A DNA stretch of 41,247 nucleotides, from NCBI GenBank assembly GCA_964434235.1, contig CAYSUN010000004.1, positions 1 to 41,247 of the forward strand, given 5' to 3'. The position numbers and the translations under genes were made by a program. Shown here one piece after another: positions 1-41,247 of the stretch. Numbering within the stretch: position 1 is the stretch's first letter; every line of letters begins with the position of its first letter. A model generated the notes under the pieces. It made no database searches, had not been told where the DNA came from, and was given only the letters and a program-made list of their open reading frames with translations. Source of the stretch: an uncultured Gammaproteobacteria bacterium. GTDB lineage: Bacteria; Patescibacteriota; Patescibacteriia; UBA11705; JABHMO01.

Positions 1-59
1 AAAAATATCTAAATTTAGCCCCTAAATGTGTTACCCTTGAAGGTTAACTGTACAAGCCC

Positions 60-90
60 TTGACAAAATGTAACATTTTGTATATAATAA
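60..90 (+). promoter_or_regulatory. Sigma70-like promoter (TTGACA -35, 17-nt spacer, TATATA/TATAAT -10) upstream of the 107..541 ORF
   Basis: ttgacaaaatgtaacattttgtatataat read directly from the sequence. Confidence 0.4.
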
Positions 91-106
91 ACAGTTCTTT
101 TACAAA

Positions 107-541
107 ATGGAGAAAATTATGCCAAGAAAATACTTTACCTCCGCAGAATTTGATAAACTACCTTTTTTTCTAAATGCACCGTGGAAAGCTCAGAGTATTT
201 CAGACTTTTGGCGACGCTGGAACATTGGTTTGCATTATGCTTTCAAAAATATACTTATTTTTGTGAGCAATCATACAAAAAGTAAACTATTGAAATTACT
301 ATCAATTTTTACTATTTTCGTTTTTAATGGCTTGCTACATGATTTATTTATTACTCTACTTATCTTTTTTATTGAAAAGACTGAACCATTCTTTTTTTTT
401 AGATTTACAATCTTTTTTGCAATAAATGGTTTCATTGTTGTAATGGAGAAAATATTAAGATTGGATAACCCAAACGGTCGCTCAAAAACAAAAAGCACTT
501 TGGTTATATTTCTTATTTTAATGCTTTTTGTTCTTATTTAA
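107..541 (+). CDS. Short membrane protein resembling the C-terminal region of MBOAT (DltB/AlgI-type) O-acyltransferases; catalytic His replaced by Asn (FWRRWN instead of FWRRWH)
   Basis: Motifs FWRRWNIGL and GLLHD match the MBOAT C-terminal signature (FWRRWHISL … GLWHG). Only 144 aa, hydrophobic. Confidence 0.45.
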   Translation: MEKIMPRKYFTSAEFDKLPFFLNAPWKAQSISDFWRRWNIGLHYAFKNILIFVSNHTKSKLLKLLSIFTIFVFNGLLHDLFITLLIFFIEKTEPFFFFRFTIFFAINGFIVVMEKILRLDNPNGRSKTKSTLVIFLILMLFVLI

Positions 542-586
542 TTTTTTCAACACATTAAACGAAAAACACACATGAAGGAGATCGCC

Positions 587-835
587 ATGCTTTGTATCCG
601 TTATTGCTATGCCAATCAATCTATGCACGAAGTAATCATTGAACACAGAAAGGCCGTTTATGAACTTATCGGAATCCTAGAAAAATCAGATCTTGTTTCC
701 AGAATTCATGTTTTTCATTGTTCAACTGGATCAGAACTTGATTTTAATAATGGTCTTGAAGTAATTCCTTTCGAGGTAAGACAAGCCAATGACGAAGCTA
801 CTCTGAAATTGAGTGGCTCTAAAGTTGTTGGTTAA
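587..835 (+). CDS. Hypothetical protein (82 aa from the ATG at 587; the ORF in the track extends to 572)
   Basis: AAGGAG lies 6 nt upstream of the ATG at 587. No recognisable domain. Confidence 0.4.
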   Translation: MLCIRYCYANQSMHEVIIEHRKAVYELIGILEKSDLVSRIHVFHCSTGSELDFNNGLEVIPFEVRQANDEATLKLSGSKVVG

Positions 836-883
836 ATACAAAAGAAAAACTTTTCCTAAACTTGACACTACAGGAGATTAACA

Positions 884-943
884 TGCGTTCTCGTGCACGT
901 AAACAAAGGGTTATCGAATGCTGGTGCCCGTGCGGGTGTGGGT
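884..943 (+). CDS. Possible 19-aa Cys-rich leader or small peptide (MRSRARKQRVIECWCPCGCG)
   Basis: Strong RBS AGGAG 6 nt before the ATG. Its stop sits inside a hairpin ggtgag/ctcacc (938..955) just before the next ORF. Confidence 0.25.
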
Positions 944-963
944 GAGCAACTCCTCACCAGGTC

Positions 964-1446
964 GTGAACCTGGTAACAGGACTTTGCCCAGATTGTGAAG
1001 AAGGTAATCATGAAGTTCCACCTGATATTGAAACAATGTTTCCGAATTTAGAAGATTTATTGGCTTCACACAAAAGTCGTGTAGCTCGCCTTGAAAAAAT
1101 GCGACAAACTGGTAATTACAATCCTGAAAATTGGGAACATGATTTAGCAAAATACATTGAATTGCATCACGGTATCATCAAACAATTTGAACAAGTTTTG
1201 CGCGATCGAACAACTTTTGAACACGGAAAAATAATCTGGTTACGTGAAACTGAAAAGCATTGGATTATTTTGGATGTGTCTGGTAATTCAGAACTTACTT
1301 GTTTCAGGGGAATTCAAAATATTGCAAAACCTCTTGAGCCAAGTAATTACACAAAAAATATGCCTCTTGATATTACTAAAAATTGGATGATTTGCCATGA
1401 ATCAACTTTCTATTCTTCTGATGATATAGAATCCATGTTGAAATAA
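964..1446 (+). CDS. Hypothetical protein (GTG start at 964 as in the ORF track; the true start is uncertain and 1030 is an alternative)
   Basis: Long ORF followed by a rho-independent terminator. No recognisable domain. Confidence 0.5.
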   Translation: MNLVTGLCPDCEEGNHEVPPDIETMFPNLEDLLASHKSRVARLEKMRQTGNYNPENWEHDLAKYIELHHGIIKQFEQVLRDRTTFEHGKIIWLRETEKHWIILDVSGNSELTCFRGIQNIAKPLEPSNYTKNMPLDITKNWMICHESTFYSSDDIESMLK

Positions 1447-1519
1447 CCTGAATAGCAATCTACTTGGGCCAAAATCAATAAGCAAAAGTTCAATCTCAAA
1501 CTTGCTTAAGCAACACATA

Positions 1520-1550
1520 CGCTCCGACAATATCCGGAGCATTTTTTTAT
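1520..1550 (+). terminator. Rho-independent terminator (gctccg-acaatat-cggagc followed by a T-run)
   Basis: Hairpin followed by ttttttt immediately downstream of the 964..1446 ORF. Confidence 0.6.
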
Positions 1551-1598
1551 TTTAAAACAAAAAAACGTTTTCCAACGTTTCTTTATCACAAATAATTT

Positions 1599-1686
1599 TG
1601 GTGCCGCGGGCCGGAATTGAACCGGCACGGTTTATACAACCACTGGATTTTAAGTCCAGCGCGTCTACCATTTCCGCCACCGCGGC
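1599..1686 (-). tRNA. tRNA-Leu (anticodon TAA), class II with a long variable arm, CCA encoded
   Basis: The reverse complement gives a GGTTCAATTCCGG T-loop, a 3' CCA, and an anticodon loop CTTAAAA. Confidence 0.85.
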
Positions 1687-1710
1687 AAGCACCTATATTT
1701 TTATTATACG

Positions 1711-1754
1711 CTCCAGATGTAGAGACGCAAAATCTTGCGTCTCTACATCTGGAG
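1711..1754. repeat. Perfect 18-bp inverted repeat with an 8-nt loop (ctccagatgtagagacgc-aaaatctt-gcgtctctacatctggag) between the two tRNA genes
   Basis: Read directly. No flanking T-run on either strand, so it is not a classical terminator. Confidence 0.7.
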
Positions 1755-1830
1755 CGGGAGACCCCGCACTAGTTATGCTCCGCAAACAATGCGGGGCAGG
1801 CGAGACAATCAACTCTACTGAAATGACTCG
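1750..1830 (-). pseudogene. Decayed partial copy of the tRNA-Gly 3' half, interrupted by a 38-nt hairpin insert
   Basis: tggagcgggagac (1750..1762) is identical to the first 13 nt of tRNA-Gly at 1861. It is followed by the hairpin ccccgca…tgcgggg and then cgagacaatcaactc, which resembles the tRNA-Gly T-arm cgagactcgaactc. Confidence 0.45.
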
Positions 1831-1860
1831 TCTCTTTATTATTACTTAATAATCACTATT

Positions 1861-1936
1861 TGGAGCGGGAGACGAGACTCGAACTCGCGACCTCAACCTT
1901 GGCAAGGTTGCGCTCTACCAACTAAGCTACTCCCGC
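1861..1936 (-). tRNA. tRNA-Gly (anticodon GCC), CCA encoded
   Basis: The reverse complement GCGGGAGTAGCTTAGTTGGTAGAGCGCAACCTTGCCAAGGTTGAGGTCGCGAGTTCGAGTCTCGTCTCCCGCTCCA folds as a canonical cloverleaf. Confidence 0.9.
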
Positions 1937-2071
1937 AAAAGTTACCTATAAATTGTAAAAATATTATAACAAAATTTATTATAATGTCAATAACAAAATT
2001 TATCAAGGATAATAATGTTTTTAATGTATAATTACTAATTTTATATATAAAGTCTATAATTTAAAAAGCAA

Positions 2072-2106
2072 AAGACGCTTTGAAAAATCAAGGCGTCTTT
2101 TTTATT
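2072..2106 (-). terminator. Hairpin aagacgc…gcgtctt with flanking T-runs on both strands; terminator for dnaN
   Basis: Read directly, located 15 nt past the dnaN stop. Confidence 0.5.
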
Positions 2107-2120
2107 TGAATTTTTTTTAT

Positions 2121-3248
2121 TTACTGCTTAATTGGCATAATTATATACAAATAATCATCTTTATCTTTGGCTCTAATTAAACATGGCAAATTATTATCAA
2201 CTAAACTGATTTCCACCTCACTTGAATCTAGATTATTCAAACCATCAAGTAAGTATCGATAATTCAAGGTTGTATCATTTGTTTCTCCTGTAAATTCTAC
2301 ATCTAAATCACTTTTACTTTCTCCAACTTGATTATTTGTTGCTCTAATCGTTAAACCAGTCTGAGCTTCAAAAAGCATATTTACATCAAAGATTCCCGAC
2401 TTGGAGAAAAGGGCAACTTTTTTTATGGCTTTTGTTAGTTCTGAAGTTGAAGTAATAATTTTAGTTTTAGTTTCAGTTGGAATAATTTGTTTATAATCTG
2501 GATATTGACCTTCCAATAACCGAGAAATAAGTTCAATGCCATCACAAGTAAATAGAATCTGATTTTCTGTAATATAAATTTCTAAATTTTCAGGGGCAGT
2601 ACTGCCGTCTTTAAGATTACCTAAAATTCGAAGTAACTCTTGCAGAGTTTTCAAAGGTACTATGGTTTCTTTTTCATTATCATTTTTTTCGATCTTTACA
2701 CATTTTTCTGCTAATCGATAACTATCAGTTCCAACTAAATAAACATTACCTTTTTTAATCTTATTAAAGCTCATCATAATGCCACTAATTTCTGGCCTTG
2801 TTTCAGAATTAGCTACAGCGAAATTAACCTGAGAAATAGCTTTTTTAAAATCATTAATATTAACTAAGTATGGATCATTTTTTTCCATTTGAGGAATTAC
2901 CGGAAAATCATCAGCAACAATTCCTTTTATTTTAGTTTCAGAAGAAAGGCTAGATACATGCAAAAATTCACTTTCTAATAATTCTAAATTTACTTGGTCT
3001 TTTGATAAAAGGTTTACATACTCAGATAAAAGTCTAGCGTCAACAGTAAAAGAACCTTCTTTTTCAACCTTACATCTTACAGTACTACTAATTCCAATTT
3101 CTAGATTAGTACTTGATAATTTCAAAGTTCCATCTTTGGCCTCAAGTAAAACATTATTCAAGATTGGTAGGTTGATATTTTTATTTACCAAGTGTCCAGT
3201 TGTTTGTAGTCCAAAGTTTAAGTTTTCTTGAAGACAAGTTATTTTCAT
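2121..3248 (-). CDS. dnaN: DNA polymerase III beta subunit (sliding clamp)
   Basis: 375 aa with the typical DnaN N-terminus (MKITCLQENL…LLEA…L.L.STNLEIGIS) and three-domain length. It lies directly downstream of dnaA. Confidence 0.93.
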   Translation of the reverse strand: MKITCLQENLNFGLQTTGHLVNKNINLPILNNVLLEAKDGTLKLSSTNLEIGISSTVRCKVEKEGSFTVDARLLSEYVNLLSKDQVNLELLESEFLHVSSLSSETKIKGIVADDFPVIPQMEKNDPYLVNINDFKKAISQVNFAVANSETRPEISGIMMSFNKIKKGNVYLVGTDSYRLAEKCVKIEKNDNEKETIVPLKTLQELLRILGNLKDGSTAPENLEIYITENQILFTCDGIELISRLLEGQYPDYKQIIPTETKTKIITSTSELTKAIKKVALFSKSGIFDVNMLFEAQTGLTIRATNNQVGESKSDLDVEFTGETNDTTLNYRYLLDGLNNLDSSEVEISLVDNNLPCLIRAKDKDDYLYIIMPIKQ

Positions 3249-3642
3249 ATTTATTTATAAATTAATTAATTTATTTTTAATCAAGATTTATTTTATATAG
3301 GGTTCCTTTTATTATTTTAAAAATATATATATATATAATTAATAATAATAATAAGGCTGTGGATTGGGGTGGATAAACCTTTTCTTATTGTAAATTGACT
3401 TTTTAAAATTTGTATAACTCTGTTGAGAACTATGTTTACGGAAATGTGTATAAGTGCCTGTTTTGAGCTGGATCTAGTTAGTTTGATAATATCAACAGTT
3501 TTCAGTTTTATTTATCAACACTTTTTTGTACATTTTTACCTATAGATTTGCACAAGTTATAAACCGAAAATTTGGGATAAACTGTTGATAAGGCAAAAAA
3601 GTGATTTTAAAAGGCTTTTACTATTTAATAATTAAACTAAAA
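3249..3642. other. Candidate oriC in the dnaA–dnaN intergenic region: AT-rich unwinding tract plus DnaA-box-like 9-mers
   Basis: (AT)n/(TAA)n tract at 3318..3354. Boxes at 8/9 match to TGTGGATAA or TTATCCACA sit at 3358 (tgtggattg), 3368 (ggtggataa), 3513 (ttatcaaca) and 3584 (tgttgataa). Confidence 0.55.
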
Positions 3643-5025
3643 TTAACTAGCGTAAACCTTTTGTTTTATCAAATTAATTTCTTGTCTTAATTTTTCATCA
3701 TCGCCAACTAATCTAGATATTTTTTCATGAGCATGCATAGCGGTAGTATGATCTCTTCCACCAAGTTCATGCCCAATCATTGGATAAGAGCAACGTAGTT
3801 CTTCTCTTAGTAAATACATAATAATCTGTCTTGGAAAAGCTAATCTTTTTTCTCTACTTTTTCCAAGAACATCATCAAGTCCAATTTCGTAGAAGCCACT
3901 AACCATTTCAATTAGTTGTTTAGCTGAAACAGTGCCTGATTTTTTACTAGATTCAGAAATGGAAAACAAAATTTTCTTTACATTTTCTAATGTTGGCTCA
4001 ATTTTATTTAGTTGATGATAAGCTATAATTTTATTCAAAGCACCTTCCAGTTCTCGAATGTTATTTTGTATGTTTAGAGTAATATAGTGAATAATTTCTC
4101 TTTCAAGTAAAAATTCTTTTTCTCTACATTTAGATTCTAAAATAGCAATTCTAGTTTCAAGATCTGGTTGAGAAATATCTGCAATCATGCCCCATTCAAA
4201 ACGAGAAAGAAGTCTGTCTTCAAGCGTAGCAATAGCTTTGGGTGGTCTATCTGAAGATAAAATAATTTGTTTATCTCGTTGGTGGAGATCATTAAAAGTA
4301 TGGAAAAAGGCTTCTTGAGTACCTTCTTTGCCAGTTAAAAATTGGATATCGTCAATTAATAAAACATCAGTTGAACGATAAATATTGTTAAATTTTTCTG
4401 CTTTTCCAGAGGAAATGGCATTGATAAAATCATTGGTAAATTGTTCACAAGTAACGTAAAGAATTTTTTTATTACTATTTTTCTGTAAAATTGCATTTCC
4501 GACAGCTTGAAGTAAATGAGTTTTGCCCAAACCAACACCACCATAAATAAATAAAGGATTGTAGGTTAATCCAGGTTTTTCAGAAACAGCAAGTGCTGCG
4601 GCGTGGGCTAATTCATTGGCCTTACCCACAATATAATTTTCAAAAATATATTTAGGATTAAGTCCTTGCGGTTGAACTGTTTTTTCTGTGTGAGTTGGTT
4701 CATTAACTGGGTTTTTGCGTTCTTCTGTTATCGCTTTTTTGATTTGGTCTATTTCTTGTTGGTAAGTTTTTAAGCTTTGAACTTTATAAATGATTTCTTT
4801 TATTCTTTCGCTGGTGTTGGCTTGAAGTATAGTATAAATTTTTTGATGATATTTTTGCTTTAGCCAGGCTTGTGAAAAGGTGTTAGGAACAGCAACCTCA
4901 ATTCGACCTTCTTCATTTTTAATGATAAAAGTATGTTTCAACCAAGTTGTAAAACTGGCCTTACTGAGTGTTAATTCAAGCTCGCCTAGTACGGTTTGCC
5001 AAAGTTGTTCGTTTTGCTCACCCAT
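3643..5025 (-). CDS. dnaA: Chromosomal replication initiator DnaA
   Basis: AAA+ Walker A GVGLGKTHLLQA, a sensor region, and a C-terminal domain IV (RQIIMYLLREEL…SYPMIGHELGGRDHTTAMHA). Confidence 0.97.
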   Translation of the reverse strand: MGEQNEQLWQTVLGELELTLSKASFTTWLKHTFIIKNEEGRIEVAVPNTFSQAWLKQKYHQKIYTILQANTSERIKEIIYKVQSLKTYQQEIDQIKKAITEERKNPVNEPTHTEKTVQPQGLNPKYIFENYIVGKANELAHAAALAVSEKPGLTYNPLFIYGGVGLGKTHLLQAVGNAILQKNSNKKILYVTCEQFTNDFINAISSGKAEKFNNIYRSTDVLLIDDIQFLTGKEGTQEAFFHTFNDLHQRDKQIILSSDRPPKAIATLEDRLLSRFEWGMIADISQPDLETRIAILESKCREKEFLLEREIIHYITLNIQNNIRELEGALNKIIAYHQLNKIEPTLENVKKILFSISESSKKSGTVSAKQLIEMVSGFYEIGLDDVLGKSREKRLAFPRQIIMYLLREELRCSYPMIGHELGGRDHTTAMHAHEKISRLVGDDEKLRQEINLIKQKVYAS

Positions 5026-5039
5026 AGGTTTTGTTTTTA

Positions 5040-5400
5040 TTTAGACTTTATTTAGATAAAACTAATATTCTTGATGGTGATTTTATTTTAACATTGAACG
5101 AAGCTGTGGACAAGTCTTAAGAAAGTTATTAACCTGTTAACAAGCTGTTGATAAATAAGAATCTTATTCTAAAAAAAGTTTATATCACTAAATATTAAAT
5201 TGCAAGTTATTTAGTTTTTTATAAATATATATTAAGAAAGTTTAAATTTTATTTATAAAGAAAGAGATTTATTATATTTTAAATTTTTGAAAAAGTTACC
5301 TAAAATTGAAAAAAATAGATAATTATTTTATTTAATTTATCTATTGACAGAAACAAATTTATAGTTTATAATCTCAGCAGTCGAATAAATAATAGAAAAG
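5040..5400. promoter_or_regulatory. dnaA upstream region with DnaA-box-like sites (tgtggacaa at 5105, tgttgataa at 5146) and a very AT-rich tract (5200..5340). It is either a dnaA autoregulatory region or a second oriC module.
   Basis: Read directly. Confidence 0.4.
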
Positions 5401-5449
5401 TCTGAAAGTTAGATTGAATTAGGGTAAACACCATTTATTTTTAACTTTT

Positions 5450-5493
5450 ACCCCAAACTATAACGTTATAAAACGTTAAGTTCAGGGCAAGCC
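5450..5493 (-). repeat. Copy R1 of a ~44-nt structured repeat family (accccaaactataacgttataaaacgttaagttcagggcaagcc; the reverse orientation of the copies at 26459 and 29999)
   Basis: Near-identical to 29999..30041 after reverse complementation. It contains the palindrome tataacgttata. Confidence 0.7.
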
Positions 5494-5510
5494 TTTTTAC
5501 TTAATAGAAT

Positions 5511-5657
5511 ATGCCAAAAAGAACATATCAACCAAATACTAGAAAAAAACTTAAAAAACACGGTTTTCGAGCAAGAATGGAAACAAAAGATGGTCGAGCA
5601 GTTTTGAAAAGAAGAAGAGACAAAGGTCGTGTTAGCTTAAGTTCTTCAGATAGATAA
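5511..5657 (+). CDS. rpmH: 50S ribosomal protein L34
   Basis: 48 aa, [44 protein letters not shown], matches the L34 consensus. It is too short to appear in the ORF track. Confidence 0.9.
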
Positions 5658-5679
5658 AGATTTACTATCATTTATATAA

Positions 5680-5715
5680 AAAAGAAGTTATAATTATGTT
5701 GTAACTTCTTTTTTT
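5680..5715 (+). terminator. Rho-independent terminator after rpmH (aagaagtta…taacttctt followed by ttttttt)
   Basis: Read directly. Confidence 0.55.
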
Positions 5716-6402
5716 ATGTTTCAAAAACTGACTATTATAATTCCTTGTTATAATGAGGAAAAGACAATTGAGAAGGTTGTAAGTGAAATAGAAAATGTAA
5801 ATTTACCTTTAAACTTGAATAAGGAAGTTATTATTGTTGATGACGGCTCTGGACCAAGAACAAGGGAAATATTAAAAAATTTAGAACATAAACATAAAAT
5901 TATTTATTTACCAAGGAATTTTGGCAAAGGCTATGCAGTTCGCCAAGGCATAAAAGAGGCAACTGGCGATTTGATTTTGATTCAAGATGCTGACTTAGAA
6001 TATGATGTTAATGATTATCCAAAATTATTAGAACCAATGATAAATAATGGATCAGAAATTGTTTATGGGTCTAGATTTTTGCAATTTAACGAAAGATCCA
6101 AGTATTATTGGGGAGTGAAAGGTTTAACAATTTTATTAAATTTACTTTTTAGAGCCAAATTAACAGATAGTGCAACTTGCTACAAACTATTCAGAAGTGA
6201 ACATTTAAAGAATTTAGATTTACAGTGCCAAAGGTTTGAATTTTGTCCAGAAGTTACAACCAAATTACTTAAAAAAGGTTTAAAAATAGTAGAAGTTCCA
6301 ATTAACTATTATCCAAGATCAGTTGTTCAAGGAAAAAAAATTAAAATTAAGGATGGGCTGGAAGCAATGTGGACAATTATAAAATATAGATTTATTAATT
6401 AG
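5716..6402 (+). CDS. GT2-family glycosyltransferase, polyprenol-phosphate sugar synthase (DPM1/GtrB-like)
   Basis: IIIPCYNEE…IIVDDGSGP…DADL.Y is the classic GT-A DXD architecture. Confidence 0.85.
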   Translation: MFQKLTIIIPCYNEEKTIEKVVSEIENVNLPLNLNKEVIIVDDGSGPRTREILKNLEHKHKIIYLPRNFGKGYAVRQGIKEATGDLILIQDADLEYDVNDYPKLLEPMINNGSEIVYGSRFLQFNERSKYYWGVKGLTILLNLLFRAKLTDSATCYKLFRSEHLKNLDLQCQRFEFCPEVTTKLLKKGLKIVEVPINYYPRSVVQGKKIKIKDGLEAMWTIIKYRFIN

Positions 6403-6411
6403 TTTAAAACA

Positions 6412-7989
6412 ATGAAAAATTCTTTCAAATATTTAGGAGTTTTTTTATTTTTCTTGGCAATTTTTTTAGTGCCACGATTTTTTATTGAAGGTTTTGTGGG
6501 CGTAGACCCTTATTATCACGCTGAACATAGTCGATTAATGCTAGAAAACAATAATTTAACTTATGTAGCTGATTGGGTGGATTTCCATTTTTTAAGTTAT
6601 GCCCCAGTTGATTTATGGTGGGGGTATCATTTAATTCAGGTTTTGTTTTTATTTTTATTTGAGTCTATTTTTGGTTTAAAAATTTTAGCGTCTATAGCTT
6701 CGGCGTTAATTTTTGTACTTGTTTATTTTATTTTAAACAAATTTAAGATAAAAAAACCATTTTTATGGAGTGCCTTTGCTTTGTTTGCCAGCGCAACTAA
6801 TTTCTCGAGGATTTTTTTTGAACGGCCGTTTGTTTTGTCTATTGTTATGACTCTTTTTATTTTTTATTTTTTATATAAACGCAAGAATTTAGCTTTGTTT
6901 TTATGTTTGATTATTTATACTTTGATTTATGAATTAGCGATTATTGCCTTTTTTTGGGTTTTTGTTTTTATGTTGGTGGATTACTTTTACGAAAGAAAAA
7001 TATATTTAAGATCATTGATCGCAACACTTGGTGGTTTTGTGGCGGGCATCTTGGTCCATCCAAATATGCAGGAATATATAAATGGAATATATTTAGTTCT
7101 AATAAAAATTTGGATAATCGCTTGGCAGGTTAGTCCAGAGCTTAATCAGGGAGTTGAGATTAGGGTTCACGGTTTGGAATCATTTTTATTAAGCAACTTT
7201 TTATTTTTATTGTTTTATATTTTAGCTTTAAGTGGTTTTGGGTTCTTGTTGTCTTTGCGAAAAGCTAGTAAAAAAACAGTTATTTTGTTTATTATAAGTT
7301 TTGTTTGGTGTGTGGTGGCCTTTTTTATCCCAAGGGGAACTGAGTATTGGGTACCTTTTGGCATTTTGTTTATTGCTGTGGTTTGGCAAACCTTTATGAA
7401 AACAAAAGAGTCTAGAATTATTGCTAAAAAAATTCACAACATAGAACTTTTCCCATTTAAATACTTGTTAATTTTTTTAATAATTTTTGTTTTACTGGCG
7501 AATGCTTTTGTGGTCATGAAAACCCTTCGAAATATAAGTTATAATAATATTAATGAAGATAGTAATAGTCAGGCAGTTGATAATTGGCTAATTGAAAATA
7601 CTGAGCAAGGTTCAAGGATTTTCACTTCTAATTGGTCACTTTTTCCAAGATTGTTTTATGGCAATCAGCACAATAAATTTATTACTGCTTATGACCCAGC
7701 TCTTTTTTATGAATTTGATCCAACTTTATTTTATACGTGGGCAAATATTGCTAATCACCAAATGTTTTTAACGGAAAAATTTACTAAAGTAAAAAAGATC
7801 GCCGATCTATCTAGTGAAGAAAATGTTAAAAACATAAAAAATGCACTTTTGGCAAGATTACAAACCCCGACCATTGTCATTCATAAAGCGCAACCAGAAT
7901 TAAAAAAGTTTTTTGAAGAAAACATGACAGAATATTTTAAATTAAGTTTTGAAAATGAGCTATATACAGTTTTTACCTATGCAAGATAA
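6412..7989 (+). CDS. Polytopic membrane protein, putative GT-C-type (ArnT/PMT-like) polyprenol-phosphate-dependent glycosyltransferase
   Basis: About 12 predicted TM helices, a first loop containing VDPYYHAE, and a C-terminal soluble domain. Its position next to a DPM1-like GT2 supports the call. Confidence 0.4.
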   Translation: MKNSFKYLGVFLFFLAIFLVPRFFIEGFVGVDPYYHAEHSRLMLENNNLTYVADWVDFHFLSYAPVDLWWGYHLIQVLFLFLFESIFGLKILASIASALIFVLVYFILNKFKIKKPFLWSAFALFASATNFSRIFFERPFVLSIVMTLFIFYFLYKRKNLALFLCLIIYTLIYELAIIAFFWVFVFMLVDYFYERKIYLRSLIATLGGFVAGILVHPNMQEYINGIYLVLIKIWIIAWQVSPELNQGVEIRVHGLESFLLSNFLFLLFYILALSGFGFLLSLRKASKKTVILFIISFVWCVVAFFIPRGTEYWVPFGILFIAVVWQTFMKTKESRIIAKKIHNIELFPFKYLLIFLIIFVLLANAFVVMKTLRNISYNNINEDSNSQAVDNWLIENTEQGSRIFTSNWSLFPRLFYGNQHNKFITAYDPALFYEFDPTLFYTWANIANHQMFLTEKFTKVKKIADLSSEENVKNIKNALLARLQTPTIVIHKAQPELKKFFEENMTEYFKLSFENELYTVFTYAR

Positions 7990-8701
7990 TCAACAAAATT
8001 TAGAAATTGTAGCTGATAATGAGAAGTTTAATGATTGGATGTATTCAGAAATAAAGCCTTTTATTAAGGGGGATATTTTGGAGGTTGGAAGTGGTCTGGG
8101 TACCTTTTCTCGAAGGATTATCCAAGATTTTTTAGATAAAGCAGAAAAAATCATGCTCAGTGATATTGATCCTCGTTATCTAAAAAATCTTGAAAGTACT
8201 TTTCAAAACCAAAAAGTCAAAGTCCGGAAAATAGATCTTGCTAAAGCAGAAGATTTTACTCAGTTAATTGAAACTGGTCAAAAATTCGAAACTATAATTT
8301 GTTTAAATGTACTGGAACACGTTAAAGATGACGTTTTAGCTTTGGATAATTTGCATAAAGTTTTAAGGCCCAATGGCCAAATTATTTTATTGGTTCCAGC
8401 CCACAAATTTTTGTTCAATTCTTTGGACGAAGCCGTTTTGCATTTTCGACGTTACACCAAAGAAGAATTATTTTCTAAAGTTGGTCAAACAAAATTACAA
8501 ATAAGTAATATTTTTCATTTTAATATAATCGCTATTTTGGGTTGGTTTATTAACGGCACTATTTTTAAGAAAAGAGTTCTTTCGGTTCCCGCTTTTTCTT
8601 TTTTCAATAAGTTAGTACCTTTTTTCCGTTTTGTTGAAAGAAAGATTTTATTCAGATTTACTGGGCTGTCGATAATTGCTATTTTGAAAAATAGAGCGTA
8701 A
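7949..8701 (+). CDS. Class I SAM-dependent methyltransferase
   Basis: ILEVGSGLGTFS (motif I) and LNVLEHVKDD. The start may be the ATG at 7979. Confidence 0.75.
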   Translation: MKMSYIQFLPMQDNQQNLEIVADNEKFNDWMYSEIKPFIKGDILEVGSGLGTFSRRIIQDFLDKAEKIMLSDIDPRYLKNLESTFQNQKVKVRKIDLAKAEDFTQLIETGQKFETIICLNVLEHVKDDVLALDNLHKVLRPNGQIILLVPAHKFLFNSLDEAVLHFRRYTKEELFSKVGQTKLQISNIFHFNIIAILGWFINGTIFKKRVLSVPAFSFFNKLVPFFRFVERKILFRFTGLSIIAILKNRA

Positions 8702-8800
8702 TCTTCTATACTATAGTTGTAATCATTTTATTTAGATTTATCTTAGCTTGAAGTTGCTCGATAAACTTATTTTTACTCTACTTCCTAATTTAAGACACTT

Positions 8801-9157
8801 ATGTTGCCAAAAGAAAATAGAATAACCAAAAAGAAAGAGTTTGATTCTTTTTTTAGTACAGAATTTAAAAAAAGGAATGGTTTGAATCAATCTGGTCAGT
8901 TTATGATTTTAAAAACGTATAAAAATAATTTTGGACGAGCTCGTTTTGGTTTTATTGTAAATAATAAAATTGATAAAAATGCAGTTGTGCGAAATAAAAT
9001 TAAAAGACAACTTCGCAAGGCGATTCAAGATATTTTTTCAAACTTAAAACAGTTCAATGATTGTCTTATTATTGTTAAACCACAAATTAAAAATAAAGAT
9101 TTTGTTGATATTAAAAAAGAAGTCGAAATATTATTTAAAAGAACACATTTATTATGA
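8801..9157 (+). CDS. rnpA: Ribonuclease P protein component
   Basis: 118 aa, basic, with LPKENRITKKKEF…RARFGFIV…NAVVRNKIKRQLR. Confidence 0.85.
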   Translation: MLPKENRITKKKEFDSFFSTEFKKRNGLNQSGQFMILKTYKNNFGRARFGFIVNNKIDKNAVVRNKIKRQLRKAIQDIFSNLKQFNDCLIIVKPQIKNKDFVDIKKEVEILFKRTHLL

Positions 9158-9417
9158 AATTATATAACTACGTAAAATATTTACCACGAATAATTGTTTT
9201 GAAAATGATCAAAATTTATCAGGCCACGCTTTCATTTGATCACGGGCCAATGAAAGATAAATTTCCTGGTGGATATTGTCGTTATAAACCGACTTGTAGT
9301 GAGTATGGTTATCAAGCGATTGAAAAATACGGGCTAATTCGTGGAGGATTTAAAGCGGTTTGGCGAGTTTTGAGATGTAACCCTTGGTCAAGGGGTGGTC
9401 ATGATCCATTAAAATAA
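9154..9417 (+). CDS. yidD: Membrane protein insertion efficiency factor YidD
   Basis: CRYKPTCSEYGYQAIEKYG…RCNPWSRGGHDP. Overlaps rnpA by 4 nt. Confidence 0.9.
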   Translation: MKLYNYVKYLPRIIVLKMIKIYQATLSFDHGPMKDKFPGGYCRYKPTCSEYGYQAIEKYGLIRGGFKAVWRVLRCNPWSRGGHDPLK

Positions 9418-9440
9418 TCAAGTTATTAGGTTATAAATAA

Positions 9441-9470
9441 AACCCCCACTTTCATTGAAAGTAGGGGTTT
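9441..9470. terminator. Bidirectional hairpin (cccccactttc-attg-gaaagtagggg) between the convergent yidD and flotillin genes
   Basis: Read directly. On the minus-strand RNA the internal mismatch becomes a G·U pair, and the hairpin is followed by a U-rich tract. Confidence 0.5.
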
Positions 9471-9477
9471 GTGTTAG

Positions 9478-11091
9478 TTAATTGGCAATTGTTTCTGCTT
9501 CGGAAGTTAATTCTTCCTCGGCCGGAGTGGGTGGAGTTTCTTCTGGTTGTTGGTCTTCAGAAACGCCAGCTAGGACATCTTGTGAAATGCCAAGTTTGTC
9601 AAGTAGCCCGTCTACGTTAAGACCAGTTTCCTTCAGTTTGTTGAATAAACCGAAGAGCAGTGCGGGACCATTGCCAGCAAAGCGAGAAACTGCCTTGCCG
9701 TCACCTTGGTCAATAACTACTACCTTGTCGATTGCACTCATCGGCTTGGCAATCTCAGCCATAACCGGAGCCATAGACTCAATCACTGAAGGCATTGCCT
9801 CAAGGATCATCAGCAGACGGCCGGATTGGTCCAGCTTGGCCATAGCCTCAGCCTTCTTGTCGATTGCCATAGCCTCAGCTAGACCCTTAGCCTGAATACC
9901 AGCTGCTTCTGCTAGCTTGATTGCTCGGATCTTGTCACCCTCGGCTTCACCGATTGCTTTGATCTTGGCAGCCTCGCCCGCACCCTCGAGTTGTCGCTTC
10001 ATCTTCTCGCCTTCGGCAAGATTGATTTCTGATTGTTTTTGTCCTTCAGATGCTTTGATGAGCGCACGTCGTTCACCATCAGCCACAGCTTCAGCAGCGT
10101 CAGCGGCCTTTTGGGCAGGAACCACCTTATTGGCGATTTCTTCTTTTTCCGCCACGGCGATCTTTTGAATTTGTACATCCACCAAGGCCTTTTGGTGAGC
10201 TTCCTCAACCTTGGTTTCCTCAACAATTACGCCTTGACGAGCAACTGCATCAGCCTTCGGGCCAGCTTGGAGCGTACGTGAAGTTTCTGCGTTAACTTCA
10301 GCTTGATACGTTTGTTTTTTTACATCGCGGTCACGTTCAGCGTTCGCAATCTGAGCCTCGTTTTCAGCCTGAACAACTTTTGCGGATCTTTGAGCTTCGG
10401 CAACTTTGATGGCACTATCTCGTTCAGCCTCAGCATTACCAATATTACCAAATTTTTCTTGCTGAGCAACTTCAACCTTAGCTTTGTTGATAGCCTCAGC
10501 GGCTGCTCTTTTTCCGATTGCGTCAATATAGCCGGACTCATCTGTAATATCTCGAATATTTACGTTAATAAGCTTGAGACCAATTTTTTTGAGTTCAACT
10601 TCAACGTTTTCCTGGATCTTTTCTTCAAAGGTTTTACGATCAGCGTTAATTTCCACAATTCCCATAGTTGCGATAGTGGCACGCATTTGTCCGAAAATGA
10701 TTTCAGCGGATTGCCTTGTAATTTCCTTTTCACCCATACTTAGGAGTCTTTCTGCTGCAGCCTGCATGATTGCTGGTTCAGTTGAAATACCAAGTGTAAA
10801 TTGGGCAGGAACGTTGACACGAATGTTTTCTTTCGATAGAGCAGACTTCAGGTCAATATCAATTGACAATGGCTGTAAAGAAAGATATTTGTAGTTTTGT
10901 AATATTGGCCAGATAAAGGCTGCACCACCGTGGATGCATTTGGCCGATTGTCCCTTGCCCGTCCTACCACAAATGACTAGAATCTTATCTGGAGGACATC
11001 GGCGGTAGCGAGTGATTGCCACGATAAGAATTGAAAAAAGCATCACACCAGCAATAACTTCTAGAATCAGGAACCAAGGAATACTGGGCAT
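9478..11091 (-). CDS. Flotillin-like SPFH/band-7 protein (FloT/YqiK-type) with a long Ala/Glu-rich coiled coil
   Basis: N-terminal TM helix, an SPFH core, then EA-rich repeats. The locus GC (~50%) is far above the flanks. Confidence 0.85.
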   Translation of the reverse strand: MPSIPWFLILEVIAGVMLFSILIVAITRYRRCPPDKILVICGRTGKGQSAKCIHGGAAFIWPILQNYKYLSLQPLSIDIDLKSALSKENIRVNVPAQFTLGISTEPAIMQAAAERLLSMGEKEITRQSAEIIFGQMRATIATMGIVEINADRKTFEEKIQENVEVELKKIGLKLINVNIRDITDESGYIDAIGKRAAAEAINKAKVEVAQQEKFGNIGNAEAERDSAIKVAEAQRSAKVVQAENEAQIANAERDRDVKKQTYQAEVNAETSRTLQAGPKADAVARQGVIVEETKVEEAHQKALVDVQIQKIAVAEKEEIANKVVPAQKAADAAEAVADGERRALIKASEGQKQSEINLAEGEKMKRQLEGAGEAAKIKAIGEAEGDKIRAIKLAEAAGIQAKGLAEAMAIDKKAEAMAKLDQSGRLLMILEAMPSVIESMAPVMAEIAKPMSAIDKVVVIDQGDGKAVSRFAGNGPALLFGLFNKLKETGLNVDGLLDKLGISQDVLAGVSEDQQPEETPPTPAEEELTSEAETIAN

Positions 11092-11111
11092 TTTTTCCTC
11101 CTTAGGAAAGG

Positions 11112-11747
11112 TTAGTTGGCCCGACTGACAATCAATTGATTGTTTTGGATTTCGTCAACTCTTACATTTTCTCCTTTGACAATGTCAGTTGTTTCAGTGG
11201 TAATAGCATCAATATCCATTAGTTTGCCTTGAATCACTAAACTAATTTTTCCAGGTTTTGTTTTGTTTGCCGAAATTCTGATTAAAACTTGACCTTGAGT
11301 ACCAATGGCATTTTTGAGGTTAATTGTTCCGTCGCTACTAAGAGATGAAAGTGTTTTGAATACAAAAAGCATAATACTGGCCATCGCAATGCCGACAAGA
11401 ATGCCAAGAAGAGTGGAAACTAAAGTTGAATAGCCTAGATCTAAAAAACCCAAAGCTGACCAGGAAAATCCTAGAAAAAAAGCAACCATACTTCTGACAG
11501 TAAACCATTGTCCAATGTGAAATTCATGAGACTCAGAGTCTGAGTCAGTTTCACTACTAGTTGAATCGTCTCCAATGTCGTGGTCTACACCATGATCAAA
11601 ATCATGGCCTGAATCAATGTCAGAGTCATGATCCCCAAGTCCAAACAAAAGCATAAGTGTTTGGCAAATGAAAATTGTTGTAAAGAATACAGCAATTCCT
11701 AAAAAAAATTGTTCAGCACCAGAAAGAGAAACCCACCAATTTTCCAT
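11112..11747 (-). CDS. NfeD/YqiJ-like membrane protein, partner of flotillin
   Basis: GGGAGG lies 8 nt before the ATG at MENWW. It has TM helices, an acidic His/Asp-rich linker (DHDSDIDSGHDFDHGVDHD) and a C-terminal OB-like soluble domain. Confidence 0.7.
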   Translation of the reverse strand: MENWWVSLSGAEQFFLGIAVFFTTIFICQTLMLLFGLGDHDSDIDSGHDFDHGVDHDIGDDSTSSETDSDSESHEFHIGQWFTVRSMVAFFLGFSWSALGFLDLGYSTLVSTLLGILVGIAMASIMLFVFKTLSSLSSDGTINLKNAIGTQGQVLIRISANKTKPGKISLVIQGKLMDIDAITTETTDIVKGENVRVDEIQNNQLIVSRAN

Positions 11748-11987
11748 AATAGACACCTCCCTTATGAGTGAAATAAACATAAAATTGTTTAGGAACTTTT
11801 CTGCACCTAGCAGAATGGAATACTTTAACATTAGAGATAGAAATTTGTCAATAGCAGAAAGTGGTTAAAAATATAATTATAAAATATTATAATATTTTAG
11901 TTGTTTGTTTTGTATTTTTTTGTTTATTGTTACTAAATTTAGATAAAATATTGTAATTTTACAAAAGTGTGCTACAATTGTGTCGTT

Positions 11988-13418
11988 ATGAGTTTAAATA
12001 AAAAAATTGCCCAAAACACAATAATACATTTATCTGGCAAGATGATCAGTCTTGTTTTAGGTTTAGTTTCTATTGCGATGATGACTCGATATTTAGGGCA
12101 AACAGGTTTTGGTTACTATATTACAGTTACAGCTTTTCTGCAGTTTTTTGGGATTTTAGTAGATTTTGGCTTAACTTTAACAACCGTTCAAATGATTTCT
12201 GGACCGGACGTTAATATTACCAAAACAATGAATTCAATTATTTCTTTTCGTTTGATCAGTGCGATCATTTTTCTTGGATTAGCACCACTTGTAGTTTGGT
12301 TTTTCCCTTATGCTTTAATAATTAAGATTGGCGTTCTTATTTGTACATTATCATTTTTTTGTATAACTGTAATTCAAACTTTAACTGGAGTATTTCAGCA
12401 AAAATTTAAAATGTTTGAATTAACACTTGGTGAAGTTGTTGGTCGATTAGTTTTGGTTGCTATGGTTTTTGTTAGTATTTTATTGAACCAAGGAATTTTG
12501 GGAATTTTTGTAGCTTTAACTTGTGGCAGTGTTATAAATTTATTGATTGTTTTTCTTTTTTCTCGAAAATATATTCAATGGAAGTGGGAAGTTGATTTAG
12601 TAATTTGGAAAGAGCTTTTATCTAGGACTTGGCCAATTGCTTTATCTATTTCTTTTAATCTTTTGTATTTAAGAATGGATACAATTATTATGTCTTTAAC
12701 CAGAACTCAGGCAGAGGTTGGTTTATATGGCGCTACGTATCGTGTGATAGACATTTTAACGATGTTACCAGCTGTGTTTATGGGTATGGTTTTACCAGTA
12801 GCAACAAAATATTATTTAGATAAGAATAAAAATGAATTAAAAGCTTTGTTGCAAAAATCTTTTGATGCACTAATAATTTTTGCAGTACCAATTGTTTTGG
12901 GAACTTTGATTATTGCAAAAAAAATTATGGTTTTTGTGGCTGGAGATGACTTTGCAATTTCTGGAGAAATTTTGAAAGTTTTAATTTTGGCGATAGGTTC
13001 AATTTTTGTAACGAGTTTATTTGGCTATGCCGTTGTAGCGATCAATAAACAAAAAGTTATGATGTGGGGTTATTTAACGGCGGCAGGTTTAACGCTAGTG
13101 GGCTATTTGTATTTTATTCCTAAGTTTGGTTATTGGGGAGCTGCTTGGATGACTGTTTTTAGTGAGGTTTTTATAATGGTTTGGACTGCAATTTTAGTTT
13201 ATAAAACGATTAAGTTTTTCCCGAACTTAAAAACATTTTTGAAAACTATTCCGGCTGGTTTAATTATGATGGGACTTTTGTATTATGTTCAAGGTTGGCA
13301 TGTTTTATTATTACTTTTAATTGCTGGAGTTGTATATTTTGGAATTTTGTATTTACTTGGTGGAATAAAAAAGCAAACGCTTGAACAGCTTACGAGCCAG
13401 GACAAGAGAATAATTTAG
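11988..13418 (+). CDS. Polysaccharide/oligosaccharide flippase (Wzx/MOP superfamily)
   Basis: About 12-14 TM helices with the typical Wzx-family layout. The ATG at 11988 is preferred over the in-frame GTG at 11967. Confidence 0.7.
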   Translation: MSLNKKIAQNTIIHLSGKMISLVLGLVSIAMMTRYLGQTGFGYYITVTAFLQFFGILVDFGLTLTTVQMISGPDVNITKTMNSIISFRLISAIIFLGLAPLVVWFFPYALIIKIGVLICTLSFFCITVIQTLTGVFQQKFKMFELTLGEVVGRLVLVAMVFVSILLNQGILGIFVALTCGSVINLLIVFLFSRKYIQWKWEVDLVIWKELLSRTWPIALSISFNLLYLRMDTIIMSLTRTQAEVGLYGATYRVIDILTMLPAVFMGMVLPVATKYYLDKNKNELKALLQKSFDALIIFAVPIVLGTLIIAKKIMVFVAGDDFAISGEILKVLILAIGSIFVTSLFGYAVVAINKQKVMMWGYLTAAGLTLVGYLYFIPKFGYWGAAWMTVFSEVFIMVWTAILVYKTIKFFPNLKTFLKTIPAGLIMMGLLYYVQGWHVLLLLLIAGVVYFGILYLLGGIKKQTLEQLTSQDKRII

Positions 13419-13458
13419 TTTGTAAAAATATTTTTAGTATTAAAATTTTCATTAAATT

Positions 13459-13764
13459 ATGAAAAAAATTGCTTTATTATTTATTATCATATTAGTTTTA
13501 GTCGGGAGTTTGGTTTTTATTTATAGTCAAAAAAATAATTCAAAAAATAGTGCGGAATGTGGTAGCGAATATATTTATGCTGGTGTGAAACATAGCCAAG
13601 AGTGTGCTTGCTCAAAGAAAAAATCAACGCATGATTTATTTGGCGGAACTATGGTTTATTGTGATGGACTTTGTGGCGAGTGTACGTGTTTTGAAAGCCA
13701 TTTCAACGCAGAGACGAATAGTTACGGTGAAAAATTGCCAGTCAGTTGTCCATTAGAATTGTAG
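13459..13764 (+). CDS. Small secreted or membrane-anchored Cys-rich protein (8 Cys), hypothetical
   Basis: N-terminal hydrophobic segment. CGSEY…CAC…CDGLCGECTC. Confidence 0.4.
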   Translation: MKKIALLFIIILVLVGSLVFIYSQKNNSKNSAECGSEYIYAGVKHSQECACSKKKSTHDLFGGTMVYCDGLCGECTCFESHFNAETNSYGEKLPVSCPLEL

Positions 13765-13768
13765 CTTT

Positions 13769-15139
13769 ATGTTTTATATTTTAATTGCTATTTACAGTTT
13801 ATTGTTTATTGGTTTGTCTATTAAAAGACAGGATCTTGCTTTGTATTTAACTATATTTTTACTACCAACTTATTTGATTCGTTTTCAGGTTTGGTTTATT
13901 CCGATGACATTATTGGAGGTTATGATTTTAAGTCTATTTTGTGTTTGGGTTTTTAGAATGTATCGACAAAAGCGAAAAATTGATTTTAGTATATATAAAT
14001 TTTGGTTACTTTTGATTTTAATAGCTTCAGCTGTTTCGATAATTATTTCTCCAGACAAGGTTGTGGCGCTTGGAATTTGGAAAGCTTATTTTATTGAACC
14101 GTTGATGTTTTATTTGGTTGTAGTTAATACGCTTCAGTTGAAATTATTACCAAGAGTTGGCTTGGCTCTTGGGGCCTCGGCTTTGATGGTTTCTGTCCCA
14201 GCGATTATTCAGAAATTTACAGGCTGGTGGATTGCTAATCCTTTTTGGGCAGAAGAAAAAACTAGGCGAGTTGTTTCTTGGTATGGGTTCCCGAATGCGA
14301 TTGGTTTATATTTAGCGCCGATAGTTGTCTGGTCTACTGGTTTACTAGTTTACTGGTTTGCTAGGAACAAAAAAGTTAACAAAAAAAATAAAATTTTGGT
14401 TCCCATTTTTTATGGTTTAGTTATTTTACTCAGTGTTTTAGCAATAGTTTATGCCAAATCAGAGGGAGCATTAATTGGACTTTTGGCTGGAGTTGTTTTT
14501 TTTGGTATTTTTTATCCAAACAAAAAAATTCGCTCCTATACTCTTGTGGCTATAATTGTTTTTATGCTTTTAGCTTCAACTATTTCTCCAATTAAAGAGT
14601 ATGTTGGTGATAAGTTAACTTTGGCTGATCGATCTGGTCAAATTAGAATTCAACAATGGAAGGAAACAGCCAGCATGCTGGCGGATGATGGATTAATTAC
14701 TGGTGCAGGGTTGTCTGGTTACCAAGAAAAAGTTTTGCCTTATCATGCTGAAGGGATTTGGATAAAAGATAAGCGTGATCCAGATTGGTTAAGTAAAGTT
14801 ATGTTTAATGAAGAGTTTAGAGTTCAAGCTTGGCAACCAACAGAAATTTATATGTATCCGCATAATATAATTTTAAATTTTTGGTCAGAAGTTGGTTTAA
14901 TTGGATTGCTTTCTTTTGTCGGTTTGATCTTCAAAATGTTTAAAAATTATTTTCAAATTAACGATTTAAAAAATAAAAAGTTATACTTACTTGTTTTGTC
15001 TGTCATGGTAGTAATTTTAGTTCACGGACTAGTTGATGTGCCATATTTTAAAAATGACTTAAGTGTGTTTTGGTGGCTAGTTTTTGCTGTTAGTTATTTG
15101 ATTTATAAACAAGAAAAAGAGCAATTAAAAAATTTGTAA
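13769..15139 (+). CDS. O-antigen ligase/polymerase family membrane protein (Wzy_C domain)
   Basis: PHNIILNFWSEVGLIGL matches the HNxxL…E.G signature of the WaaL/Wzy family. Multi-TM. Confidence 0.75.
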   Translation: MFYILIAIYSLLFIGLSIKRQDLALYLTIFLLPTYLIRFQVWFIPMTLLEVMILSLFCVWVFRMYRQKRKIDFSIYKFWLLLILIASAVSIIISPDKVVALGIWKAYFIEPLMFYLVVVNTLQLKLLPRVGLALGASALMVSVPAIIQKFTGWWIANPFWAEEKTRRVVSWYGFPNAIGLYLAPIVVWSTGLLVYWFARNKKVNKKNKILVPIFYGLVILLSVLAIVYAKSEGALIGLLAGVVFFGIFYPNKKIRSYTLVAIIVFMLLASTISPIKEYVGDKLTLADRSGQIRIQQWKETASMLADDGLITGAGLSGYQEKVLPYHAEGIWIKDKRDPDWLSKVMFNEEFRVQAWQPTEIYMYPHNIILNFWSEVGLIGLLSFVGLIFKMFKNYFQINDLKNKKLYLLVLSVMVVILVHGLVDVPYFKNDLSVFWWLVFAVSYLIYKQEKEQLKNL

Positions 15140-15164
15140 TTTTTACTGAAATTGCTGGCAAAGC

Positions 15165-15251
15165 GGAGGGCTGCCGGAGTGGTTGAACGGGACGCTCTCG
15201 AAAAGCGTTGGTCCTTTACCGGTCCCGTGAGTTCAAATCTCACGCCCTCCG
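15165..15251 (+). tRNA. tRNA-Ser (anticodon CGA), class II, CCA not encoded
   Basis: Acceptor stem GGAGGGC/GCCCTCC, T-loop GTGAG-TTCAAAT-CTCAC, anticodon loop CTCGAAA. Flanked by a 9-bp extended complementarity ggcaaagcg/cgctttgcc. Confidence 0.85.
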
Positions 15252-15382
15252 CTTTGCCAGTTTAATAAAAGGACTACAAGTGATTATTGACATTTATTAT
15301 TTATTGGATTAATATACAAAATCGTTTAAGTTTAATGTTGGTTAAGTGCTCAAAAACAGATTTTTGCGAAGGAGGAACTTAG

Positions 15383-15898
15383 ATGATTACTGAAAAACAA
15401 ATTGCCGCTCTTCGTTACGTGATTTTTAAGGCCAAGAATGGGACTGAACTCACAAAAAGAATTTTAGCTCTTCTTATTGAGAAGTCAGAAAATATGACAA
15501 AGGAAGTTTGCGTCACTTTGGTTGAATACAGGGAAGGATACACAAAGCAAGAAATTGATGACGCAGCACATGGCTTGGGTGCTATGAAGAGTTGTAACTG
15601 TACAACTCATATTAATGAAATTATGCATGTGTTGGGAAGTGGGTTTAGATTTAGTGTTCATTATGGTGACTTTGATCCAACGCGCAAAAAGCGATTTTGT
15701 TCAAGTGGTATTTTTAGTGGATTTCCAAAGGATGTTGTACCCATGGAAGGTCTTACTCAAGAAGGTTTGCCAATGCGCTATACTTTCTGGTTATCAAAAG
15801 AATGTTGTTCAGAAGAAGCAACCTATGTTGCGACCACTCGTGAGGAATTGGAAAAGTTTAATCTCGGGAAGTCTGGCTTGTATGAATTTGAGGGATAA
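15383..15898 (+). CDS. Hypothetical protein
   Basis: RBS GAAGGAGG, an upstream TTGACA…TAATAT promoter, and a terminator at 15908..15940. Confidence 0.5.
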   Translation: MITEKQIAALRYVIFKAKNGTELTKRILALLIEKSENMTKEVCVTLVEYREGYTKQEIDDAAHGLGAMKSCNCTTHINEIMHVLGSGFRFSVHYGDFDPTRKKRFCSSGIFSGFPKDVVPMEGLTQEGLPMRYTFWLSKECCSEEATYVATTREELEKFNLGKSGLYEFEG

Positions 15899-15907
15899 TT
15901 ATAGCAT

Positions 15908-15940
15908 TCCTCACACTAATTTTAGTGTGAGGTTTTTTTA
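15908..15940 (+). terminator. Rho-independent terminator (cctcacac…gtgtgagg followed by ttttttt)
   Basis: Read directly. Confidence 0.6.
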
Positions 15941-16117
15941 TTGACATTGAGCATATATATTGTTATCATCTAAACGTAAGTTTGTAAGTTAGTTGTTATT
16001 TGTTAGTGTATTTTTCTTAGAATAATGTCGCGCAATTGTTCGCAAGTTAAAATTTCGTTTGCTTGGCAAAAGGTCGTCTTACAAGCTGTTTATTTAAAAT
16101 TAAGCAACTTATCAATT

Positions 16118-16375
16118 ATGAACAAAGTTTTTATTGGAAGTCTTCCTTTTTCAGCTACTGAGGAAGAACTAAAAGACGCTTTTTCAAAAGTAGGTGAAGT
16201 TATTTCAGTGAACATTATTCAAGATAGACAAACAGGCCGATCAAAAGGTTTTGGGTTTGTTGAATATGCTACACAGGAAGAAGCAGAAGCTGCTATTGAA
16301 ATGTACAATGAAAAAGAGTTTGGCGGACGAACAATCTTCGTTAACATGGCCAGACCAATGGAAAAAAGAGATTAA
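16118..16375 (+). CDS. RRM-type RNA-binding protein (RNP-1 octamer KGFGFVEY)
   Basis: MNKVFIGSLPF (RNP-2) … KGFGFVEY (RNP-1). About 170-nt 5' UTR transcribed from a TTGACA promoter at 15941. Confidence 0.85.
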   Translation: MNKVFIGSLPFSATEEELKDAFSKVGEVISVNIIQDRQTGRSKGFGFVEYATQEEAEAAIEMYNEKEFGGRTIFVNMARPMEKRD

Positions 16376-16399
16376 TTTAATCTTCATAAAATAAAAAAA

Positions 16400-16457
16400 A
16401 CAGAGTGAGCGCAGCTCTGTTTTTTTGTTACAAAAAACCCCAACGCGTGGCGTTGGG
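16400..16457. terminator. Two back-to-back hairpin terminators: acagagtgagc…gctctgt with a T-run for the + strand, and ccccaacgc-gtg-gcgttgggg for the - strand NUDIX gene
   Basis: Read directly. Confidence 0.55.
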
Positions 16458-16468
16458 GTGGTGTGTTC

Positions 16469-17194
16469 TTACTCCTCGATCGGAGAGGTGAGTAATTTTC
16501 CGCAGTAAGGACAGGCCTTGATGTTGATTGAATGTCCGCTCTTTCCAATTCTCAAACACGGCAGATTTAATGCCACAGCCCAGAAAATGGTTGGAACAGA
16601 GTCTTTCCCGTGAATCATAGCTTGAAGAGGTTGGGGAAGGCAAAAGTGTTCATAAGTTCCGCCAAAGTTCTTTCGCCAAAATTCTCGTCGTTTTTGTTTT
16701 TCATCCTGCAGTTTTTTGATCGCTCGCCAATGATCAAATCCGAGCATATCTTTGGTCACAGAATCAATATCTACCCAGTGTAGTTCTCTAGCATCAGACT
16801 TGGCTTTAGCCTCAGCAACTTGATATTCTCTAACGTGAGCGATAAAGCACATGGAAATTCGTCGATCTTCATTTGGCTCAAATTCACGAGGATCGCGACC
16901 AATTCCATCCAGCCAAAGCCATTCTTCAAGTTCTTCTGACCTTAGTTGAACATTGATTTCTTCTTGGCATTCACGAATAACTGCTTGGACAACACTGGAA
17001 TCAGGGGGACAACGCAATTGTTCGGGCAGGTTTTTTGAACCAACATTATCAGCATCAACGTGGCCACCTGGCAATACCAGTTTGTCCATTTCTGGTTTCT
17101 TTTTTCGTCTGATTAGGGCAATTTTTTGCCAATTGACAACAACAAGAACATCCACAGTTAGTACGGTTTTTTTTCCTTCAAAAGACATTAGCAC
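16469..17194 (-). CDS. NUDIX-family hydrolase with a C-terminal extension
   Basis: REcQEEInV Nudix-box core after an extended Gx5E region. RBS AAGGAGGTG. Elevated GC. Confidence 0.6.
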   Translation of the reverse strand: MLMSFEGKKTVLTVDVLVVVNWQKIALIRRKKKPEMDKLVLPGGHVDADNVGSKNLPEQLRCPPDSSVVQAVIRECQEEINVQLRSEELEEWLWLDGIGRDPREFEPNEDRRISMCFIAHVREYQVAEAKAKSDARELHWVDIDSVTKDMLGFDHWRAIKKLQDEKQKRREFWRKNFGGTYEHFCLPQPLQAMIHGKDSVPTIFWAVALNLPCLRIGKSGHSINIKACPYCGKLLTSPIEE

Positions 17195-17321
17195 CTCCTT
17201 GTGATTTTCAGCGAAACTGAGCAGTGAACGATATTTAAATAATCAAAGTGCAATGTCTAAGATTATAGTAAATTCATTTTTTTGTCAAGAATAAGAATAT
17301 TAAATTATTGCAAATAAATTA

Positions 17322-17350
17322 AAGCGGATTTGTCGTTGACAAATCCGCTT
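17322..17350 (-). terminator. Hairpin gcggatttgtc-gtt-gacaaatccgc ending the small-protein triplet
   Basis: Read directly. Confidence 0.45.
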
Positions 17351-17356
17351 GTTGGT

Positions 17357-17635
17357 TTATTCACGATTCAGTTGTTCTTGAGTCTTATAAACAAGACCAG
17401 ATTTGATCTTAGAAGGAACATTTTCAAGATCAGTTTGAACTTGACAGCAAGGACACCGAAAAGTTACATAATAATAAGTTTCATCTCGACAGTGACCTCT
17501 AGTTTCATAAAGATCATCTGCTTTGACAAGTAATTTCGCACCACAACCACCATTACCATTTCCCTTGCCAGTACAAACTGCTTCAACCGACCACTCTTTT
17601 TGTGTTTGTGGATGTCCTTTTTTAAGTACTTTCAT
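17357..17635 (-). CDS. Small zinc-ribbon protein, paralog 1 of a tandem triplet (Cx9C … CPCC)
   Basis: MKVLKKG…CTGKGNGNGGCGAKLL…YYYVTFRCPCC. Its start overlaps the preceding gene in ATGAAAGTACTTAA. Confidence 0.55.
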   Translation of the reverse strand: MKVLKKGHPQTQKEWSVEAVCTGKGNGNGGCGAKLLVKADDLYETRGHCRDETYYYVTFRCPCCQVQTDLENVPSKIKSGLVYKTQEQLNRE

Positions 17636-17925
17636 TTTGATTCTCCTTTTGTTTATTGTTTTTCTTCCAAGTAGACTTTGAAAATAGCTGACAATAAATG
17701 ATTAACGGAACTGCATTTAAATTAGTTTCAACACCGCAACATGGACAAGTGAAAGTGATGTAGGTTTCTTTGTCACCGCAAGAGTCAGTGTAGAAGGTTT
17801 TGTATAGGTCAACTTGTTCCACGAGTAATTTTGCGCCACAACCAACGCCACGCTTATCCCCCGCCAGTACAAACTGCTTCGACAGACCAACCTTTTTGGG
17901 GACAACCCTTTTTAAGTACTTTCAT
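17622..17925 (-). pseudogene. Paralog 2 of the zinc-ribbon triplet, interrupted by a +1 frameshift in a G5 run (ggcgggggataa)
   Basis: The N-terminal frame reads MKVLKKGCPQKGWSVEAVCTGGG* and the C-terminal frame reads …GVGCGAKLLVEQVDLYKTFY…TCPCCGVET. The linker has one nucleotide more than paralog 1. Confidence 0.5.
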
Positions 17926-18148
17926 GTTCCCTCCTGGTTTCAACAGCTAAAGTTCTAACTCGTGGATGAACTTCGTTGTACTGAAGTACATTCCATTGTC
18001 CGCAAACAGGGCAGTAATAATGGTAGTCATCACCATCAAATTTAACATCATCTTTTTCAAGAAGTAGCTTGGCTTTGCAGTCTTTGTTGGTGCAAGTTTT
18101 TTCTCTTGACCAATTATCGTTCCAGTGACCATTGTCCAAGATTTTCAT
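17912..18148 (-). CDS. Small zinc-ribbon protein, paralog 3 (Cx4C … CPVC)
   Basis: MKILDNGHW…CTNKDCKAKLLL…YHYYCPVCG. RBS AAGGAG. It ends in the same ATGAAAGTACTTAA overlap. Confidence 0.55.
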   Translation of the reverse strand: MKILDNGHWNDNWSREKTCTNKDCKAKLLLEKDDVKFDGDDYHYYCPVCGQWNVLQYNEVHPRVRTLAVETRREHEST

Positions 18149-18354
18149 AATTGGCTCCTTGGTGCATGGTAAATTGTTAATGAACCCTTGCCATCAGGCA
18201 TAGGCATTGTGCAATGTAATTGTGAATAAGTATATTTAATTTTGTAGTAAAATTTGTATTTATATTTTTATTTTGCTATAATTAGATTAATAATAATAAA
18301 TAATTACTACGAAAATTATCGTAATAAACATAGTGATTCAGCTATTTAATTTAA

Positions 18355-18440
18355 AGCTGCCCGCAGGGCGGCTGCGCGCCAGCGCATAGTAACCCCCTCC
18401 CGCTGTTAATTTAATTGCAGGGAGGGGGTTGGGGGTGGGC
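18355..18440 (+). repeat. GC-rich structured element A (hairpins agctgccc/gggcggct, gcgc-gcca-gcgc, ccccctccc/gggaggggg, then ttgggggtggg)
   Basis: A second copy lies at 26388..26506 and carries a 33-nt insertion. Confidence 0.6.
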
Positions 18441-18453
18441 CAGTTCTATTTTT

Positions 18454-19236
18454 ATGAATAATATGAAGCAATTATCAATAATTGAAAACCAAGAAATTGA
18501 AGAAGTCCTTAGTTCATTTGGATTAAGCGCAAATGAACAAAAAGTATATTTAAGTTTGCTTAGTCTTGGAAAAAGTACACTCAGTCCATTATCAAAAATG
18601 GCTAATCTAAATTTAACAACAGTCCAGTCTATTGTGAAAAGATTGATTAATTTGGGTTTAACAGAAGTTAGTTTGATCAAAACGCGCAGTCTTTACCAAG
18701 CGACCGAGCCAATTACTTTGAAAAAAATTTTGGAAAACAAAATTAAGGAAGTTAGCACTATAATTCCTTTCTTAAAAAAAATTCAGCAAGAAGAAGTTGT
18801 TAGTTCAAAAATAAAAGTTTATTACAAAGACCGAATGACTGAAATTTTTAATCAAATATTAGAGGAAGAAGAGGATGAAGTATTGGAAATAGTATCAGCC
18901 GAAGATTTTCAGGAAATTATTGGTGAAAAATTTCATTTTACAAAAAGACGTGTTGAAAAAAATATAAAACTGAAAAGTTTAAGAATTGAAAATCAAGAAA
19001 TTAAAAAATACAACTCCGAAGTTCACGAAAAAGAACTTCGGCAAGCAAAATTTTTACCGGCTGAGTTAACTTTCCGAAATTCAATTATGATTTGGCAAAA
19101 CAAAGTTGCTTTTTTCACAACCAAAGAAGAAGGCTTAGCTTGGATAGTGGAAAGTTCAACACAAAATGAAATGTGGCGTCAATTATTTGAATTGTTGTGG
19201 AGTGTTAGTCGAAAAATGGAAACCGCGAATAAATAA
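18454..19236 (+). CDS. TrmB-family transcriptional regulator
   Basis: N-terminal wHTH: LSANEQKVYLSLLSLGKSTLSPLSKMANLNLTTVQSIVKRLINLGL. Confidence 0.65.
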   Translation: MNNMKQLSIIENQEIEEVLSSFGLSANEQKVYLSLLSLGKSTLSPLSKMANLNLTTVQSIVKRLINLGLTEVSLIKTRSLYQATEPITLKKILENKIKEVSTIIPFLKKIQQEEVVSSKIKVYYKDRMTEIFNQILEEEEDEVLEIVSAEDFQEIIGEKFHFTKRRVEKNIKLKSLRIENQEIKKYNSEVHEKELRQAKFLPAELTFRNSIMIWQNKVAFFTTKEEGLAWIVESSTQNEMWRQLFELLWSVSRKMETANK

Positions 19237-19327
19237 TTGGAGGTAAACAAAAAAAATGTTATAATTAATTTAGTTTGAAAGTTGTAAAGTAAAAAATTTG
19301 TAAAGTTGAGCTACATAGCACAAGAAA

Positions 19328-19560
19328 ATGAAGTTTGATAAGTTTGAGGACATTCTAGCTTGGCAAAAAGCAGAAGAATTAACCATTGAGATATACAAAG
19401 TTTTTGCACATTGTCAGGATTTTAATTTTAAAAGGCAAGGCTTCATTTGTCGGTGAAGTTAAAATATATTTCCAAAGAGGAGTACAATGAACTTATAATA
19501 AGAGCAACAGAAATATCAAAAATATTATCAGGCTTGATTAAAACACTTTATACTTTATGA
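19328..19560 (+). pseudogene. Internally deleted remnant of a four-helix-bundle ('23S rRNA IVS') protein gene
   Basis: N-terminus MKFDKFEDILAWQKAEELTIEIYKVF…, then a frame break, then the C-terminus …ISKEEYNELIIRATEISKILSGLIKTL. Compare the intact copies at 28988 and 38708. Confidence 0.5.
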
Positions 19561-19611
19561 ACTTTATACTTTATAAACTTTTAACTTTATAAACTTTTAA
19601 CTTCTATTTTT

Positions 19612-19863
19612 ATGTTAAATTTTTTGGAAAATCTTTATCATCACAGTCGAACAACTTTAATGTGGTTTGTGGTTTATTTTGTAATTCAGACCGTGATTTG
19701 GATATCGCTTGGCGTTTTGATTCTTTTATATCCACAAACACTTTTCATTTTAGTTGCTCTTTTCTTTGTGTTGTTTTCAGCTGTTAATTTATATTTTGCG
19801 ATTGTGTTTGCAAGTTATTTTCATAAATTAAAAAAACTTAAAACTGCTATTCGATTAAAATAA
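19612..19863 (+). CDS. Small two-TM membrane protein, hypothetical
   Basis: Hydrophobic ORF preceded by short tandem aacttttaactt(t/c)ata repeats. Confidence 0.35.
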   Translation: MLNFLENLYHHSRTTLMWFVVYFVIQTVIWISLGVLILLYPQTLFILVALFFVLFSAVNLYFAIVFASYFHKLKKLKTAIRLK

Positions 19864-19907
19864 AAATGCGAATTTGCTACTCTTGGGCAAATCAGCAAAT
19901 TGTAAAT

Positions 19908-20774
19908 ATGAAAGTAAAAAAATTAATTATACCTGTGGCTGGTTATGGTACTCGTTTTTTACCAGCAACCAAAGCTCAACCAAAAGAAATGTTGCCAGTT
20001 GTTGATAAACCAATTGTTCAATATGTAGTTGAAGATGCAGTTCGAGCTGGAATAGAAACCATTATTTTGGTAACTGGTAGTGGCAAGCGAGCAGTAGAAG
20101 ATCATTTTGGGTATAATTATGAACTGCAAAGTTATCTAAGAAAAACTGGGAAAAATGATTTACGTAAAGAAATCAAGCACATTGCGGACATGGCTAATTT
20201 TATTTATATTCGCCAAAAAGGCCCATACGGAAATGGTACACCAGTTCTTTGTGCCAAGCATTTAATTGGTGATGAACCATTTGCAGTTATGTGGGGAGAT
20301 GAGTTTTTTTATACCAAGAAAAAATCGCAACTAGCGCAGTTAATCGAGGTTTATGAAAAATACCAAGATCCGGTTTTAACTGCTTATAATGTTTCCAAGC
20401 AAGATACGAATAAATACGGAATTATTGATGGAATAGAAATAGAAAAAAATGTTATTCAAGTAAAAAATATTGTTGAAAAACCAGGACCACAAAAAGCGCC
20501 ATCAACTTTGGCTACGCTTGGCGGATTTGTTTTAACACCAGATATTTTTGAAATGTTAGAAAAAACAAAACTGGGCAAAGGCGGAGAACTTTGGTTAACA
20601 GATGCGATTGCAAGATTATCTCAAACAAGACCGATTTATGCGCGTAAAATTGAAGGCACATATTATGATACTGGTTCGAAAATCGGTTATTTAAAGGCCA
20701 ACGTTGAATTGGCCTTAACTAGGCCAGACTTAAAAAAAGAGTTTAGAAAATATTTGAAAAATTTAAAAATATAA
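19908..20774 (+). CDS. galU: UTP–glucose-1-phosphate uridylyltransferase
   Basis: [39 protein letters not shown] is the GalU signature. Confidence 0.9.
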   Translation: [288 protein letters not shown]

Positions 20775-20845
20775 CAGAGTAACTAAAGTTATCCTTTTTA
20801 TCTTATATATCCCATTTATCTTATTACAAATAAAAACAAAAAAAT

Positions 20846-22264
20846 ATGTTTACCAAAAGTAAATATAAGATTATAGCCAGTGTCTTGTTGCTAATTTTTA
20901 CTTTAACTGGTTGTACTAAAGGTGGAACGACTGAAGCAAAAAGTGCTTATAAAGCTGAAGTTTTGAATTGGTGGAGTGTTTGGGATGATTATTCAGACGT
21001 TATTCCTTTGATTGATGCTTATCGAGCGCAACACCCAAATGTTCGAGTTGATTATAGAAAACTTCGTTATGAAGAATACGAAAAAGAATTAATAAACGCG
21101 CTAGCTGAAGATCGTGGACCGGATGTTTTTTCAATTCACAATACTTGGATGAAAAGATATGTAAATAAATTGTTGCCAGCTCCAGCCAGTGTTTCTTTGC
21201 CTATTAAATACACTACTGGTGGTATAAAAAAAGAAGAGGTCGTTGAATTTAGGACGAACAATTTACCATCTCCAGCGGTGGTTAGAAAAAACTTTTTAGA
21301 TGTAGTATCACCTGATGTTATTATGCTTGATGAAACTGGTGCAGAAGATACTTGGCGAGAAAAAGTTTGGGGCTTGCCAATGAGTATGGATACTTTGGTT
21401 ATGTTTTATAATAAAGATATTTTAAATAACGCAGGTATTGTTGAACCAGCGAAAAGTTGGACTGAATTTCAGGATCATGTTAAACGAATTACCAAGATTA
21501 GTAGTGAAACTGGTGAAATATTATTATCTGGCGGTGCAATTGGCACAGCTGATAACGTTGAAAGAAGTTTTGATATTTTGTCTTTATTAATGATGCAGAA
21601 TTTGACACCAATGACCAACCAAGCTGGCTACGCAACTTTTACAGAAGCTCCAAAAAATATTACTAATATTCAAACTCCTCCTGCCATTGGAGCAATTGAT
21701 TTTTATGTTCAGTTTGCTTCACCTTTGCACGAGATTTATACTTGGAACAATCAAATGCCAAATTCCATCGACGCTTTTATTGATGGTAAGGTTGCATATA
21801 TTTTTGGTTATTCATATTACAAAGATCGAATAATGGCCGAAGCGCCACAGTTAAATTGGAGTATTGCTTCAATGCCACAAGTTGGGGATCAACAAAAAGT
21901 TAATTATGCTAGTTATTGGGTACAAGGAGTTTCCAAAAAATCAAAAGTTCCTCAGTATGCTTGGGATTTTGTTAATTTTATAACGGCTGAAGCTAATGTT
22001 CCTGTTTATCTAAATAAAGCTGGAACAACAACTGCTCTTCGTTCAACAAAATTAATTAACGAACATCTAGCCAATGAAGCTTTAGCGGTTCAGGCTGAAC
22101 AGTTGTTAACAGCCAAAAGTTGGTATCGAGGGCAAAGTCCTTTGGCGGCCGAAGATATTTTCGCGACATTAATTAATAGTGTATTACAGGCAGATGTCGA
22201 AGTGGAGGATGCCCTAAAAAATTCAGCTAATCAAATAAATTACTCTATAAATAATTCTTTATGA
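20846..22264 (+). CDS. Lipoprotein, extracellular solute-binding protein (ABC-type sugar SBP-like)
   Basis: Lipobox LTGC. SBP family-1-like length and composition. Confidence 0.6.
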   Translation: MFTKSKYKIIASVLLLIFTLTGCTKGGTTEAKSAYKAEVLNWWSVWDDYSDVIPLIDAYRAQHPNVRVDYRKLRYEEYEKELINALAEDRGPDVFSIHNTWMKRYVNKLLPAPASVSLPIKYTTGGIKKEEVVEFRTNNLPSPAVVRKNFLDVVSPDVIMLDETGAEDTWREKVWGLPMSMDTLVMFYNKDILNNAGIVEPAKSWTEFQDHVKRITKISSETGEILLSGGAIGTADNVERSFDILSLLMMQNLTPMTNQAGYATFTEAPKNITNIQTPPAIGAIDFYVQFASPLHEIYTWNNQMPNSIDAFIDGKVAYIFGYSYYKDRIMAEAPQLNWSIASMPQVGDQQKVNYASYWVQGVSKKSKVPQYAWDFVNFITAEANVPVYLNKAGTTTALRSTKLINEHLANEALAVQAEQLLTAKSWYRGQSPLAAEDIFATLINSVLQADVEVEDALKNSANQINYSINNSL

Positions 22265-22626
22265 GAAAATATTTAATTATCACGATCGTAATCTTTTGGG
22301 GTGTACTTGGGGTGGCACAAAGCACTTTTGCTTTTCCTTCGATTGTGCCTGTAAATTGTCAAGGTAATGCAGAAGTTTCAGTGTGTAACTTAAGTGAAGT
22401 AGAATCAATGATCGGAACTGTTGCTCAAATTGTTTTGGGCTTGGCTGGTTCTGTTACATTGGCAGTATTTGTTGTGGCTGGTATTATGTATACAGCTTCT
22501 GGCGGAAATAAAAATATAATCGGCAAAGCAACGGACATGTTGAAAAATGCTTTTTTGGGATTAGTACTTATATTTTTAGCTGGAGTTATTGTAAAAACTT
22601 TATTAAGTGTCTTAAGTAAGTCTTAG
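22261..22626 (+). CDS. VirB2/TrbC-like (T4SS-type) pilin family protein, paralog 1 of 9
   Basis: Signal peptide, then a hydrophobic helix, the loop YTASGGNKN…, and a second hydrophobic helix. Confidence 0.5.
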   Translation: MRKYLIITIVIFWGVLGVAQSTFAFPSIVPVNCQGNAEVSVCNLSEVESMIGTVAQIVLGLAGSVTLAVFVVAGIMYTASGGNKNIIGKATDMLKNAFLGLVLIFLAGVIVKTLLSVLSKS

Positions 22627-22629
22627 CTT

Positions 22630-22992
22630 TTGTATATGAAAAAAATATTAATAATTACATTTTTAAGTCTATTGATTTTACCAACAATAGTGTTTGCGCA
22701 AGGAGCCGTGTCACAGGCAAAAGCGAAAATTACTTCTGTTATGCCAGGGGAACTAGTGAAAGATGCAGATGCAAATATAATTTTAGGAAATGCAATTAGT
22801 AAGGGGTTGGGGATAATCGGCAGTGTGGCTTTGGTTATTTTTATTGCAAGTGGTATAATATGGATGACCTCAGCTGGGAATGAGAAAAGAGTCAAGCTGG
22901 CTGAGCAAAGTTTAATTTGGGCAGCCTTGGGGTTGTTTGTTATATTTTTCAGTTATATTTTTGTTAATAATGTTATTGGAAAGTTGGGTTAA
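22630..22992 (+). CDS. VirB2/TrbC-like pilin paralog 2
   Basis: …IASGIIWMTSAGNEKRVKLAEQ… flanked by two hydrophobic helices. Confidence 0.5.
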   Translation: MYMKKILIITFLSLLILPTIVFAQGAVSQAKAKITSVMPGELVKDADANIILGNAISKGLGIIGSVALVIFIASGIIWMTSAGNEKRVKLAEQSLIWAALGLFVIFFSYIFVNNVIGKLG

Positions 22993-23038
22993 AAAAAATT
23001 AGAAATTTAAATATAAAAAATAAATAATTTTTACGAAC

Positions 23039-23437
23039 ATGAAGTTAAACACAAACAAAATCAAAGTGTTTGCAGCTTTATTCTTAGCTGTTTTTGCACT
23101 TTCGTTTCTAGCGCTTCCAGTTTTAGCACAAAACAATGATCCATTTGGAGTTACTGCTGTTGGTGGTAATTTAGGACTTGGTAATAAAGATTTAAGAGAA
23201 ACAATTGGTTCTATTATCAAGGCTGCTTTAGGCTTTCTTGGTGTAGTTGCTGTGGTTATTGTTTTGATCGGTGGTTTCAAATACATGACAGCTGGTGGTA
23301 GTGATGAAAAAGTTCAAGATGCTAGAAAATACATTGTTTCTGGTATTATTGGTCTTGCTATTGTTTTGAGCGCTTATGCTATTACAACCTTTGTTGTAAG
23401 TAATTTAATTAGTGCAACAAACGCTAATACTTTGTAA
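23039..23437 (+). CDS. VirB2/TrbC-like pilin paralog 3
   Basis: …LIGGFKYMTAGGSDEKVQDARKY…. Confidence 0.5.
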   Translation: MKLNTNKIKVFAALFLAVFALSFLALPVLAQNNDPFGVTAVGGNLGLGNKDLRETIGSIIKAALGFLGVVAVVIVLIGGFKYMTAGGSDEKVQDARKYIVSGIIGLAIVLSAYAITTFVVSNLISATNANTL

Positions 23438-23517
23438 TTTTTTTGAAGTGGGTAGTTTTACTGCCCCTTCTCATTAGCCAATAATTGTTAATAAAGTTTT
23501 GTTGGTTGATGAGAAGT

Positions 23518-23907
23518 ATGAAAAAGATTATTCCTTTTTTGATGGTAATTTTTATATTTTCTGTACTTGCTATTAGCGTACAGCCAGTTTTGGCTGGGGA
23601 CGCAAGCACAACCAGTTTTAAGGATGGACTTGAAAAAACAAACATTGAAGCAAAGTTAGATACTACTGGCACCGTAGAATCAAAGATTGGTAAAATTGCT
23701 GGTATTATTTTTGGCTTTGTTAGTATTGTTTTTCTGATTATGATTGTTTATGGTGGCATTATTTGGATGACTGCTTCAGGAACTGAAGCTAATGTCAAAA
23801 AAGCTAGGGCAACTTTGGTTCATGCTGCAATTGGTTTATTTGTGACGATGATCTCTTATCAAGTTGCTTCTTATGTAATAACGAAAATTGCAGAAACAAC
23901 TTCCTAA
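23518..23907 (+). CDS. VirB2/TrbC-like pilin paralog 4
   Basis: …VYGGIIWMTASGTEANVKKARAT… The start is taken at MKKIIPF. Confidence 0.5.
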   Translation: MKKIIPFLMVIFIFSVLAISVQPVLAGDASTTSFKDGLEKTNIEAKLDTTGTVESKIGKIAGIIFGFVSIVFLIMIVYGGIIWMTASGTEANVKKARATLVHAAIGLFVTMISYQVASYVITKIAETTS

Positions 23908-23913
23908 TTAAAT

Positions 23914-24306
23914 ATGAAAAATGTTTTTTTATTGTTAGTAGTTATAATGTTAATAGTTTTTAACTTTAGTCTTGCACTTGAGCCTGTTTTGGCTGATGGT
24001 GCAACTGACAAAGCTCAAGCTGGTTTAAAAGCCTCAGCTGATACAGCTGGGTTTTCTACAGCCAAAGCTGAACCAGCTGAAGTTATTGGAAAAGCCTTGA
24101 ACATTTTAATTTCTGTTTTAGGAATTATTTTTGTTATTTTGGTTGTTTATGGTGGTGTAACTTGGATGACCGCTACTGGTAATGCTGATCAAGTTAAAAA
24201 AGCTAGATCCATGATTATAGAAGGTGCACTTGGCATGGCTGTTACTTTGGCTTCCTATTCTTTGGCTTCTTATGTAGTAGAAAAAGCATCCTCAGCCACA
24301 CAATAG
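23914..24306 (+). CDS. VirB2/TrbC-like pilin paralog 5
   Basis: …VYGGVTWMTATGNADQVKKARSM…. Confidence 0.5.
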   Translation: MKNVFLLLVVIMLIVFNFSLALEPVLADGATDKAQAGLKASADTAGFSTAKAEPAEVIGKALNILISVLGIIFVILVVYGGVTWMTATGNADQVKKARSMIIEGALGMAVTLASYSLASYVVEKASSATQ

Positions 24307-24348
24307 TAATTTATCATTTAAACACTTAATCACTAAAACAAGAAATCT

Positions 24349-24393
24349 CCGACGTAAAGTACGGAGTCCGTATAGCCTATGGCTCATCGGACA
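24349..24393 (+). repeat. 45-nt hairpin-rich insertion element, copy 1 (tccgacgtaaagtacggag tccgtatagcc-tat-ggctcatcggac)
   Basis: Inserted into a repeat unit that is uninterrupted at 27826..27880. An inverted copy lies at 29425..29469. Confidence 0.75.
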
Positions 24394-24512
24394 ATAAAAC
24401 ATAAAAACAAGAAAACAAGGAACACAGAACACAGAGCAACCACTTAAGTAGGCTTGCACTTACTACTTAACACTTAATACTTTTTTCACTATTTACTTCT
24501 AACTTCTATATT

Positions 24513-24908
24513 ATGTATAATCTAATTTACAACCAAAACTTTAGACGGATTGCTGTAATTGTTGTGATGATTTGTATGGGATTTATTTTTTCAGCTAGTT
24601 ATGGTTTGGCTAGTCCAACAGAAGAATTAAAAAAAGTTGGGACTGGTATGAATATTACAGCGCCAAAACCAATGCCAGAAGTTATCGGACAAATTATCAA
24701 TATTATTTTAACAATATCTGGAATTATAATGGTGATTTTAGTAGTTTGGGGAGGATTTCAGTGGATGACAGCTGGTGGGAATGAAGATCAGGTCAAGAAA
24801 GCCAAGCAATTATTAATTAACGCCGTTATGGGGTTAGCTATAACTTTATCAGCTTATGCAATTGCCTATTTTGCTGTTGAACAATTAGACAAGGCAACAA
24901 CTACTTAG
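24513..24908 (+). CDS. VirB2/TrbC-like pilin paralog 6
   Basis: …VWGGFQWMTAGGNEDQVKKAKQLLINA…. Confidence 0.55.
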   Translation: MYNLIYNQNFRRIAVIVVMICMGFIFSASYGLASPTEELKKVGTGMNITAPKPMPEVIGQIINIILTISGIIMVILVVWGGFQWMTAGGNEDQVKKAKQLLINAVMGLAITLSAYAIAYFAVEQLDKATTT

Positions 24909-24934
24909 AAGAAATAAATAACTAAATAAATATT

Positions 24935-25339
24935 ATGAAAAAGATATTTGCGATTTTGGCAATTTTAAGCATAATGTTAGTTCCAATGTTAGTTTTTGCT
25001 CAGGGTACGACACCGACAGCTGTAGATTATACAAAGGGTGATCCCAAGGCTGCTTTAACTGATTTAAGGGGTAAATCAGGATATTCAGACAAGTCTGACA
25101 ATTTGGTTGGTGTTATTGGTAATGTCATAAAAATTTTATTAACAGCAGTGGGTATTATAGTAGTAGTTCTTGTTGTTTATGCTGGATTTTTGTGGATGAC
25201 AGCTGGTGGCAATGAAGATCAAGTTAAAAAAGCTAAACAATGGTTAATTAACGCAGTGATTGGCTTAGCCTTGATTATGGCAGCTTATGCAATCTCTGAT
25301 TTCGCTATAACTAATTTAACGACAGCCACAAAAGCCTAA
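24935..25339 (+). CDS. VirB2/TrbC-like pilin paralog 7
   Basis: …VYAGFLWMTAGGNEDQVKKAKQWLINAVIGLALIMAAYAIS…. Confidence 0.55.
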   Translation: MKKIFAILAILSIMLVPMLVFAQGTTPTAVDYTKGDPKAALTDLRGKSGYSDKSDNLVGVIGNVIKILLTAVGIIVVVLVVYAGFLWMTAGGNEDQVKKAKQWLINAVIGLALIMAAYAISDFAITNLTTATKA

Positions 25340-25364
25340 CTTAATTAATATCAGAAAAATAGGT

Positions 25365-25763
25365 ATGAAAAAATTAATTCCAGCTTTAACATTGTTTCTA
25401 GTTTTGTTTATGCCAATTGCTGTTGGAGCGCAGGATTTTTTAGGCGCTGATTACCAGGGTCAACAAACAACTGCTTTTGCTGATTTTAAAACAAAATCAG
25501 GCATGGATGGAAAAGAAAGCAGCTTAGTTGCGATTATAGGAAATGTTGTAAGAATAGTTCTAGTTTTGGTCGGAATAATTGTACTTGTGATTATTGTCTA
25601 TGCTGGTTTTTTGTGGATGACTGCTGGTGGTAATGAAGATCAAGTTAAAAAAGCTAAACAATGGTTAATTAACGCGGTAGTAGGTTTGGCCTTAATTATG
25701 GCAGCTTATGCAATTTCAAGTTTTGTAGTTACTAACTTGTCTTCAGCGACAACGATTAATTGA
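25365..25763 (+). CDS. VirB2/TrbC-like pilin paralog 8
   Basis: Its C-terminal ~80 aa are nearly identical to paralogs 7 and 9, while the N-terminal mature region differs. Confidence 0.55.
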   Translation: MKKLIPALTLFLVLFMPIAVGAQDFLGADYQGQQTTAFADFKTKSGMDGKESSLVAIIGNVVRIVLVLVGIIVLVIIVYAGFLWMTAGGNEDQVKKAKQWLINAVVGLALIMAAYAISSFVVTNLSSATTIN

Positions 25764-25792
25764 AGATTAATAACTAATATATAATAAAAATT

Positions 25793-26191
25793 ATGAAAAA
25801 ACTAATTCCAATTTTGGCACTTTTTTCTTTGCTATTATTCCCTGTGGCCACAATGGCGCAAGACATCTTACAATTAGGTTTGGATGATCAGACGGTTGAA
25901 GAAAATATGGATTATTTTGCTTCAGACTTCGGACAGGATACAGGTGGATCTGATTTGGTTGGGATAATCGGAAATATAGTACGAATCGTTTTGACTTTAT
26001 TGGGCGTTGTTGTACTTGTTATTATTGTTTATGCAGGTTTTTTGTGGATGACAGCTGGTGGTAATGAAGATCAAGTTAAGAAAGCTAAACAATGGCTAAT
26101 TAATGCGATAATAGGTTTAGCCTTAATTTTGGCGGCTTATGCAATTTCAAGTTTTGTAGTAACAAACCTTTCTTCTGCGACAACAATGTAA
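25793..26191 (+). CDS. VirB2/TrbC-like pilin paralog 9
   Basis: Same conserved C-terminal core with a divergent N-terminal region. Confidence 0.55.
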   Translation: MKKLIPILALFSLLLFPVATMAQDILQLGLDDQTVEENMDYFASDFGQDTGGSDLVGIIGNIVRIVLTLLGVVVLVIIVYAGFLWMTAGGNEDQVKKAKQWLINAIIGLALILAAYAISSFVVTNLSSATTM

Positions 26192-26210
26192 AATTATTAT
26201 CAAATAAAAA

Positions 26211-26246
26211 AACTGCCCTCCAAGCATGGATAAGGGCAGTTTTTTT
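26211..26246 (+). terminator. Rho-independent terminator after the pilin array (ctgccct…agggcag followed by ttttttt)
   Basis: Read directly. Confidence 0.6.
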
Positions 26247-26387
26247 GTTGTTCCGTAATCAAATTTGATTCGGAACGCTATCTCTATATTAAAGAGCTAC
26301 TTGGTTGTGAAAGTGAGTTCATTTGTTATGCGAATTAACTGAGAGATACTATAGCGAATGTTCGATTGGTAAGTAGTATTTTTTTTT

Positions 26388-26506
26388 AGCTGCCGGCAGG
26401 CACCCGCGCGGTAGCGCATAATAGCCCCCTTCCGATACAAGAATAAATTACAGGGAGAGCTTGCCACGTACTTAACGAAGTTATAGTTCGTGGGGTTGGG
26501 GGTGGG
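26388..26506 (+). repeat. GC-rich structured element B (a copy of element A) carrying a 33-nt insertion of the R-family repeat at 26459..26491
   Basis: Removing gcttgccacgtacttaacgaagttatagttcgt restores cagggaga|ggggttgggggtggg, as in element A. Confidence 0.6.
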
Positions 26507-26538
26507 TTCTTTTCAAGTTTGTAAAACTATTACAACTT

Positions 26539-27543
26539 TTAAAGCAATTTCTTAAAGTTTTCTACAAGTGCTACTGGAGCTGGGTCTGTTTTGTATAATA
26601 AGGCTAGGTTGTAAGAGGTCCATAAACCAAGCATTAAAGTTGTTATCAGTTTAAAAAATTCCGAACCAGCGCGCATATCAAGAATTTCAATATCAAGTTT
26701 TTTGTCTAATATTTTTTTGAAGACAAGCATTCTTTTTTGAATTTGTTTATGATCTTTTTGGTCTTTGAGTATTAATATTTGATAATTGCCGATCGGGTTG
26801 GTATAGCCAACAAGTTCATTGTGATTCATTTCAGGAAAAGCATTCCAAAAACTTGGGATTTTGGTATTTTCATTAAAATTAATTTTCCAAACCATGGCTA
26901 TATATTTCCAAGAATTTGAACTGTAAACTATTGGGACTTTATTGATTAATTTTTTTGATAATTTTTGAGCTTGAGTTTGGATTTGAGCTTGAATTTTCAA
27001 GGCGGAATTTATGTCTTTATTTAAGCTATTAATATTTAGTTTTAGAAAGCCAGAATTGTGCAAAACTTTTAACATCGCACCGACTACATAACCATAGGCT
27101 AGTCTGGGTTGGTTTGTTTCTGGCAGTTTAATAAATTTATAATTTTTCTTTTTGGCTATTTTCTCCAGTTTACCACCATGAGCCAAAATAATAATTTGTT
27201 TCATGCCTTTTTTTTCAGCTTCAGCCAAGGCGGACAAAGTTTCTTCAGTATTACCAGAATATGAATCAAAAAAACCGCACCAGTTCTTATTTACCACTTT
27301 TGGTAATGAATAGTCGCGGTTTATTTTTATTGGAATATTAAAGTTAGTATTGGTTTTTGCCAAGTATGTTTTTACCAAGTTCGCGGGTAAAGCACTTCCG
27401 CCCATACCACAAAAAATTATTTTTTCCGTGTTTTTGGCGATTGAAATAGTAGTTTCTGCCAAAGCGGAAGTAAACTGTTTTGGCAAATCAGCAATTATTT
27501 GATAAATGTTTTGTGAATCAAATTGATGTCGAAGAGATTGCAT
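26539..27543 (-). CDS. SIS-domain sugar-phosphate isomerase, bifunctional phosphoglucose/phosphomannose isomerase-like
   Basis: FCGMGGSA…SYSGNTEET is the SIS signature. About 330 aa, archaeal-type PGI/PMI length. Confidence 0.65.
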   Translation of the reverse strand: MQSLRHQFDSQNIYQIIADLPKQFTSALAETTISIAKNTEKIIFCGMGGSALPANLVKTYLAKTNTNFNIPIKINRDYSLPKVVNKNWCGFFDSYSGNTEETLSALAEAEKKGMKQIIILAHGGKLEKIAKKKNYKFIKLPETNQPRLAYGYVVGAMLKVLHNSGFLKLNINSLNKDINSALKIQAQIQTQAQKLSKKLINKVPIVYSSNSWKYIAMVWKINFNENTKIPSFWNAFPEMNHNELVGYTNPIGNYQILILKDQKDHKQIQKRMLVFKKILDKKLDIEILDMRAGSEFFKLITTLMLGLWTSYNLALLYKTDPAPVALVENFKKLL

Positions 27544-27639
27544 AAAACCTACTTTTGTTTTAGAAAAAACGGTACTTAATTAATTATAACTTAGCATTTT
27601 AAGTTCAATGTTGCAAAGTAGTTATGCACATTCTTTCTC

Positions 27640-27960
27640 AAAAAAACAAAAAAACAAGAAATCAATAAATCATTTAAACACTTGATCACTAAAACAAGAA
27701 ATCAATAAAACATAAAAACAATAAATCATTTAATCACGGAACATAGAACACAGAACACGGAACATTAATCATAGAACATAAAATCAAGAAAACAAGAAAA
27801 CATAAAAACACTTAATCATTAAAACACTTAATCACTAAAACAAGAAATCAATAAAACATAAAAACAAGAAAACAAGGAAAAGAAGGATTCAAGTAACAAG
27901 AAAAATTTAATACTTAATACTTAATACTTTTTCTTTTTATTTACTTTTAATTTTTAACTT
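27640..27960 (+). repeat. G-depleted A/C-rich degenerate repeat tract with units such as acaagaaatcaataaa, cacttaatcactaaaa and acttaatac. A related tract lies at 24311..24500.
   Basis: Read directly. It contains the uninterrupted target of the 45-nt element (caagaaatc|aataaaacat). Confidence 0.7.
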
Positions 27961-28192
27961 ATATTTTTTTAGTTGGAGTATTTAATGATTATTTTGTAGG
28001 TCGCTCAAAGGCCAAAAAGGTCTTGATTTTTTAAAAATAATTTGCTATGCTGAGCTTGTGAATTTAATCTAAATTTATACGCAAAAAAGTCAAAAGTAAA
28101 AACCAAAATTTAATTTAAGCTTTTGGCTTTTGTTATTATTTGCACCTTAGGTTAATTAGAACAATTAGAATAATTAGAATAATTTTAACCAT

Positions 28193-28909
28193 ATGAGTGG
28201 ACATTCAAGATGGGCGAAAATTCATCGCCAAAAAGGTGTGGCTGATGCTGCACGTGGTAATTTATTTACTAAAGTTTCAAAAAACATTTCTCTTTCTGCC
28301 AGAAGTGGTGGTGATCCAGAAATGAACTTTGCCTTAAAACTAGCCATCGATAAAGCAAAGGAATGTAACATGCCAAAAGACAAAATTGAAAATGCTATTA
28401 AACGAGGGACTGGTGAGTTGGGCGGAGCTGTTTTGGAAGAAGTATTGTATGAAGCTTATGCTCCAAGTGGTGCACCTTTGCTTATTACTGGAATTACTGA
28501 TAATAAAAATAGGACTACGCCAGAAATTAAAGCATTATTAAATAAAAATGGAGGTTCTCTTGGGGCGCAAAATTCTGTTCAATGGATGTTTGAAAGAAAA
28601 GGTGTTGTTCGCTTGAACCTAGAAAATGTTCAAGATAAAGATACATTGCTTTTAGAAGCTATTGATTTTGGCGCGGAAGATGTTTTGGAGGAGGATAGTG
28701 GCTTAACAGTTTTAACAAGTTTCACTAACTTTGAAAAAGTAAAAAAAGAGTTAGAAAAAAAAGGTTCAAAAATCGATTACGCAGAAATTGAATGGGTAGC
28801 AAAAGATAAAGTCAAAGGAGAGGGTGCTGAGGTTGAAAAAATAGAAAATTTAGTCGAAAAGCTAGAAGAACATGATGATGTTAATTCAGTATTCACAAAC
28901 GTTTTATAA
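28193..28909 (+). CDS. yebC: YebC/PmpR-family transcriptional regulatory protein
   Basis: MSGHSRWAKIHRQKG…NFALKLAIDKAKECNMPKD. Confidence 0.9.
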   Translation: MSGHSRWAKIHRQKGVADAARGNLFTKVSKNISLSARSGGDPEMNFALKLAIDKAKECNMPKDKIENAIKRGTGELGGAVLEEVLYEAYAPSGAPLLITGITDNKNRTTPEIKALLNKNGGSLGAQNSVQWMFERKGVVRLNLENVQDKDTLLLEAIDFGAEDVLEEDSGLTVLTSFTNFEKVKKELEKKGSKIDYAEIEWVAKDKVKGEGAEVEKIENLVEKLEEHDDVNSVFTNVL

Positions 28910-28987
28910 AAACACGTGTCCCCCGAAGTTTCAACACAGGTAGAAGAATACAAAAAAGCAAAAAAGCAAGAAAACAAGAAAGCAAAT

Positions 28988-29356
28988 ATGAATGATTATC
29001 AAAAAAGATTAAAAGGATTAATGGACGAGTATGTTCATTATGTCTATAAATTGACAAAAAAATTTCCGCGGGAAGAAATATATGGCTTAGTTTCACAGTT
29101 AAGAAGATCTGCAATTTCCATAATACTAAATTATATTGAAGGATACGCAAGAAGAAGAACGCTAGTTAGGTTTAATATGTTAGAAACGTCGTATGGTTCA
29201 TTTCAAGAAACTAAATATATAGTGCAATTTTCTTTAATTGAGGGTTATATTTCAAAAGAAGATTATTTAAATATAGAATTATTAGAAAAAGAAATTGGTG
29301 CTATGCTGTGGACCGAATTAACAAAATTAGAAGGCAGTATTAAAGCTGTAAAGTAA
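28988..29356 (+). CDS. Four-helix-bundle protein ('23S rRNA intervening-sequence protein' family)
   Basis: …EEIYGLVSQLRRSAISIILNYIEGYARR… is the family signature. About 122 aa from the ATG at 28988. Confidence 0.75.
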   Translation: MNDYQKRLKGLMDEYVHYVYKLTKKFPREEIYGLVSQLRRSAISIILNYIEGYARRRTLVRFNMLETSYGSFQETKYIVQFSLIEGYISKEDYLNIELLEKEIGAMLWTELTKLEGSIKAVK

Positions 29357-29424
29357 TAATATTTATTTGGCTCTTTGTTTTTTAATCGTGTATTTCTCTT
29401 TTAGTGGCTTGTGTTTTCTTGTCC

Positions 29425-29469
29425 GATGAGCCATGGGCTATACGGACTCCGTACTTTACGTCGGAGATT
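29425..29469 (-). repeat. 45-nt hairpin-rich insertion element, copy 2 (inverted orientation, 1 mismatch located in a hairpin loop)
   Basis: Its reverse complement equals 24349..24393 except tat→cat in the loop of the agcc/ggct stem. Confidence 0.75.
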
Positions 29470-29498
29470 TATTGATTTTTTGTTTTATTGAAGTCTCT

Positions 29499-29996
29499 AT
29501 GTCTACCAAAAAAGTAATATTGGGCATTGATCCAGGCTATGGCATTACTGGTTATGGTGTTGTTAGTGTTGAAGGATCAAAAATAACTTGCCTTGATTAC
29601 GGTGTTATTACTACTCGGGCTGGGGATGATTTTGAACTTCGTCTCAAAGATTTGAATAAAGATTTGAAGTTAATCATTAAAAAATATAAACCAGACTTGG
29701 TTGGGGTAGAAGATCTTTTCTTTGCTAAAAATGTTAAAACTGCCATGAAGGTCAGTCACGCCCGTGGCGTAATTATTTTAACTGCAGTTCAGGCTAATGT
29801 GCCGATTGTTGAATTTACTCCCGTTCAAGTTAAGCAGGCGATTTCAGGCTATGGTAAGGCCGAGAAAGCACAAGTTCAGCAAATGGTAAAAACATTCTTG
29901 AACCTGAAACAAATACCAAAACCAGATGATGCGGCTGATGCCTTGGCTGTGGCAGTTTGTGCGGCTAATTCTTTTAAATTAAAAAGTAAAAATTAA
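29499..29996 (+). CDS. ruvC: Crossover junction endodeoxyribonuclease RuvC
   Basis: ILGIDPGYGITGYGVV… The catalytic D and E residues are conserved. The start is taken at MSTKK. Confidence 0.9.
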   Translation: MSTKKVILGIDPGYGITGYGVVSVEGSKITCLDYGVITTRAGDDFELRLKDLNKDLKLIIKKYKPDLVGVEDLFFAKNVKTAMKVSHARGVIILTAVQANVPIVEFTPVQVKQAISGYGKAEKAQVQQMVKTFLNLKQIPKPDDAADALAVAVCAANSFKLKSKN

Positions 29997-29998
29997 AA

Positions 29999-30041
29999 GG
30001 CTTGCCCTGAACTTAACGTCTTATAGCGTTATAGTTCTGGG
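29999..30041 (+). repeat. Copy R3 of the ~44-nt structured repeat (ggcttgccctgaacttaacgtcttatagcgttatagttctggg)
   Basis: Matches the reverse complement of 5450..5493. Confidence 0.7.
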
Positions 30042-30135
30042 TAGATAGTAAATAAAAAATGATAAATATTAGTATTTAACTATTGTTTATCGCTTATTGT
30101 TTATTATTATTTATTTTTTAAGTAAGTATTCATTT

Positions 30136-31677
30136 ATGAAAAAAATCATATTAGTATTATTAATTTTAGGCTTGTTTTGTCCTTTAGCTATTTTCGCGCA
30201 AGATGAAATAGACAAAACTCCACAAATTAAAGCCGTTGCAGGAGAAGATCGAAATATTGTTGTTGATCGGCAAGTTGCTTTTTCAGCTATAAGTTCAATT
30301 GTGAGCAATGTTCAAAATATAGAATATCATTGGGATTTTGGTGATGGGTATTGGGCTGATGGTAAAGATGTTACTCATACATATTTGGATTCTGGTGTTT
30401 ATCGGGTTATTTTGAAAGTTAGTGGAATGTTTGGGGCTGAGAAAATTACAAGTGAAGATGAAATTATTGTTCACGTTGATAAAGAAGTAATGATTTTATT
30501 AAGTGATTATAATCTTGGTGAAGATAAGCTGGCTTTTGTTAAAGCAACAGCGTCAACACAAGGTATTTTGTTGGTTAATTTTCAAACAACCAATGATTTG
30601 GATTACGTGGCAGAAAAAGATTTAGCCCAAAAATTACTAAAAAGTCGAGAAGATATTAAACAAGCCAGTTCTATAGTTATTTGGACAGCCAATAATACTG
30701 GTTTGAATTCTTTGTTAGAGGTTGCTCAAAACTTAAGTAAGAATCATAGCGAATTGGAAACTTTTGGTTTTTCTAGTAAACATTTTGTGGTTATCATAAA
30801 TCAAAATTTTTCAGCTACTGCTCGTTTAGCTCAAAGTGTATACAATTTATTATCACCTCAATTTGTAGTATTGACTAGAGAAAGCGCAGCCAATGATGTT
30901 TTTTTATCAGCTGATTTTACTAGACTTTTAAATCGGTTAAAAAATGGTGAGGCTGATTATCGTTTAGTTGGTTTACACACGCAAAGAGATGTTAATCGTT
31001 TGTCTTGGAATAATTTTATTTCATATTTTGTTAGCTACATGGTGGACAAGGGAGTGGCTTTAAATACTATTTATTTAATTTTAATTTTACCGATTATTGC
31101 TACAGTTATTTCTTTTTCTCGGCAGATTATTGGTTTCAATGCGCTTGGAATTTATATGCCATCGATTCTAGCTGTTTCTTTTTTAGTAACTGGTCTTAAG
31201 TATGGTATAGCTTTGTTTTTAATGACTTTAATTGTTGGCACCGTCGCTCGACTTGTTGCACGAAAAATACGACTTTCATATTTACCAAGAATGGCGATTG
31301 TTCTAAGTTTTGTCAGTTTTTCCATTTTTATTGCTTTTTTGGCGGGTGCATATTTGGACAAAACAGGCTTTTTAGAAATTTCTATTTTCCCAATACTAAT
31401 TATGGTTTTGTTAACTGAAAAGTTTATTTCTGTGCAAATTGAAAGAGGTAGCAAAAGCGCAGTTATTTTAGTTGTTGAAACATTGTTTCTTTCAATTATT
31501 TGTTATTGGCTAGCTAGCTGGCAAACCATGAGAACAATCGTTCTTGGTTATCCAGAATTTATTTTATTAACAATTATATTAAATATTCTAATCGGCAAGT
31601 GGGCAGGTCTTCGCTTGGTAGAATATTATCGTTTTAGAAAGGTAATTAAAAATGTTGAGTTGGCTACGAAAAAGTAA
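30136..31677 (+). CDS. Secreted PKD-domain protein fused to a C-terminal multi-TM (about 7 TM) membrane domain
   Basis: Signal peptide. YHWDFGDG…THTY…GVYRVILKV is a PKD motif. The C-terminal half has about 7 hydrophobic helices. It is the first gene of an ATP-grasp cluster. Confidence 0.6.
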   Translation: MKKIILVLLILGLFCPLAIFAQDEIDKTPQIKAVAGEDRNIVVDRQVAFSAISSIVSNVQNIEYHWDFGDGYWADGKDVTHTYLDSGVYRVILKVSGMFGAEKITSEDEIIVHVDKEVMILLSDYNLGEDKLAFVKATASTQGILLVNFQTTNDLDYVAEKDLAQKLLKSREDIKQASSIVIWTANNTGLNSLLEVAQNLSKNHSELETFGFSSKHFVVIINQNFSATARLAQSVYNLLSPQFVVLTRESAANDVFLSADFTRLLNRLKNGEADYRLVGLHTQRDVNRLSWNNFISYFVSYMVDKGVALNTIYLILILPIIATVISFSRQIIGFNALGIYMPSILAVSFLVTGLKYGIALFLMTLIVGTVARLVARKIRLSYLPRMAIVLSFVSFSIFIAFLAGAYLDKTGFLEISIFPILIMVLLTEKFISVQIERGSKSAVILVVETLFLSIICYWLASWQTMRTIVLGYPEFILLTIILNILIGKWAGLRLVEYYRFRKVIKNVELATKK

Positions 31678-33049
31678 ACAAGTTTTGGGCATGAATGCTC
31701 GAAATTTGACATTTATCAGACCAGGGGCAACAAAAAATAGAGTTGACCTAGTTGATGATAAATTAAAAACAAAAAAACTTTTAGAAAAGCATGATTTACC
31801 AACTCCGAAATTATTGGCTGTGATTCGTAGTAGGAAAGAATTTTATAAATTTGATTGGACCAGTTTACCAAAAAGTTTTGTTTTGAAACCCAACCGTGGT
31901 TTAGGCGGAGAGGGTATTATTGTTACATTCGGAAAAAAGAAAAATGGTCGTTGGGTTTTGCCAAATGAGAAAGATGCGTCTTTGCAAGATATTATTTTGC
32001 GCGTGTCAAATATTTTGGATGGCGATTACTCAAAGACCAATGTCCCTGATGCTGCTTTTTTTGAAGAAAGATTAAAAATCCATCCAGCTTTTAAGTTATA
32101 TAGTTATAAAGGAATTCCTGATGTTAGAATAATTATTTACAATAATGTTCCAATCATGGCCATGTTGCGTTTACCAACCAAAGCTTCACGAGGAAAAGCA
32201 AATTTGCACCAAGGTGGTATTTGTGTAGGAATTGATATTTCGACTGGGACAACAACACATGCTATTTTATACAACAGAATGATTGAAACTTTGCCGGACA
32301 TTAAGTTGCCATTGCGTGGAATTAAGATTCCAAATTGGGAAGAGGTTTTAGAATTAGCAGTCAAGGCTGCAGTTGCTTGTGGGCTTTCCTACACCGGAAT
32401 TGATATTGCTATTGATCGAGAAAAAGGGCCAATTATTTTTGAAATTAACGCTCATCCAGGTCTTTCAATCCAAATTGCTAATTTAGCCTCGCTCAAAGAT
32501 CGCTTACTTCGAGTTGATGGTTTGAAAATTAAAACAGTAAAAAAAGGTATAAAAGTTGCCAAAGAATTGTTTGGTGGAGAGATTGAAGATGAGATTGAAG
32601 AAATTACTGGAAAAAAGGTTTTGGGTATTATTAATAAAATACAAATAAAAGATAAAAGCGGAGAATGGATTGAGTGCATAGCCAAGTTAGATACTGGTGC
32701 GGGCATTACTTCAATTGACGAAGATTTTGCTCGACGCTTAGGTTATGGCGAAGCGATTGAGCATTATAATAGTTTTAATATAAAAAGAGTTTTAACCAAG
32801 CAAGAATTAGATGAATTAAGCCGGCAGGAAACTTGGAAAAAACTTGAAGCTCATGAAGATATTATTGCCGTGGCTAAAACTTATAGTAGTCATGGGGCAT
32901 CTTACCGAATGGAGATCCCACTAAAAATAAAACTCTCAGAAGTAGAAATAAGTTCTAACGCTTCAGTTATCATCAGGGAAAATTTGAAATATCCTGTTAT
33001 AATAGGTAGGAGAGATCTTAATAAGTTTTTAATCGACCCAACTAAGTAA
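31652..33049 (+). CDS. RimK-like ATP-grasp amidoligase (alpha-L-glutamate-ligase-like) fused to a C-terminal retropepsin-like aspartic protease domain
   Basis: VLKPNRGLGGEGI…ANLHQGGICVGID…IIFEINAHPG are ATP-grasp motifs. AKLDTGAGITSID is a D-T-G-A aspartyl-protease motif. Overlaps the preceding gene by 26 nt. Confidence 0.7.
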   Translation: MLSWLRKSKQVLGMNARNLTFIRPGATKNRVDLVDDKLKTKKLLEKHDLPTPKLLAVIRSRKEFYKFDWTSLPKSFVLKPNRGLGGEGIIVTFGKKKNGRWVLPNEKDASLQDIILRVSNILDGDYSKTNVPDAAFFEERLKIHPAFKLYSYKGIPDVRIIIYNNVPIMAMLRLPTKASRGKANLHQGGICVGIDISTGTTTHAILYNRMIETLPDIKLPLRGIKIPNWEEVLELAVKAAVACGLSYTGIDIAIDREKGPIIFEINAHPGLSIQIANLASLKDRLLRVDGLKIKTVKKGIKVAKELFGGEIEDEIEEITGKKVLGIINKIQIKDKSGEWIECIAKLDTGAGITSIDEDFARRLGYGEAIEHYNSFNIKRVLTKQELDELSRQETWKKLEAHEDIIAVAKTYSSHGASYRMEIPLKIKLSEVEISSNASVIIRENLKYPVIIGRRDLNKFLIDPTK

Positions 33050-33109
33050 GTTAAAAGTTTATTAAGCTAACTGCATAGTTATCAACAATAGTTGAAGGTT
33101 CACAAAGTT

Positions 33110-33976
33110 ATGAGAATATTAATTATCGGACCGAAATCAGAAGAAAACATTAGCTTAGTTAATGCCGGTCAAAAAAGAAATCATCAAGTAAAATTAGTTT
33201 CTTTGCATCAGATATCGCTTTTAGTCCAAGCTAATAAAATGAAGGCATATGTTAGTGGACAAGAACTAGCTGATTATGATGTTTGTCTTTTTCGGGGCAT
33301 TTCTCCGTACTTTGCCAAGGCGAAAACTGTGGCTAATTTTCTGAAATTACGCGGAACAGAGGTGTTTGATAGAAAAATTTATAGTAAGGCTTTTGGCTAT
33401 GGTAAAATGTTCATGACTTTTGAGTTTTTTCAAAAAGGTTTGCCATGTATTGATACTTTCCATTTTTCAACCTTTGAAGAGTTAAATAAATATTTAGTAA
33501 AAATACCTAGGCCAGTGTTGATTAAAGATATTGCTGGCATGCATAGCCGAAATATTTATAGTTTTCAAACTAAAAAAGGACTGGAGCAATTTTTTCTCAA
33601 AAGAAAGAAAAAAGTAAAGCAGTTTTTAATACAAAAAAAGTTAAATGCAAATTATTATTATAGAGTTTTGGTTGTGGGTGATAAGGTTTTAGGTTCTATG
33701 AAAAGGATGAGTTATTTTAATCCGCAAAGGAAATCTACCCCATTAGCTAAGCGTTCGGTTAGAGTTGAAAAAAATAAGGAAATAGAAAGTTTGGCTCTTC
33801 AGGCAGCGAGAGCGACTCATACTGACATTGCTGGAGTTGATATTATTTACGATGGAGACAACCCAAAGATTCAAGAAGTTAATCGTTCACCAAAGTTTGG
33901 ACGTTTTACAGAGGTTATGAATGTTGACGTTGCTCAGGAAATAATTAAGTATCTAGAAAAATTTAATAAAATTTAA
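33110..33976 (+). CDS. RimK-like ATP-grasp ligase (second)
   Basis: RVLVVGDKV…DIAGVDIIYDG…IQEVNRSP. Confidence 0.7.
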   Translation: MRILIIGPKSEENISLVNAGQKRNHQVKLVSLHQISLLVQANKMKAYVSGQELADYDVCLFRGISPYFAKAKTVANFLKLRGTEVFDRKIYSKAFGYGKMFMTFEFFQKGLPCIDTFHFSTFEELNKYLVKIPRPVLIKDIAGMHSRNIYSFQTKKGLEQFFLKRKKKVKQFLIQKKLNANYYYRVLVVGDKVLGSMKRMSYFNPQRKSTPLAKRSVRVEKNKEIESLALQAARATHTDIAGVDIIYDGDNPKIQEVNRSPKFGRFTEVMNVDVAQEIIKYLEKFNKI

Positions 33977-33997
33977 TTGATAAATAAGATATTTTTT

Positions 33998-34969
33998 ATG
34001 AAAAATGTTGTTGTAATATATAATAGCGATAATTGGGACAAAGAGTACCCAATTTCCGATAAAAAATATTTAAACGTTGCGGAAGATATTACAGAAGTTG
34101 CTAGACGAGAAAAAATTGAGATATATCATGCCTCGATCAAATGGTACAAGGAACCATTTTTCAAAAAAGCTTTTATTTATCGTGATGGTAAATGGCAAAA
34201 AGAAAAAAACATAAAACCAAATTTAATTTGGTTGAAAATGAAAGTAACGCCAAGGACTAATTTTGCTTTGGAAGTAATTAATTCCAAGGTTCCATTCTTA
34301 AATCCTTTTCCGTTTGAAAGGCTAAACGACAAGTCGCTTTCTTCAAAAATCTTTTATCGTTGGTCGCCAAAAACAGTCAAAATTAGCACTTATCAAGAGC
34401 TAAAACAATCATTTGATGTTTTGAAATCTAGTCGAATTGTTATAAAACCATTAAAGGGTAGTGGCGGTAAGGGAGTTCAAATAATTTCTAACAAAGACTT
34501 ACATAAATTGCAGAGAAAAGAGATTAATTTTGTGGCTCAAAAATTTATTGATTCAAGCAAGGGAATTCCGGGCTTATGTAAGGGGTATCATGATTTACGA
34601 TTAGTTTTTTTGAATAATAAATTAGCTTATTCGTATATTCGAGTTCCAGCTCGGGGTAAATTGTTGGCCAACCTAGCACAGGGCGGAAAAATGTTTTTAG
34701 TTACTAAGAATCAGATACCTCGTAATGTTATAAAAATGGCTAAAGAAATTGTAGCTATTATTAGTCATTACAATGCTAGTTATTATACCTTAGATTTTTT
34801 ATTGGACAAAGAGGGTCGGCCGTATCTTTTGGAAATGAATACCATGCCAGGAGCTTTTTTCAATAAAGAAAACAGAAATGAACAATTAAGTTTTTTCAGA
34901 AATTTAGTAAAAACTATCAAGGAAAGAATAAAAATAAAGGAAAAAGAAAACAAAATTAATAATATATGA
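33998..34969 (+). CDS. RimK-like ATP-grasp ligase (third)
   Basis: VIKPLKGSGGKGVQII…LANLAQGGKMF…LLEMNTMPG. Confidence 0.65.
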   Translation: MKNVVVIYNSDNWDKEYPISDKKYLNVAEDITEVARREKIEIYHASIKWYKEPFFKKAFIYRDGKWQKEKNIKPNLIWLKMKVTPRTNFALEVINSKVPFLNPFPFERLNDKSLSSKIFYRWSPKTVKISTYQELKQSFDVLKSSRIVIKPLKGSGGKGVQIISNKDLHKLQRKEINFVAQKFIDSSKGIPGLCKGYHDLRLVFLNNKLAYSYIRVPARGKLLANLAQGGKMFLVTKNQIPRNVIKMAKEIVAIISHYNASYYTLDFLLDKEGRPYLLEMNTMPGAFFNKENRNEQLSFFRNLVKTIKERIKIKEKENKINNI

Positions 34970-34970
34970 T

Positions 34971-37835
34971 ATGCCAATTTCACAACTAAGAGTAGTTCAT
35001 CATCGTCCAGATGGTGGTAATTCAAAAAAATTTTCAAAGAAGAAGTGGAAGAAAAAATTTAAGTTTTTATTTAAAAAAGCTATTTATTTAGGTTTAATTT
35101 TGTTTTTTATATTTGTTATCTATTTAATTGGAGCTTTTGCTTGGTATTCAAGAAGTTTACCAGATCCAAACAAAATTCTAGAAAGAAATTTAGCTCAAAG
35201 CACAAAGATTTATGATCGTAACGAAGAGGAAATACTTTATGATGTGTATGGAGCGGAAAAAAGAACTTTAGTAAAATTGGAAGAAATACCTTTGTATGTA
35301 CAGCAAGCAACAATTTCGGCTGAAGATAAGCATTTTTATGAGCATAATGGATTTAATTTATTGGCCATGCTTAAGGGGACTATTATTGATCCACTTCTTG
35401 GTAGACGTGCTCGCGGAGGATCGACTTTAACTCAGCAGTTTGTAAAAAATGCAATTTTAACCAATGAAAGAAAAATTTCTAGAAAAATAAAAGAATTTAT
35501 TTTGTCTTATAAAATTGAAAAAGCTTTTAGTAAAGATGAAATTTTACAAATGTATTTGAATGAAATTCCTTATGGTTCAGTAGCTTATGGTATTCAATCA
35601 GCCAGTCAAACGTTTTTGAATAAAAATGTTCAAGATTTAACGCTTGGGGAATCGGCCGTACTAGTTGCTTTACCCCAAGCTCCTACTTATTATTCACCAT
35701 TTGGTTCTCACGTTGATGAACTGTTTGTTCGTCAGGGTTATGTTCTTGATCAAATGGTTAAGAATGGATACATAACAGAGGAACAGGCCAAGTCTGCTTC
35801 TGAAGAGGATATTAAATTTGCTCTAAAAAAACAATCTATAACTGCTCCACATTTTGTTATGTACATAAAGGAGCTTTTGAGTGAAAAATTGGGGGATGAT
35901 TTAGTTGAAACTGGTGGCTTGAAAGTGGTTACCACTTTAGATTTAGAGATGCAAAAAGTAGCAGAAGAAGCAGTGGTTACGGGAGTAGAAGGTAAGGGTG
36001 AATATTATAAATTTCATAATGCAGCCTTGGTGGCAAATGATCCAAAGACTGGACAGATTTTAGCTATGGTTGGTTCAAAAGATTATTTTGATTTGGAAAA
36101 TGACGGAAATGTAAATGTAACTTTGAGTTTACGACAACCGGGGTCATCAATGAAACCATTGATTTATTTAGCAGCTTTTCAATTGGGCTATACACCAAAC
36201 ACAATACTTTATGATGTTGAAACAACATTTAAAACTGATACTAAAGATTATCATCCGTTAAATTACGATTTAGCTGAACGTGGGCCAGTCACAATTAGAA
36301 AAGCTTTACAAGGCTCTCTCAATATTCCAGCTGTAAAAGCAATTTATCTTGTTGGGGTACAAAAAGTTATTGATATGCTTGAACTTTTTGGTTATACCAC
36401 TTTTGGTGATCGATCTCGCTTTGGTTTATCTCTTGTTCTTGGTGGTGGTGAAGTTCAACTTTTGGAACACGTAGGAGCTTATGGAACTTTAGCTAATCAA
36501 GGTGTTTATCATGAGCCCGTTGGCATACTTCGAGTGGAAGATAGTAAGGGCAATGTTTTGCTAGAGTACAAAGAAAAGAAAAGAAAAGTTATGGATCCAG
36601 ATTTAGTTAATACTTTAACAAATGTTTTATCTGACGATGCTTCCCGCGCTTATGTTTTTGGTGAAGGTGGTTATTTAACATTACCAGGAAGATCTGTAGC
36701 TGCGAAAACTGGAACAACAAATGATTATCGGGATGCTTGGACTATCGGTTATACACCATCTTTAGTTGCTGGTGTTTGGGTTGGTAATAATGATAATTCA
36801 TCAATGCGTAGTGGCGCAGCTGGTGGTGTGGTGGCAGCTCCGATTTGGCAGAATTTTATGAAAAATGCGTTGAAGGATAAACCGGTTGAGGGATTTCCAG
36901 CCGTTGAAATAGAAAAAACAGGTAAACCTATTTTAGACGGAGAAATTTCAGGAGAATCAGTTGTACGAATAGATAAATTTTCTGGTAAGTTAGCAACAGA
37001 AAGTACACCAGAGAGTGCAGTTGAAGAAAAGATTTTTCGGGATGCTCATTCTATTTTACATTATGTTTATAAAGATGATCCACGAGGAGGAGTGCCAGAA
37101 GATCCGAATACAGCCGACCCAGCTTATCAATATTGGGAAGTAGGTGTGCAAGAATGGTTGAATAAACAAGCAGAAAATAATTCAGGAAATTCGGAGTTTG
37201 TATTGGAAGCTCCGCCAACTGAATATGACGATGTGCATAAGGAAGAAAATAAACCAACTATTTTTATAACAAATCCTAGTAATAATATGACAATTAATTC
37301 TGGGATTTTAACGGCTACAATTAATGTTTCTGCTCCAAGGGGCGTGCGTCGAGTTGAATATTATTTAGATAATGCTTTAATCCAAACAAAAACAACAACT
37401 CCGTTCAGTTTGAACTATTCATTAAGTAGTTATTTTGTTAAAGGTTACCACACACTTCGAGCAGTAGCCTTTGACGATGTTGACAACAGTAATGAAGCGC
37501 AAGTAGAAGTTAATGTTTTATTAGACGTACAAGAACCAAATGTTGTTTGGCAAAATTTATCTAATGGCCAAGTAATCAACAGCGGAGATATGCCAATTCA
37601 AGTTAGGTTTCAATTAACAGATCTTTTAGCTAGTAGAAAAGTAAATATCATGCAAAGGCAAGTTTCTTCAGGTCAAATAAATATGGTTTCCAGTTTAATC
37701 TTACCTCAAATAACGGATGTAAGTTTTTCTTTGGAGGAGATTTTTGAAAAAGGTGAATACGAACTTTTTGCAGAAATTGTAGACCCAAATGGTAGTAAAT
37801 ATAATTCTGATGGTGTTAATTTCTTTGTTCAGTAA
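34971..37835 (+). CDS. Class A penicillin-binding protein (PBP1A: glycosyltransferase GT51 plus transpeptidase) with a C-terminal Ig-like extension
   Basis: ISAEDKHFYEHNGFN and RGGSTLTQQ are GT51 motifs. SSMKP, SLN and KTGT are transpeptidase motifs. Confidence 0.9.
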   Translation: MPISQLRVVHHRPDGGNSKKFSKKKWKKKFKFLFKKAIYLGLILFFIFVIYLIGAFAWYSRSLPDPNKILERNLAQSTKIYDRNEEEILYDVYGAEKRTLVKLEEIPLYVQQATISAEDKHFYEHNGFNLLAMLKGTIIDPLLGRRARGGSTLTQQFVKNAILTNERKISRKIKEFILSYKIEKAFSKDEILQMYLNEIPYGSVAYGIQSASQTFLNKNVQDLTLGESAVLVALPQAPTYYSPFGSHVDELFVRQGYVLDQMVKNGYITEEQAKSASEEDIKFALKKQSITAPHFVMYIKELLSEKLGDDLVETGGLKVVTTLDLEMQKVAEEAVVTGVEGKGEYYKFHNAALVANDPKTGQILAMVGSKDYFDLENDGNVNVTLSLRQPGSSMKPLIYLAAFQLGYTPNTILYDVETTFKTDTKDYHPLNYDLAERGPVTIRKALQGSLNIPAVKAIYLVGVQKVIDMLELFGYTTFGDRSRFGLSLVLGGGEVQLLEHVGAYGTLANQGVYHEPVGILRVEDSKGNVLLEYKEKKRKVMDPDLVNTLTNVLSDDASRAYVFGEGGYLTLPGRSVAAKTGTTNDYRDAWTIGYTPSLVAGVWVGNNDNSSMRSGAAGGVVAAPIWQNFMKNALKDKPVEGFPAVEIEKTGKPILDGEISGESVVRIDKFSGKLATESTPESAVEEKIFRDAHSILHYVYKDDPRGGVPEDPNTADPAYQYWEVGVQEWLNKQAENNSGNSEFVLEAPPTEYDDVHKEENKPTIFITNPSNNMTINSGILTATINVSAPRGVRRVEYYLDNALIQTKTTTPFSLNYSLSSYFVKGYHTLRAVAFDDVDNSNEAQVEVNVLLDVQEPNVVWQNLSNGQVINSGDMPIQVRFQLTDLLASRKVNIMQRQVSSGQINMVSSLILPQITDVSFSLEEIFEKGEYELFAEIVDPNGSKYNSDGVNFFVQ

Positions 37836-37872
37836 AAGTATTTTTCGTATATAGAAATTTTTGAAAAATAAA

Positions 37873-37905
37873 AGCCCCTTACTTTTTGAAAGTAGGGGGT
37901 TTTGG
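37873..37905. terminator. Bidirectional hairpin terminator (ccccttac-tttttgaaa-gtaggggg) between the convergent PBP and 37927..38454 genes
   Basis: Read directly. Confidence 0.55.
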
Positions 37906-37926
37906 TCTATGTTTTTTAACTTTTCT

Positions 37927-38454
37927 TTAGTGAGATCTTGCCATAATGAACAGGCTTGGTCGTTTCCACTTGAAGTGAAGGATGCTTTTCGGTTTGAGAT
38001 ACCTATTTTGACGCAAGAACCATTCGAGAGCGTCTTCAATCACCTGACGATTGAGGTCACTCGCTTTCGTGATAATGTTCGGGCAACCGTTCTTCAAATC
38101 CTGATCATCCAGAATCACGTAGTCAGCCCCAGCTTCGAGTTCAGCCTTGGCAGATTCATAAGTCTGAATGGTCCAGGAGTAGCTGTCAATCATAGACTGG
38201 TGGTGAACTTCGAACTTGATGTCACAGAATTCCACCAATTCACTTTCTTCGGTCTGAATCTTTGCCAGATGTTCGTCTCGCATCTCTTTGTTGTGTGCCA
38301 GGTCATTTTCCAGGTGGGTATAGCTGATAATGCAAGGTCCGTAACGCCTAGTCTTGCGACGATCCTTAAAAATCAACCAAATATCTTCCCAGGGAGTAGT
38401 GTGCTGTGCATCTATGGCGCAGTAGGACATAGAAATAACACGAATAGATTTCAT
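37927..38454 (-). CDS. Hypothetical 175-aa protein. Possibly a 2H-phosphoesterase-superfamily (LigT/ThpR-like) enzyme, based on two H-x-T/S-x motifs.
   Basis: Strong RBS AAGGAGGG. Motifs QHTT (about residue 18) and HHQS (about residue 94), LigT-like size, GC-rich. The overlapping + strand ORF 37861..38484 is rejected. Confidence 0.35.
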   Translation of the reverse strand: MKSIRVISMSYCAIDAQHTTPWEDIWLIFKDRRKTRRYGPCIISYTHLENDLAHNKEMRDEHLAKIQTEESELVEFCDIKFEVHHQSMIDSYSWTIQTYESAKAELEAGADYVILDDQDLKNGCPNIITKASDLNRQVIEDALEWFLRQNRYLKPKSILHFKWKRPSLFIMARSH

Positions 38455-38475
38455 AGTTTCCCTCCTTATGGTTAT

Positions 38476-38520
38476 TTACCATAAGAAAGAGTCGTAGATG
38501 TAGATAAAGATTTCTTTCAT
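38476..38520 (-). CDS. Putative 14-aa leader peptide MKEIFIYIYDSFLW. Its stop lies inside a hairpin that also contains the RBS of the downstream gene.
   Basis: RBS AAGGAGA 6 nt before the ATG. The palindrome ccttatggt-tattt-accataagg (38465..38487) covers the leader stop (tggtaa) and the main-gene RBS. Confidence 0.4.
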   Translation of the reverse strand: MKEIFIYIYDSFLW

Positions 38521-38707
38521 GTTTTGTCTCCTTGTAACTAGTTAATGAACAATTTACTAAATAGATTATCTTATTTGTTAAAATTTGTCAACAGTTTATC
38601 CATTGTTGGCTAAAGAAAATTTTGCTATAATAACAACAGAATTCTTAGTTGGAAAAGGGTTGATAGAAAGTCGAAAATGGTTATAGAAATTGGAAAATTG
38701 AAAATAG

Positions 38708-39109
38708 ATGGAAGAAAAAACAACTATTAAATCATTCCAAGATTTTCGAGCTTATCAAAATTTGTATAAGGCAATGCTTATTGTCCACAAGGAAATAGTA
38801 ATTAAATTACCCAGTGATGAAAAATTTGACTTAGTTTCTCAAATGAAAAGAGCGTCAAAAGCTGGGCCAGCCTTATTAGCGGAAGGTTTTTCAAAAAGAT
38901 ACCAAGAAAAAAATTGGGGAAAATATCTGAACGATACACTTGGTGAAGCTAATGAAATGATACATCATTTATCTGTTTGTATTGATATATATGCTTCTTG
39001 TGTTGATATTAATCAATGCAAAGAAGTAATTGATATATATGATCTAGCCTGTAGACAAACAACAAAACTCAAACAAGCGTGGGTTAATTTTCACAAGAAG
39101 AACGATTAA
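38708..39109 (+). CDS. Four-helix-bundle protein ('23S rRNA IVS protein' family), third intact copy
   Basis: …FDLVSQMKRASKAGPALLAEGFSKR… Flanked by imperfect inverted repeats (38666..38711 versus 39121..39260). Confidence 0.75.
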   Translation: MEEKTTIKSFQDFRAYQNLYKAMLIVHKEIVIKLPSDEKFDLVSQMKRASKAGPALLAEGFSKRYQEKNWGKYLNDTLGEANEMIHHLSVCIDIYASCVDINQCKEVIDIYDLACRQTTKLKQAWVNFHKKND

Positions 39110-39120
39110 TATATTAAAAA

Positions 39121-39260
39121 CTATTTTCTATTTTCCTTTATCATCTAAACTAATCTCTATTTTCCAACAACCAATTTCAAATAAATAACGTAAGTGAGTT
39201 AAGGACTATTTTCTATTTTCCTTTATCTAAACTAATTTCCATTTTCCAATAACTAATTTC
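39121..39260 (+). repeat. Two about 55-bp direct repeats (ctattttctattttcctttatc…ccaa(c/t)aac(c/t)aatttc) separated by about 28 bp, upstream of smc
   Basis: Read directly. Confidence 0.6.
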
Positions 39261-39269
39261 TATAAGAAA

Positions 39270-41247
39270 ATGTATTTACAAAGACTAGAAATTCAAGGAT
39301 TTAAATCTTTTGCCAAAAAGACAGTTTTTGAGTTTTCTGGCAAGTCTAATCATGATGATAACGCTAAAAGCATTACAGCAGTAGTTGGTCCAAATGGTTC
39401 CGGAAAATCAAATGTGGCAGATTCTATCCATTGGGTGCTTGGGGAACAAAGCTTAAAACTTATTCGTTGTAAAAAAGCTGATGATGTGATTTTTGGTGGT
39501 AGTGAAACAAAAGCTAGACAAGGTTTTGCTGAAGTTTCTTTGGTGATGAACAATGAAGACAAAGAATTGCCAATTGATTATTCAGAAGTTGTTATTACTC
39601 GTCGAGTTTATCGAAATGGAGAAACAGAGTATTTATTAAATAAAAATAAAGTTAGGCTTTATGATATTTTGATACTTTTAGCTAAAGCAAATTTTGGACA
39701 AAAAAGTTACAGTATCGTTGGGCAAGGTATGGTTGATCATATTATTAATATTTCTGCTTTTGAAAGAAAAGATTTTTTCGACGAAGCCACTGGGGTAAAA
39801 CAATATCAAATAAAAAGAGACCAATCAGTTAATCGGTTGCGTCGTTCAAGAGAGAATTTGGAACAAACTAATAAAATTTTAGCTGAACTTGAACCACGTC
39901 TTAGACTTTTAACAAAACAAATCAAAAAATTAGAAAAAAGAAAAGAAGTTGAAACTCAATTAAAGGAACAACAAAAAAGATACTATGGTTTTATTTGGCA
40001 AAATCTAAAAAGAGATAGAAAATTACAAGAAGAAAAATTCAGCGTTAAAGATGCGCTTAAGCGTGATTTGGAACAAAAATTAGAAATTTTACAAACCAAA
40101 TTAGCCACTATCGCTAGGGCTGAATCAAGAAAAGATATTTTTAATAATTTACAAAAAGATTACAATAAATTGCAAACTGAAAAGAATGAACTTTTAAGTG
40201 AGATGTCAGTTATTAAAGGAAAAATGAATTTAGAATATGTAAAACTTGGTAAACAAAATTTGTCTTGGTTAGAAAATAAAAAAGAAGAATTAGCCAGAAG
40301 AATTAGCGAGATAAAAGAAAGTTTAAATAATTTAGATAATCGTCTTGCTCATAAACAGCAAAGTTTGAAAGAATATGAAGAAAAGGTTTATCAAATTAGC
40401 GAAGAATTAACAGTTTTTAATAATAATTTACAAATTGCTGAGGACGATTTACAGAAAGCTAAAAATGGTCATCGTTCTAATGGTAATGTTGAAGCAGTAA
40501 AAGCGATTTTAAGGCAAAAAGATTATATTAAGGGAATATATGGCACGATTGCTCAGCTTGGAAGCGTTGGTGCTGATTATGAGACAGCCTTGGCCACTGC
40601 AGCTGGAGCTAGATTGCTTTCAGTTGTTGTGCAAACTGATGAAGTCGCTGTTAAGTGTATTGAATATTTGAAAAAAAATAAATTAGGTAGCGTGACATTT
40701 TTACCTTTGAATAAAATTCAGGGTTATGCACCTAAAGCTGAAAGCCGCAAGTTACTTGAAGAAACTGGTGCTATTGGCTTTGCTCTAGATCTTGTGGCAT
40801 TTGATGATAAGTACAAAAAAGCTTTTCAATTTGTTTTTGGTTCTACTATTGTTGTTGATAATATTGAACATGCTCGGCAAGTTGGCGTTGGTCAAGAGCG
40901 AATGGTGACTTTGTCTGGTGACTTGGTTGAAAAATCTGGAGCCATGCGAGGTGGTTATAATCAAGGATTTAATACTCGTTGGAACACAGTTGACCAAAAT
41001 GGAAGGTTCGCTTCCCAAGAAGAAAAATTACAAGAAATAGCTATTTTAAAACAAAGGATTACAGAGCAAACAAGACAAAAACAAAATTATTTTGAACAGA
41101 TTAATGATTTACGAATTGAAATTCAGGTTGATACCACCAAGAAAAAAGGTTTAGACAATGATTTTGAAAATTTAAGCAAAGAAAAAAATAAGATTGATGA
41201 AGAAATATCTGATAATCAAGTTGATCCAAAGGACCAAGATAAACTTT
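39270..41247 (+). CDS. smc: Chromosome segregation protein SMC (N-terminal head, coiled coil and hinge; it runs off the window end)
   Basis: MYLQRLEIQGFKSFAKKTVFEFS…ITAVVGPNGSGKSNVADSIHWVLGEQS is a Walker A motif. The hinge is GSVGADYETALATAAGARL. Confidence 0.9.
   Translation, partial: MYLQRLEIQGFKSFAKKTVFEFSGKSNHDDNAKSITAVVGPNGSGKSNVADSIHWVLGEQSLKLIRCKKADDVIFGGSETKARQGFAEVSLVMNNEDKELPIDYSEVVITRRVYRNGETEYLLNKNKVRLYDILILLAKANFGQKSYSIVGQGMVDHIINISAFERKDFFDEATGVKQYQIKRDQSVNRLRRSRENLEQTNKILAELEPRLRLLTKQIKKLEKRKEVETQLKEQQKRYYGFIWQNLKRDRKLQEEKFSVKDALKRDLEQKLEILQTKLATIARAESRKDIFNNLQKDYNKLQTEKNELLSEMSVIKGKMNLEYVKLGKQNLSWLENKKEELARRISEIKESLNNLDNRLAHKQQSLKEYEEKVYQISEELTVFNNNLQIAEDDLQKAKNGHRSNGNVEAVKAILRQKDYIKGIYGTIAQLGSVGADYETALATAAGARLLSVVVQTDEVAVKCIEYLKKNKLGSVTFLPLNKIQGYAPKAESRKLLEETGAIGFALDLVAFDDKYKKAFQFVFGSTIVVDNIEHARQVGVGQERMVTLSGDLVEKSGAMRGGYNQGFNTRWNTVDQNGRFASQEEKLQEIAILKQRITEQTRQKQNYFEQINDLRIEIQVDTTKKKGLDNDFENLSKEKNKIDEEISDNQVDPKDQDKL

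Follow-up and report, generated by a model that had tools for sequence, protein, structure and literature searches.

The window, the whole 41,247-nt stretch of DNA analysed here, carries three copies of a short hairpin repeat, one upstream of rpmH, one within a GC-rich structured repeat (element B) and one behind ruvC (Table 1). The original prediction had placed three copies at these coordinates, and an exact pattern search with GCTTGCCNNGNACTTAACG recovered all of them (3 exact matches in the window versus 0.19 expected in shuffles, 3 mismatches permitted). Copy 1 is antisense to rpmH and lies between a consensus promoter and the start of the gene, with 17 nt from its 5' end to the ATG at 5511; if that promoter is used, the rpmH 5' UTR contains the complement of copy 1. 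On its own strand the copy is flanked by AAAAAG (5493-5498) and TAAAAG (5445-5450). Copy 3, in sense orientation, begins 2 nt downstream of the ruvC stop codon (29994-29996), and its left flank TAAAAG (29994-29999) includes that codon. A weak covariance-model match on the minus strand (1758-1804, E = 0.08) has a fold unlike that of the family and was left out of the count.

Table 1. Hairpin copies and associated features in the window
Feature	Position	Strand	Sequence or remark
Copy 1, long-loop subfamily	5450..5493	-	GGCTTGCCCTGAACTTAACGTTTTATAACGTTATAGTTTGGGGT
Copy 2, short-loop subfamily, GAA loop	26458/9..26493	+	AGCTTGCCACGTACTTAACGAAGTTATAGTTCGTGG
Copy 3, long-loop subfamily	29999..30041	+	GGCTTGCCCTGAACTTAACGTCTTATAGCGTTATAGTTCTGGG
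Element B copy 1	18355..18440	+	Uninterrupted comparator ("empty site"); predicted three-hairpin fold, -50.4 kcal/mol
Element B copy 2, GC-rich structured repeat	26389..26505	+	Host of copy 2
Sigma-70-type promoter, TTGACA-17-TATAAT	5344..5372	+	12/12 match, upstream of copy 1; context, outside the repeat

The element B that hosts copy 2 lies behind an array of T4SS-pilin genes and is convergent with a PGI-like gene. Alignment with the uninterrupted element B at 18355-18440 bears out the claim that copy 2 had inserted into another repeat, as it leaves a 34-nt insert (26458-26491) between CAGGGAG and GGGGTTGGGGGTGGG. The third hairpin of element B takes up the insert in its 3' arm and is disrupted by copy 2, and neither the 5' flank nor the 3' flank repeat of the subfamily is present at this insertion.

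Fold and covariation

Each unit is about 42 nt long and consists of a 5' tail, GCTTG, an imperfect hairpin and a variable loop. The tail is single-stranded and near-invariant, its variable position being T in 37 of 39 cases and C in the other 2. The stem (about 13 bp, with five covarying pairs) has a conserved foot, in which CC..G.ACT pairs with AGT.C..GG, and an upper part that covaries freely; the 3' arm holds an invariant bulged T, and at this one fixed position some copies bear an optional GC-rich extra arm. Loops measure 3-11 nt across the family, and the spacing of the arms ranges from 3 to >30 nt.

Among 28 distinct copies, 94.8% of cells are paired and 3 pairs show double changes, and the covariation score was reached by 0 of 500 shuffles; for 40 distinct covariance-model matches the figures are 93.6% and 5 pairs, and one inner pair is U-A in 30 copies, C-G in 10 and unpaired in none. 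The outer-stem variants quoted in the original prediction are correct, and the pairing-preserving covariation that it described holds with more copies. Since the search pattern excluded the 3' outer arm, the complementarity of that arm is independent evidence. Non-Watson-Crick pairs comprise 13 G.T versus 2 A.C, and 28 of 36 copies fold more stably as the top strand. Selection for the fold acts on one strand, and the compensatory changes mean that its target is the fold itself, not merely inverted termini.

The perfect palindrome (c)tataacgttata(g) that had been proposed as the centre of the repeat is perfect in copy 1 only, has one mismatch in copy 3 and is missing from copy 2; it is variable loop, not a conserved family feature. 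This bears on a reading of the element as a palindromic operator bound by a dimeric regulator, or as a bidirectional promoter centred on TATAACGTTATA. Copy 1 taken singly would favour it, as its perfect 12-nt palindrome carries TATAAC on each strand and the copy is placed in a region of divergent promoters. The alignment of the 40 distinct copies contradicts this reading, however, with unrelated loops of 3-11 nt elsewhere, arms that covary rather than keep a half-site sequence, a bulged T and G.T pairs that break the dyad, and an arm spacing too variable for a dimeric protein, and we regard an operator or promoter as very improbable. The promoter scan gave no match within the element, its 12/12 match lying upstream of copy 1, and TTGCCN...TATAGT fails as a promoter because its spacing varies from 15 to 23 nt.

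Integron attC sites have RYYYAAC/GTTRRRY boxes and an extrahelical base, and the inner stem ACTTAAC/GTTA(T)AGT, with its bulged T in a folded single strand, resembles their R''/R' boxes. An attC-like recombination site is nevertheless hardly credible here: the boxes would be misplaced in the inner stem, below which there is an extra conserved outer stem and 5' tail, and they covary away, for example to ACTCAATC/GATTGTAGT and ACTCG/CGAGTAGT. The copies moreover lie in both orientations between housekeeping genes, there are no cassette arrays, and no integrase was present among the window proteins scanned.

Distribution and hosts

The wider motif search and alignment called for in the original prediction found the element in 32 further loci (2 genome loci and 30 metagenome loci, from one scan of each), and the covariance model (R1) gave 43 strong matches, of which 40 are distinct sequences. 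The hosts are several ultra-small CPR (Patescibacteria) bacteria from a clade close to Falkowbacteria and Kuenenbacteria. There is about one copy per 6-14 kb, from 3 in 41 kb in the window to as many as 5 in 12 kb at other loci. Copies within a genome are identical or near-identical and loops are genome-specific; the copies multiply inside genomes as lineage-specific subfamilies. Foot and tail are kept between genomes with only about 61-64% protein identity, a conservation that could equally mean a conserved host function. A search of IMG/VR viral contigs returned zero matches to the element, and a phage origin was rejected.

The copies are absent from equivalent sites in relatives. Two syntenic relatives of the window (RuvC 74-77% identical) have zero copies in 20 kb, and have an ordinary hairpin-plus-T-run terminator where the window has element B and copy 2; three roughly 20-kb regions of related genomes are free of copies. 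In another carrier genome, two tandem copies, antisense, lie in a 202-nt gap between gatC and gatA, whereas in a relative of that carrier gatC and gatA overlap by 4 nt and the region is free of hairpins. Copies land in intergenic DNA in either orientation, including within an operon and within a structured repeat.

Placement and flanking sequences

Intergenic copies make up 44 of 46. Relative to the upstream gene 20 copies are co-directional and 18 divergent, and relative to the downstream gene 16 are co-directional and 24 convergent, so that orientation to neighbouring genes is unbiased. The statement that the repeat sits directly at gene starts or ends holds as regards adjacency but not as a fixed position, the closeness being due to tight intergenic spacing. 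The adjoining genes are housekeeping genes (GatC/GatA, S6, T2SS-F, a response regulator), and all-against-all clustering of ORFs found as recurrent neighbours only the common glycosyltransferases and T4SS pilins. Two 23S_rRNA_IVP/Avd-like ORFs occur in the window; a link between such ORFs and the hairpins was rejected, as they were not found near hairpins elsewhere.

Where copies are clustered (L007, L008, L009, L019, L020 and L031/L042), they are all same-strand direct tandems. A CRISPR array can be dismissed, the copies being solitary or in tandems of 2-3 units without spacers, and neither cas nor tas genes were found by Pfam among the ORFs scanned in the window and next to hairpins. TIGR-Tas arrays are reported in CPR. 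A TIGR array is made up of box C/D-like motifs and a Tas gene (PMC12045711), an architecture that does not match the hairpin family.

The copies are flanked by short direct repeats that are constant per subfamily (TAAAAG; RTTAACY; ACCTT, as ..CTT on the 5' side). The 5' flanks differ between subfamilies and are constant within them, and the same flanks recur on the 3' side. At 5-7 nt these repeats resemble target-site duplications but are invariant from site to site, and an unambiguous target-site duplication was not found at the copies examined; because they are constant within a subfamily, they could belong to the unit itself or stem from insertion into tandem tracts of 7-8 nt, in which copies are embedded. 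The flanks vary by lineage, and no conserved promoter was found in them.

The possibility that the repeat is a cis-acting structured RNA motif draws on several of these features. A conserved RNA-binding protein or RNase would then read the tail (GCUUG), the bulged U and the foot of the stem, and in mRNAs and stable-RNA precursors the hairpin would act in processing, in stability or as a protein dock. The G.U pairs favour one strand, the tail and bulged U are conserved across divergent genomes, and an optional extra arm at one fixed position is found in many structured RNAs. There are also co-oriented copies beside stable-RNA genes, one abutting the 5' end of tRNA-Tyr (L002) and one following a tRNA (L003), and copy 3 stands in sense directly after the ruvC stop. 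Against these must be set the unbiased orientation, the antisense copies within gatC-gatA and in the likely rpmH leader, the absence of the element from syntenic relatives, the lineage-specific flanks devoid of a conserved promoter, and the copy that disrupts another structure. Rfam scans at the gathering threshold, covering the window and 20 loci, recovered tRNAs and a single RNase P RNA and nothing else; permissive scans of the surroundings of copies 2 and 3 returned sub-threshold noise only. We consider an RNA motif doubtful. An intrinsic terminator was rejected, as the terminator scan gave none at the copies, a T-tract is absent and orientation to the upstream gene is unbiased.

BIMEs have been proposed as sites for nucleoid, topoisomerase or replication proteins. 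A comparable chromosomal DNA site recruited by the host for such proteins, or an oriented signal tied to replication, would be consistent with the high density in small genomes and with the foot and tail conserved across lineages. The Ga02334xx genome group is strongly biased, with GCTTGCC on the C-rich strand in about 22 of 23 copies, whereas in the window's own genome group orientation to GC skew is mixed (5:4), so that the groups disagree, and gene strand confounds this replication-strand comparison. Covarying stems and variable spacing oppose a duplex binding site and related genomes are copy-free over the three regions mentioned above, all of which makes such a site improbable.

Candidate transposases in the clade

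A crude regular-expression search for RAYT motifs found nothing, but BLAST and phmmer with TnpA and RayT query sequences found both IS200-like and RAYT-like genes. The hairpin-rich contig L020 has two identical 568-bp IS200-like elements (2834-3401 and 8265-8832; Y1_Tnp, E = 2e-34), one of them 149 nt from a hairpin cluster. The end hairpins of these elements, CACCGAA..TTCGGTG and ACCTCG..CGAGGT, have stems unlike the family stem, and the only sequence common to the two is the hexamer GCTTGC, which in the IS200-like ends is at the hairpin apex. A RAYT-like fragment that ends at the contig end occurs in a hairpin-bearing Kuenenbacteria MAG (L041:2-286), and a RAYT-like pseudogene in the hairpin-free locus L040; for both, NCBIfam NF047646 (REP_Tyr_transpos) is the best match, below its cut-off. 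Homologues of the L041 fragment that were followed up were short remnants with no hairpins nearby. Among the loci examined there was no intact RAYT gene flanked by family hairpins, and no parent IS with matching terminal inverted repeats was found.

Interpretation

With the hairpin, its covariation and the nested insertion confirmed, a miniature mobile or dispersed element fits best among the three options originally offered, while the RNA motif is weakened and the protein-binding palindrome finds no support. We put at about 0.55 the probability that the element is a dispersed, non-coding, intergenic family of REP/MITE-like hairpin repeats, possibly recognised by a Y1/HUH enzyme. On the best reading the family behaves like small selfish palindromic repeats and not like a gene-regulatory signal. 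A protein would recognise the single-stranded DNA of the hairpin by its foot, bulged T and tail. The likeliest candidate is a tyrosine transposase (HUH/Y1) of the IS200/IS605-RAYT type, which possibly handles such single strands and would cut and re-insert the hairpin. Any influence on adjacent transcripts, for instance by a stable 3' hairpin behind ruvC or a structured leader on rpmH, would then be a by-product.

We would more tentatively suggest that the hairpin is the cognate site of a single-strand-specific protein conserved in the Falkowbacteria/Kuenenbacteria clade, in a REP-like system useful to the host. A Y1/HUH enzyme that has been domesticated, or else an RNA-binding factor, might fill this role. 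The rules of the system would be a tail reading GCTTG, the bulged T as a checkpoint, growth of tandems on one strand and insertion into other hairpins; the hairpin may also be a docking point for a second GC-rich palindrome, and would be kept in streamlined genomes of about 1 Mb because it is useful to the host.

The genomes of CPR/Patescibacteria are considered highly streamlined, and to our knowledge hardly any of their non-coding content has been explored; among the papers listed by full-text searches, none combined the name of a CPR group with RAYT, REPIN or miniature inverted-repeat. The occurrence of hairpins at the density given above, splitting operons, in the rpmH leader and next to tRNA genes, implies that these small genomes accommodate, or exploit, selfish structured repeats. 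The covariance model R1 provides a sequence handle for annotating such repeats, for explaining contig breaks in CPR assemblies and for finding the protein that recognises the hairpin, and if that partner is a Y1 transposase, biology of the REP/RAYT type would reach a very distant bacterial lineage.

Comparison with known systems

The family shares with the REP/RAYT systems of Proteobacteria a short (35-45 nt) imperfect palindrome behind a conserved single-stranded 5' tail, many intergenic copies that often abut the ends of genes, subfamilies specific to a genome, clusters and BIME-like mosaics with other small repeats, and RAYT-like genes in the clade. It differs in its tail, which is analogous but of another motif (GCTTG rather than GTAG/GTGG), in clusters that are direct tandems and not the inverted doublets of REPINs and BIMEs, in its invariant bulged T and optional third arm, and in a foot and tail that are conserved at the protein identities given above.

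IS608 ends carry an extrahelical T in the 3' arm of the hairpin and a 5' guide sequence. The family resembles such IS200/IS605 ends, and the derivatives without an ORF known as PATEs, in its GC-rich foot, its extrahelical T and its short conserved "guide-like" tail, and one hairpin-rich genome contains an intact IS200-like element. Unlike them it consists of one hairpin rather than a left-end and right-end pair, no conserved target tetranucleotide was found 5' of its copies, the stems of the local IS200-like ends are unrelated, and its replication-strand bias is not uniform.

MITEs and other small repeats (Correia/NEMIS, RUP, BOX, ERIC and RPE, NIME/dRS3 mosaics and cyanobacterial STRR heptamer tracts) are likewise non-coding, occur in multiple copies, can form hairpins and show insertion polymorphism among relatives, and may be nested in other repeats or lie within 7-8-nt tandem tracts; the arms of our hairpin could count as terminal inverted repeats. 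The hairpin unit is much shorter, however, a parent IS and a clear target-site duplication were not found for it, and its fold is itself selected through compensatory changes, beyond inverted termini. Copy 3 recalls an intrinsic terminator as a GC-footed hairpin directly after a stop codon, but the family is without a T-tract, half of the copies are wrongly oriented, and relatives use hairpin-plus-T-run terminators at the corresponding place. On the best reading the hairpin family is new, while its kind, that of REP/MITE-like dispersed repeats, is already known.

Hairpin copies in the window

Each of the three copies that the original prediction had placed near rpmH, after ruvC and inside another repeat was located there. 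Searched for in the window, the 19-nt pattern GCTTGCCNNGNACTTAACG matches at exactly three places, each time without a mismatch, and a shuffled window gave 0.19 matches even when three mismatches were permitted. All three copies form a hairpin, and by folding energy the strand reading GCTTGCC is more stable than its complement (-19.6 vs -14.1, -22.5 vs -13.3 and -20.1 vs -9.9 kcal/mol).

At about 32% GC the window is AT-rich. Because the best named relatives of its RuvC belong to Candidatus Falkowbacteria and the "Parcubacteria group" (68-70% identity), its organism is placed among the CPR/Patescibacteria. Its genes run from rpmH through a 3-kb block to rnpA and yidD, and further include a T4SS-pilin paralogue array, a PGI-like gene, yebC, a 23S_rRNA_IVP/Avd-like ORF, ruvC and a PKD/7TM gene. 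The GC skew switches near 4 kb; this minimum and the DnaA boxes around dnaA point to a replication origin here, and copy 1 sits at the rpmH edge of that putative origin region. Genes rpmH and rnpA are ordinarily neighbours; here about 3 kb lie between them, with genes for a GT2 glycosyltransferase, for a 525-aa protein without a Pfam match and for a methyltransferase. In the tRNA-Gly/tRNA-Leu spacer the final 12 nt of tRNA-Gly, tctcccgctcca, recur about 100 nt downstream, and after them comes a perfect 20-bp palindrome, CTCCAGATGTAGAGACGCAA...TTGCGTCTCTACATCTGGAG; together these could be a remnant attachment site; a match to the covariance model of the hairpin family (R1) in the same spacer is weak and unconvincing.

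Coordinates of the hairpins and of other features in the window and in related contigs
Feature	Contig	Position	Strand	Setting
Hairpin copy 1	window	5450-5493	minus	ends 17 nt ahead of the rpmH ATG at 5511
Hairpin copy 2	window	26458/9-26493	plus	within GC-rich element B
Hairpin copy 3	window	29999-30041	plus	starts 2 nt past the ruvC stop
Consensus promoter (12/12)	window	5344-5372		upstream of copy 1
dnaN, dnaA	window		minus	annotated genes
Four near-consensus DnaA boxes, clustered	window	3368-3591		between dnaA and dnaN
Two more DnaA boxes	window	5105-5154		upstream of dnaA
rpmH-rnpA gap	window	5716-8701
tRNA-Gly/tRNA-Leu spacer	window	1690-1860	minus
Weak R1 match	window	1758-1804		tRNA-Gly/tRNA-Leu spacer
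Element B, uninterrupted	window	18355-18440		just upstream of TrmB-like regulator gene (18454-19236)
Element B, interrupted by copy 2	window	26389-26505		after pilin array
T4SS-pilin (TrbC/VirB2-like) array	window	22261-26191
AT-rich 8-nt tract	window	27622-27914
AT-rich 8-nt tract	window	24298-24438
AT-rich 8-nt tract	window	29409-29490		inverted copy, 88% over 82 nt
IVP/Avd-like ORF	window	28916-29356		yebC/ruvC
IVP/Avd-like ORF	window	38708-39109		PBP/SMC
IS200-like element	L020	2834-3401
IS200-like element	L020	8265-8832
RAYT-like fragment	L041	1-289		cut by contig end
RAYT-like pseudogene	L040	15107-15672		hairpin-free contig
Hairpin and tRNA-Tyr	L002	5927-6048		same strand

Family spread and covariation

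When species-representative genomes were scanned with the exact pattern, a Candidatus Kuenenbacteria MAG gave two copies, and one scan of JGI metagenomes yielded 30 further loci, among them the Ga0265594 contigs (the window's own population) and a hairpin-rich group of Ga02334xx contigs; viral contigs of IMG/VR contained zero copies. The carrier genomes are distant from one another, with common proteins about 61-64% identical, and in the hairpin-rich group GatA has its best named matches, at 74% identity, in Falkowbacteria and Kuenenbacteria.

Across 28 distinct copies the proposed stem is paired in 94.8% of cells and three pairs are changed on both sides; the covariation score was matched by none of 500 shuffles, and shifting the 3' partner along abolishes stem pairing. 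Complementarity of the 3' outer arm is independent evidence, since this arm was absent from the search pattern. R1 recovered copies that the pattern search had missed, with compensated inner stems (ACTTAAC/GTTATAGT, ACTCAAC/GTTGTAGT, ACTCAATC/GATTGTAGT, ACTCAATT/AATTGTAGT, ACTCAAAC/GTTTGTAGT and ACTCG/CGAGTAGT). Among 40 distinct sequences double changes occur at five pairs, and one stem pair is U-A in 30, C-G in 10 and unpaired in none, so that the covarying stems first proposed from three copies are borne out in both alignments.

Structure of the hairpin and strand selection

The constant parts are a single-stranded 5' tail, GCTTG (rarely GCCTG), a stem foot in which CC..G.ACT pairs with AGT.C..GG, and a bulged T, which 40/40 sequences have in the 3' arm directly before AGT. 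The upper stem and the loop (3, 5, 10 or 11 nt) are variable, and the central "perfect palindrome" once read as a family feature is merely the loop of one subfamily. Four independent copies carry an extra arm, CCTGCC...GGCAGG, exactly at the bulged T, which makes a three-way junction. Non-Watson-Crick pairs are 13 G.T vs 2 A.C, and of 36 copies 28 fold better as the top strand (that of GCTTGCC; p = 0.003). Selection therefore acts on the fold of one strand, as single-stranded DNA or RNA and not as a duplex dyad.

That the hairpin is a DNA site recruited by the host is quite improbable. The alignment contradicts both a duplex operator and an attC site. The inner stem does resemble the attC boxes RYYYAAC/GTTRRRY, but the layout does not fit, the boxes are lost through covariation and cassette arrays are absent. 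No Rfam family matched the hairpin. Lacking a T-run, it is no intrinsic terminator, and CRISPR and TIGR arrays were both rejected as its identity. A promoter was likewise rejected; a consensus promoter lies instead upstream of copy 1, and for this reason the complement of copy 1 is probably within the rpmH leader.

Placement, insertion and flanks

Of 46 copies, 44 are intergenic when genes are called simply from ORFs, and the genes that flank them are ordinary housekeeping genes. Hairpin orientation shows no preference relative to the upstream gene (20 co-directional, 18 divergent) or to the downstream gene (16 co-directional, 24 convergent). Relative to GC skew it is about 22:1 in one genome group and 5:4 in the window's group, ratios limited by the confounding of GC skew with gene strand. 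In L031/L042 two tandem copies, antisense, fill part of a 202-nt gatC-gatA gap, and in a relative with a 74% identical GatA the two genes overlap by 4 nt, with no hairpin in 21 kb. The copy in L028 is 29 nt away from an RNase P RNA; that in L002 overlaps the first 3 nt of tRNA-Tyr on the same strand, so that in the tRNA-Tyr precursor the hairpin would stand right where RNase P cleaves.

A cis-acting RNA motif would accommodate the G.U asymmetry, the tail and bulge kept across distant genomes and the optional arm at a fixed position, but it sits poorly with unbiased orientation, antisense copies in operons and relatives without the hairpin, and this explanation, although possible, is unlikely.

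Copy 2 does lie inside another repeat, as had been claimed: in comparison with the uninterrupted copy of element B, an insert of 34 nt separates CAGGGAG from GGGGTTGGGGGTGGG. Element B, about 86 nt long and GC-rich, has a predicted three-hairpin fold (-50.4 kcal/mol) and no Rfam match. Two syntenic relatives (RuvC 77% and 74% identical) have the gene order of the window, with a normal hairpin-plus-T-run terminator where the window has element B and copy 2; hairpin copies are absent from them throughout 20 kb, as are element B and an IVP ORF. The pilin array of about nine paralogous genes (about 130 aa each) is kept in these relatives. The two small 23S_rRNA_IVP/Avd-like (PF05635) ORFs of the window stand between conserved neighbours and are absent from both sites in the relatives; the Kuenenbacteria contig L041 has a further IVP ORF between a holin-like gene and a QueH gene, and a PDDEXK_3 ORF between gatC and gatA.

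Copies within a genome are identical or near-identical, with a genome-specific loop; the loop of copy 3 recurs in six Ga0265594 copies, four of which are identical over 49 nt. Short direct repeats particular to each subfamily bracket the copies: the window group and one Kuenenbacteria copy have TAAAAG, the Ga02334xx group has RTTAACY or ACCTT, and the L001 group has ..ATT/TTATATT. Since they do not vary within a subfamily, these flanks may be duplicated target sites, sites preferred for insertion or a portion of the unit itself. Hairpins are frequently embedded in AT-rich tandem tracts of 7-8-nt period. Degenerate 8-nt tracts (e.g. AACAAGAA ATCAATAA AACATAAA) are intergenic in the window, and in L018, L023 and L030 AT-rich tracts and a GC-rich palindrome, GCCTGCCGGCAGGC, flank hairpins. 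Taken together, the small repeats make up a BIME-like mosaic.

The hairpin is selected on one strand, multiplies within genomes, lands in intergenic DNA, including the interior of an operon and another structured repeat, and is gained or lost between relatives. These are properties of REP/MITE-like dispersed repeats, and of the identities first proposed it is the mobile element that they favour.

Candidate transposases

Features such as the hairpin's single-stranded tail, GC-rich foot and extrahelical T are of the kind that HUH/Y1 transposases recognise on folded single-stranded DNA, both at the ends of IS608 and in complexes of RAYT with REP, and such an enzyme could read the hairpin. A crude regular-expression search for the transposase found nothing; BLAST and phmmer, with TnpA and RayT queries, found Y1 enzymes in the hairpin-carrying clade. 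The hairpin-rich contig L020 has two 100% identical, minimal 568-bp IS200-like elements with an intact Y1 transposase (Y1_Tnp, E = 2e-34; NCBIfam transpos_IS200, E = 2e-35), one of them 149 nt from a hairpin cluster; the pair brackets a 1507-aa fn3-domain gene. The stems of their end hairpins are unrelated to the family, and the only common sequence is the hexamer GCTTGC at the apex (AGCTTGC), a lead noticed post hoc.

Two RAYT-like sequences have NCBIfam "REP-associated tyrosine transposase" as best match, under its cut-off. One is the fragment in the hairpin-bearing Kuenenbacteria MAG, where the 34-nt perfect palindrome at the contig end is probably an assembly artefact, and its homologues are short remnants with no hairpins nearby; the other is a pseudogene, disrupted by an in-frame stop and a frameshift. 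The link between transposase and hairpin is only a candidate one. A separate system of hairpin and protein that serves the host is unlikely.

Comparison with known repeat families

Full-text literature searches listed no paper joining REP/RAYT/REPIN or MITE terms with CPR names, and earlier ones found only a compost-community preprint naming both in passing and TIGR-Tas papers. The family differs from REP sequences in lacking the REP tail motif and inverted doublets, and from IS200/IS605-derived elements in lacking matching IS ends. The closest kinds are REP/RAYT elements, IS200/IS605-derived hairpin elements and small MITE-like repeats in BIME/NIME-like mosaics; assignment to any one of these is a candidate only, and it is like them that the hairpin works.

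Follow-up and report, generated by a model that had tools for sequence, protein, structure and literature searches.

The three small genes described here lie in tandem on the minus strand of the window (the whole 41,247-nt stretch of DNA that was analyzed), between a NUDIX hydrolase gene and a divergent gene for a TrmB-like transcriptional regulator. Zinc-ribbon (ZnR) gene A (17912..18148) is a 78-aa ORF preceded by the Shine-Dalgarno sequence AAGGAG (18160-18155); it encodes a short-loop paralog (CTNKDC ... CPVCG) with the cysteine pattern C-x4-C ... CPVC. ZnR gene C (17357..17635) encodes a canonical family member of 92 aa (CTGKGNGNGGCGAKLLV ... CPCCQVQTD) with the pattern C-x9-C ... CPCC. 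Gene B, which spans 17925-17622, is broken by one extra base. Its 5' part in frame 0 (17854..17925) opens at ATG 17925 and runs for 23 codons (MKVLKKGCPQKGWSVEAVCTGGG) up to the stop TAA 17856-17854; its 3' part in the +1 frame (17622..17858) runs from GAT 17858 through 78 stop-free codons to TAA 17624-17622, keeps the segments GCGAKLLVE and CPCCGVET, and ends ...NEST* on the TAA inside the start motif of gene C. All three products contain four cysteines with both pairs present, B being read over its two frames, as an earlier note on this DNA had described. That the genes are paralogs, also stated there, is borne out by comparison with the family HMM, which gives 123 bits for C, 31 bits (HMM positions 1-23) and 66 bits (positions 12-90) for the two parts of B, and 24-26 bits for A; alignment of A with the family profile by hhalign has a probability of 97% (E 5.7e-11).

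The genes overlap by 14 nt at two exactly matching junctions, ATGAAAGTACTTAA, on the minus strand. Junction 1 (17912..17925) combines the start of B with the stop of A (which ends ...HEST*), and junction 2 (17622..17635) combines the start of C with the stop of the +1 frame of B; in both, the upstream gene stops at the TAA, and an exact-match search finds only these two copies of the 14-mer in the window (17925-17912 and 17635-17622). The junctions are identical because the family-conserved N terminus MKVLK, encoded by ATG AAA GTA CTT AAA, carries the out-of-frame TAA that ends the upstream gene. An analogous junction in a different frame (TGA inside ATGCAAGTCCTGA) occurs in locus L069. Both B and C have their own Shine-Dalgarno sequence inside the upstream gene (AGGAGG ahead of B, AAGGAG ahead of C); these sequences and the overlaps fit the geometry of translational coupling, which the earlier note had proposed. 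The copy number of ZnR arrays among relatives ranges from 1 to 4.

An intrinsic-terminator-like hairpin (17312..17350, minus strand) lies 3' of gene C and consists of a 13-bp stem and a 3-nt loop (stem-loop proper, 17350-17322) followed by TAATTTATTT, in agreement with the terminator noted earlier. The GC content of the block is raised as reported, but mildly so (0.385 versus 0.331 over the whole window; 0.36-0.45 when measured locally). A recently acquired island, as had been suggested, is not supported: the flank on the TrmB side is syntenic with the 63%-identical relative L014 and shares with it an 83-aa gene, an NTP-transferase, an SBP, and a T4SS-pilin array.

The adjoining NUDIX gene (16469..17188, minus strand) encodes 239 aa of the NadM-Nudix/NrtR (ADP-ribose pyrophosphatase) type. 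The NUDIX assignment is confirmed by Pfam (PF00293, E 1.5e-10, 41.7 bits against a cut-off of 21.1), and the best PDB match is 2qjt (E 1.6e-6); the top NCBIfam matches are NadM-Nudix models, which align partially (NF003785, E 5e-10, 39 bits, far under the curated cut-off of 418 bits). The catalytic RE-x2-EE is present as RECQEE, the Nudix box contains a 17-aa insertion and the Gly that follows is replaced, and a module of the form H/C..C..CPYCG is located at the C terminus. The enzyme appears to be of the ADP-ribose-pyrophosphatase type, with a predicted specificity for ADP-ribose. A candidate promoter of its own, read from the sequence (17262..17288, minus strand), combines perfect TTGACA and TATAAT boxes with a 15-nt spacer; the promoter scan requires a spacer of 16-18 nt, and the pair therefore falls outside its list. 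Because the terminator separates the array from the NUDIX gene, the two are not strictly one operon in the window.

The regulator gene (18457..19236, plus strand) encodes 259 aa and is confirmed as TrmB-like and divergent (Pfam TrmB, E 5e-12). Its N-terminal winged helix (PF01978) covers residues 18-85 with 45.9 bits (cut-off 25.6); residues 90-259 have no Pfam match and weak partial NCBIfam matches, and the sugar-binding effector domain of archaeal TrmB was not found in them. The TrmB promoter (18254..18282, plus strand) consists of a -35 box TTGTAT (18254-18259), a 17-nt spacer, and a -10 box TATAAT (18277-18282), and is supported by conserved GCTATAATTA and TTGACA-like columns in an alignment of 19 loci. 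Between this -10 box and the TrmB start lies a candidate operator, the palindrome O1 (TACGA-N6-TCGTA, 18308..18323), which is unique in the window and has 0 matches in 100 shuffles; its position is conserved in 18 of 20 cassette loci, as is the fixed geometry of the operator/promoter block (18/20). A candidate half-site, O2 (TACTACAAAATT, consensus CTACGAAAAT; 18238..18249, minus strand), faces the ZnR genes and is followed, after 3 nt, by a candidate -10 box TATACT (18234-18229); the O1-O2 spacing is fixed at about 66 nt across loci. This arrangement suggests that the TrmB-like protein would repress both divergent promoters through O1 and O2. An RNA stem formed by the two inverted CTACGAAAAT motifs was rejected because the motifs flank the TrmB promoter and would fall on different transcripts. 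A lineage-specific, GC-rich structured element (18353..18447, plus strand) is inserted between O1 and the TrmB ATG and has a second copy at 26388-26512; Rfam searches of the region and of the whole window returned no RNA family for this element or the intergenic block.

The zinc-ribbon family and its predicted fold

Homologs of gene C formed 102 clusters in one search and 929 clusters at 50% identity in an exhaustive search. Over 96 family sequences, C21, C31, C61, C64, G23, G25, N26, and D69 are invariant; the Gly-rich first knuckle, a distinctive one of 9 residues, is part of the invariant loop CTGxGNGxGGCGA, and the flexible N terminus is conserved as MKVLKKGRxQKGW. The AF2 model of gene C (pLDDT 82.7) contains five β-strands (residues 16-20, 34-38, 42-49, 52-60, and 67-70) and two zinc knuckles, with the Cys residues in the connecting loops. 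In this model, the knuckles are predicted to be carried on a β-hairpin scaffold, and the two Cys pairs of the family would be positioned for one predicted zinc ion, as in generic zinc ribbons.

Scans of A, repaired B, and C against Pfam, PHROGs, NCBIfam, and PADLOC returned no significant family, no PDB sequence matched the family profile at E < 0.05, and no description of the family was found in the literature searched. It is a family without a name, a Pfam model, or a solved relative, which is common to CPR-like ultra-small bacteria, other bacteria, and phages and often turns up in viral contigs amid small genes of early type. LAV_00162 of Sphingobium phage Lacusarx is one phage member. Like the Lar restriction-alleviation family, it consists of small Cys-containing proteins with a CPxCG motif that occur in mobile elements; however, ZnR proteins have no match to the Lar profile (PF14354) and their gene context differs. 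The Lar-like or anti-restriction identity that the earlier note had raised found no backing, given that Pfam at E <= 1 yields neither Lar nor any other match and PADLOC yields none. NudC likewise carries a Cys4 zinc module (zf-NADH-PPase) attached to a NUDIX domain that acts on NAD-related substrates; unlike in NudC, the module here has a distinctive knuckle and is either encoded by its own gene or fused at the N terminus, and no Pfam match to zf-NADH-PPase was obtained at E <= 1.

The break in gene B

The break site in gene B reads GGC GGG GGA TAA, with the G5 run at 17862-17858. Between ACT and TGTGG, B is one base longer than C, which agrees with the frameshift by one extra nucleotide described earlier, but which base is extra (G or T) is ambiguous: deletion of a G gives TGGDKRGVGC, and deletion of the T in GGA-T-AAG gives TGGGKRGVGC, which keeps the invariant G25. 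Repaired B is without the invariant N26 and D69, as well as without G25 should one of the five Gs be the extra base, and the loop at the shift site is aberrant over several codons, beyond the change of frame. B and C are 40-80% identical in nucleotide sequence and are old paralogs whose synonymous sites would be saturated. The same break is present in L012, a k141 contig of 3,032 nt from a separate assembly of another ENA analysis, which is 100% identical to the window over 2,762 nt and in which the gene callers skipped B too; it is therefore not a one-off error. Among 5.8 billion protein clusters there is no intact ortholog of B (best match, 58% identity), and genes A and C of the source genome are present in the same database. 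Only one other split copy, in L025, is found in the family.

Most probably, gene B is a pseudogene that arose by a recent frameshift in a paralog array undergoing birth and death, judging from the identical break in L012, the lack of an intact B in the database, the missing invariant residues, the varying copy number of the arrays, and the split copy of L025; of the two options given in the earlier note, pseudogene or on/off phase-variation switch, the former is thus favored. Translational coupling would carry ribosomes from A into B, where they would stop after 23 codons; translation of gene C would then start from the Shine-Dalgarno sequence of that gene. The 78 stop-free codons past the shift (P about 0.003 by shuffling) and the intact B/C junction are alike expected under recent inactivation or recoding; an open +1 frame with an intact junction cannot, alone, separate the two.

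A break in or beside a homopolymer, with the frame downstream still open, is what a phase-variable switch would produce if slipped-strand mispairing within the population switched B from ON (G4) to OFF (G5) and back. Contingency tracts typically comprise 7-8 or more G/C, however, and the G5 run is short for one: the window holds 13 G5/C5 runs, and none of its G/C runs exceeds five. Also against a switch are the same G5 in the independent assembly, the absence of the ON-state protein from a database that does contain A and C, the possibility that the extra base is the T rather than a G, and the invariant residues that repaired B would lack, and we find this reading scarcely credible. Programmed ribosomal frameshifting to a full-length B, by +1 at GGG-G or by a -2 shift of GGA onto GGG with TAA in the A site, would make use of an in-frame stop directly after a run that permits re-pairing of tRNA-Gly, and the right frame stays open up to the preserved coupling junction. 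Yet with the stop in the A site, GGA in the P site would re-pair poorly, if at all, at +1 (GAU), and a +1 slip from GGG to GGG needs a slow A-site codon, whereas GGA is common (16.4 per 1000); a separate Shine-Dalgarno-like stimulator at prfB-like spacing is absent, B has no close ortholog in the database in which the site could be conserved (the L025 split is at a different position), and the product would miss invariant loop residues. Such recoding is highly improbable, and neither site suits a prfB-type +1 shift, the re-pairing being poor at GGA|TAA and the A-site codon being a common one at GGG|GGA. There is an equally slight chance that B is intact in the organism and the break is a sequencing or assembly artefact; a single-base indel beside a homopolymer is a classic error type, but the L012 assembly is identical at the site, and the loop of B is aberrant at several codons rather than just shifted in frame. 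Known transcriptional slippage tracts are far longer than G5, and slippage at B was rejected for this reason. The frameshift in B looks like the ordinary decay of a gene copy in an array that duplicates, and is not to be reported as a switch.

A conserved cassette and its NAD/ADP-ribose context

A divergent TrmB-like regulator, 1-4 ZnR genes, and then an ADP-ribose-pyrophosphatase-type NUDIX gene form a conserved cassette, which is seen in L010/L011, L014/L015, and L012. By unbiased neighbor clustering, TrmB-like homologs lie divergently upstream of ZnR at 15 of the 65 non-redundant loci whose flanks are long enough; a related NUDIX is found in 12 of 70 loci, so that the co-occurrence check proposed earlier is positive, and both genes are found in 11. 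The loci of this survey have GC contents of 0.24 to 0.58. About 75-80% of the family loci have neither TrmB nor a related NUDIX, and many of them lie amid unannotated small phage genes; a broader role of the family is therefore possible.

In-frame fusions join ZnR to NUDIX (four proteins), NTPase_I-T (two), and adenine phosphoribosyltransferase (Apt; one). The fused Apt scores 206 bits, above the curated cut-off, and the NUDIX part of the fusions shares 35-40% identity with the window NUDIX (E 1e-30), with the catalytic RE-x2-EE kept in P0163, P0218, and P0249. Among 150 ORFs from 58 non-cassette loci, the top neighbor Pfams are NAPRTase (5), NAD_synthase (3), ADP_ribosyl_GH (2), NAMPT_N (2), and NADAR (2). 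In viral and metagenomic contigs, ZnR is tightly linked to NAPRTase/Nampt, NAD synthase, and NrtR: the genes are separated by 2-4 nt gaps or overlap in L018, L040, and L053 and are closely adjacent in L038 and L072, and in L001 a bona fide NrtR lies directly downstream of ZnR. Genes for PRPP-synthetase-like proteins, ADP-ribosylglycohydrolase, and NADAR are also nearby; L092 has the order TrmB, ZnR, PRPP-synthetase-like, NTPase_I-T, and one linked gene has a weak match to isochorismatase (PncA-type fold). The "unknown function" of the earlier note is narrowed by these fusions and neighbors to a context of NAD/ADP-ribose salvage.

Genes of the NAPRTase/Nampt, NadE, PRPP-synthetase-like, and PncA-type families are classic members of NrtR regulons, and the ZnR loci resemble such regulons in the true NrtR of L001 and in the linked NAPRTase/Nampt, NadE, PRPP-synthetase-like, and weak isochorismatase genes. 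Unlike in NrtR regulons, the regulator here is TrmB-like and the operator is TACGA-N6-TCGTA; a zinc-ribbon component was not found in the NrtR literature returned by our search. The window NUDIX is most similar to NadM-Nudix/NrtR modules (PMC2330246) but differs from them in the Nudix-box insertion and the extra C-terminal Cys module. The loci also share Nampt/NAPRTase, NAD synthase, NADAR, and ADP-ribosylglycohydrolase with the NAD+ reconstitution and salvage clusters of phages (NARP1, NARP2, NARP3; jumbo phages), whereas the window is a cellular, CPR-like contig. The accessible parts of the NARP and NARP3 papers and of a jumbo-phage survey, which list enzymes and a transporter, name no small zinc-ribbon gene of this kind.

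Possible role of the zinc-ribbon proteins

We consider it fairly probable that the block comprises tandem ZnR paralogs in a TrmB-NUDIX cassette whose products serve as accessory partners of NAD/ADP-ribose salvage enzymes, gene B being a pseudogene. From the fusions and gene neighborhoods we infer that the ZnR proteins would bind enzymes of NAD, ADP-ribose, and purine salvage as accessory subunits, acting as adaptor, stabilizer, or regulator, perhaps via the Gly-rich loop and the conserved N terminus. An analogy is provided by small zinc-ribbon activator subunits of the Trm112 type, whose partners are methyltransferases; they too have under 100 aa and four Cys and stand beside, or fused to, several enzymes. 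The partners here are, in contrast, nucleotide, NAD, and ADP-ribose enzymes, and no sequence or fold similarity of the ZnR family to Trm112/DUF343 was detected.

Zinc ribbons commonly bind nucleic acids, the N terminus of the family is basic and conserved, and one JGI record labels a member as an RNA-binding Zn-ribbon protein; the ZnR proteins might thus be transcription or translation regulators, or RNA-end binders that steer NUDIX to NAD-capped or triphosphate RNA, rather than enzyme adaptors. The ZnR-NUDIX and ZnR-PRT fusions could then follow the logic of NAD/purine regulators, which often combine a sensor-enzyme domain with a DNA-binding domain (e.g., NrtR, PMC2330246). This is rather unlikely, as a dedicated regulator, with conserved operators of its own, is already part of the cassette, the score of the fused Apt is that of a genuine enzyme, and the fused NUDIX domains keep their catalytic residues. 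A phage-type anti-defense or anti-restriction function (Lar-like or inhibitor-like), with the ZnR genes merely traveling alongside NAD-salvage counter-defense genes, would account for their frequency in viral contigs and for neighbors such as NADAR, ADP-ribosylglycohydrolase, and Nampt, which have known or proposed counter-defense functions in phages (PMC7824862; bioRxiv 10.1101/2024.02.11.579819); however, the lack of a Lar, other Pfam, or PADLOC match, the in-frame fusions to metabolic enzymes, and a chromosomal cassette that is regulated and, in cellular MAGs, conserved together with its flanks make it very unlikely.

CPR bacteria, with their reduced genomes, depend vitally on the salvage of NAD and nucleotides, and much current work on the conflict between phages and bacteria centers on how NAD+ is depleted and restored. 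Because it recurs in fusions or in translational coupling with NUDIX, NAPRTase/Nampt, NAD synthase, Apt, and NTPase_I-T, ZnR is a candidate missing accessory factor in these pathways, and comparative genomics gains a new candidate regulon in the conserved TrmB-type operator block. More tentatively, and with some doubt, the CTGxGNGxGGCGA family could be a component of NAD+/ADP-ribose salvage that is widespread but has so far gone unrecognized, in the form of a small subunit or a module for ligand binding needed for the activity or regulation of these enzymes, including the ADP-ribose NUDIX; if so, it would be part of the machinery by which phages rebuild NAD+ after host depletion.

Paralogous zinc-ribbon genes and their junctions

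Three successive small ORFs (A, B, and C) are read on the minus strand between 17300 and 18260, which bears out the consecutive genes with Cys pairs described in the earlier note. Gene A (18148-17912, minus) encodes 78 aa with CTNKDC ... CPVCG, and gene C (17635-17357, minus) encodes 92 aa with CTGKGNGNGGC ... CPCC. Gene B (start at 17925, minus), with an N terminus (MKVLKKG) identical to the start of C, runs for 23 codons to a TAA (17856-17854) directly after GGC GGG GGA, and homology picks up again in frame +1 (17858-17622), so the middle copy is indeed frameshifted. B and C, 70 to 80% identical in the first 120 nt and 40 to 60% beyond, are not a fresh duplicate pair. The identical start/stop overlaps also stand: the 14-mer ATGAAAGTACTTAA, found in the window only at the A/B and B/C junctions, contains the stop of the upstream gene at both. 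Given this overlap geometry and the location of the Shine-Dalgarno sequences for B and C within the preceding genes, it is reasonable to infer that A, B, and C are translationally coupled. The block has its own terminator as claimed, a 13-bp hairpin with a T-rich tail 3' of C; its GC content is raised, but only modestly (0.385 versus 0.331).

The zinc-ribbon (ZnR) family is uncharacterised. C as the query returned 102 protein clusters, and an exhaustive profile search returned 929 family clusters at 50% identity, with the consensus MKVLKKGRxQKGWSxExxCTGxGNGxGGCGAKLLVExxDLYxT...YVTFxCPxCGVxTD; hhalign (probability 97%) places A in the family as a true but distant, short-loop paralog. Arrays of two to four paralogs are present in about a fifth of loci, typically as one canonical Gly-rich-loop copy with short-loop copies. 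L069, a locus on another contig, has four copies, and the upstream stop at its junction is a TGA within the M-Q-V-L-K codons of the next gene. The conserved N terminus, whose AT-rich codons hold an out-of-frame stop, thus accounts for the identity of the two window junctions, which are a by-product and no special signal.

Interruption of the middle copy

The protein of C is also encoded on other contigs, among them L012 from a separate ENA assembly, which is 100% identical to the window across 2,762 nt, ACTGGCGGGGGATAAGCG included, and in which the gene caller likewise leaves a gap at the position of B; this makes a one-off assembly error improbable. The earlier note offered two readings of B, an on/off switch in the G5 tract or a pseudogene. 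The switch is not supported. Tracts driving phase variation are typically much longer than G5. No G or C run in the window exceeds this length, which 13 of them reach, and the tract is the same in L012. A search with B repaired by removal of the extra base gave a best match of only 58% identity, and no assembled ON form was found, although the database contains A and C of the same genome. In the B-to-C DNA alignment, the T of GGA-T-AAG is equally possible as the extra base, and repaired B carries K at 26 and N at 69 (and D at 25 if a G is extra), whereas G25, N26, and D69 are invariant over 96 family members.

Programmed frameshifting of the prfB type would yield full-length B, and the 78 post-shift codons are stop-free (P about 0.003, shuffling) and terminate at the intact coupling junction; recent inactivation would fit these features equally well. 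However, a P-site GGA is unable to re-pair at +1 with TAA in the A site, a GGG-to-GGG slip requires a slow A-site codon while GGA is common (16.4 per 1000), no close ortholog of B that could conserve the shift site was found, and the sole other split copy noticed (L025) is broken at a different position, which makes recoding very improbable. With its break shared with L012 and invariant residues lost, B most probably represents a recently inactivated member of a duplicating array, the pseudogene option. The copy at L025 (4001-4272; IMG/VR contig IMGVR_UViG_3300036715_002050) is frameshift-split after ...HDYGGG.

Conserved cassette and intergenic block

Neighbours at 87 non-redundant loci, drawn from collections of genomes, viruses, and metagenomes, were subjected to unbiased clustering, in which two clusters dominated: a TrmB-like gene and NUDIX. 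The TrmB-like gene (18457-19236, plus, in the window) lies divergently upstream of ZnR at 15 of the 65 loci with sufficient flank, and a same-strand downstream NUDIX related to that of the window (16469-17188, minus) is found at 12 of 70, a positive result for the NUDIX co-occurrence check proposed in the earlier note; both are present at 11 loci. The GC content of loci with these neighbours ranges from 24% to 58%. The module had been regarded as horizontally acquired; however, the entire TrmB-side flank (83-aa gene, NTP-transferase, SBP, T4SS pilins) is shared with the 63%-identical relative L014, which argues against recent acquisition in the window. About eleven tandem T4SS-pilin paralogs (PF18895/TrbC-like, 120-140 aa, 400-430 nt periodicity) occupy 22261-26191, and such an array also adjoins the cassette in L014.

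The window NUDIX most resembles NrtR and the NadM-Nudix ADP-ribose pyrophosphatase domain. In its lineage, the Nudix box contains an insertion and the protein carries a Cys module at its C terminus (16469-16690, the C-terminal third; roughly 65 aa extra, H/C ... C ... CPxCG), which is present in the window, L014, L029, L041, and L052, is absent from the NUDIX genes of other cassette loci, and could be a third zinc-module type in the cassette. Upstream of NUDIX lies a candidate promoter (17262-17288, minus) with perfect TTGACA and TATAAT, missed by the promoter scan because its spacer is 15 nt. About 1.2 kb past the gene, ARAGORN finds a tRNA-Ser(CGA) (15165-15252); the Rfam gathering-threshold scan of the window lists the other two tRNAs only.

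A divergent intergenic block of fixed geometry is common to 18 of 20 cassette loci (window [18238-18323], L003, L004, L010, L014, L029, L030, L032, L041, L042, L045, L052, L069, L070, L080, L089, L092, and L098). From the TrmB start codon it comprises the O1 palindrome TACGA-N6-TCGTA, about 20 nt, a TrmB-directed promoter (TATAAT with a TTGACA-like -35 box), and O2, a CTACGAAAAT half-site facing the ZnR genes about 66 nt from the palindrome. O1 (18308-18323) has no second instance in the 41-kb window, and 100 shuffles gave 0 matches; O2 (18238-18249) directly precedes a candidate -10 box serving the array. The block is a candidate operator set of this TrmB-like subfamily, through which the protein would regulate its own gene and repress the ZnR array.

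Between O1 and the TrmB ATG, this genome alone carries an inserted GC-rich element of 95 nt (18353-18447; second copy, 26388-26512). The element is hairpin-forming (AGCTGCCnGCAGG ... AGCGCATAnTAnCCCCCTnCCG ... CAGGGAG ... GGGGTTGGGGGTGGG) in a contig otherwise of 33% GC, has no Rfam match, occurs in none of the other fetched loci, and may represent either an unrecognised RNA or a small mobile element. Long intergenic A-rich arrays of 8-nt period (ACAAGAAA / ACATAAAA / TCAATAAA / ACACTTAA ...) are found at 27622-27914, 24298-24440, and 28943-28989, and inverted at 29409-29490; an 82-nt stretch is common, inverted, to 24323-24404 and 29409-29490.

Fusions and NAD metabolism

Among ten long family members scanned, ZnR is fused in frame to NUDIX (four), NTPase_I-T (two), and adenine phosphoribosyltransferase (one, scoring above the curated cut-off). 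The NUDIX moieties tested, those of the long proteins P0163 and P0249, are 35 to 40% identical to the window NUDIX, and such fusions provide a Rosetta-stone link for the exact gene pair in the window. At 58 loci without the cassette, NAD/ADP-ribose metabolism accounts for all of the top five Pfam families among 150 same-strand neighbours: NAPRTase, NAD synthase, ADP-ribosylglycohydrolase, NAMPT_N, and NADAR. Gene orders are tight: NAPRTase-ZnR with a 4-nt overlap (L053); NAPRTase-like-ZnR-ZnR-NadE (L018, the first call coming from BLAST clustering with L053/L072, with no Pfam match of its own); ZnR-NadE and then a gene whose isochorismatase match is weak, just under the Pfam cut-off (L040); ZnR-Nampt (L038); ZnR-NrtR (L001); and TrmB, ZnR, PRPP-synthetase-like, then NTPase_I-T (L092). 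The last is a cassette variant (3001-4989) in which the two enzyme genes replace NUDIX behind the TrmB/ZnR pair, paralleling the ZnR-NTPase_I-T fusions.

The literature covers how phages rebuild NAD+ and process ADP-ribose (bioRxiv 10.1101/2024.02.11.579819; PMC13464706; PMC7824862) as well as NrtR regulons (PMC2330246), and the available portions of these four sources mention no small ZnR-type protein. Because of the fusions and the NAD-gene neighbourhoods, we propose that ZnR proteins serve NAD/ADP-ribose/purine salvage enzymes as accessory partners; they may stabilise or regulate these enzymes or bind a shared ligand via the Gly-rich loop. The lasting value lies in an uncharacterised ZnR family and a regulated cassette linked to NAD/ADP-ribose salvage, a moderately interesting lead that is readily testable.

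Follow-up and report, generated by a model that had tools for sequence, protein, structure and literature searches.

The TM_ECO repeats of Escherichia coli have the consensus CCCTCNCCC N3-6 GGGNGAGGG N3 GGGNGAGGG; they are intergenic, multicopy and form a stable triplex in vitro, and the triplex was not seen in vivo (PMC4666352). Holder et al. report no link to mobile elements; in E. coli, local rearrangements are linked with triplex motifs (PMC4666352). In archaea, the repeats of Methanomicrobiaceae show an equilibrium of hairpin, triplex and G4 forms in vitro (Chashchina et al. 2021; PMC8044849). When we used a TM_ECO-like 39-mer as query, it was found in 5409 of 5426 E. coli genomes, with a median of 14 sites in each, and none of the five matches listed overlaps an annotated feature. 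Here we describe two elements, A and B, in a 41,247-nt stretch of Patescibacteria DNA (the window). With a probability of roughly 0.68, we read them as two diverged copies of a composite, non-coding, lineage-specific and structure-prone dispersed DNA repeat, where "dispersed repeat" is taken from two insertions and from a 3′ module that recurs across phyla.

Extent and parts of elements A and B

Element A covers positions 18355-18441 (87 nt, 66.7% GC) and element B positions 26388-26508 (121 nt, 54.5% GC). Both are intergenic and lie on the + strand in direct orientation, flanking the interval from 18.4 to 26.5 kb, and the window background is 33.1% GC. The sequence-only reading had given both about 70% GC, which is right for A and for the GC-rich blocks of B but not for B as a whole. 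Once the 34-nt insertion of B (26458-26491) is taken out, 64 of 88 alignment columns are invariant. The longest identical run is 15 nt, which is short for homologous recombination. The 15-mer GGGGTTGGGGGTGGG occurs twice in the window even when up to three mismatches are allowed (expected 0.27), and a covariance model built from the pair matched only A (107.8 bits) and B (71.2 bits) in a search of the window. A and B are direct, homologous copies of one composite repeat of about 87 bases. The parts of both elements, with two neighboring features, are as follows.

18274..18282, + strand, putative extended -10 element TGcTATAAT of the trmB-like gene, conserved in relatives
18355-18367 (A) and 26388-26400 (B), + strand, shared box AGCTGCCnGCAGG
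18355..18373, + strand, 5′ domain of A, AGCTGCCCGCAGGGCGGCT, a predicted 8-bp hairpin in A only
18374..18385, + strand, small hairpin of A, GCGC-GCCA-GCGC
18386..18392, + strand, linker of A, ATAGTAA
18393..18401, + strand, C-arm of A, CCCCCTCCC, predicted pyrimidine strand of the triplex duplex
18402..18419, + strand, loop 1 of A, 18 nt, AT-rich and itself partly paired
18420..18428, + strand, G-arm of A, GGGAGGGGG, predicted purine strand
18429..18430, + strand, loop 2 of A, TT
18431..18439, + strand, predicted third strand of A, GGGGGTGGG, mirroring the G-arm with T opposite A (9 perfect triads)
18425-18439 (A) and 26492-26506 (B), + strand, tail GGGGTTGGGGGTGGG
26247..26387, strand unassigned, palindrome-rich 141 nt directly upstream of B, without counterpart in the syntenic relative
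26406..26417, + strand, small hairpin of B, GCGC-GGTA-GCGC
26425..26433, + strand, C-arm of B, CCCCCTTCC, with a C-to-T change that gives one T·G apposition
26453..26457, + strand, 5′ part of the split G-arm of B, GGGAG
26458..26491, + strand, 34-nt insertion of B with its own hairpin (CACG...CGTG), splitting the G-arm
26492..26506, + strand, remainder of the G-arm of B (GGGG), TT and third strand GGGGGTGGG

From 5′ to 3′ the composite thus consists of the 5′ box, the small hairpin, the linker and the triplex motif, with a conserved 5′ domain of 38 nt ahead of the motif. The blocks common to both copies are GCGC-N4-GCGC, the linker ATA(G/A)TA(A/G), CCCCCT(C/T)CC (18393-18401 in A, 26425-26433 in B) and CAGGGAG, while B keeps the shared part of the 5′ domain (AGCTGCCnGCAGG) as sequence and not as structure. 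The earlier proposal of a pair of GC-rich elements sharing such blocks at these coordinates was borne out, and its description of a multi-hairpin element proved correct. Its observation that the small hairpins differ in the loop (GCCA versus GGTA) and keep their stems is also right, but the stems are identical (GCGC/GCGC) and provide no evidence of covariation. Independent assemblies made from several samples agree in the sequence of both elements, the locus is the same in all assemblies recovered, and both copies are fixed in the sampled population. A pattern scan of JGI metagenomes returned locus B only. Two full-length copies are known, from the 41 kb of genome available.

The 3′ half and its relatives in other phyla

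The 3′ half reads CCCCCTCCC / loop / GGGAGGGGG / TT / GGGGGTGGG and, judged by its sequence, has the architecture of the class II purine-motif intrastrand triplex repeats (PIT; TM of Holder et al. 2015). The C-arm would pair with the G-arm, and the G-strand behind the 2-nt loop would fold back antiparallel as the third strand (G*G:C, T*A:T). The third stem of a class II motif is a mirror repeat of the purine stem, running antiparallel to it in G*G, A*A or T*A apposition, and in both A and B GGGGGTGGG mirrors GGGAGGGGG with T opposite A. All nine C·G*G / T·A*T triads of A are perfect; B has eight plus one T·G. The Watson-Crick stems, for which 6-15 nt are expected, pair at 9 of 9 positions in A and at 8 of 9, plus one T·G, in B; loop 2 (TT, 2 nt) falls within the expected 1-6 nt. 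Loop 1, at 18 nt in A and 19 nt in B, exceeds the published range (1-6 nt in ITxF, 0-10 nt in Hoyne), and the G-arm of B, split by 34 nt, is also beyond the published loop limits. We therefore regard A and B as long-loop variants of the triplex motif, since loop 1 of the cross-phylum copies has its mode at 3-6 nt. In an ITxF-style scan with stems of at least 8, loop 2 of 1-6 nt and loop 1 relaxed to at most 60 nt, A was the sole match in the window, with 0 matches in 100 Markov simulations. The mirror symmetry with the G-arm would make the seemingly single-stranded G tail a triplex third strand and so explain its strict conservation. G4Hunter scores reach 2.32 in A, and the four G-tracts of the motif could instead fold as a G-quadruplex.

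The search for further copies, suggested by the sequence-only reading, gave no more full-length ones but very many relatives of the 3′ module in other phyla, and these fall into a class of DNA repeat already described (PMC4666352). Measured by the refuting outcomes which that reading had named, the result is mixed. In our genome scan the hairpin followed by the GGGGTTGGGGGTGGG tail was found at no fewer than 120 loci from many phyla, in nearly all of which the hairpin stands directly before TTGGGGGTGGG. Among loci picked by the bare 15-mer alone, a less biased sample, a perfect 8-bp hairpin was present in 28 of 114 occurrences. Full triplex motifs number 7-17 per 100 kb in these loci compared with 0.09 in GC-rich control loci. 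The mirror symmetry is kept in variant copies where the A moves (GGGAGGGGG with GGGGGTGGG; GGGGGAGGG with GGGAGGGGG), loop 1 is 3-58 nt long, and a TAG-type tag is frequent 5′ of the C-arm. In Bacillota copies, too, a GC hairpin is followed by an A/T linker and then by the CCCCCTCCC motif. One variant, CCCC(C)TCCC ... GGGAGGGG(G) TT GGGGGTGGG(G), recurs nearly unchanged in sequence in distant phyla and viral contigs and carries no annotation in Rfam or in the sampled records. Rfam models detected only tRNAs in eighteen cross-phylum loci, and no neighboring gene is shared across the set of at least 120. Other phyla also have inverted motif pairs with the tails outward and 90-150 nt apart, and a Dolichospermum MITE with the terminal repeats ATGAGGTACA contains the motif.

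Genomic setting and alternative explanations

The flanking genes are as described earlier; the trmB-like product belongs to PF01978, and three small minus-strand ORFs carry C..C ... CPxC motifs. A lies 12 nt ahead of the ATG of the trmB-like gene, with the operator box on its other side; box and start codon are 130 nt apart in the window and 3-8 nt apart in relatives. Because the extended -10 element lies upstream and is conserved in relatives, A is probably inside the 5′ UTR of this gene. B lies between convergent genes, 3′ of the terminator of the pilin array, which is visible at about 26210-26246 as had been noted, and has no downstream gene on its own strand. The palindromes reported upstream of B (26247-26387) were confirmed and give good folds (z -3.3 and -3.7). 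Neither element was found in the orthologous intergenic regions of four syntenic Patescibacteria relatives; one of them, L123, holds the same operon at the same place without the repeats. This comparison shows both copies to be gains of this lineage, and an inserted repeat fits such a distribution better than a conserved RNA gene.

It is unlikely that A and B act as a structured ncRNA or cis-regulatory RNA, as the earlier reading had suggested, with a + strand transcript folding into three hairpins and copy A controlling translation or stability of trmB, for example by a hairpin/G-quadruplex switch or by alternative pairing of CCCCCUCCC with the two G segments. The + strand of A folds at -50.4 kcal/mol (z -3.3), its probable place in the 5′ UTR and its G4Hunter maximum would suit such a switch, on the + strand the C-to-U change of B produces a G·U pair, which on the - strand would be A·C, and the extra hairpin of B stands at a junction, as is common in RNA families. 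However, B folds no better than shuffled sequences (z -1.5), follows a terminator and lacks a gene downstream on its strand; A and B differ by no compensatory change, and the invariant tail is accounted for by the triplex symmetry. No Rfam family reached the gathering threshold over A or B: the covariance search proposed earlier returned only two tRNAs in the window, and in a search opened to E<=10 the best values over the elements (E 0.85-8) were far below threshold. A conserved leader of the trmB-like gene was rejected as a candidate, as the orthologous position in L123, L125, L126 and L129 is without A.

We consider it quite unlikely that the two copies are a non-autonomous transposable element (MITE, REP or REPIN type) whose transposase acts in trans from a gene at another place in the genome, for example a RAYT/IS200-like HUH enzyme recognizing hairpin and flanking tag. 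Lineage-specific insertion, the inverted pairs of other phyla, the Dolichospermum MITE and a TAG tag 5′ of the hairpin, which recalls GTAG-tagged REPs (PMC3733652), point in this direction. Against it, A and B have no terminal inverted repeats, no inverted doublets and no target duplications, the window encodes no transposase, the loci of other phyla share no neighboring gene, and for TM_ECO no link to mobile elements was reported (PMC4666352). By these features A and B fall outside the MITEs and REPINs. An IS200 TnpA query, a weak test, matched none of the loci, and neither A nor B matches an IS, a match that the earlier reading had named as refuting it.

More speculative and rather improbable is that the composite of GC hairpin, linker and triplex motif would be a horizontally spreading, self-propagating "triplex element", with copy A recruited as a switch between hairpin, triplex and G-quadruplex in the 5′ UTR of the regulator that stands first in the pilin operon. 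If so, the near-identical G-arm and third strand in Patescibacteria, Bacillota, Cyanobacteria, Bacteroidota, Chloroflexota and Alphaproteobacteria would reflect a shared mechanism of mobilization or maintenance, not convergence on a stable fold. That the direct repeats are recombination sites bracketing the 8-kb trmB-to-pilin operon and allowing its deletion or excision is very improbable, for despite their direct orientation at 18.4 and 26.5 kb and the rearrangements linked to triplex motifs in E. coli (PMC4666352), the copies share limited identity (15 nt, 64 of 88 columns), L123 has the operon in place without them, every assembly recovered has the same locus sequence, and no recombinase gene is nearby.

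As copies of a structure-prone dispersed repeat, A would have been inserted into the 5′ UTR of the trmB-like gene and B behind the pilin-array terminator. Any action would probably be on transiently single-stranded DNA, with DNA- and RNA-level roles both compatible with the sequence. Both G-rich strands are on the + strand, which right of the dnaA-proximal origin would be the lagging-strand template. By analogy with the E. coli triplex motifs, the copies may act not as genes but as obstacles that tend to form structure, or as hot spots of instability. Copy A is presumably co-transcribed in the trmB 5′ UTR, where its hairpin (-26 kcal/mol) may have an incidental effect on the stability of the mRNA or on its translation.

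Comparison with known systems

This reading prevents a false ncRNA annotation and supplies a recognition rule for the class: a hairpin, then a G-strand mirroring the G-arm. A sequence of 67% GC is costly and conspicuous in an AT-rich, reduced genome, and two fresh insertions beside well-conserved synteny offer a clean case for studying how such repeats originate and spread.

REPs and REPINs resemble A and B as short, GC-rich extragenic palindromes, found as singlets and inverted doublets with a tag beside the hairpin (PMC3116915, PMC2817692, PMC3733652), but lack a mirror-repeat third strand and are defined as a family by a RAYT gene, none of which was found here. The Methanomicrobiaceae repeats share with A and B four G-runs and a C3TC3 tract, and are likewise intergenic and interspersed; their order, however, is the mirror image, with the G-rich third strand 5′, the C tract 3′ and a central loop of 3-5 nt (PMC8044849). 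The TM_ECO / PIT repeats of Enterobacteria (Hoyne et al. 2000; Hoyne & Maher 2002; PMC4666352) have the A/B order of C-rich stem, loop, G-rich stem, short loop and mirroring G-rich stem, with 9-nt stems of the class II purine motif in intergenic, unannotated positions, and also occur in inverted-pair configurations. TM_ECO in the strict sense is ruled out, as the stem sequence (CCCCCTCCC in A/B, CCCTCNCCC in TM_ECO), loop 1 (at least 18 nt versus 3-6) and loop 2 (2 nt versus 3) all differ. The AT-rich Patescibacteria host is also unlike those of TM_ECO, and the extra conserved 38-nt 5′ domain is without counterpart in published triplex motifs. In the G/C-rich motifs ...GGGAGGGG(G)TTGGGGGTGGG(G) of cyanobacteria and other phyla, of a general class noted in PMC4666352, G-arm, loop 2 and third strand are identical to A/B and a TAG frequently stands ahead of the C-arm, as in A. 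Their Bacillota copies have GGGGGCGAAGCCCCC as upstream hairpin where A and B have GCGC-N4-GCGC, and the AGCTGCCnGCAGG box was not found outside A and B. A and B are thus a variant architecture within an already known kind of bacterial intergenic repeat and, as far as could be found, extend the G/C-rich intrastrand triplex repeats to an AT-rich, reduced Patescibacteria genome.

Sequence, fold and surroundings of the two elements

Direct reading of the window bore out two GC-rich islands, element A and element B, which are copies of one composite repeat. Both consist of the same blocks in the same order.

Elements A and B and the blocks common to them, in 5′ to 3′ order (direct reading)
18355-18441, + strand: element A
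26388-26508, + strand: element B
First block, + strand: 5′ box AGCTGCCnGCAGG
Second block, + strand: hairpin GCGC-N4-GCGC, with loop GCCA in A and GGTA in B
Third block, + strand: linker ATA(G/A)TA
Fourth block, + strand: CCCCCT(C/T)CC
Fifth block, + strand: AT-rich 17 nt between CCCCCT(C/T)CC and CAGGGAG
Sixth block, + strand: CAGGGAG
Last block, + strand: 15-mer GGGGTTGGGGGTGGG

The box, the GCGC hairpin and the linker make up a 38-nt 5′ domain common to A and B, which was not found as such elsewhere. It is followed by a triplex motif composed of a C-arm, loop 1, a G-arm, loop 2 and a third strand. B is 34 nt longer than A through an insertion with its own hairpin at 26458-26491, between CAGGGAG and GGGG; with this insertion taken out, the two copies are identical at 64 of 88 alignment columns. 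The hairpin sits exactly inside the G-arm of B and looks like a small insertion nested in the triplex motif. The window has exactly two occurrences of the 15-mer GGGGTTGGGGGTGGG, even with up to three mismatches, where 0.27 are expected. The GC content is 66.7% in A and 54.5% in B, compared with 33.1% in the window. On the + strand A folds at -50.4 kcal/mol (z -3.3), its hairpin reaches -26 kcal/mol and its G4Hunter score is 2.32. The fold of B (z -1.5) is not distinct from shuffles, and RNAalifold on the pair found no compensatory changes between A and B.

Gene calls and domain matches, together with direct reading, agreed with the genomic context described by the sequence-only reading. A is flanked by three small ORFs on the minus strand that carry C..C/CPxC motifs and by a TrmB-family gene (PF01978), and B comes after the terminator of the T4SS-pilin array, facing the 3′ end of the PGI gene. 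The three ORFs (17357-18148, - strand; C..C ... CPxC) are paralogous and have a 42-nt repeat in common that is 86% identical. Between the pilin terminator and B lie 141 palindrome-rich nucleotides (26247-26387) with three + strand hairpins and fold z-scores of -3.3 (+) and -3.7 (-). This region is identical in three assemblies and may be part of B's insertion or a separate insertion.

Several other features of the window were recorded. Arrays of A-rich units with an 8-nt period (ACAAGAAA, TCAATAAA, ACATAAAA, ACACTTAA, TCACTAAA) are located at 27622-27914, 24298-24438, 29409-29490, 5434-5502 and 29990-30058. They are found in either orientation in several intergenic regions, among them the PGI/yebC divergent region and the gap near the origin, and a JGI contig (L130) also has such an array adjoining PGI. 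The SPFH/Band 7 gene (PF01145; 9478-11091, -) has 49-56% GC against 33% in the window, which may point to horizontal acquisition or to a strong constraint on composition. ARAGORN predicts a tRNA-Ser(cga) at 15165-15252 (+), where the Rfam tRNA model is silent at gathering score. An ORF at 38708-39109 (+) belongs to the 23S rRNA intervening-sequence protein family (PF05635), the fold of which is also that of the DGR accessory Avd proteins. Finally, an AT-rich gap (5026-5715, 15-31% GC) next to dnaA and dnaN is likely the replication origin; cumulative GC skew climbs from there.

Lineage-specific gain and the search for a known RNA

The host was assigned to Patescibacteria (CPR) because the TrmB-like protein has its named homologues in Magasanikbacteria, Uhrbacteria, Falkowbacteria and Paceibacterota. 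Synteny is kept on the contigs with the closest homologues (55-60% identity), and in one of them, L123, the gene order is complete (trmB, NTP-transferase, SBP, pilin array, PGI, yebC, ruvC). An extended -10 and a 'ctacgaaaa..tcgta' box are recognisable in all four syntenic relatives (L123, L125, L126, L129). The distance from this box to the start codon is 3-8 nt in the relatives and 130 nt in the window, and most of the extra length is element A. Likewise, L123 contains neither B nor the palindrome-rich 141 nt preceding it. Since the site of A is empty in four relatives and B has no counterpart in L123, both elements are gains of this lineage. A is identical in two ENA assemblies. One ENA and one JGI assembly match the window exactly over the entire B intergenic region, as does a second JGI contig over element B. 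A and B are fixed in the sampled population of the species.

Conservation of the promoter would place A within the 5′ UTR of the trmB-like gene. The promoter lies at 18240-18330 in the window, at 9000-9107 in L123 and at approximately 9900-10000 in L125, L126 and L129. Its extended -10 (TGnTATAAT-like) is located between inverted 'ttttcgtag / ctacgaaaa..tcgta' boxes, which are probably the autoregulatory operator. Ahead of trmB, L125, L126 and L129 have runs of three to four similar small ORFs and then a NUDIX gene, and L123 has ORF-like uncalled sequence in the corresponding gap.

A structured ncRNA or regulatory element had been proposed from the sequence, and for A this would mean an RNA regulator or switch. 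The proposal is only in part supported. A does fold well on the + strand. However, relatives do without the element, and the Rfam scan advised at the time produced no match over A or B even at E ≤ 10 (best E 0.85). At gathering score it detected two tRNAs in the window and nothing over either element. We thus consider an RNA regulator or switch unlikely for A. SRP, tmRNA, RNase P and 6S RNA were considered as identities of A and B and dropped, as were small ribozymes, attC sites and a DGR IMH plus hairpin. A dif-like site was dropped as well, its match GCGCATAA being within chance, and so were cyanobacterial SDRs, which are reported from Nostocaceae only.

Further copies and a cross-phylum hairpin and G-tail motif

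A covariance model of A and B, run on the window, 92 kb of relatives and same-species contigs, found no further copy; the additional copies that the sequence-only reading had suggested looking for are thus missing at full length from this set. Neither viral contigs nor GTDB representative genomes had a match in a pattern scan with the middle of the element, and in JGI metagenomes the sole match was locus B itself. Because a pattern that matches A has no match in the GTDB set, the source genome lies outside it. Exact protein look-ups from the window ends returned short contigs only. By BLAST, A gave only short sub-significant matches to plasmids (E 0.07-0.9); for B together with the region upstream, phages yielded no match. 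The exact sequence of the element was not found in the literature searched.

The 3′ part of the element was searched for in GTDB with the pattern CCCCCT-N20-50-GGGGTTGGGGGTGGG, which in part selects for the C-arm and matched at least 120 loci. Among the matches listed were Sphingomonadales, Rhizobiales, Nostocales, Oscillospiraceae, other Bacillota, Bacteroidales, Chloroflexota, Planctomycetota and others, and nearly all had the hairpin (C)CCCCTCCC-loop-GGGAGGGG(G) immediately ahead of TTGGGGGTGGG(G). Given this partial selection, we also checked viral-contig loci fetched by the bare 15-mer. A perfect 8-bp hairpin was present in 28 of 114 occurrences, and unselected variants GGGAGGGG-NN-GGGGGTGGG were seen with NN = CA, CC, CT, TC or TA. 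No recurrent gene family adjoined the motif in the 120 loci among the matches listed, and no Rfam model covers the motif in the cross-phylum loci scanned. In the stems G·T mismatches outnumber A·C mismatches (61 vs 28); this was rejected as strand evidence, as arm composition explains it.

In sphingomonad replicons of the plasmid collection the motif is multicopy, with nearly all matches free of annotated features. Some genomes have inverted pairs with the G-tails outward, and in Dolichospermum the motif is inside a MITE. For A and B, a MITE or REPIN driven by transposase is quite unlikely, as every hallmark is missing from them; no Y1 transposase was found either, a weak test with an IS200 TnpA sequence as query. 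Recombination between A and B as direct repeats is very unlikely.

Bacillota copies are laid out like A and B: a GC hairpin (GGGGGCGAAGCCCCC type) and a 3-11 nt A/T-rich linker, frequently with an AG or TAG end, precede CCCCCTCCC. An upstream GC hairpin was rejected as a general feature (40 upstream vs 31 downstream, n = 137 copies) and is consistent in Bacillota-type copies only. Two related Bacillota loci, L146 and L211, have CTGCGCG(C/T)CAGCGCA directly 3′ of the triplex motif, the L146 copy being identical to the small hairpin CTGCGCGCCAGCGCA of A. This 15-mer was rejected as an independent widespread module, its viral matches being chance in GC-rich DNA and unlinked to the G-tail; outside L146 and L211 we take the A-type hairpin to be a chance GC-rich 15-mer. 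Another Bacillota locus (L201, 3960-5100) carries two tandem units of ~400 nt and an inverted copy, and each of them ends in a triplex motif. On the opposite strand of L163, L187, L193 and other Oscillospiraceae loci, the motif hairpin is followed by a T-run derived from the A-rich linker, which looks like an intrinsic terminator after a C-rich leader.

Probable membership of the intrastrand triplex repeats

Chashchina et al. 2021 (PMC8044849) led us to Holder et al. 2015 (PMC4666352) and the purine-motif intrastrand triplex (PIT) elements of Hoyne and Maher. In these elements the major groove can take up a second G-rich stem in antiparallel orientation, with G*G:C, A*A:T and T*A:T triads as the result (PMC4666352). 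The E. coli consensus, TM_ECO, is CCCTCNCCC N3-6 GGGNGAGGG N3 GGGNGAGGG, with 3610 occurrences in 262 proteobacterial genomes; in E. coli MG1655 all copies characterised lie between genes and show no strand bias (PMC4666352). As a single strand it forms a stable triplex in vitro; a triplex in vivo was not detected, and TM_ECO has neither promoter nor terminator activity and is associated with local genomic variability (PMC4666352). Triplex motifs rich in G/C are very abundant in cyanobacteria too (PMC4666352). As a check, a TM_ECO-like 39-mer was matched to E. coli genomes: 5409 of 5426 contain it, with a median of 14 places each, and none of the five matches listed overlaps an annotated feature.

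In A, CCCCCTCCC / GGGAGGGGG / TT / GGGGGTGGG yields nine perfect triads, of which eight are C·G*G and one is T·A*T, and the sole T of the third strand is exactly opposite the sole A of the G-arm. B has eight triads and one T·G, with the G-arm broken between triads 4 and 5. We scanned for such motifs with our own script in the style of the published ITxF definition (stems ≥8 without mismatch, 1-6 nt for loop 2 and a relaxed limit of ≤60 nt for loop 1). Element A was the one motif in the window, and none occurred in 100 first-order Markov simulations or in four relatives. The scan returned 145 full motifs in 0.85 Mb of genome-scan loci, 76 in 1.04 Mb of viral 15-mer loci and 1 in 1.11 Mb of GC-rich control loci. 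In variants with a shifted A the third strand shifts likewise (GGGAGGGGG with GGGGGTGGG, GGGGGAGGG with GGGAGGGGG), which is the covariation predicted by the mirror constraint. The 3′ module of A and B belongs to a widespread repeat class.

A and B are most likely structure-prone DNA repeats, not genes. Both have their G-rich strand on the + strand and lie right of the dnaA/dnaN origin region, at which GC skew becomes positive. There the + strand would be the lagging-strand template and transiently single-stranded, and a hairpin, triplex or G4 could form on it. A would also be part of the trmB leader transcript, and its hairpin could have an incidental effect on that mRNA.

We found no earlier report of PIT/TM repeats in this phylum and genome type. 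The published limits for loop 1 are 1-6 nt (ITxF) and 0-10 nt (Hoyne); A has 18 nt there, and in B the loop is longer or interrupted. In the cross-phylum set the mode for loop 1 is 3-6 nt, with a tail to 58 nt. Since loop 1 exceeds the published limits and the cross-phylum tail reaches 58 nt, A and B are long-loop variants of the cross-phylum triplex family. They are best filed as architecturally variant new members of the G/C-rich intrastrand triplex (PIT/TM) repeats, and the near-identity of this variant across phyla is the part worth follow-up.

Follow-up and report, generated by a model that had tools for sequence, protein, structure and literature searches.

A 45-nt sequence that folds into two adjacent hairpins occurs as two inverted copies in the window (the whole 41,247-nt stretch of DNA that was analysed), and it is best explained, at a probability of roughly 0.6, as the unit of a miniature palindromic element that is restricted to one lineage, present in several copies, non-autonomous and moved in trans. 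The mobilising enzyme would be encoded elsewhere in the genome and would recognise the folded hairpins in single-stranded DNA; its models are the HUH/Y1 transposases known from IS200/IS605 or the RAYTs by which REP/REPIN sequences are mobilised. With both types of enzyme, insertion takes place 3′ of a fixed target of a few bases and excision is seamless. A REP/MITE-like mobile palindromic element had been one suggestion of an earlier note on this DNA, and it is supported by sharp borders, an invariant AATC, a seamless empty site and relatives that lack the element. In Proteobacteria and Cyanobacteria much work has been done on miniature palindromes of the kinds REP, REPIN and SDR, and no description of such repeats in the reduced (~1 Mb) genomes of the Candidate Phyla Radiation (CPR) was found in the literature. 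The host of the repeat is one uncultured Parcubacteria/Falkowbacteria-like species, and, with two hairpins as its body, a strictly kept target of 4 nt and both a filled and an empty site in one contig, the repeat offers a compact system for studying such mobility. The features concerned are the following.

24307..24347 (+): A-rich array left of copy 1, last bases AATC
24348..24392 (+): copy 1 of the 45-nt twin-hairpin element, 120 nt upstream of pilin paralog 6
24393..24435 (+): A-rich array right of copy 1, AATAAAACATAAAAACAAGAAAACAAGG...
27638..27904 (+): large A-rich array of ~33 units with an 8-nt period (WCANNNAA), including the empty site
27816..27879 (+): unoccupied site, with its junction between 27849 (C) and 27850 (A), where AATC is followed by AATAAAAC
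28988..29356 (+): four-helix-bundle (4HB) gene (PF05635 / bAvd-like), true start ATG 28988; context, not part of the element
29357..29420 (−): array segment 3′ of copy 2, from the 4HB stop codon to the element, AAGAAAACACAAGCC... on the − strand
29421..29465 (−): copy 2 of the element, with one loop substitution T>C, within the T-rich array downstream of the 4HB gene
29466..29498 (−): array segment 5′ of copy 2, ending in AATC on the − strand

The twin hairpin and its unoccupied site

The exact 45-mer TCCGACGTAAAGTACGGAGTCCGTATAGCCTATGGCTCATCGGAC was found at 24348-24392 (+) and its reverse complement, with 1 mismatch, at 29421-29465 (−), and none of the 100 shuffled controls contained a match. 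Two inverted copies about 5 kb apart with one loop difference had been described before and are thereby confirmed, but the positions given for them were off by 1 nt for copy 1 and by 4 nt for copy 2. The copies differ in 1/45 bases, the sole difference, TAT versus CAT, falling in the 3-nt loop that the inner AGCC/GGCT stem closes. Hairpin 1 is TCCGAC/GTaCGGA and hairpin 2 is GTCCG/CGGAC enclosing that inner stem; the element is one hairpin design twice in tandem with the arms TCCGA.../...TCGGA used four times, and by comparison of the arms hairpin 2 resembles the inverse of hairpin 1. Folding of both strands of both copies gave two adjacent stem-loops as RNA (−18.1 to −19.1 kcal/mol, z −2.7 to −4.2) and as DNA (−9.3 to −9.7 kcal/mol, z −3.2 to −3.5), in agreement with the two stem-loops per copy proposed earlier, and the twin hairpin is the minimum-free-energy fold in both. 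A REPIN-style closed fold with the arms TCCGAC / GTaCGGA / TCCGTA / caTCGGA is 1.7-4.5 kcal/mol less stable. The inverted similarity around the copies reaches 82 nt at 88% (24323-24404 / 29409-29490), longer than 45 nt because similar A-rich arrays surround both.

The pilins of the window are T4SS-type pilins (PF18895) in nine paralogs, and copy 1 lies between paralogs 5 (23914-24306) and 6 (24513-24908), as had been stated. An intact unit lacking the element had also been reported in the same window, and its sequence indeed matches the flanks of copy 1 at about 64/65 bases (left 27816-27849, 33/34; right 27850-27879, 30/30). The join in the empty site is the exact position of the 45 nt in copy 1, and precisely these bases are absent. 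One border base (C) is ambiguous, and a target-site duplication is therefore absent or at most 1 nt. Other spacer length differences among the paralogs are 16 and 24 nt, both multiples of 8, which 45 is not. The two sites show that gain or loss, by insertion or by precise excision, concerns exactly these 45 nt and leaves the target unduplicated; the earlier statement that the element was inserted is sound as a precise presence/absence difference, which does not tell insertion from excision.

All copies at the five loci described below have AATC directly 5′ of the element on the A-rich strand of the WCANNNAA arrays (5/5 loci) and A(A/T)(T/G)(A/G)AA directly 3′ of it on the same strand, and the orientation of the element therefore tracks the strand of the array and not the neighbouring genes. 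The large array alone holds 10 AATC sites, i.e. 10/267 positions.

Further copies and searches beyond the window

Two further copies were found on an ENA contig (L062) at 19-63 (−) and 1841-1885 (+); one of them lies 43 nt upstream of uvrA and the other 1.8 kb off in opposite orientation. This contig comes from the same sample as a contig identical to the window (L001), and its UvrA is 100% identical to that of a JGI contig (L028/L063), which bears the same element copy and whose sample also contains the second 4HB gene of the window (L067). A fifth locus (L047) was found in another metagenome. There are thus at least 4 copies in ~48 kb of one organism plus the fifth locus, all of them intergenic, and the limitation to two copies genome-wide that the earlier note had named as an argument against mobility does not apply. 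As an explanation of the pair, a merely local duplication, or a palindrome arisen by chance, without a wider family has next to no probability left. It could draw on the GTDB species representatives, which yielded chance matches only, but it is refuted by the near-identical copies in this organism at unlinked positions and, besides, in another metagenome; the shuffled controls also speak against it. The element accounts for assembly breaks in these metagenome-assembled genomes (MAGs) and is usable as a strain marker.

Compared in pairs, the five loci agree at 98.2% within the element, at 56-59% over the first 20 nt of flank and at 34-39% over the 20 nt beyond. Two substitutions were seen in the element, that of copy 2 in a loop and that of L047 giving G.U/G.T on the TCCGACG strand only. 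The right flank is common to copy 1 and L047, and ~30 nt of left flank are common to the two L062 copies, so that some copies may have arisen when array and element were duplicated or gene-converted together, and the independent insertions indicated by these flanks may number only 2-3. L047 was considered as the filled ortholog of the empty site and was rejected, its neighbour gene not being PGI and having no match in the window.

GTDB representative genomes and JGI metagenomes were scanned with an outer-stem pattern of 19 fixed bases. The former, among which the source genome was absent or masked, gave 13 single matches, judged to be chance since all were in genomes of 53-76% GC and had unrelated interiors. 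The latter gave 35 matches, of which L028 and L047 are genuine. A second class (L039/L027/L046) is a probable relative, judged by its having the same 46-nt frame with perfect TCCGAC/GTCGGA arms and the inner stem ATCC/GGAT, and it sits in 8-nt-periodic arrays at two loci. A family of three loci of 56-59% GC (L033/31, L048/21 and L041/34; CTCCGAATGAAATATCGGAG plus a variable hairpin) and a TCCGATCGGA palindrome cluster of 67% GC were put aside as chance or analogous, ~28 matches being expected by chance at that GC and only 3/27 free columns being invariant. Viral contigs (3 patterns) and phage and plasmid records contained none, except for a chance match in a coding region (L064). The search for ENA and JGI contigs of dnaN, DnaA, PBP and the second 4HB gene returned only short contigs inside the range of the window, or none.

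No gene for a transposase, RAYT, recombinase or TnpA was found in the 48 kb examined (the window and L062). The 150-aa ORF between the L062 pair was considered as an HUH transposase on account of HFH at residues 67-69 and was rejected, as it has no Pfam match and no tyrosine in the C-terminal half.

Neighbouring genes and syntenic relatives

Copy 2 lies upstream of ruvC as had been noted, but at a distance of 33 nt, not 29, from the start codon ATG 29499. A longer ORF starts at 29433 inside the element, and Pfam RuvC begins at residue 29 of it; this start is taken as spurious for that reason, in agreement with the ENA gene call in L001, and the ruvC start is corrected accordingly. The 4HB gene is bracketed by the inverted arrays 28946-28973 / 29468-29495, and the array segment at 29466..29498 is also the outer part of this inverted repeat. 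Such 4HB genes occur in cassettes that relocate and are flanked by inverted arrays, a feature that may bear on the spread of this widespread gene family. The element as end marker of a mobile 4HB cassette was rejected, because one relative (L059-61) has the orthologous yebC-4HB-ruvC order with a 34-nt spacer and no element, and L058/L071 have the 4HB cassette with arrays in its absence.

No copy was found with a regular expression and a covariance model in 152 kb from four syntenic relatives (L050-52, L053-55, L059-61 and L071), all of which have the gene order and orientation of the window. The same AACAAGAAATCA-type arrays occur in L071/L058 without the element, and on this comparison the arrays probably arose before the element.

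The earlier note had suggested that the inverted pair could support inversion of the intervening 5 kb. As the substrate of a programmed or frequent inversion that flips pilins 6-9, PGI, yebC and the 4HB gene, the pair would profit from 45-82 bp of inverted identity, which suffices for occasional RecA-dependent inversion, and the L062 pair is likewise inverted, 1.8 kb apart. The unchanged order and orientation in all the relatives speak against this, as do the 4HB-element-ruvC junction shared by the independent assemblies L001 and L057, where the private C of copy 2 is retained and no other junction was seen, and the identical uvrA junction in L062 and L028. The window has no invertase or recombinase gene, and a flip would break up the pilin cluster and part yebC from ruvC. 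Such an inversion is extremely improbable.

The nearness of the element to two DNA-repair genes, which begin 33 nt (ruvC) and 43 nt (uvrA) downstream of it at 2/5 loci, would fit an operator with four TCCGA/TCGGA half-sites for a regulator of such genes, and the four-arm design is still more regular in class 2. The genes that follow the other copies, however, are a pilin paralog, an unknown 150-aa ORF whose promoter also lies downstream of the copy, and an unknown gene; ruvC of the four relatives has no such site, and the entire 45 nt including the loops are 98% identical between sites, unlike sets of operators. An operator is accordingly very improbable.

A cis-acting RNA element (an mRNA stabiliser, processing site or weak terminator), selected in spacers and spread by array duplication or gene conversion and not by transposition, is unlikely but has more in its favour. 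The stable twin hairpin stands amid unstructured A-rich flanks, co-directional genes flank several copies (pilin 5/6, radical-SAM/uvrA, 4HB/ruvC), which are probably transcribed, and a T-rich tail follows the second hairpin in reverse orientation. With the substitution of L047, pairing is retained only as G.U on one strand. Against a role as RNA, the orientation relative to transcription is mixed: the element is in sense for pilin 6 and uvrA and in antisense for ruvC, and in L062 it precedes a promoter −35 hexamer. Rfam 15 gave no match in the window and the related loci at the gathering threshold or at E<=10, and relatives have the same operons without the element. Covariation across the classes was not significant, with 9/16 pairs invariant by construction of the search pattern, and the loops are as conserved as the stems, which fits recent spread and not structural selection; the small structured RNA of the earlier note is thus unsupported. 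A 45-nt indel is also no multiple of the array period. As for a terminator, a consensus terminator scan called the element on neither strand, and the real terminators of this genome are single long GC stems between A and T runs. Under the mobile-element reading, whatever the structured inserts between 4HB and ruvC and in the rlmN-like-uvrA spacer do to neighbouring genes is probably incidental.

Comparison with known systems

Like IS200/IS605 elements and their protein-less derivatives (PATEs), the element has similar hairpins on the same strand at both ends, and it directly follows a short conserved target that is not duplicated, its empty site being seamless. In IS608, the IS200/IS605 model, cleavage takes place 19 nt 5′ and 10 nt 3′ of the hairpins, and a guide tetranucleotide stands 5′ of each hairpin foot. 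The borders of the present element are instead at the hairpin feet, where neither offset cleavage sites nor guide tetranucleotides would fit, and its length is only 45 nt. A wider and quite unlikely proposal is that the twin hairpin, the WCANNNAA arrays and the array-bracketed 4HB (PF05635, bAvd-like) cassettes form one undescribed CPR mobile system, in which the arrays would be ends or targets and the 45-mer the minimal element, just two enzyme-binding hairpins. Its mover would not be a TnpA of the IS608 type, since the borders sit at the hairpin feet, and the 45-mer would rank with the smallest known mobile DNAs and be cleaved in a new geometry.

A classical MITE differs in that the terminal inverted match here is only 5 nt (TCCGA/TCGGA) and there is no target-site duplication. 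The small dispersed repeats (SDR) reportedly described in cyanobacteria by Elhai and colleagues in 2008, work that PMC3116915 cites, resemble the element as imperfect palindromes of tens of nt that are present or absent between otherwise identical sequences and are often nested in other repeats, neither having target duplication or a known mobilising enzyme. They differ in sequence and host phylum, and the element has twin hairpins and a strict AATC target in an 8-nt-periodic array.

The Neisseria mosaic elements with dRS3 (CGTC-1 family) are also small palindromes in mosaic, repeat-rich intergenic arrays. The dRS3 are 20-bp repeats flanking RS segments and used as phage integration sites (PMC3733652), whereas the element is unrelated in sequence. 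REPs are defined by an unpaired terminal GTAG or CGTC tag beside an 8-9-bp stem (PMC3733652). The element has no GTAG or CTAC, its sole CGTC (reverse strand) is inside the stem of hairpin 1, and its stems are 5-6 bp. In the more stable of its two folds the hairpins abut directly and do not form the single long hairpin of a REPIN, it sits at a fixed site (AATC followed by A) inside low-complexity arrays, and its host is a CPR bacterium. With REP/REPIN sequences (Bertels & Rainey 2011, PMC3116915; Di Nocera et al. 2013, PMC3733652) it has in common that it is tens of nt long, extragenic, palindromic, multi-copy and species-specific, that one palindrome is used twice, as in REPINs, that a two-hairpin or a closed fold is possible, and that no protein is encoded and movement in trans is presumed.

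The element, its fold and its empty site

The 45-nt two-hairpin repeat (the element) occurs twice in the window, a low-GC chromosome segment (about 33%) in which no transposase or recombinase family matched the ORFs scanned.

Features of the window
Window start: dnaN and dnaA (- strand), then rpmH, rnpA and yidD
After yidD: surface-polysaccharide genes
22261-26191: nine PF18895 T4SS-type pilin paralogs
24348-24392, + strand: element copy 1, 45-mer TCCGACGTAAAGTACGGAGTCCGTATAGCCTATGGCTCATCGGAC
Downstream, in order, of the pilin cluster, - strand: PGI-like SIS gene
27638-27904: largest A-rich array, about 33 units, holding the empty site
27816-27879: empty site, identical to the two flanks of copy 1 at 64/65 positions
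yebC, then the four-helix-bundle (4HB) gene (PF05635 / bAvd-like; true start 28988), then ruvC (true ATG 29499)
29421-29465, - strand: element copy 2, one mismatch to copy 1
24307-24435, 28944-28987, 29357-29498, 38652-38705, 39121-39256 and 19545-19603: further arrays
Window end, in order: PKD/7TM gene, ATP-grasp genes, class A PBP, second 4HB gene, SMC

Both copies reported in the earlier note are real, although its positions were shifted by 1 nt for copy 1 and by 4 nt for copy 2. The inverted match of the 45-mer was obtained in 0 of 100 dinucleotide-preserving shuffles, and reading of both copies bore out the previous observation that they differ only by T versus C in the 3-nt loop of the inner AGCC/GGCT stem. 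On either strand each copy folds into two adjacent hairpins, TCCGAC-GTAAA-GTaCGGA and GTCCG-TAT-AGCC-TAT-GGCT-CAT-CGGAC, with folding energies of -18.1 to -19.1 kcal/mol as RNA (z -2.7 to -4.2) and -9.3 to -9.7 kcal/mol as DNA (z about -3.3). One palindromic core (TCCGA/TCGGA) recurs with variations in all four arms, so that the first arm can also pair with the last; this closed alternative fold is less stable than the twin hairpin by 1.7-4.5 kcal/mol. The flanks of copy 1 meet the element at 24347/24393, the left ending in AAGAAATC and the right beginning with AATAAAACAT, and the join at 27849/27850 in the empty site (AATC/AATAAAAC) is the exact place of the 45 nt in copy 1. The uninterrupted site, also seen in the first reading, is real by its match to these flanks and, with a single ambiguous C at its border, shows no target duplication.

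Further copies, borders and periodic arrays

A search pattern fixing the outer stems only gave 13 matches among the GTDB species representatives, all of them by chance and in GC-rich genomes, and in JGI metagenomes two low-GC contigs with the same element. These are L028 (46/46 identical) and L047 (45/46), the latter with AGCC changed to AGTC, which pairs as G.U/G.T on the TCCGACG strand only. L028 carries uvrA, and L062, an ENA contig from sample ERZ27248922, encodes an identical UvrA; L001, which is identical to the window, comes from that sample too. The second 4HB gene of the window is also found in the L028 sample (contig L067). Two copies lie on L062:

L062 1841-1885, + strand: element copy, 43 nt upstream of uvrA
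L062 19-63, - strand: element copy, 1.8 kb from the uvrA-side copy

At least four copies are present in about 48 kb of the organism's sequence, and L047 is a fifth locus. The earlier note would have settled for a simple local duplication had there been only two copies; with these numbers that ground is removed, and plain duplication is refuted. Nothing similar to the element was found in phage records, plasmid records or IMG/VR.

Over the five loci, pairwise identity is 98.2% within the element, 56-59% in the adjacent 20 nt and 34-39% in the next 20 nt; the element is a discrete, multi-copy and species-specific 45-nt unit that is either there as an exact block or missing. Directly 5' of it stands AATC at 5/5 loci, and the 3' flank is A(A/T)(T/G)(A/G)AA. 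Both window copies sit within A-rich arrays with an 8-nt period (unit WCANNNAA), and for this reason their inverted similarity reaches 82 nt at 88%. AATC is found at only 10/267 positions in the large array, and placement within arrays is therefore not random. Orientation is constant relative to the A-rich strand and mixed relative to genes, being sense to pilin 6 (120 nt upstream) and to uvrA, antisense 33 nt upstream of ruvC and antisense upstream of a TTGACA-17-TAGAAT promoter in L062. The element thus stands at a fixed tetranucleotide and always faces the same way on one strand of one kind of array. From its places before ruvC and uvrA it could be read as an operator for repair genes, which is very unlikely; another copy precedes pilin 6.

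Other length differences between paralogous spacers, 16 and 24 nt, correspond to whole array periods; 45 nt does not. The right flank is common to copy 1 and L047, and about 30 nt of left flank to both L062 copies; judged from these shared flanks, some of the copies may have arisen by duplication of array and element together, and no more than two or three contexts were counted as clearly independent. Array duplication would also be the mode of spread if the element is an RNA stabiliser or processing element, a reading that is unlikely but carries some weight. In the window and related loci the element has no Rfam match, whether at the gathering threshold or at E<=10, and a formal pair count over all classes gave no significant covariation. 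Together with the mixed orientation to genes, this goes against the small structured RNA considered in the earlier note. A consensus terminator scan does not call the element, and the clear terminators in this genome are single long GC stems between A and T runs.

The array period is strictly 8 nt, with length differences between array copies in multiples of 8, and related lineages have units of their own (AAATCCGA in L039, AAAG in L059 and GTAACNNG in L053). Arrays break short-read assemblies, L001 beginning at window position 27966 in T-rich repeats just past the large array. The longest ruvC ORF begins at an ATG within the element (29433; region 29433-29498). The real start is ATG 29499 by Pfam alignment and an independent gene call, and automatic longest-ORF annotation would give RuvC 22 spurious residues.

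Related lineages and other repeats

RuvC, UvrA and the 4HB protein have their closest homologs in entries labelled Candidatus Falkowbacteria or Parcubacteria group; by the 4HB protein record, the window is a complete contig (41,247 nt) in an NCBI assembly. Four related lineages, L050-52 (RuvC 77% identical), L053-55 (74%), L059-61 (GCA_018703365.1) and L071/L072 (77%), share the order pilins, PGI, yebC, ruvC, PKD, ATP-grasp, PBP. The element is absent from all four, and a covariance model of it recovered known copies only in 152 kb of window and relatives. The yebC-ruvC gap is 21 nt in L050; L059 has the orthologous 4HB gene and a 34-nt gap to ruvC without the element; the gap in L071 holds a short array of AACAAGAAAAC type, also without it, and so the arrays either predate the element or at least have a wider distribution. 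The arrangement common to the relatives places the 5-kb segment in its ancestral orientation, and two other assemblies, L001 and L057, have the same copy 2 junction with its private C. No sign of an inverted isomer was seen in the window, L001 and L057 assemblies or in the relatives' gene order. That the inverted pair is an inversion switch for this segment, as was suggested from the sequence at first, is on these grounds highly improbable.

A probable relative, class 2 (CTCCGACGCTTCGGTCGGAGTCCGACATCCTGCAGGATCGTCGGAC), was found on three JGI contigs (L039, L027 and L046; GC 36-42%) that represent two loci, one at rpmG/tRNA-Trp and one in the 5' region of a gene for a membrane protein. Its 46-nt frame is that of the element, with identical first 8 and last 6 bases; the arms TCCGAC/GTCGGA are perfect, and the inner stem is ATCC/GGAT versus AGCC/GGCT, both sides of one pair being changed. 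Flanking it are A-rich and T-rich arrays of 8-nt period, which jointly fold into a hairpin of about 190 nt whose tip is the twin hairpin (z -3.6 and -5.4). By base-composition estimate, a chance match of a GC-rich pattern in AT-rich DNA is unlikely; as only 10/27 unconstrained positions are identical, homology to the element appears plausible, short of proof.

Two further match groups, on contigs of 56-70% GC, are best taken as chance matches or as analogous hairpin repeats. At three loci of an unrelated organism (L033/L031, L048/L021 and L041/L034; JGI, GC 56-59%) a repeat about 70 nt long was seen. It opens with a conserved lead, CCTTCGRCWRRCT, and continues with three hairpins: the first, CTCCGAATGAAATATCGGAG, is invariant, the second, GTCCGAYG...CATCGGAC, covaries in its interior, and the third is variable. 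It probably matched the search pattern by chance and has the look of a separate family of structured repeats, without Rfam match on these contigs.

The 4HB genes examined (window 28946-29495 and 38675-39265; L071 13513-13988; L059 2965-3396) are all bracketed at start and stop codons by inverted low-complexity arrays of 28-41 nt, 76-91% complementary. PF05635 is the '23S rRNA-intervening-sequence protein', bAvd-like. Among syntenic relatives the locus varies, lying between yebC and ruvC in the window and L059 and after an ATP-grasp gene in L058/L071; the second window copy is between PBP and SMC, and L050-55 have none. Brackets and varying loci suggest either a gene cassette that relocates or an mRNA with pairing between its 5' and 3' ends.

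A second palindromic family lies at 5434-5502 (+) and 29990-30058 (-), 69 nt at 83% with a 42-nt core 95% identical, and folds as a single long, imperfect hairpin. The start codon of rpmH follows one copy at a distance of 10 nt; the other copy, on the opposite strand, starts right at the stop codon of ruvC, in a spacer that is too short for it in the relatives. Between tRNA-Leu and tRNA-Gly (- strand), 1709-1756 holds a perfect palindrome (22-bp arms, 4-nt loop, -39.7 kcal/mol) that is conserved in two further assemblies from this organism. Pilin 9 and PGI converge on a 347-nt spacer, which has the hairpin GTTCCGtAATCAAATTTGATTCGGAAC (26249-26275, z -4.5) after a bidirectional terminator and, beyond it, a GC-rich non-coding stretch (26380-26520) unusual for this genome, with no overlapping Rfam match at E<=1.

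Nature of the element and known systems

With a probability of roughly 60%, the element is a miniature mobile palindromic element, and extra copies, sharp borders and exact-block presence or absence speak for the REP/MITE-like reading of the earlier note. It would be non-autonomous and moved in trans by an enzyme recognising its two hairpins in single-stranded DNA, on the model of IS200/IS605 TnpA or RAYTs; an HUH-type mechanism as such, at about half that probability, is tentative. That hairpin, arrays and relocating 4HB cassettes belong together in a single, so far undescribed mobile system that cleaves with a new geometry is a doubtful proposal. A full-text literature search found no description of such elements in this phylum.

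In IS608, cleavage takes place at a distance from the hairpins, at sites recognised by guide tetranucleotides, whereas the borders of the element lie at the hairpin feet. Classical MITEs differ in their target duplication, which the element lacks. The two REP superfamilies are defined by an unpaired GTAG or CGTC tag and an 8-9-bp stem, and the element has neither such a tag nor such a stem (PMC3733652). A fixed 5' target, no duplication and a seamless empty site are found with IS200/IS605 TnpA and with RAYTs and their REPs/REPINs (PMC3116915), as in the element. The element works like a REP, REPIN, PATE or SDR, yet by the features that could be compared it appears to belong to none of these.

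Follow-up and report, generated by a model that had tools for sequence, protein, structure and literature searches.

The window (the whole stretch of 41,247 nucleotides that was analysed) carries four co-directional genes, designated here g1 to g4, that lie between ruvC (RuvC, E=4.8e-54 in the domain search) and a gene encoding a class A PBP (Table 1). Checking the open reading frames confirmed all four on the + strand, as the initial annotation had proposed, but its gene boundaries needed some correction. The 26-nt overlap between g1 and g2 stands and is also kept in the closest loci and clade, whilst g3 and g4 do not abut: public gene calls and homologue alignments favour ATG (33110 and 33998) over TTG (33092 and 33977) as the start of both genes, leaving approximately 21 nt between them. 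The start of g1 at ATG 30136 gives a protein with an MKK... signal peptide, as in its homologues. The PBP gene does adjoin g4, the 2-nt step described earlier amounting to a spacer of 1 nt between the g4 stop codon (34967–34969) and the ATG at 34971. From g1 to position 37903, the only strong hairpin is the terminator-like one 3' of the PBP gene; no internal terminator was seen within the tightly spaced g1–PBP stretch, and the PBP gene and g1–g4 probably form one transcription unit in the window.

Table 1 Genes, domains and other features of the cluster, in window coordinates
Feature	Position	Strand	Description	Basis
g1	30136..31677	+	513-aa membrane protein	Pfam, AF2, hydropathy, hhalign
PKD domain of g1	30226..30480	+	extracytoplasmic	
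alpha/beta ectodomain of g1	30481..30990	+	flavodoxin/CheY-like, without family name	
7TM_transglut domain of g1 and conserved basic C-terminal tail	31051..31677	+	N-terminus outside, C-terminus inside (predicted)	
g2	31652..33049	+	465-aa fusion of RloC-type ATP-grasp ligase and retropepsin-like protease	
ATP-grasp ligase domain of g2 (residues 1–307)	31652..32572	+		TIGR02291, ATPgrasp_ST, Legionella comparison
acidic linker of g2	32573..32614	+	GGEIEDEIEEITGK, conserved	
retropepsin-like (RloA/RimB-type) protease domain of g2	32615..33049	+		profile, Foldseek, hhalign
g3	33110..33976	+	288-aa RimK-like ATP-grasp protein with pre-ATP-grasp domain; alternative TTG start 33092	
g4	33998..34969	+	323-aa ATP-grasp ligase, ATPgrasp_ST / YheCD / GSH-S type; alternative TTG start 33977	
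class A PBP gene	34971..37835	+		Transgly E=2.7e-55, Transpeptidase E=5.3e-25, Big_7
terminator-like hairpin after PBP gene	37871..37903	+	15-pair stem, then T run	

The membrane protein and the ligase–protease fusion

The g1 protein (AF2 model, mean pLDDT 82) comprises a signal peptide (residues 1–22), a PKD domain (31–115), an alpha/beta domain (116–285), seven transmembrane helices (~309–488) and a basic cytoplasmic tail (489–513), with the N-terminus placed outside and the C-terminus inside by hydropathy and the positive-inside pattern. Pfam matches to PKD_4 (E=6.9e-17) and 7TM_transglut (E=1.6e-28) bear out the earlier assignment of both parts. The C-terminal domain belongs to the 7TM_transglut family (100 bits against PF14402, where the cut-off is 25) and not to an unrelated transporter family, a search for structural matches between this domain and known transporters found none, and hhalign aligns g1 at 99.4% with an inactive-transglutaminase protein of Legionella, over the 7TM half of the latter. 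Invariant polar residues of the 7TM region include R329, R372, E428, E448, E474, N483, R493, E496 and R499. The alpha/beta domain (roughly 190 aa, flavodoxin-like) is found only in the PKD/alpha-beta/7TM architecture and stands where RloB has its inactive transglutaminase domain. The suggestion that PKD had replaced this transglutaminase was thus correct as to the absence of the latter, but this is not a simple swap: what is present is a PKD plus alpha/beta ectodomain, seen in 14 of 80 related Patescibacteria loci, whilst in the other 66 the 7TM protein has no ectodomain and is about 218 aa long.

Judged by its matches, the N-terminal half of g2 is an RloC-type ATP-grasp ligase. It matches TIGR02291 with E=6.5e-83 (278 bits, below the cut-off of 314) and ATPgrasp_ST with E=1.5e-66, scores only 55 bits against the RimK family (cut-off 143), and is 39% identical end to end to a Legionella RloC-like ligase (E=4e-68). 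The canonical set of ATP-grasp motifs is present (KPNRGLGGEGI, ANLHQGG and E-x-N). The AF2 model of g2 has an overall pLDDT of 64.7 and is poor in the ligase half, which Foldseek likens to RimK and to cyanophycin synthetase (ATP-grasp module). Motifs, linker and cysteines were counted over 81 orthologues. Across these the acidic linker has a constant length, with six of 12 residues acidic. Its residues G308, G309, E312, E314, E316 and G320 are invariant, and its pLDDT is low.

The C-terminal half of g2 has the retropepsin fold that had been proposed for the DTGA segment. Full-length g2 matches Zn_protease weakly (E=7e-4; 19.9 bits, below the Pfam cut-off of 27), but a profile of the protease domain finds the crystal structure of RloA (9g58, E=5.4e-9) and that of RloA2 (9g59, E=1.9e-7), as well as 2pma. 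The domain is modelled at a pLDDT of about 90, Foldseek gives a probability of 1.0 to both RloA 9g58 and the retroviral-protease domain of Ddi1, and hhalign pairs it with a Legionella RloA-like protein at 96.3%. The DTGAG motif, K345, R419 and R442 are all invariant, and the spacing of the two arginines (23 residues) equals that of R114 and R137 of RloA. No signal peptide was found on the protease domain and 70 of the 81 orthologues have no cysteines in it, which fits a cytoplasmic location.

Variable ligases beside a conserved core

The number of ATP-grasp genes had been given correctly, with the first fused to a protease, but the ligase has not been triplicated: g2, g3 and g4 each come from a different ATP-grasp family. 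In g3, which matches RimK (E=1.8e-17) and Rimk_N in Pfam and Pseudomonas RimK 7qyr with E=1.5e-15, RKxxPLxKRS is found in place of the RSNLHRGG loop and the glycine loop reads GMHSRN, a non-canonical form that the family alignment nevertheless finds conserved in the clade. Since both loops are replaced, g3 may act on another substrate or be inactive. The ATP-grasp motifs of g4 (matches to ATPgrasp_ST, YheCD and GSH-S) are canonical and intact.

Comparison of the neighbourhood across the 80 loci shows the ATP-grasp genes to be clustered rather than dispersed in related genomes. In all 80, the gene immediately 5' of the fusion gene is the 7TM gene, so the g1–g4 arrangement is not due to chance. 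The accessory ATP-grasp genes 3' of the fusion gene, by contrast, number from 0 to 4 per locus and switch family even between close relatives; stepwise peptide assembly by three ligases, as suggested in the initial annotation, therefore stays speculation. The slot delimited by the fusion and PBP genes has 155 called ORFs, of which 111 encode ATP-grasp proteins; MATCAP-type peptidases, a Mur-ligase-like protein, glycosyltransferases and YdjC are among the remainder.

In 60 of the 80 loci the PBP gene follows on the same strand, and in three more it is inverted. In one locus (L032) it lies upstream instead, and in six other loci whose downstream sequence extends to 8 kb none was found within that distance. 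A hint of envelope or peptidoglycan chemistry had been drawn from this position; the linkage is indeed conserved, but the median gap between ruvC and the 7TM gene (66 nt) is no longer than that between the cassette and the PBP gene (95 nt). With ruvC linked as tightly as PBP, synteny alone is weak evidence of function, and PBP adjacency could reflect inherited gene order rather than a shared role.

Such observations would also suit a locus of composite origin, a possible though distinctly less probable reading, in which the system consists of g1 and g2 alone whilst g3 (with a carrier protein or ribosomal protein S6, for example, as its substrate) and g4 act independently, as housekeeping or accessory enzymes, and merely share a co-directional block with ruvC and PBP. 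The shifting number and family of the accessory ligases, their complete absence from six loci that do have a PBP gene downstream, the nature of g3 as a full-length RimK relative with a pre-ATP-grasp domain and the tight ruvC linkage all argue for this. The enrichment of ATP-grasp genes in the slot, however, is hard to explain by chance, and the slot also contains MATCAP-like peptide-trimming enzymes and a Mur-ligase-like protein. The tight spacing in the window, with no internal terminator, also tells against it.

Relationship to the Rlo and Rim systems

Iyer, Abhiman, Burroughs and Aravind are said to have predicted in 2009 an association of ATP-grasp enzymes, 7TM inactive-transglutaminase proteins and peptidases acting as a membrane-associated amidoligase, an association encoded in Pfam PF14397, PF14402, PF14400 (the inactive transglutaminase) and PF05618. 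The cluster shares these domain families and this predicted membrane-amidoligase-plus-peptidase logic, but PF14400 is absent from it. Contrary to the initial annotation, the combination is no longer experimentally uncharacterised: the trio corresponds to rloABC of Pseudomonas aeruginosa (PMC12239564), and RimB and RimBK have also been characterised (PMC11957791). Work in P. aeruginosa and P. fluorescens describes rloABC as an envelope-stress system, in which RloA cuts runs of at least eight Glu residues and binds poly-Glu through R114, R137 and K46 (Lormand et al., mBio 2025; PMC12239564). Deletion of rloB or rloC suppresses the P. aeruginosa triple-protease mutant and the loss of RloA, and Rlo mutants display cell-shape, beta-lactam and osmotic-stress sensitivity phenotypes (PMC12239564). 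RimB has ribosomal protein S6 as its target and stimulates RimK in making poly-alpha-Glu; a RimBK hybrid is active (Little et al., JBC 2025; PMC11957791).

The cluster is most likely a Patescibacteria (CPR) version of an Rlo-type system, rearranged so that ligase and trimming protease reside in one protein. All three core modules are common to the two, as the end-to-end ligase identity and the 7TM alignment with Legionella proteins attest (the canonical operon used for comparison is on a Legionella adelaidensis plasmid, L084); the DTGA retropepsin of g2 keeps the poly-Glu-binding residues of RloA, and the 7TM gene is immediately 5' of the ligase gene and overlaps it. They differ in several respects. 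The Pseudomonas protease is separate and secreted, whereas that of g2 forms the C-terminal part of a fusion with the ligase, is cytoplasmic and lacks the disulfide cysteines; there is no inactive transglutaminase, this clade having PKD and an orphan alpha/beta domain and most CPR relatives no ectodomain; and the core pair is followed by additional ATP-grasp genes in a cassette of varying content.

RimK/RimB and RimBK offer a parallel for the physical coupling of a cytoplasmic retropepsin to a glutamate-polymerising ATP-grasp ligase, with an active precedent for fusion in one polypeptide, but the protease is N-terminal in RimBK and C-terminal in g2, and the RloC-type ligase of g2 lacks the RimK pre-ATP-grasp domain. 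Rim systems, moreover, have no membrane partner, and the only RimK-like protein in the window is g3, with its altered substrate loops. Cyanophycin synthetase CphA1, which makes a non-ribosomal amino-acid polymer, has an ATP-grasp module structurally near the g2 ligase (Foldseek E about 1e-5) but has in addition a second active site, of Mur-ligase-like type, and a domain that binds the primer, and lacks both a 7TM partner and a retropepsin. In the literature searched, we did not find the ligase–peptidase fusion or the PBP/ruvC linkage across CPR genomes.

A possible membrane-coupled amidoligase

Taken as a whole, the locus is best explained as an Rlo-type membrane-coupled amidoligase system of CPR, to which we give a probability of roughly 55%. 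By analogy with the characterised systems, the locus would most likely build and trim, in an ATP-dependent manner, an acidic peptide of the poly-glutamate type at the membrane, and have a role in the envelope. The poly-Glu chemistry, the interplay of ligase and protease and the dependence of RloA on RloB and RloC are carried over to the cluster from the literature. In the cytoplasm, the ligase domain of g2 would spend ATP on joining amino acids, most probably L-glutamate, through alpha-linkages, so that either an oligo- or poly-alpha-glutamate or an acceptor with a Glu tail results. The retropepsin, which presumably dimerises upon ligase oligomerisation, would cut acidic runs and so limit the length of the product or release it, and may stimulate the ligase as RimB does RimK. 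The 7TM domain of g1, with its conserved intramembrane Glu and Asn and basic cytoplasmic tail, may dock g2 at the membrane and pass product or signal across. The PKD and alpha/beta ectodomain, gained within its own clade, would probably bind an envelope ligand, whilst g3 and g4, as part of a fast-changing accessory cassette, would lengthen or diversify the product, or else modify different acceptors. As the protease must here be cytoplasmic but is secreted in Pseudomonas, the logic of the pathway may differ.

That cytoplasmic location, recalling RimB and its action on ribosomal protein S6, would also suit a 7TM protein that is a receptor rather than an exporter, its ectodomain sensing an envelope cue and switching the ligase–protease on or off so that a cytoplasmic target is modified. 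An ectodomain that is interchangeable or absent over a conserved 7TM core and basic tail, and the lack of any structural match between that core and known transporters, point the same way. We consider this unlikely, slightly more so than a composite locus: most relatives, having no ectodomain, would have little to sense with, and a polar pathway would be a good fit for the Glu, Asn and Arg residues conserved within the membrane. Furthermore, the Pseudomonas protease is extracytoplasmic and deletion of rloB or rloC suppresses its loss, implying that the RloB/RloC product reaches the periplasm.

The structural kinship of the g2 ligase half with RimK and cyanophycin synthetase raises the idea of a free cytoplasmic poly-alpha-glutamate or cyanophycin-like polymer, serving as osmoprotectant or nitrogen store, mobilised by the protease and unconnected with the wall. 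Glutamate is an osmolyte, Rlo mutants tolerate osmotic stress poorly and a few related loci have a Mur-ligase-like gene, as in cyanophycin synthetase, but no such module is present in the window and the invariant 7TM pairing and the ectodomain are left unexplained, making this reading doubtful. A graspetide-type cluster, in which ATP-grasp enzymes cyclise a small ribosomal precursor peptide, is largely refuted despite reported CPR loci with ATP-grasp enzymes and zincin peptidases (PMC8939145) and weak Foldseek matches to PsnB and the MdnB-type macrocyclase AMdnB: intergenic gaps of at most about 60 nt cannot hold a precursor gene, leader-peptide and SPASM genes are absent and the best matches are to RimK, RloC and YheCD-type ligases, not microviridin-type ones.

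For the Rlo-type amidoligase, the probable co-transcription with a class A PBP would point to an envelope or peptidoglycan role. A further difference from the Pseudomonas hosts is that CPR bacteria, as a group, are generally considered to have no outer membrane. A membrane protein of homologous type, HM2192 of Shewanella vesiculosa (inactive transglutaminase plus seven transmembrane helices), differs from g1 in keeping the transglutaminase ectodomain and in its Gram-negative host, and its disruption gives an envelope phenotype, with overproduction of membrane vesicles and altered vesicle size (PMC12096838).

Layout of the cluster

Four co-directional ORFs, g1 to g4, occupy the interval between ruvC and a gene encoding a class A penicillin-binding protein (PBP), as reported in the initial annotation; the reading offered there, an amidoligase cluster with a triplicated ligase, is supported in part only. 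That description is borne out both for the 26 nt shared by g1 and g2 and for the one base that separates the g4 stop codon from the PBP ATG, whilst public gene calls and homologue alignments led us to revise the start codons of g3 and g4. Gaps between the cluster genes do not exceed ~60 nt and the strong terminator-like hairpin just 3' of the PBP gene is the sole one from g1 to the PBP end; g1–g4 are probably co-transcribed with the PBP gene in this genome.

The window is AT-rich (G+C ~32%), and the sequences most closely related to its genes are annotated as Kuenenbacteria and Falkowbacteria; it looks like a contig from the Patescibacteria (CPR). Among related loci, several of those from 'binchicken'/SRP co-assemblies (L004, L007, L008, L013, L014 and others) are titled 'uncultured Gammaproteobacteria' or 'Bdellovibrionales'. 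These records carry the typical CPR gene block, with 48–77% identity to named Patescibacteria loci, and their organism names look wrong.

Coordinates of the cluster genes and of other features in the window and in related loci (L-numbers)
Feature	Coordinates	Strand	Remarks
Solute-binding protein gene (SBP_bac_1)	20846..22264		precedes pilin array
Pilin array	22261..26191	+	nine tandem ORFs
bAvd-type ORF	28916..29356	+	
ruvC	29433..29996		upstream of g1
g1	30136..31677	+	membrane protein, 513 aa
g2	31652..33049	+	ligase–protease fusion, 465 aa
g3	from ATG 33110		288 aa, revised start
g4	from ATG 33998		323 aa, revised start
Class A PBP gene	34971..37835		downstream of g4
PBP N-terminus	34971..35150		lysine-rich tail
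Overlapping candidate ORFs	37861..38484	+ and -	207 aa (+), 175 aa (-)
Terminator-like hairpin	37871..37903		3' of PBP gene
Second bAvd-type ORF	38708..39109	+	
Repeat pair, 50 nt	39143/39225		80% identical
Second fusion gene	L033:4241-5719	+	492 aa
MATCAP / HExxH slot genes	L035:5362-6696, L064:7432-8835; L059:10411-12339 and related		
Mur ligase M + C domain protein	L025:12221-13423, L052:11220-12434, L083:9430-10710		~400-426 aa

Domain composition of g1 and g2

The g1 protein matches PKD_4/PKD and 7TM_transglut (E=1.6e-28) in Pfam, the latter (PF14402, cut-off 25 bits) with a score of 100 bits, which bears out the membrane domain proposed initially. In an AF2 model built from 28 homologues (mean pLDDT 82), the signal peptide is followed by a PKD beta-sandwich, then by a domain of beta-alpha repeats and lastly by a helical membrane domain. 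Judged by hydropathy and the positive-inside rule, the chain crosses the membrane seven times, its N-terminus lying outside and its basic C-terminal tail inside; three intramembrane residues of this domain (E448, E474 and N483) are invariant. Exhaustive HMMER searching of 1.84 billion cluster representatives found the middle domain in 76 proteins only, essentially all of them ~500–545 aa long with the domain in an unchanged position. Because these relatives share size and domain placement, this alpha/beta domain is an orphan restricted to the g1-type architecture.

RloB, the corresponding protein of the Rlo system, has a periplasmic inactive transglutaminase domain (NF052267/PF14400) that g1 lacks. 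No match of g1 to PF14400 was obtained at E<=0.1, and NF052267 (RloB), for which the cut-off is 900 bits, reached 78.8, through the C-terminal part of g1 only. A hidden inactive transglutaminase in residues 116–305 was also considered and rejected: this region has no match in a Pfam search, the g1 profile gives no alignment with the N-terminal 300 residues of a Legionella RloB-like protein, and the modelled ectodomain comprises the PKD domain and a flavodoxin-like domain, with no papain-like matches. The proposal that PKD replaces the transglutaminase is therefore correct as regards the absence of the latter but not as a simple swap, the flavodoxin-like alpha/beta domain being present as well.

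Residues 7–290 of g2 match ATPgrasp_ST (E=1.5e-66) and TIGR02291, 'alpha-L-glutamate ligase-like' (E=6.5e-83), the latter over model positions 8–291 of 317 and at 278 bits, just below the 314-bit equivalog cut-off. PF14397, with a cut-off of 31 bits, scores 225, whereas TIGR00768 reaches only 55 bits against a cut-off of 143 and Rimk_N is missing; the ligase is clearly of the RloC rather than the RimK type. In the window sequence alone, the C-terminus gives a weak Zn_protease/RloA3 match (Pfam 19.9 bits against a cut-off of 27). Built into a profile, the last 148 residues of 19 orthologues match, over the whole domain, RloA (9g58, E=5.4e-9), RloA2 (9g59, E=1.9e-7) and also 2pma; full-length g2 finds weak RimK matches only among PDB sequences, the protease domain alone being needed to reach the RloA structures. 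The AF2 model of g2 is poor in the ligase half and good in the protease half (pLDDT about 90). Foldseek pairs the latter with RloA and Ddi1 retroviral-protease domains and the N-terminal half with RimK, cyanophycin synthetase and ArgX/LysX. The DTGA module of the initial annotation is thus retropepsin-like by both profile and fold.

RloA cleaves glutamate runs of at least eight residues via K46, R114 and R137 (PMC12239564, Lormand et al. 2025). In the g2 family DTGAG, K345, R419 and R442 are all invariant, and the three basic residues are spaced like those of RloA, both arginine pairs being 23 residues apart. The protease follows the cytoplasmic ligase at its C-terminus, no TM segment lying between the two, and 70 of 81 orthologues lack cysteine in the protease domain, in keeping with a cytoplasmic, RimB-like location. 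The linker is fixed in length (FGG-to-DTGA distance 44 residues in 72/80) and acidic (FGGEIEEExEExSGKK). That it might serve as an autoprocessing site or pseudo-substrate is an idea only and was set aside: its glutamates alternate, rather than forming the eight or more in a row that RloA requires. Directly 3' of its normal fusion gene, one locus (L033) has a second, different ATP-grasp–retropepsin fusion without the FGG acidic linker, suggesting that ligase–protease fusion originated more than once.

Relationship to the Rlo and Rim systems

The core amidoligase idea was reportedly predicted in 2009. The view that such systems are experimentally uncharacterised is now outdated, genetic characterisation having been available since 2025 (PMC12239564). 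Of the rloABC products, RloA is a retropepsin that is secreted, RloB a 7TM protein with an inactive transglutaminase and RloC a ligase of the ATP-grasp type; when all three RloA proteases are lost, cells become defective in hypo-osmotic survival, shape, biofilm formation and tolerance of beta-lactams, and deletion of either rloB or rloC suppresses these defects (PMC12239564). NCBIfam includes models named RloB, RloA1 and RloA3.

The canonical operon used for comparison lies on a plasmid of Legionella adelaidensis, where the protease gene comes first, followed by that of the inactive transglutaminase protein and then that of the ligase. Residues 3–307 of g2 align with the entire Legionella ligase (39% identity, E=4e-68), the C-terminal end of which coincides exactly with the start of the g2 linker. 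The g1 family profile aligns with the 7TM half only of the 508-aa Legionella protein (g1 306–505 on residues 305–505; hhalign 99.4%, E=5e-21), and the protease profile with the small RloA-like protein (96.3%). Since each module aligns with this operon and the poly-Glu-binding residues are kept, all three core modules are of Rlo type, and the cluster is very probably an Rlo-type variant. Common to both are the RloC/TIGR02291/ATPgrasp_ST-type ligase, the 7TM_transglut domain encoded beside it and the DTGA retropepsin with basic poly-Glu-binding residues. The Rlo protease, however, is separate and secreted (with signal peptide and disulfide), whereas that of g2 is fused and cytoplasmic.

In this last respect g2 resembles RimBK, in which a cytoplasmic retropepsin is coupled to a ligase, although there the protease is N-terminal and the ligase RimK-type, whilst in g2 the ligase is N-terminal and RloC-type. 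RimB, an endopeptidase acting on poly-Glu, enhances the production of poly-alpha-Glu by RimK, and a natural RimB–RimK hybrid is proteolytically active (PMC11957791, Little et al. 2025); fusion of ligase with protease thus has precedent. The substrate in the RimK/RimB system is ribosomal protein S6, which bears a C-terminal Glu tail; rpsF does not lie within the window.

The literature searched yielded no account of the CPR-wide variant, in which the RloC-type ligase and the protease are fused in reversed order, the transglutaminase ectodomain has been lost or replaced, an orphan alpha/beta ectodomain occurs, the ATP-grasp cassette varies and the locus keeps its place next to ruvC and the gene for a class A PBP. 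With 96% of RloB hits reported from Proteobacteria, the CPR loci take the Rlo system well outside that phylum. They have a two-gene core, ligase and protease in a single polypeptide beside an often bare 7TM protein, which offers a simpler system for reconstitution and a minimal route to what Rlo does.

Conserved neighbourhood and proposed function

A one-genome-per-species scan yielded 439 relatives of the fusion protein, and the best 80 of the 439 loci were examined. The family is large and well conserved: the best 120 database matches are all ~465 aa and all from Patescibacteria. Neighbourhood conservation held up, the 7TM gene lying directly 5' of the fusion gene in all 80 of these best loci. 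Fourteen of the 80, of a Kuenen-, Falkow- and Kerfeldbacteria-type clade, carry the PKD and alpha/beta ectodomain; in the others the 7TM protein is bare (~218 aa), and in a close relative (73% identity in g2) the signal peptide is followed almost at once by TM1. The CPR version indicates that the transglutaminase ectodomain is dispensable for core function.

Within the same best 80 loci, ruvC is found upstream in the same orientation in 71; a class A PBP gene follows downstream in the same orientation in 60 and is inverted in three. As for the other 17, the downstream sequence is shorter than 7 kb in ten, six have no PBP gene in 8 kb downstream and in L032 it lies upstream. The cassette-to-PBP gap was considered as a tighter operon sign and discarded, its median being 95 nt against 66 nt from ruvC to the 7TM gene, which sometimes overlap. 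As the ruvC gap is no larger than the PBP gap, the block yebC–ruvC–7TM–ligase–cassette–PBP is a conserved co-directional array, and PBP adjacency alone is no strong functional evidence. The PBP neighbourhood, taken initially as a hint at envelope chemistry, is therefore conserved but weak as a hint, ruvC being linked as tightly. A peptidoglycan link has been proposed for Pseudomonas Rlo, for which the PBP neighbour in most of the 80 genomes gives independent, if weak, comparative support. The PBP itself has an unusually long lysine-rich cytoplasmic tail (~35–40 residues before the TM anchor) and a C-terminal extension of ~300 residues that includes a Big_7 Ig-like domain.

The slot between fusion gene and PBP holds no ATP-grasp gene in six loci, one in 14, two in 25, three in 13 and four in two, drawn from several families that differ even among close relatives. 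In the window, g3 is a full-length RimK relative with a pre-ATP-grasp domain (Pseudomonas RimK 7qyr, E=1.5e-15); Pfam RimK and Rimk_N are above their cut-offs and TIGR00768 scores 109 bits against 143. Its clade has GMH(S/G)RN as glycine-rich loop and a conserved RKxxPLxKRS in place of the RSNLHRGG loop, with the Mg-binding E-x-N retained; g3-like genes of Moranbacteria retain the canonical motifs. ATPgrasp_ST, YheCD and GSH-S each score weakly on g4, where the motifs are canonical (the lysine, GSGGKG, ANLAQGG, E-x-N). Since the three ligases form separate clusters even at BLAST E<1e-20, they are three families and not a recent triplication. A composite locus, in which this shifting set of accessory ligases is unrelated to the constant g1/g2 pair, is the leading rival, at something like one chance in four by our reckoning.

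Other occasional slot genes encode MATCAP-type metallopeptidases (PF08014, tubulin tyrosine carboxypeptidase-like), a large HExxH protein (~620 aa, without Pfam match), Mur-ligase-like, DUF3541 and YdjC proteins and glycosyltransferases. The slot peptidases and ATP-grasp ligases could be add-and-remove pairs for C-terminal residues. The Mur-ligase protein, found among accessory ATP-grasp genes in three loci, gives a domain pairing reminiscent of cyanophycin synthetase.

Taken together, an Rlo-type membrane-coupled amidoligase is the best-supported reading of the cluster, with a probability of roughly 0.55. The g2 ligase domain would use ATP to polymerise or append acidic residues, most likely alpha-linked glutamate, and the fused retropepsin would trim or release the product, perhaps also boosting synthesis as RimB does with RimK. 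The 7TM protein would dock g2 and carry product or signal over the membrane, its ectodomain, where present, binding an envelope component, with g3 and g4 as members of a variable accessory ligase cassette. The ligase chemistry, export role and wall link are tentative. We consider it unlikely that the 7TM protein is instead a sensor.

A more specific and rather improbable form of the amidoligase reading makes the conserved block a pathway for a non-ribosomal, lineage-variable anionic peptide, exported by the 7TM protein and held on or attached to the CPR cell wall. It might have a backbone of poly-alpha-glutamate that the accessory ligases extend or cap, and the fused protease would set its length; the variable cassette may thereby diversify an envelope peptide, and so the surface, of these episymbionts. 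If true, the peptide would represent a novel kind of wall decoration, with a function comparable to that of teichoic acids or a capsule. The effects of Rlo in Pseudomonas extend to osmotic tolerance, the shape of the cells, biofilms and sensitivity to beta-lactams. A free storage or osmolyte polymer is less probable still. Cyanophycin synthetase has a second, Mur-ligase-like catalytic module, but g1–g4 have none, the separate gene occurring only in a few related loci, which argues against a cyanophycin-like polymerase. A graspetide (RiPP) cluster is very improbable, as the gaps leave no room for a small precursor-peptide ORF, and an anti-phage defence role was dropped after PADLOC gave no matches.

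Elsewhere in the window, two ORFs encode four-helix bundles of the 23S_rRNA_IVP/bAvd type. One bAvd-type ORF lies between yebC and ruvC, and another is found in L005, 3' of the fusion gene. No template/variable-region repeat pair of a diversity-generating retroelement was found near the second ORF, the single repeat there being an imperfect 50-nt pair, and RNA searches near these ORFs gave no Rfam match except tRNAs. Overlapping candidate ORFs on opposite strands, with no Rfam match, lie 3' of the PBP terminator. Preceded by a solute-binding protein gene, nine tandem ORFs of 120–140 aa all match T4SS_pilin/TrbC-VirB2 pilin (PF18895) and form a VirB2-like paralogue array.
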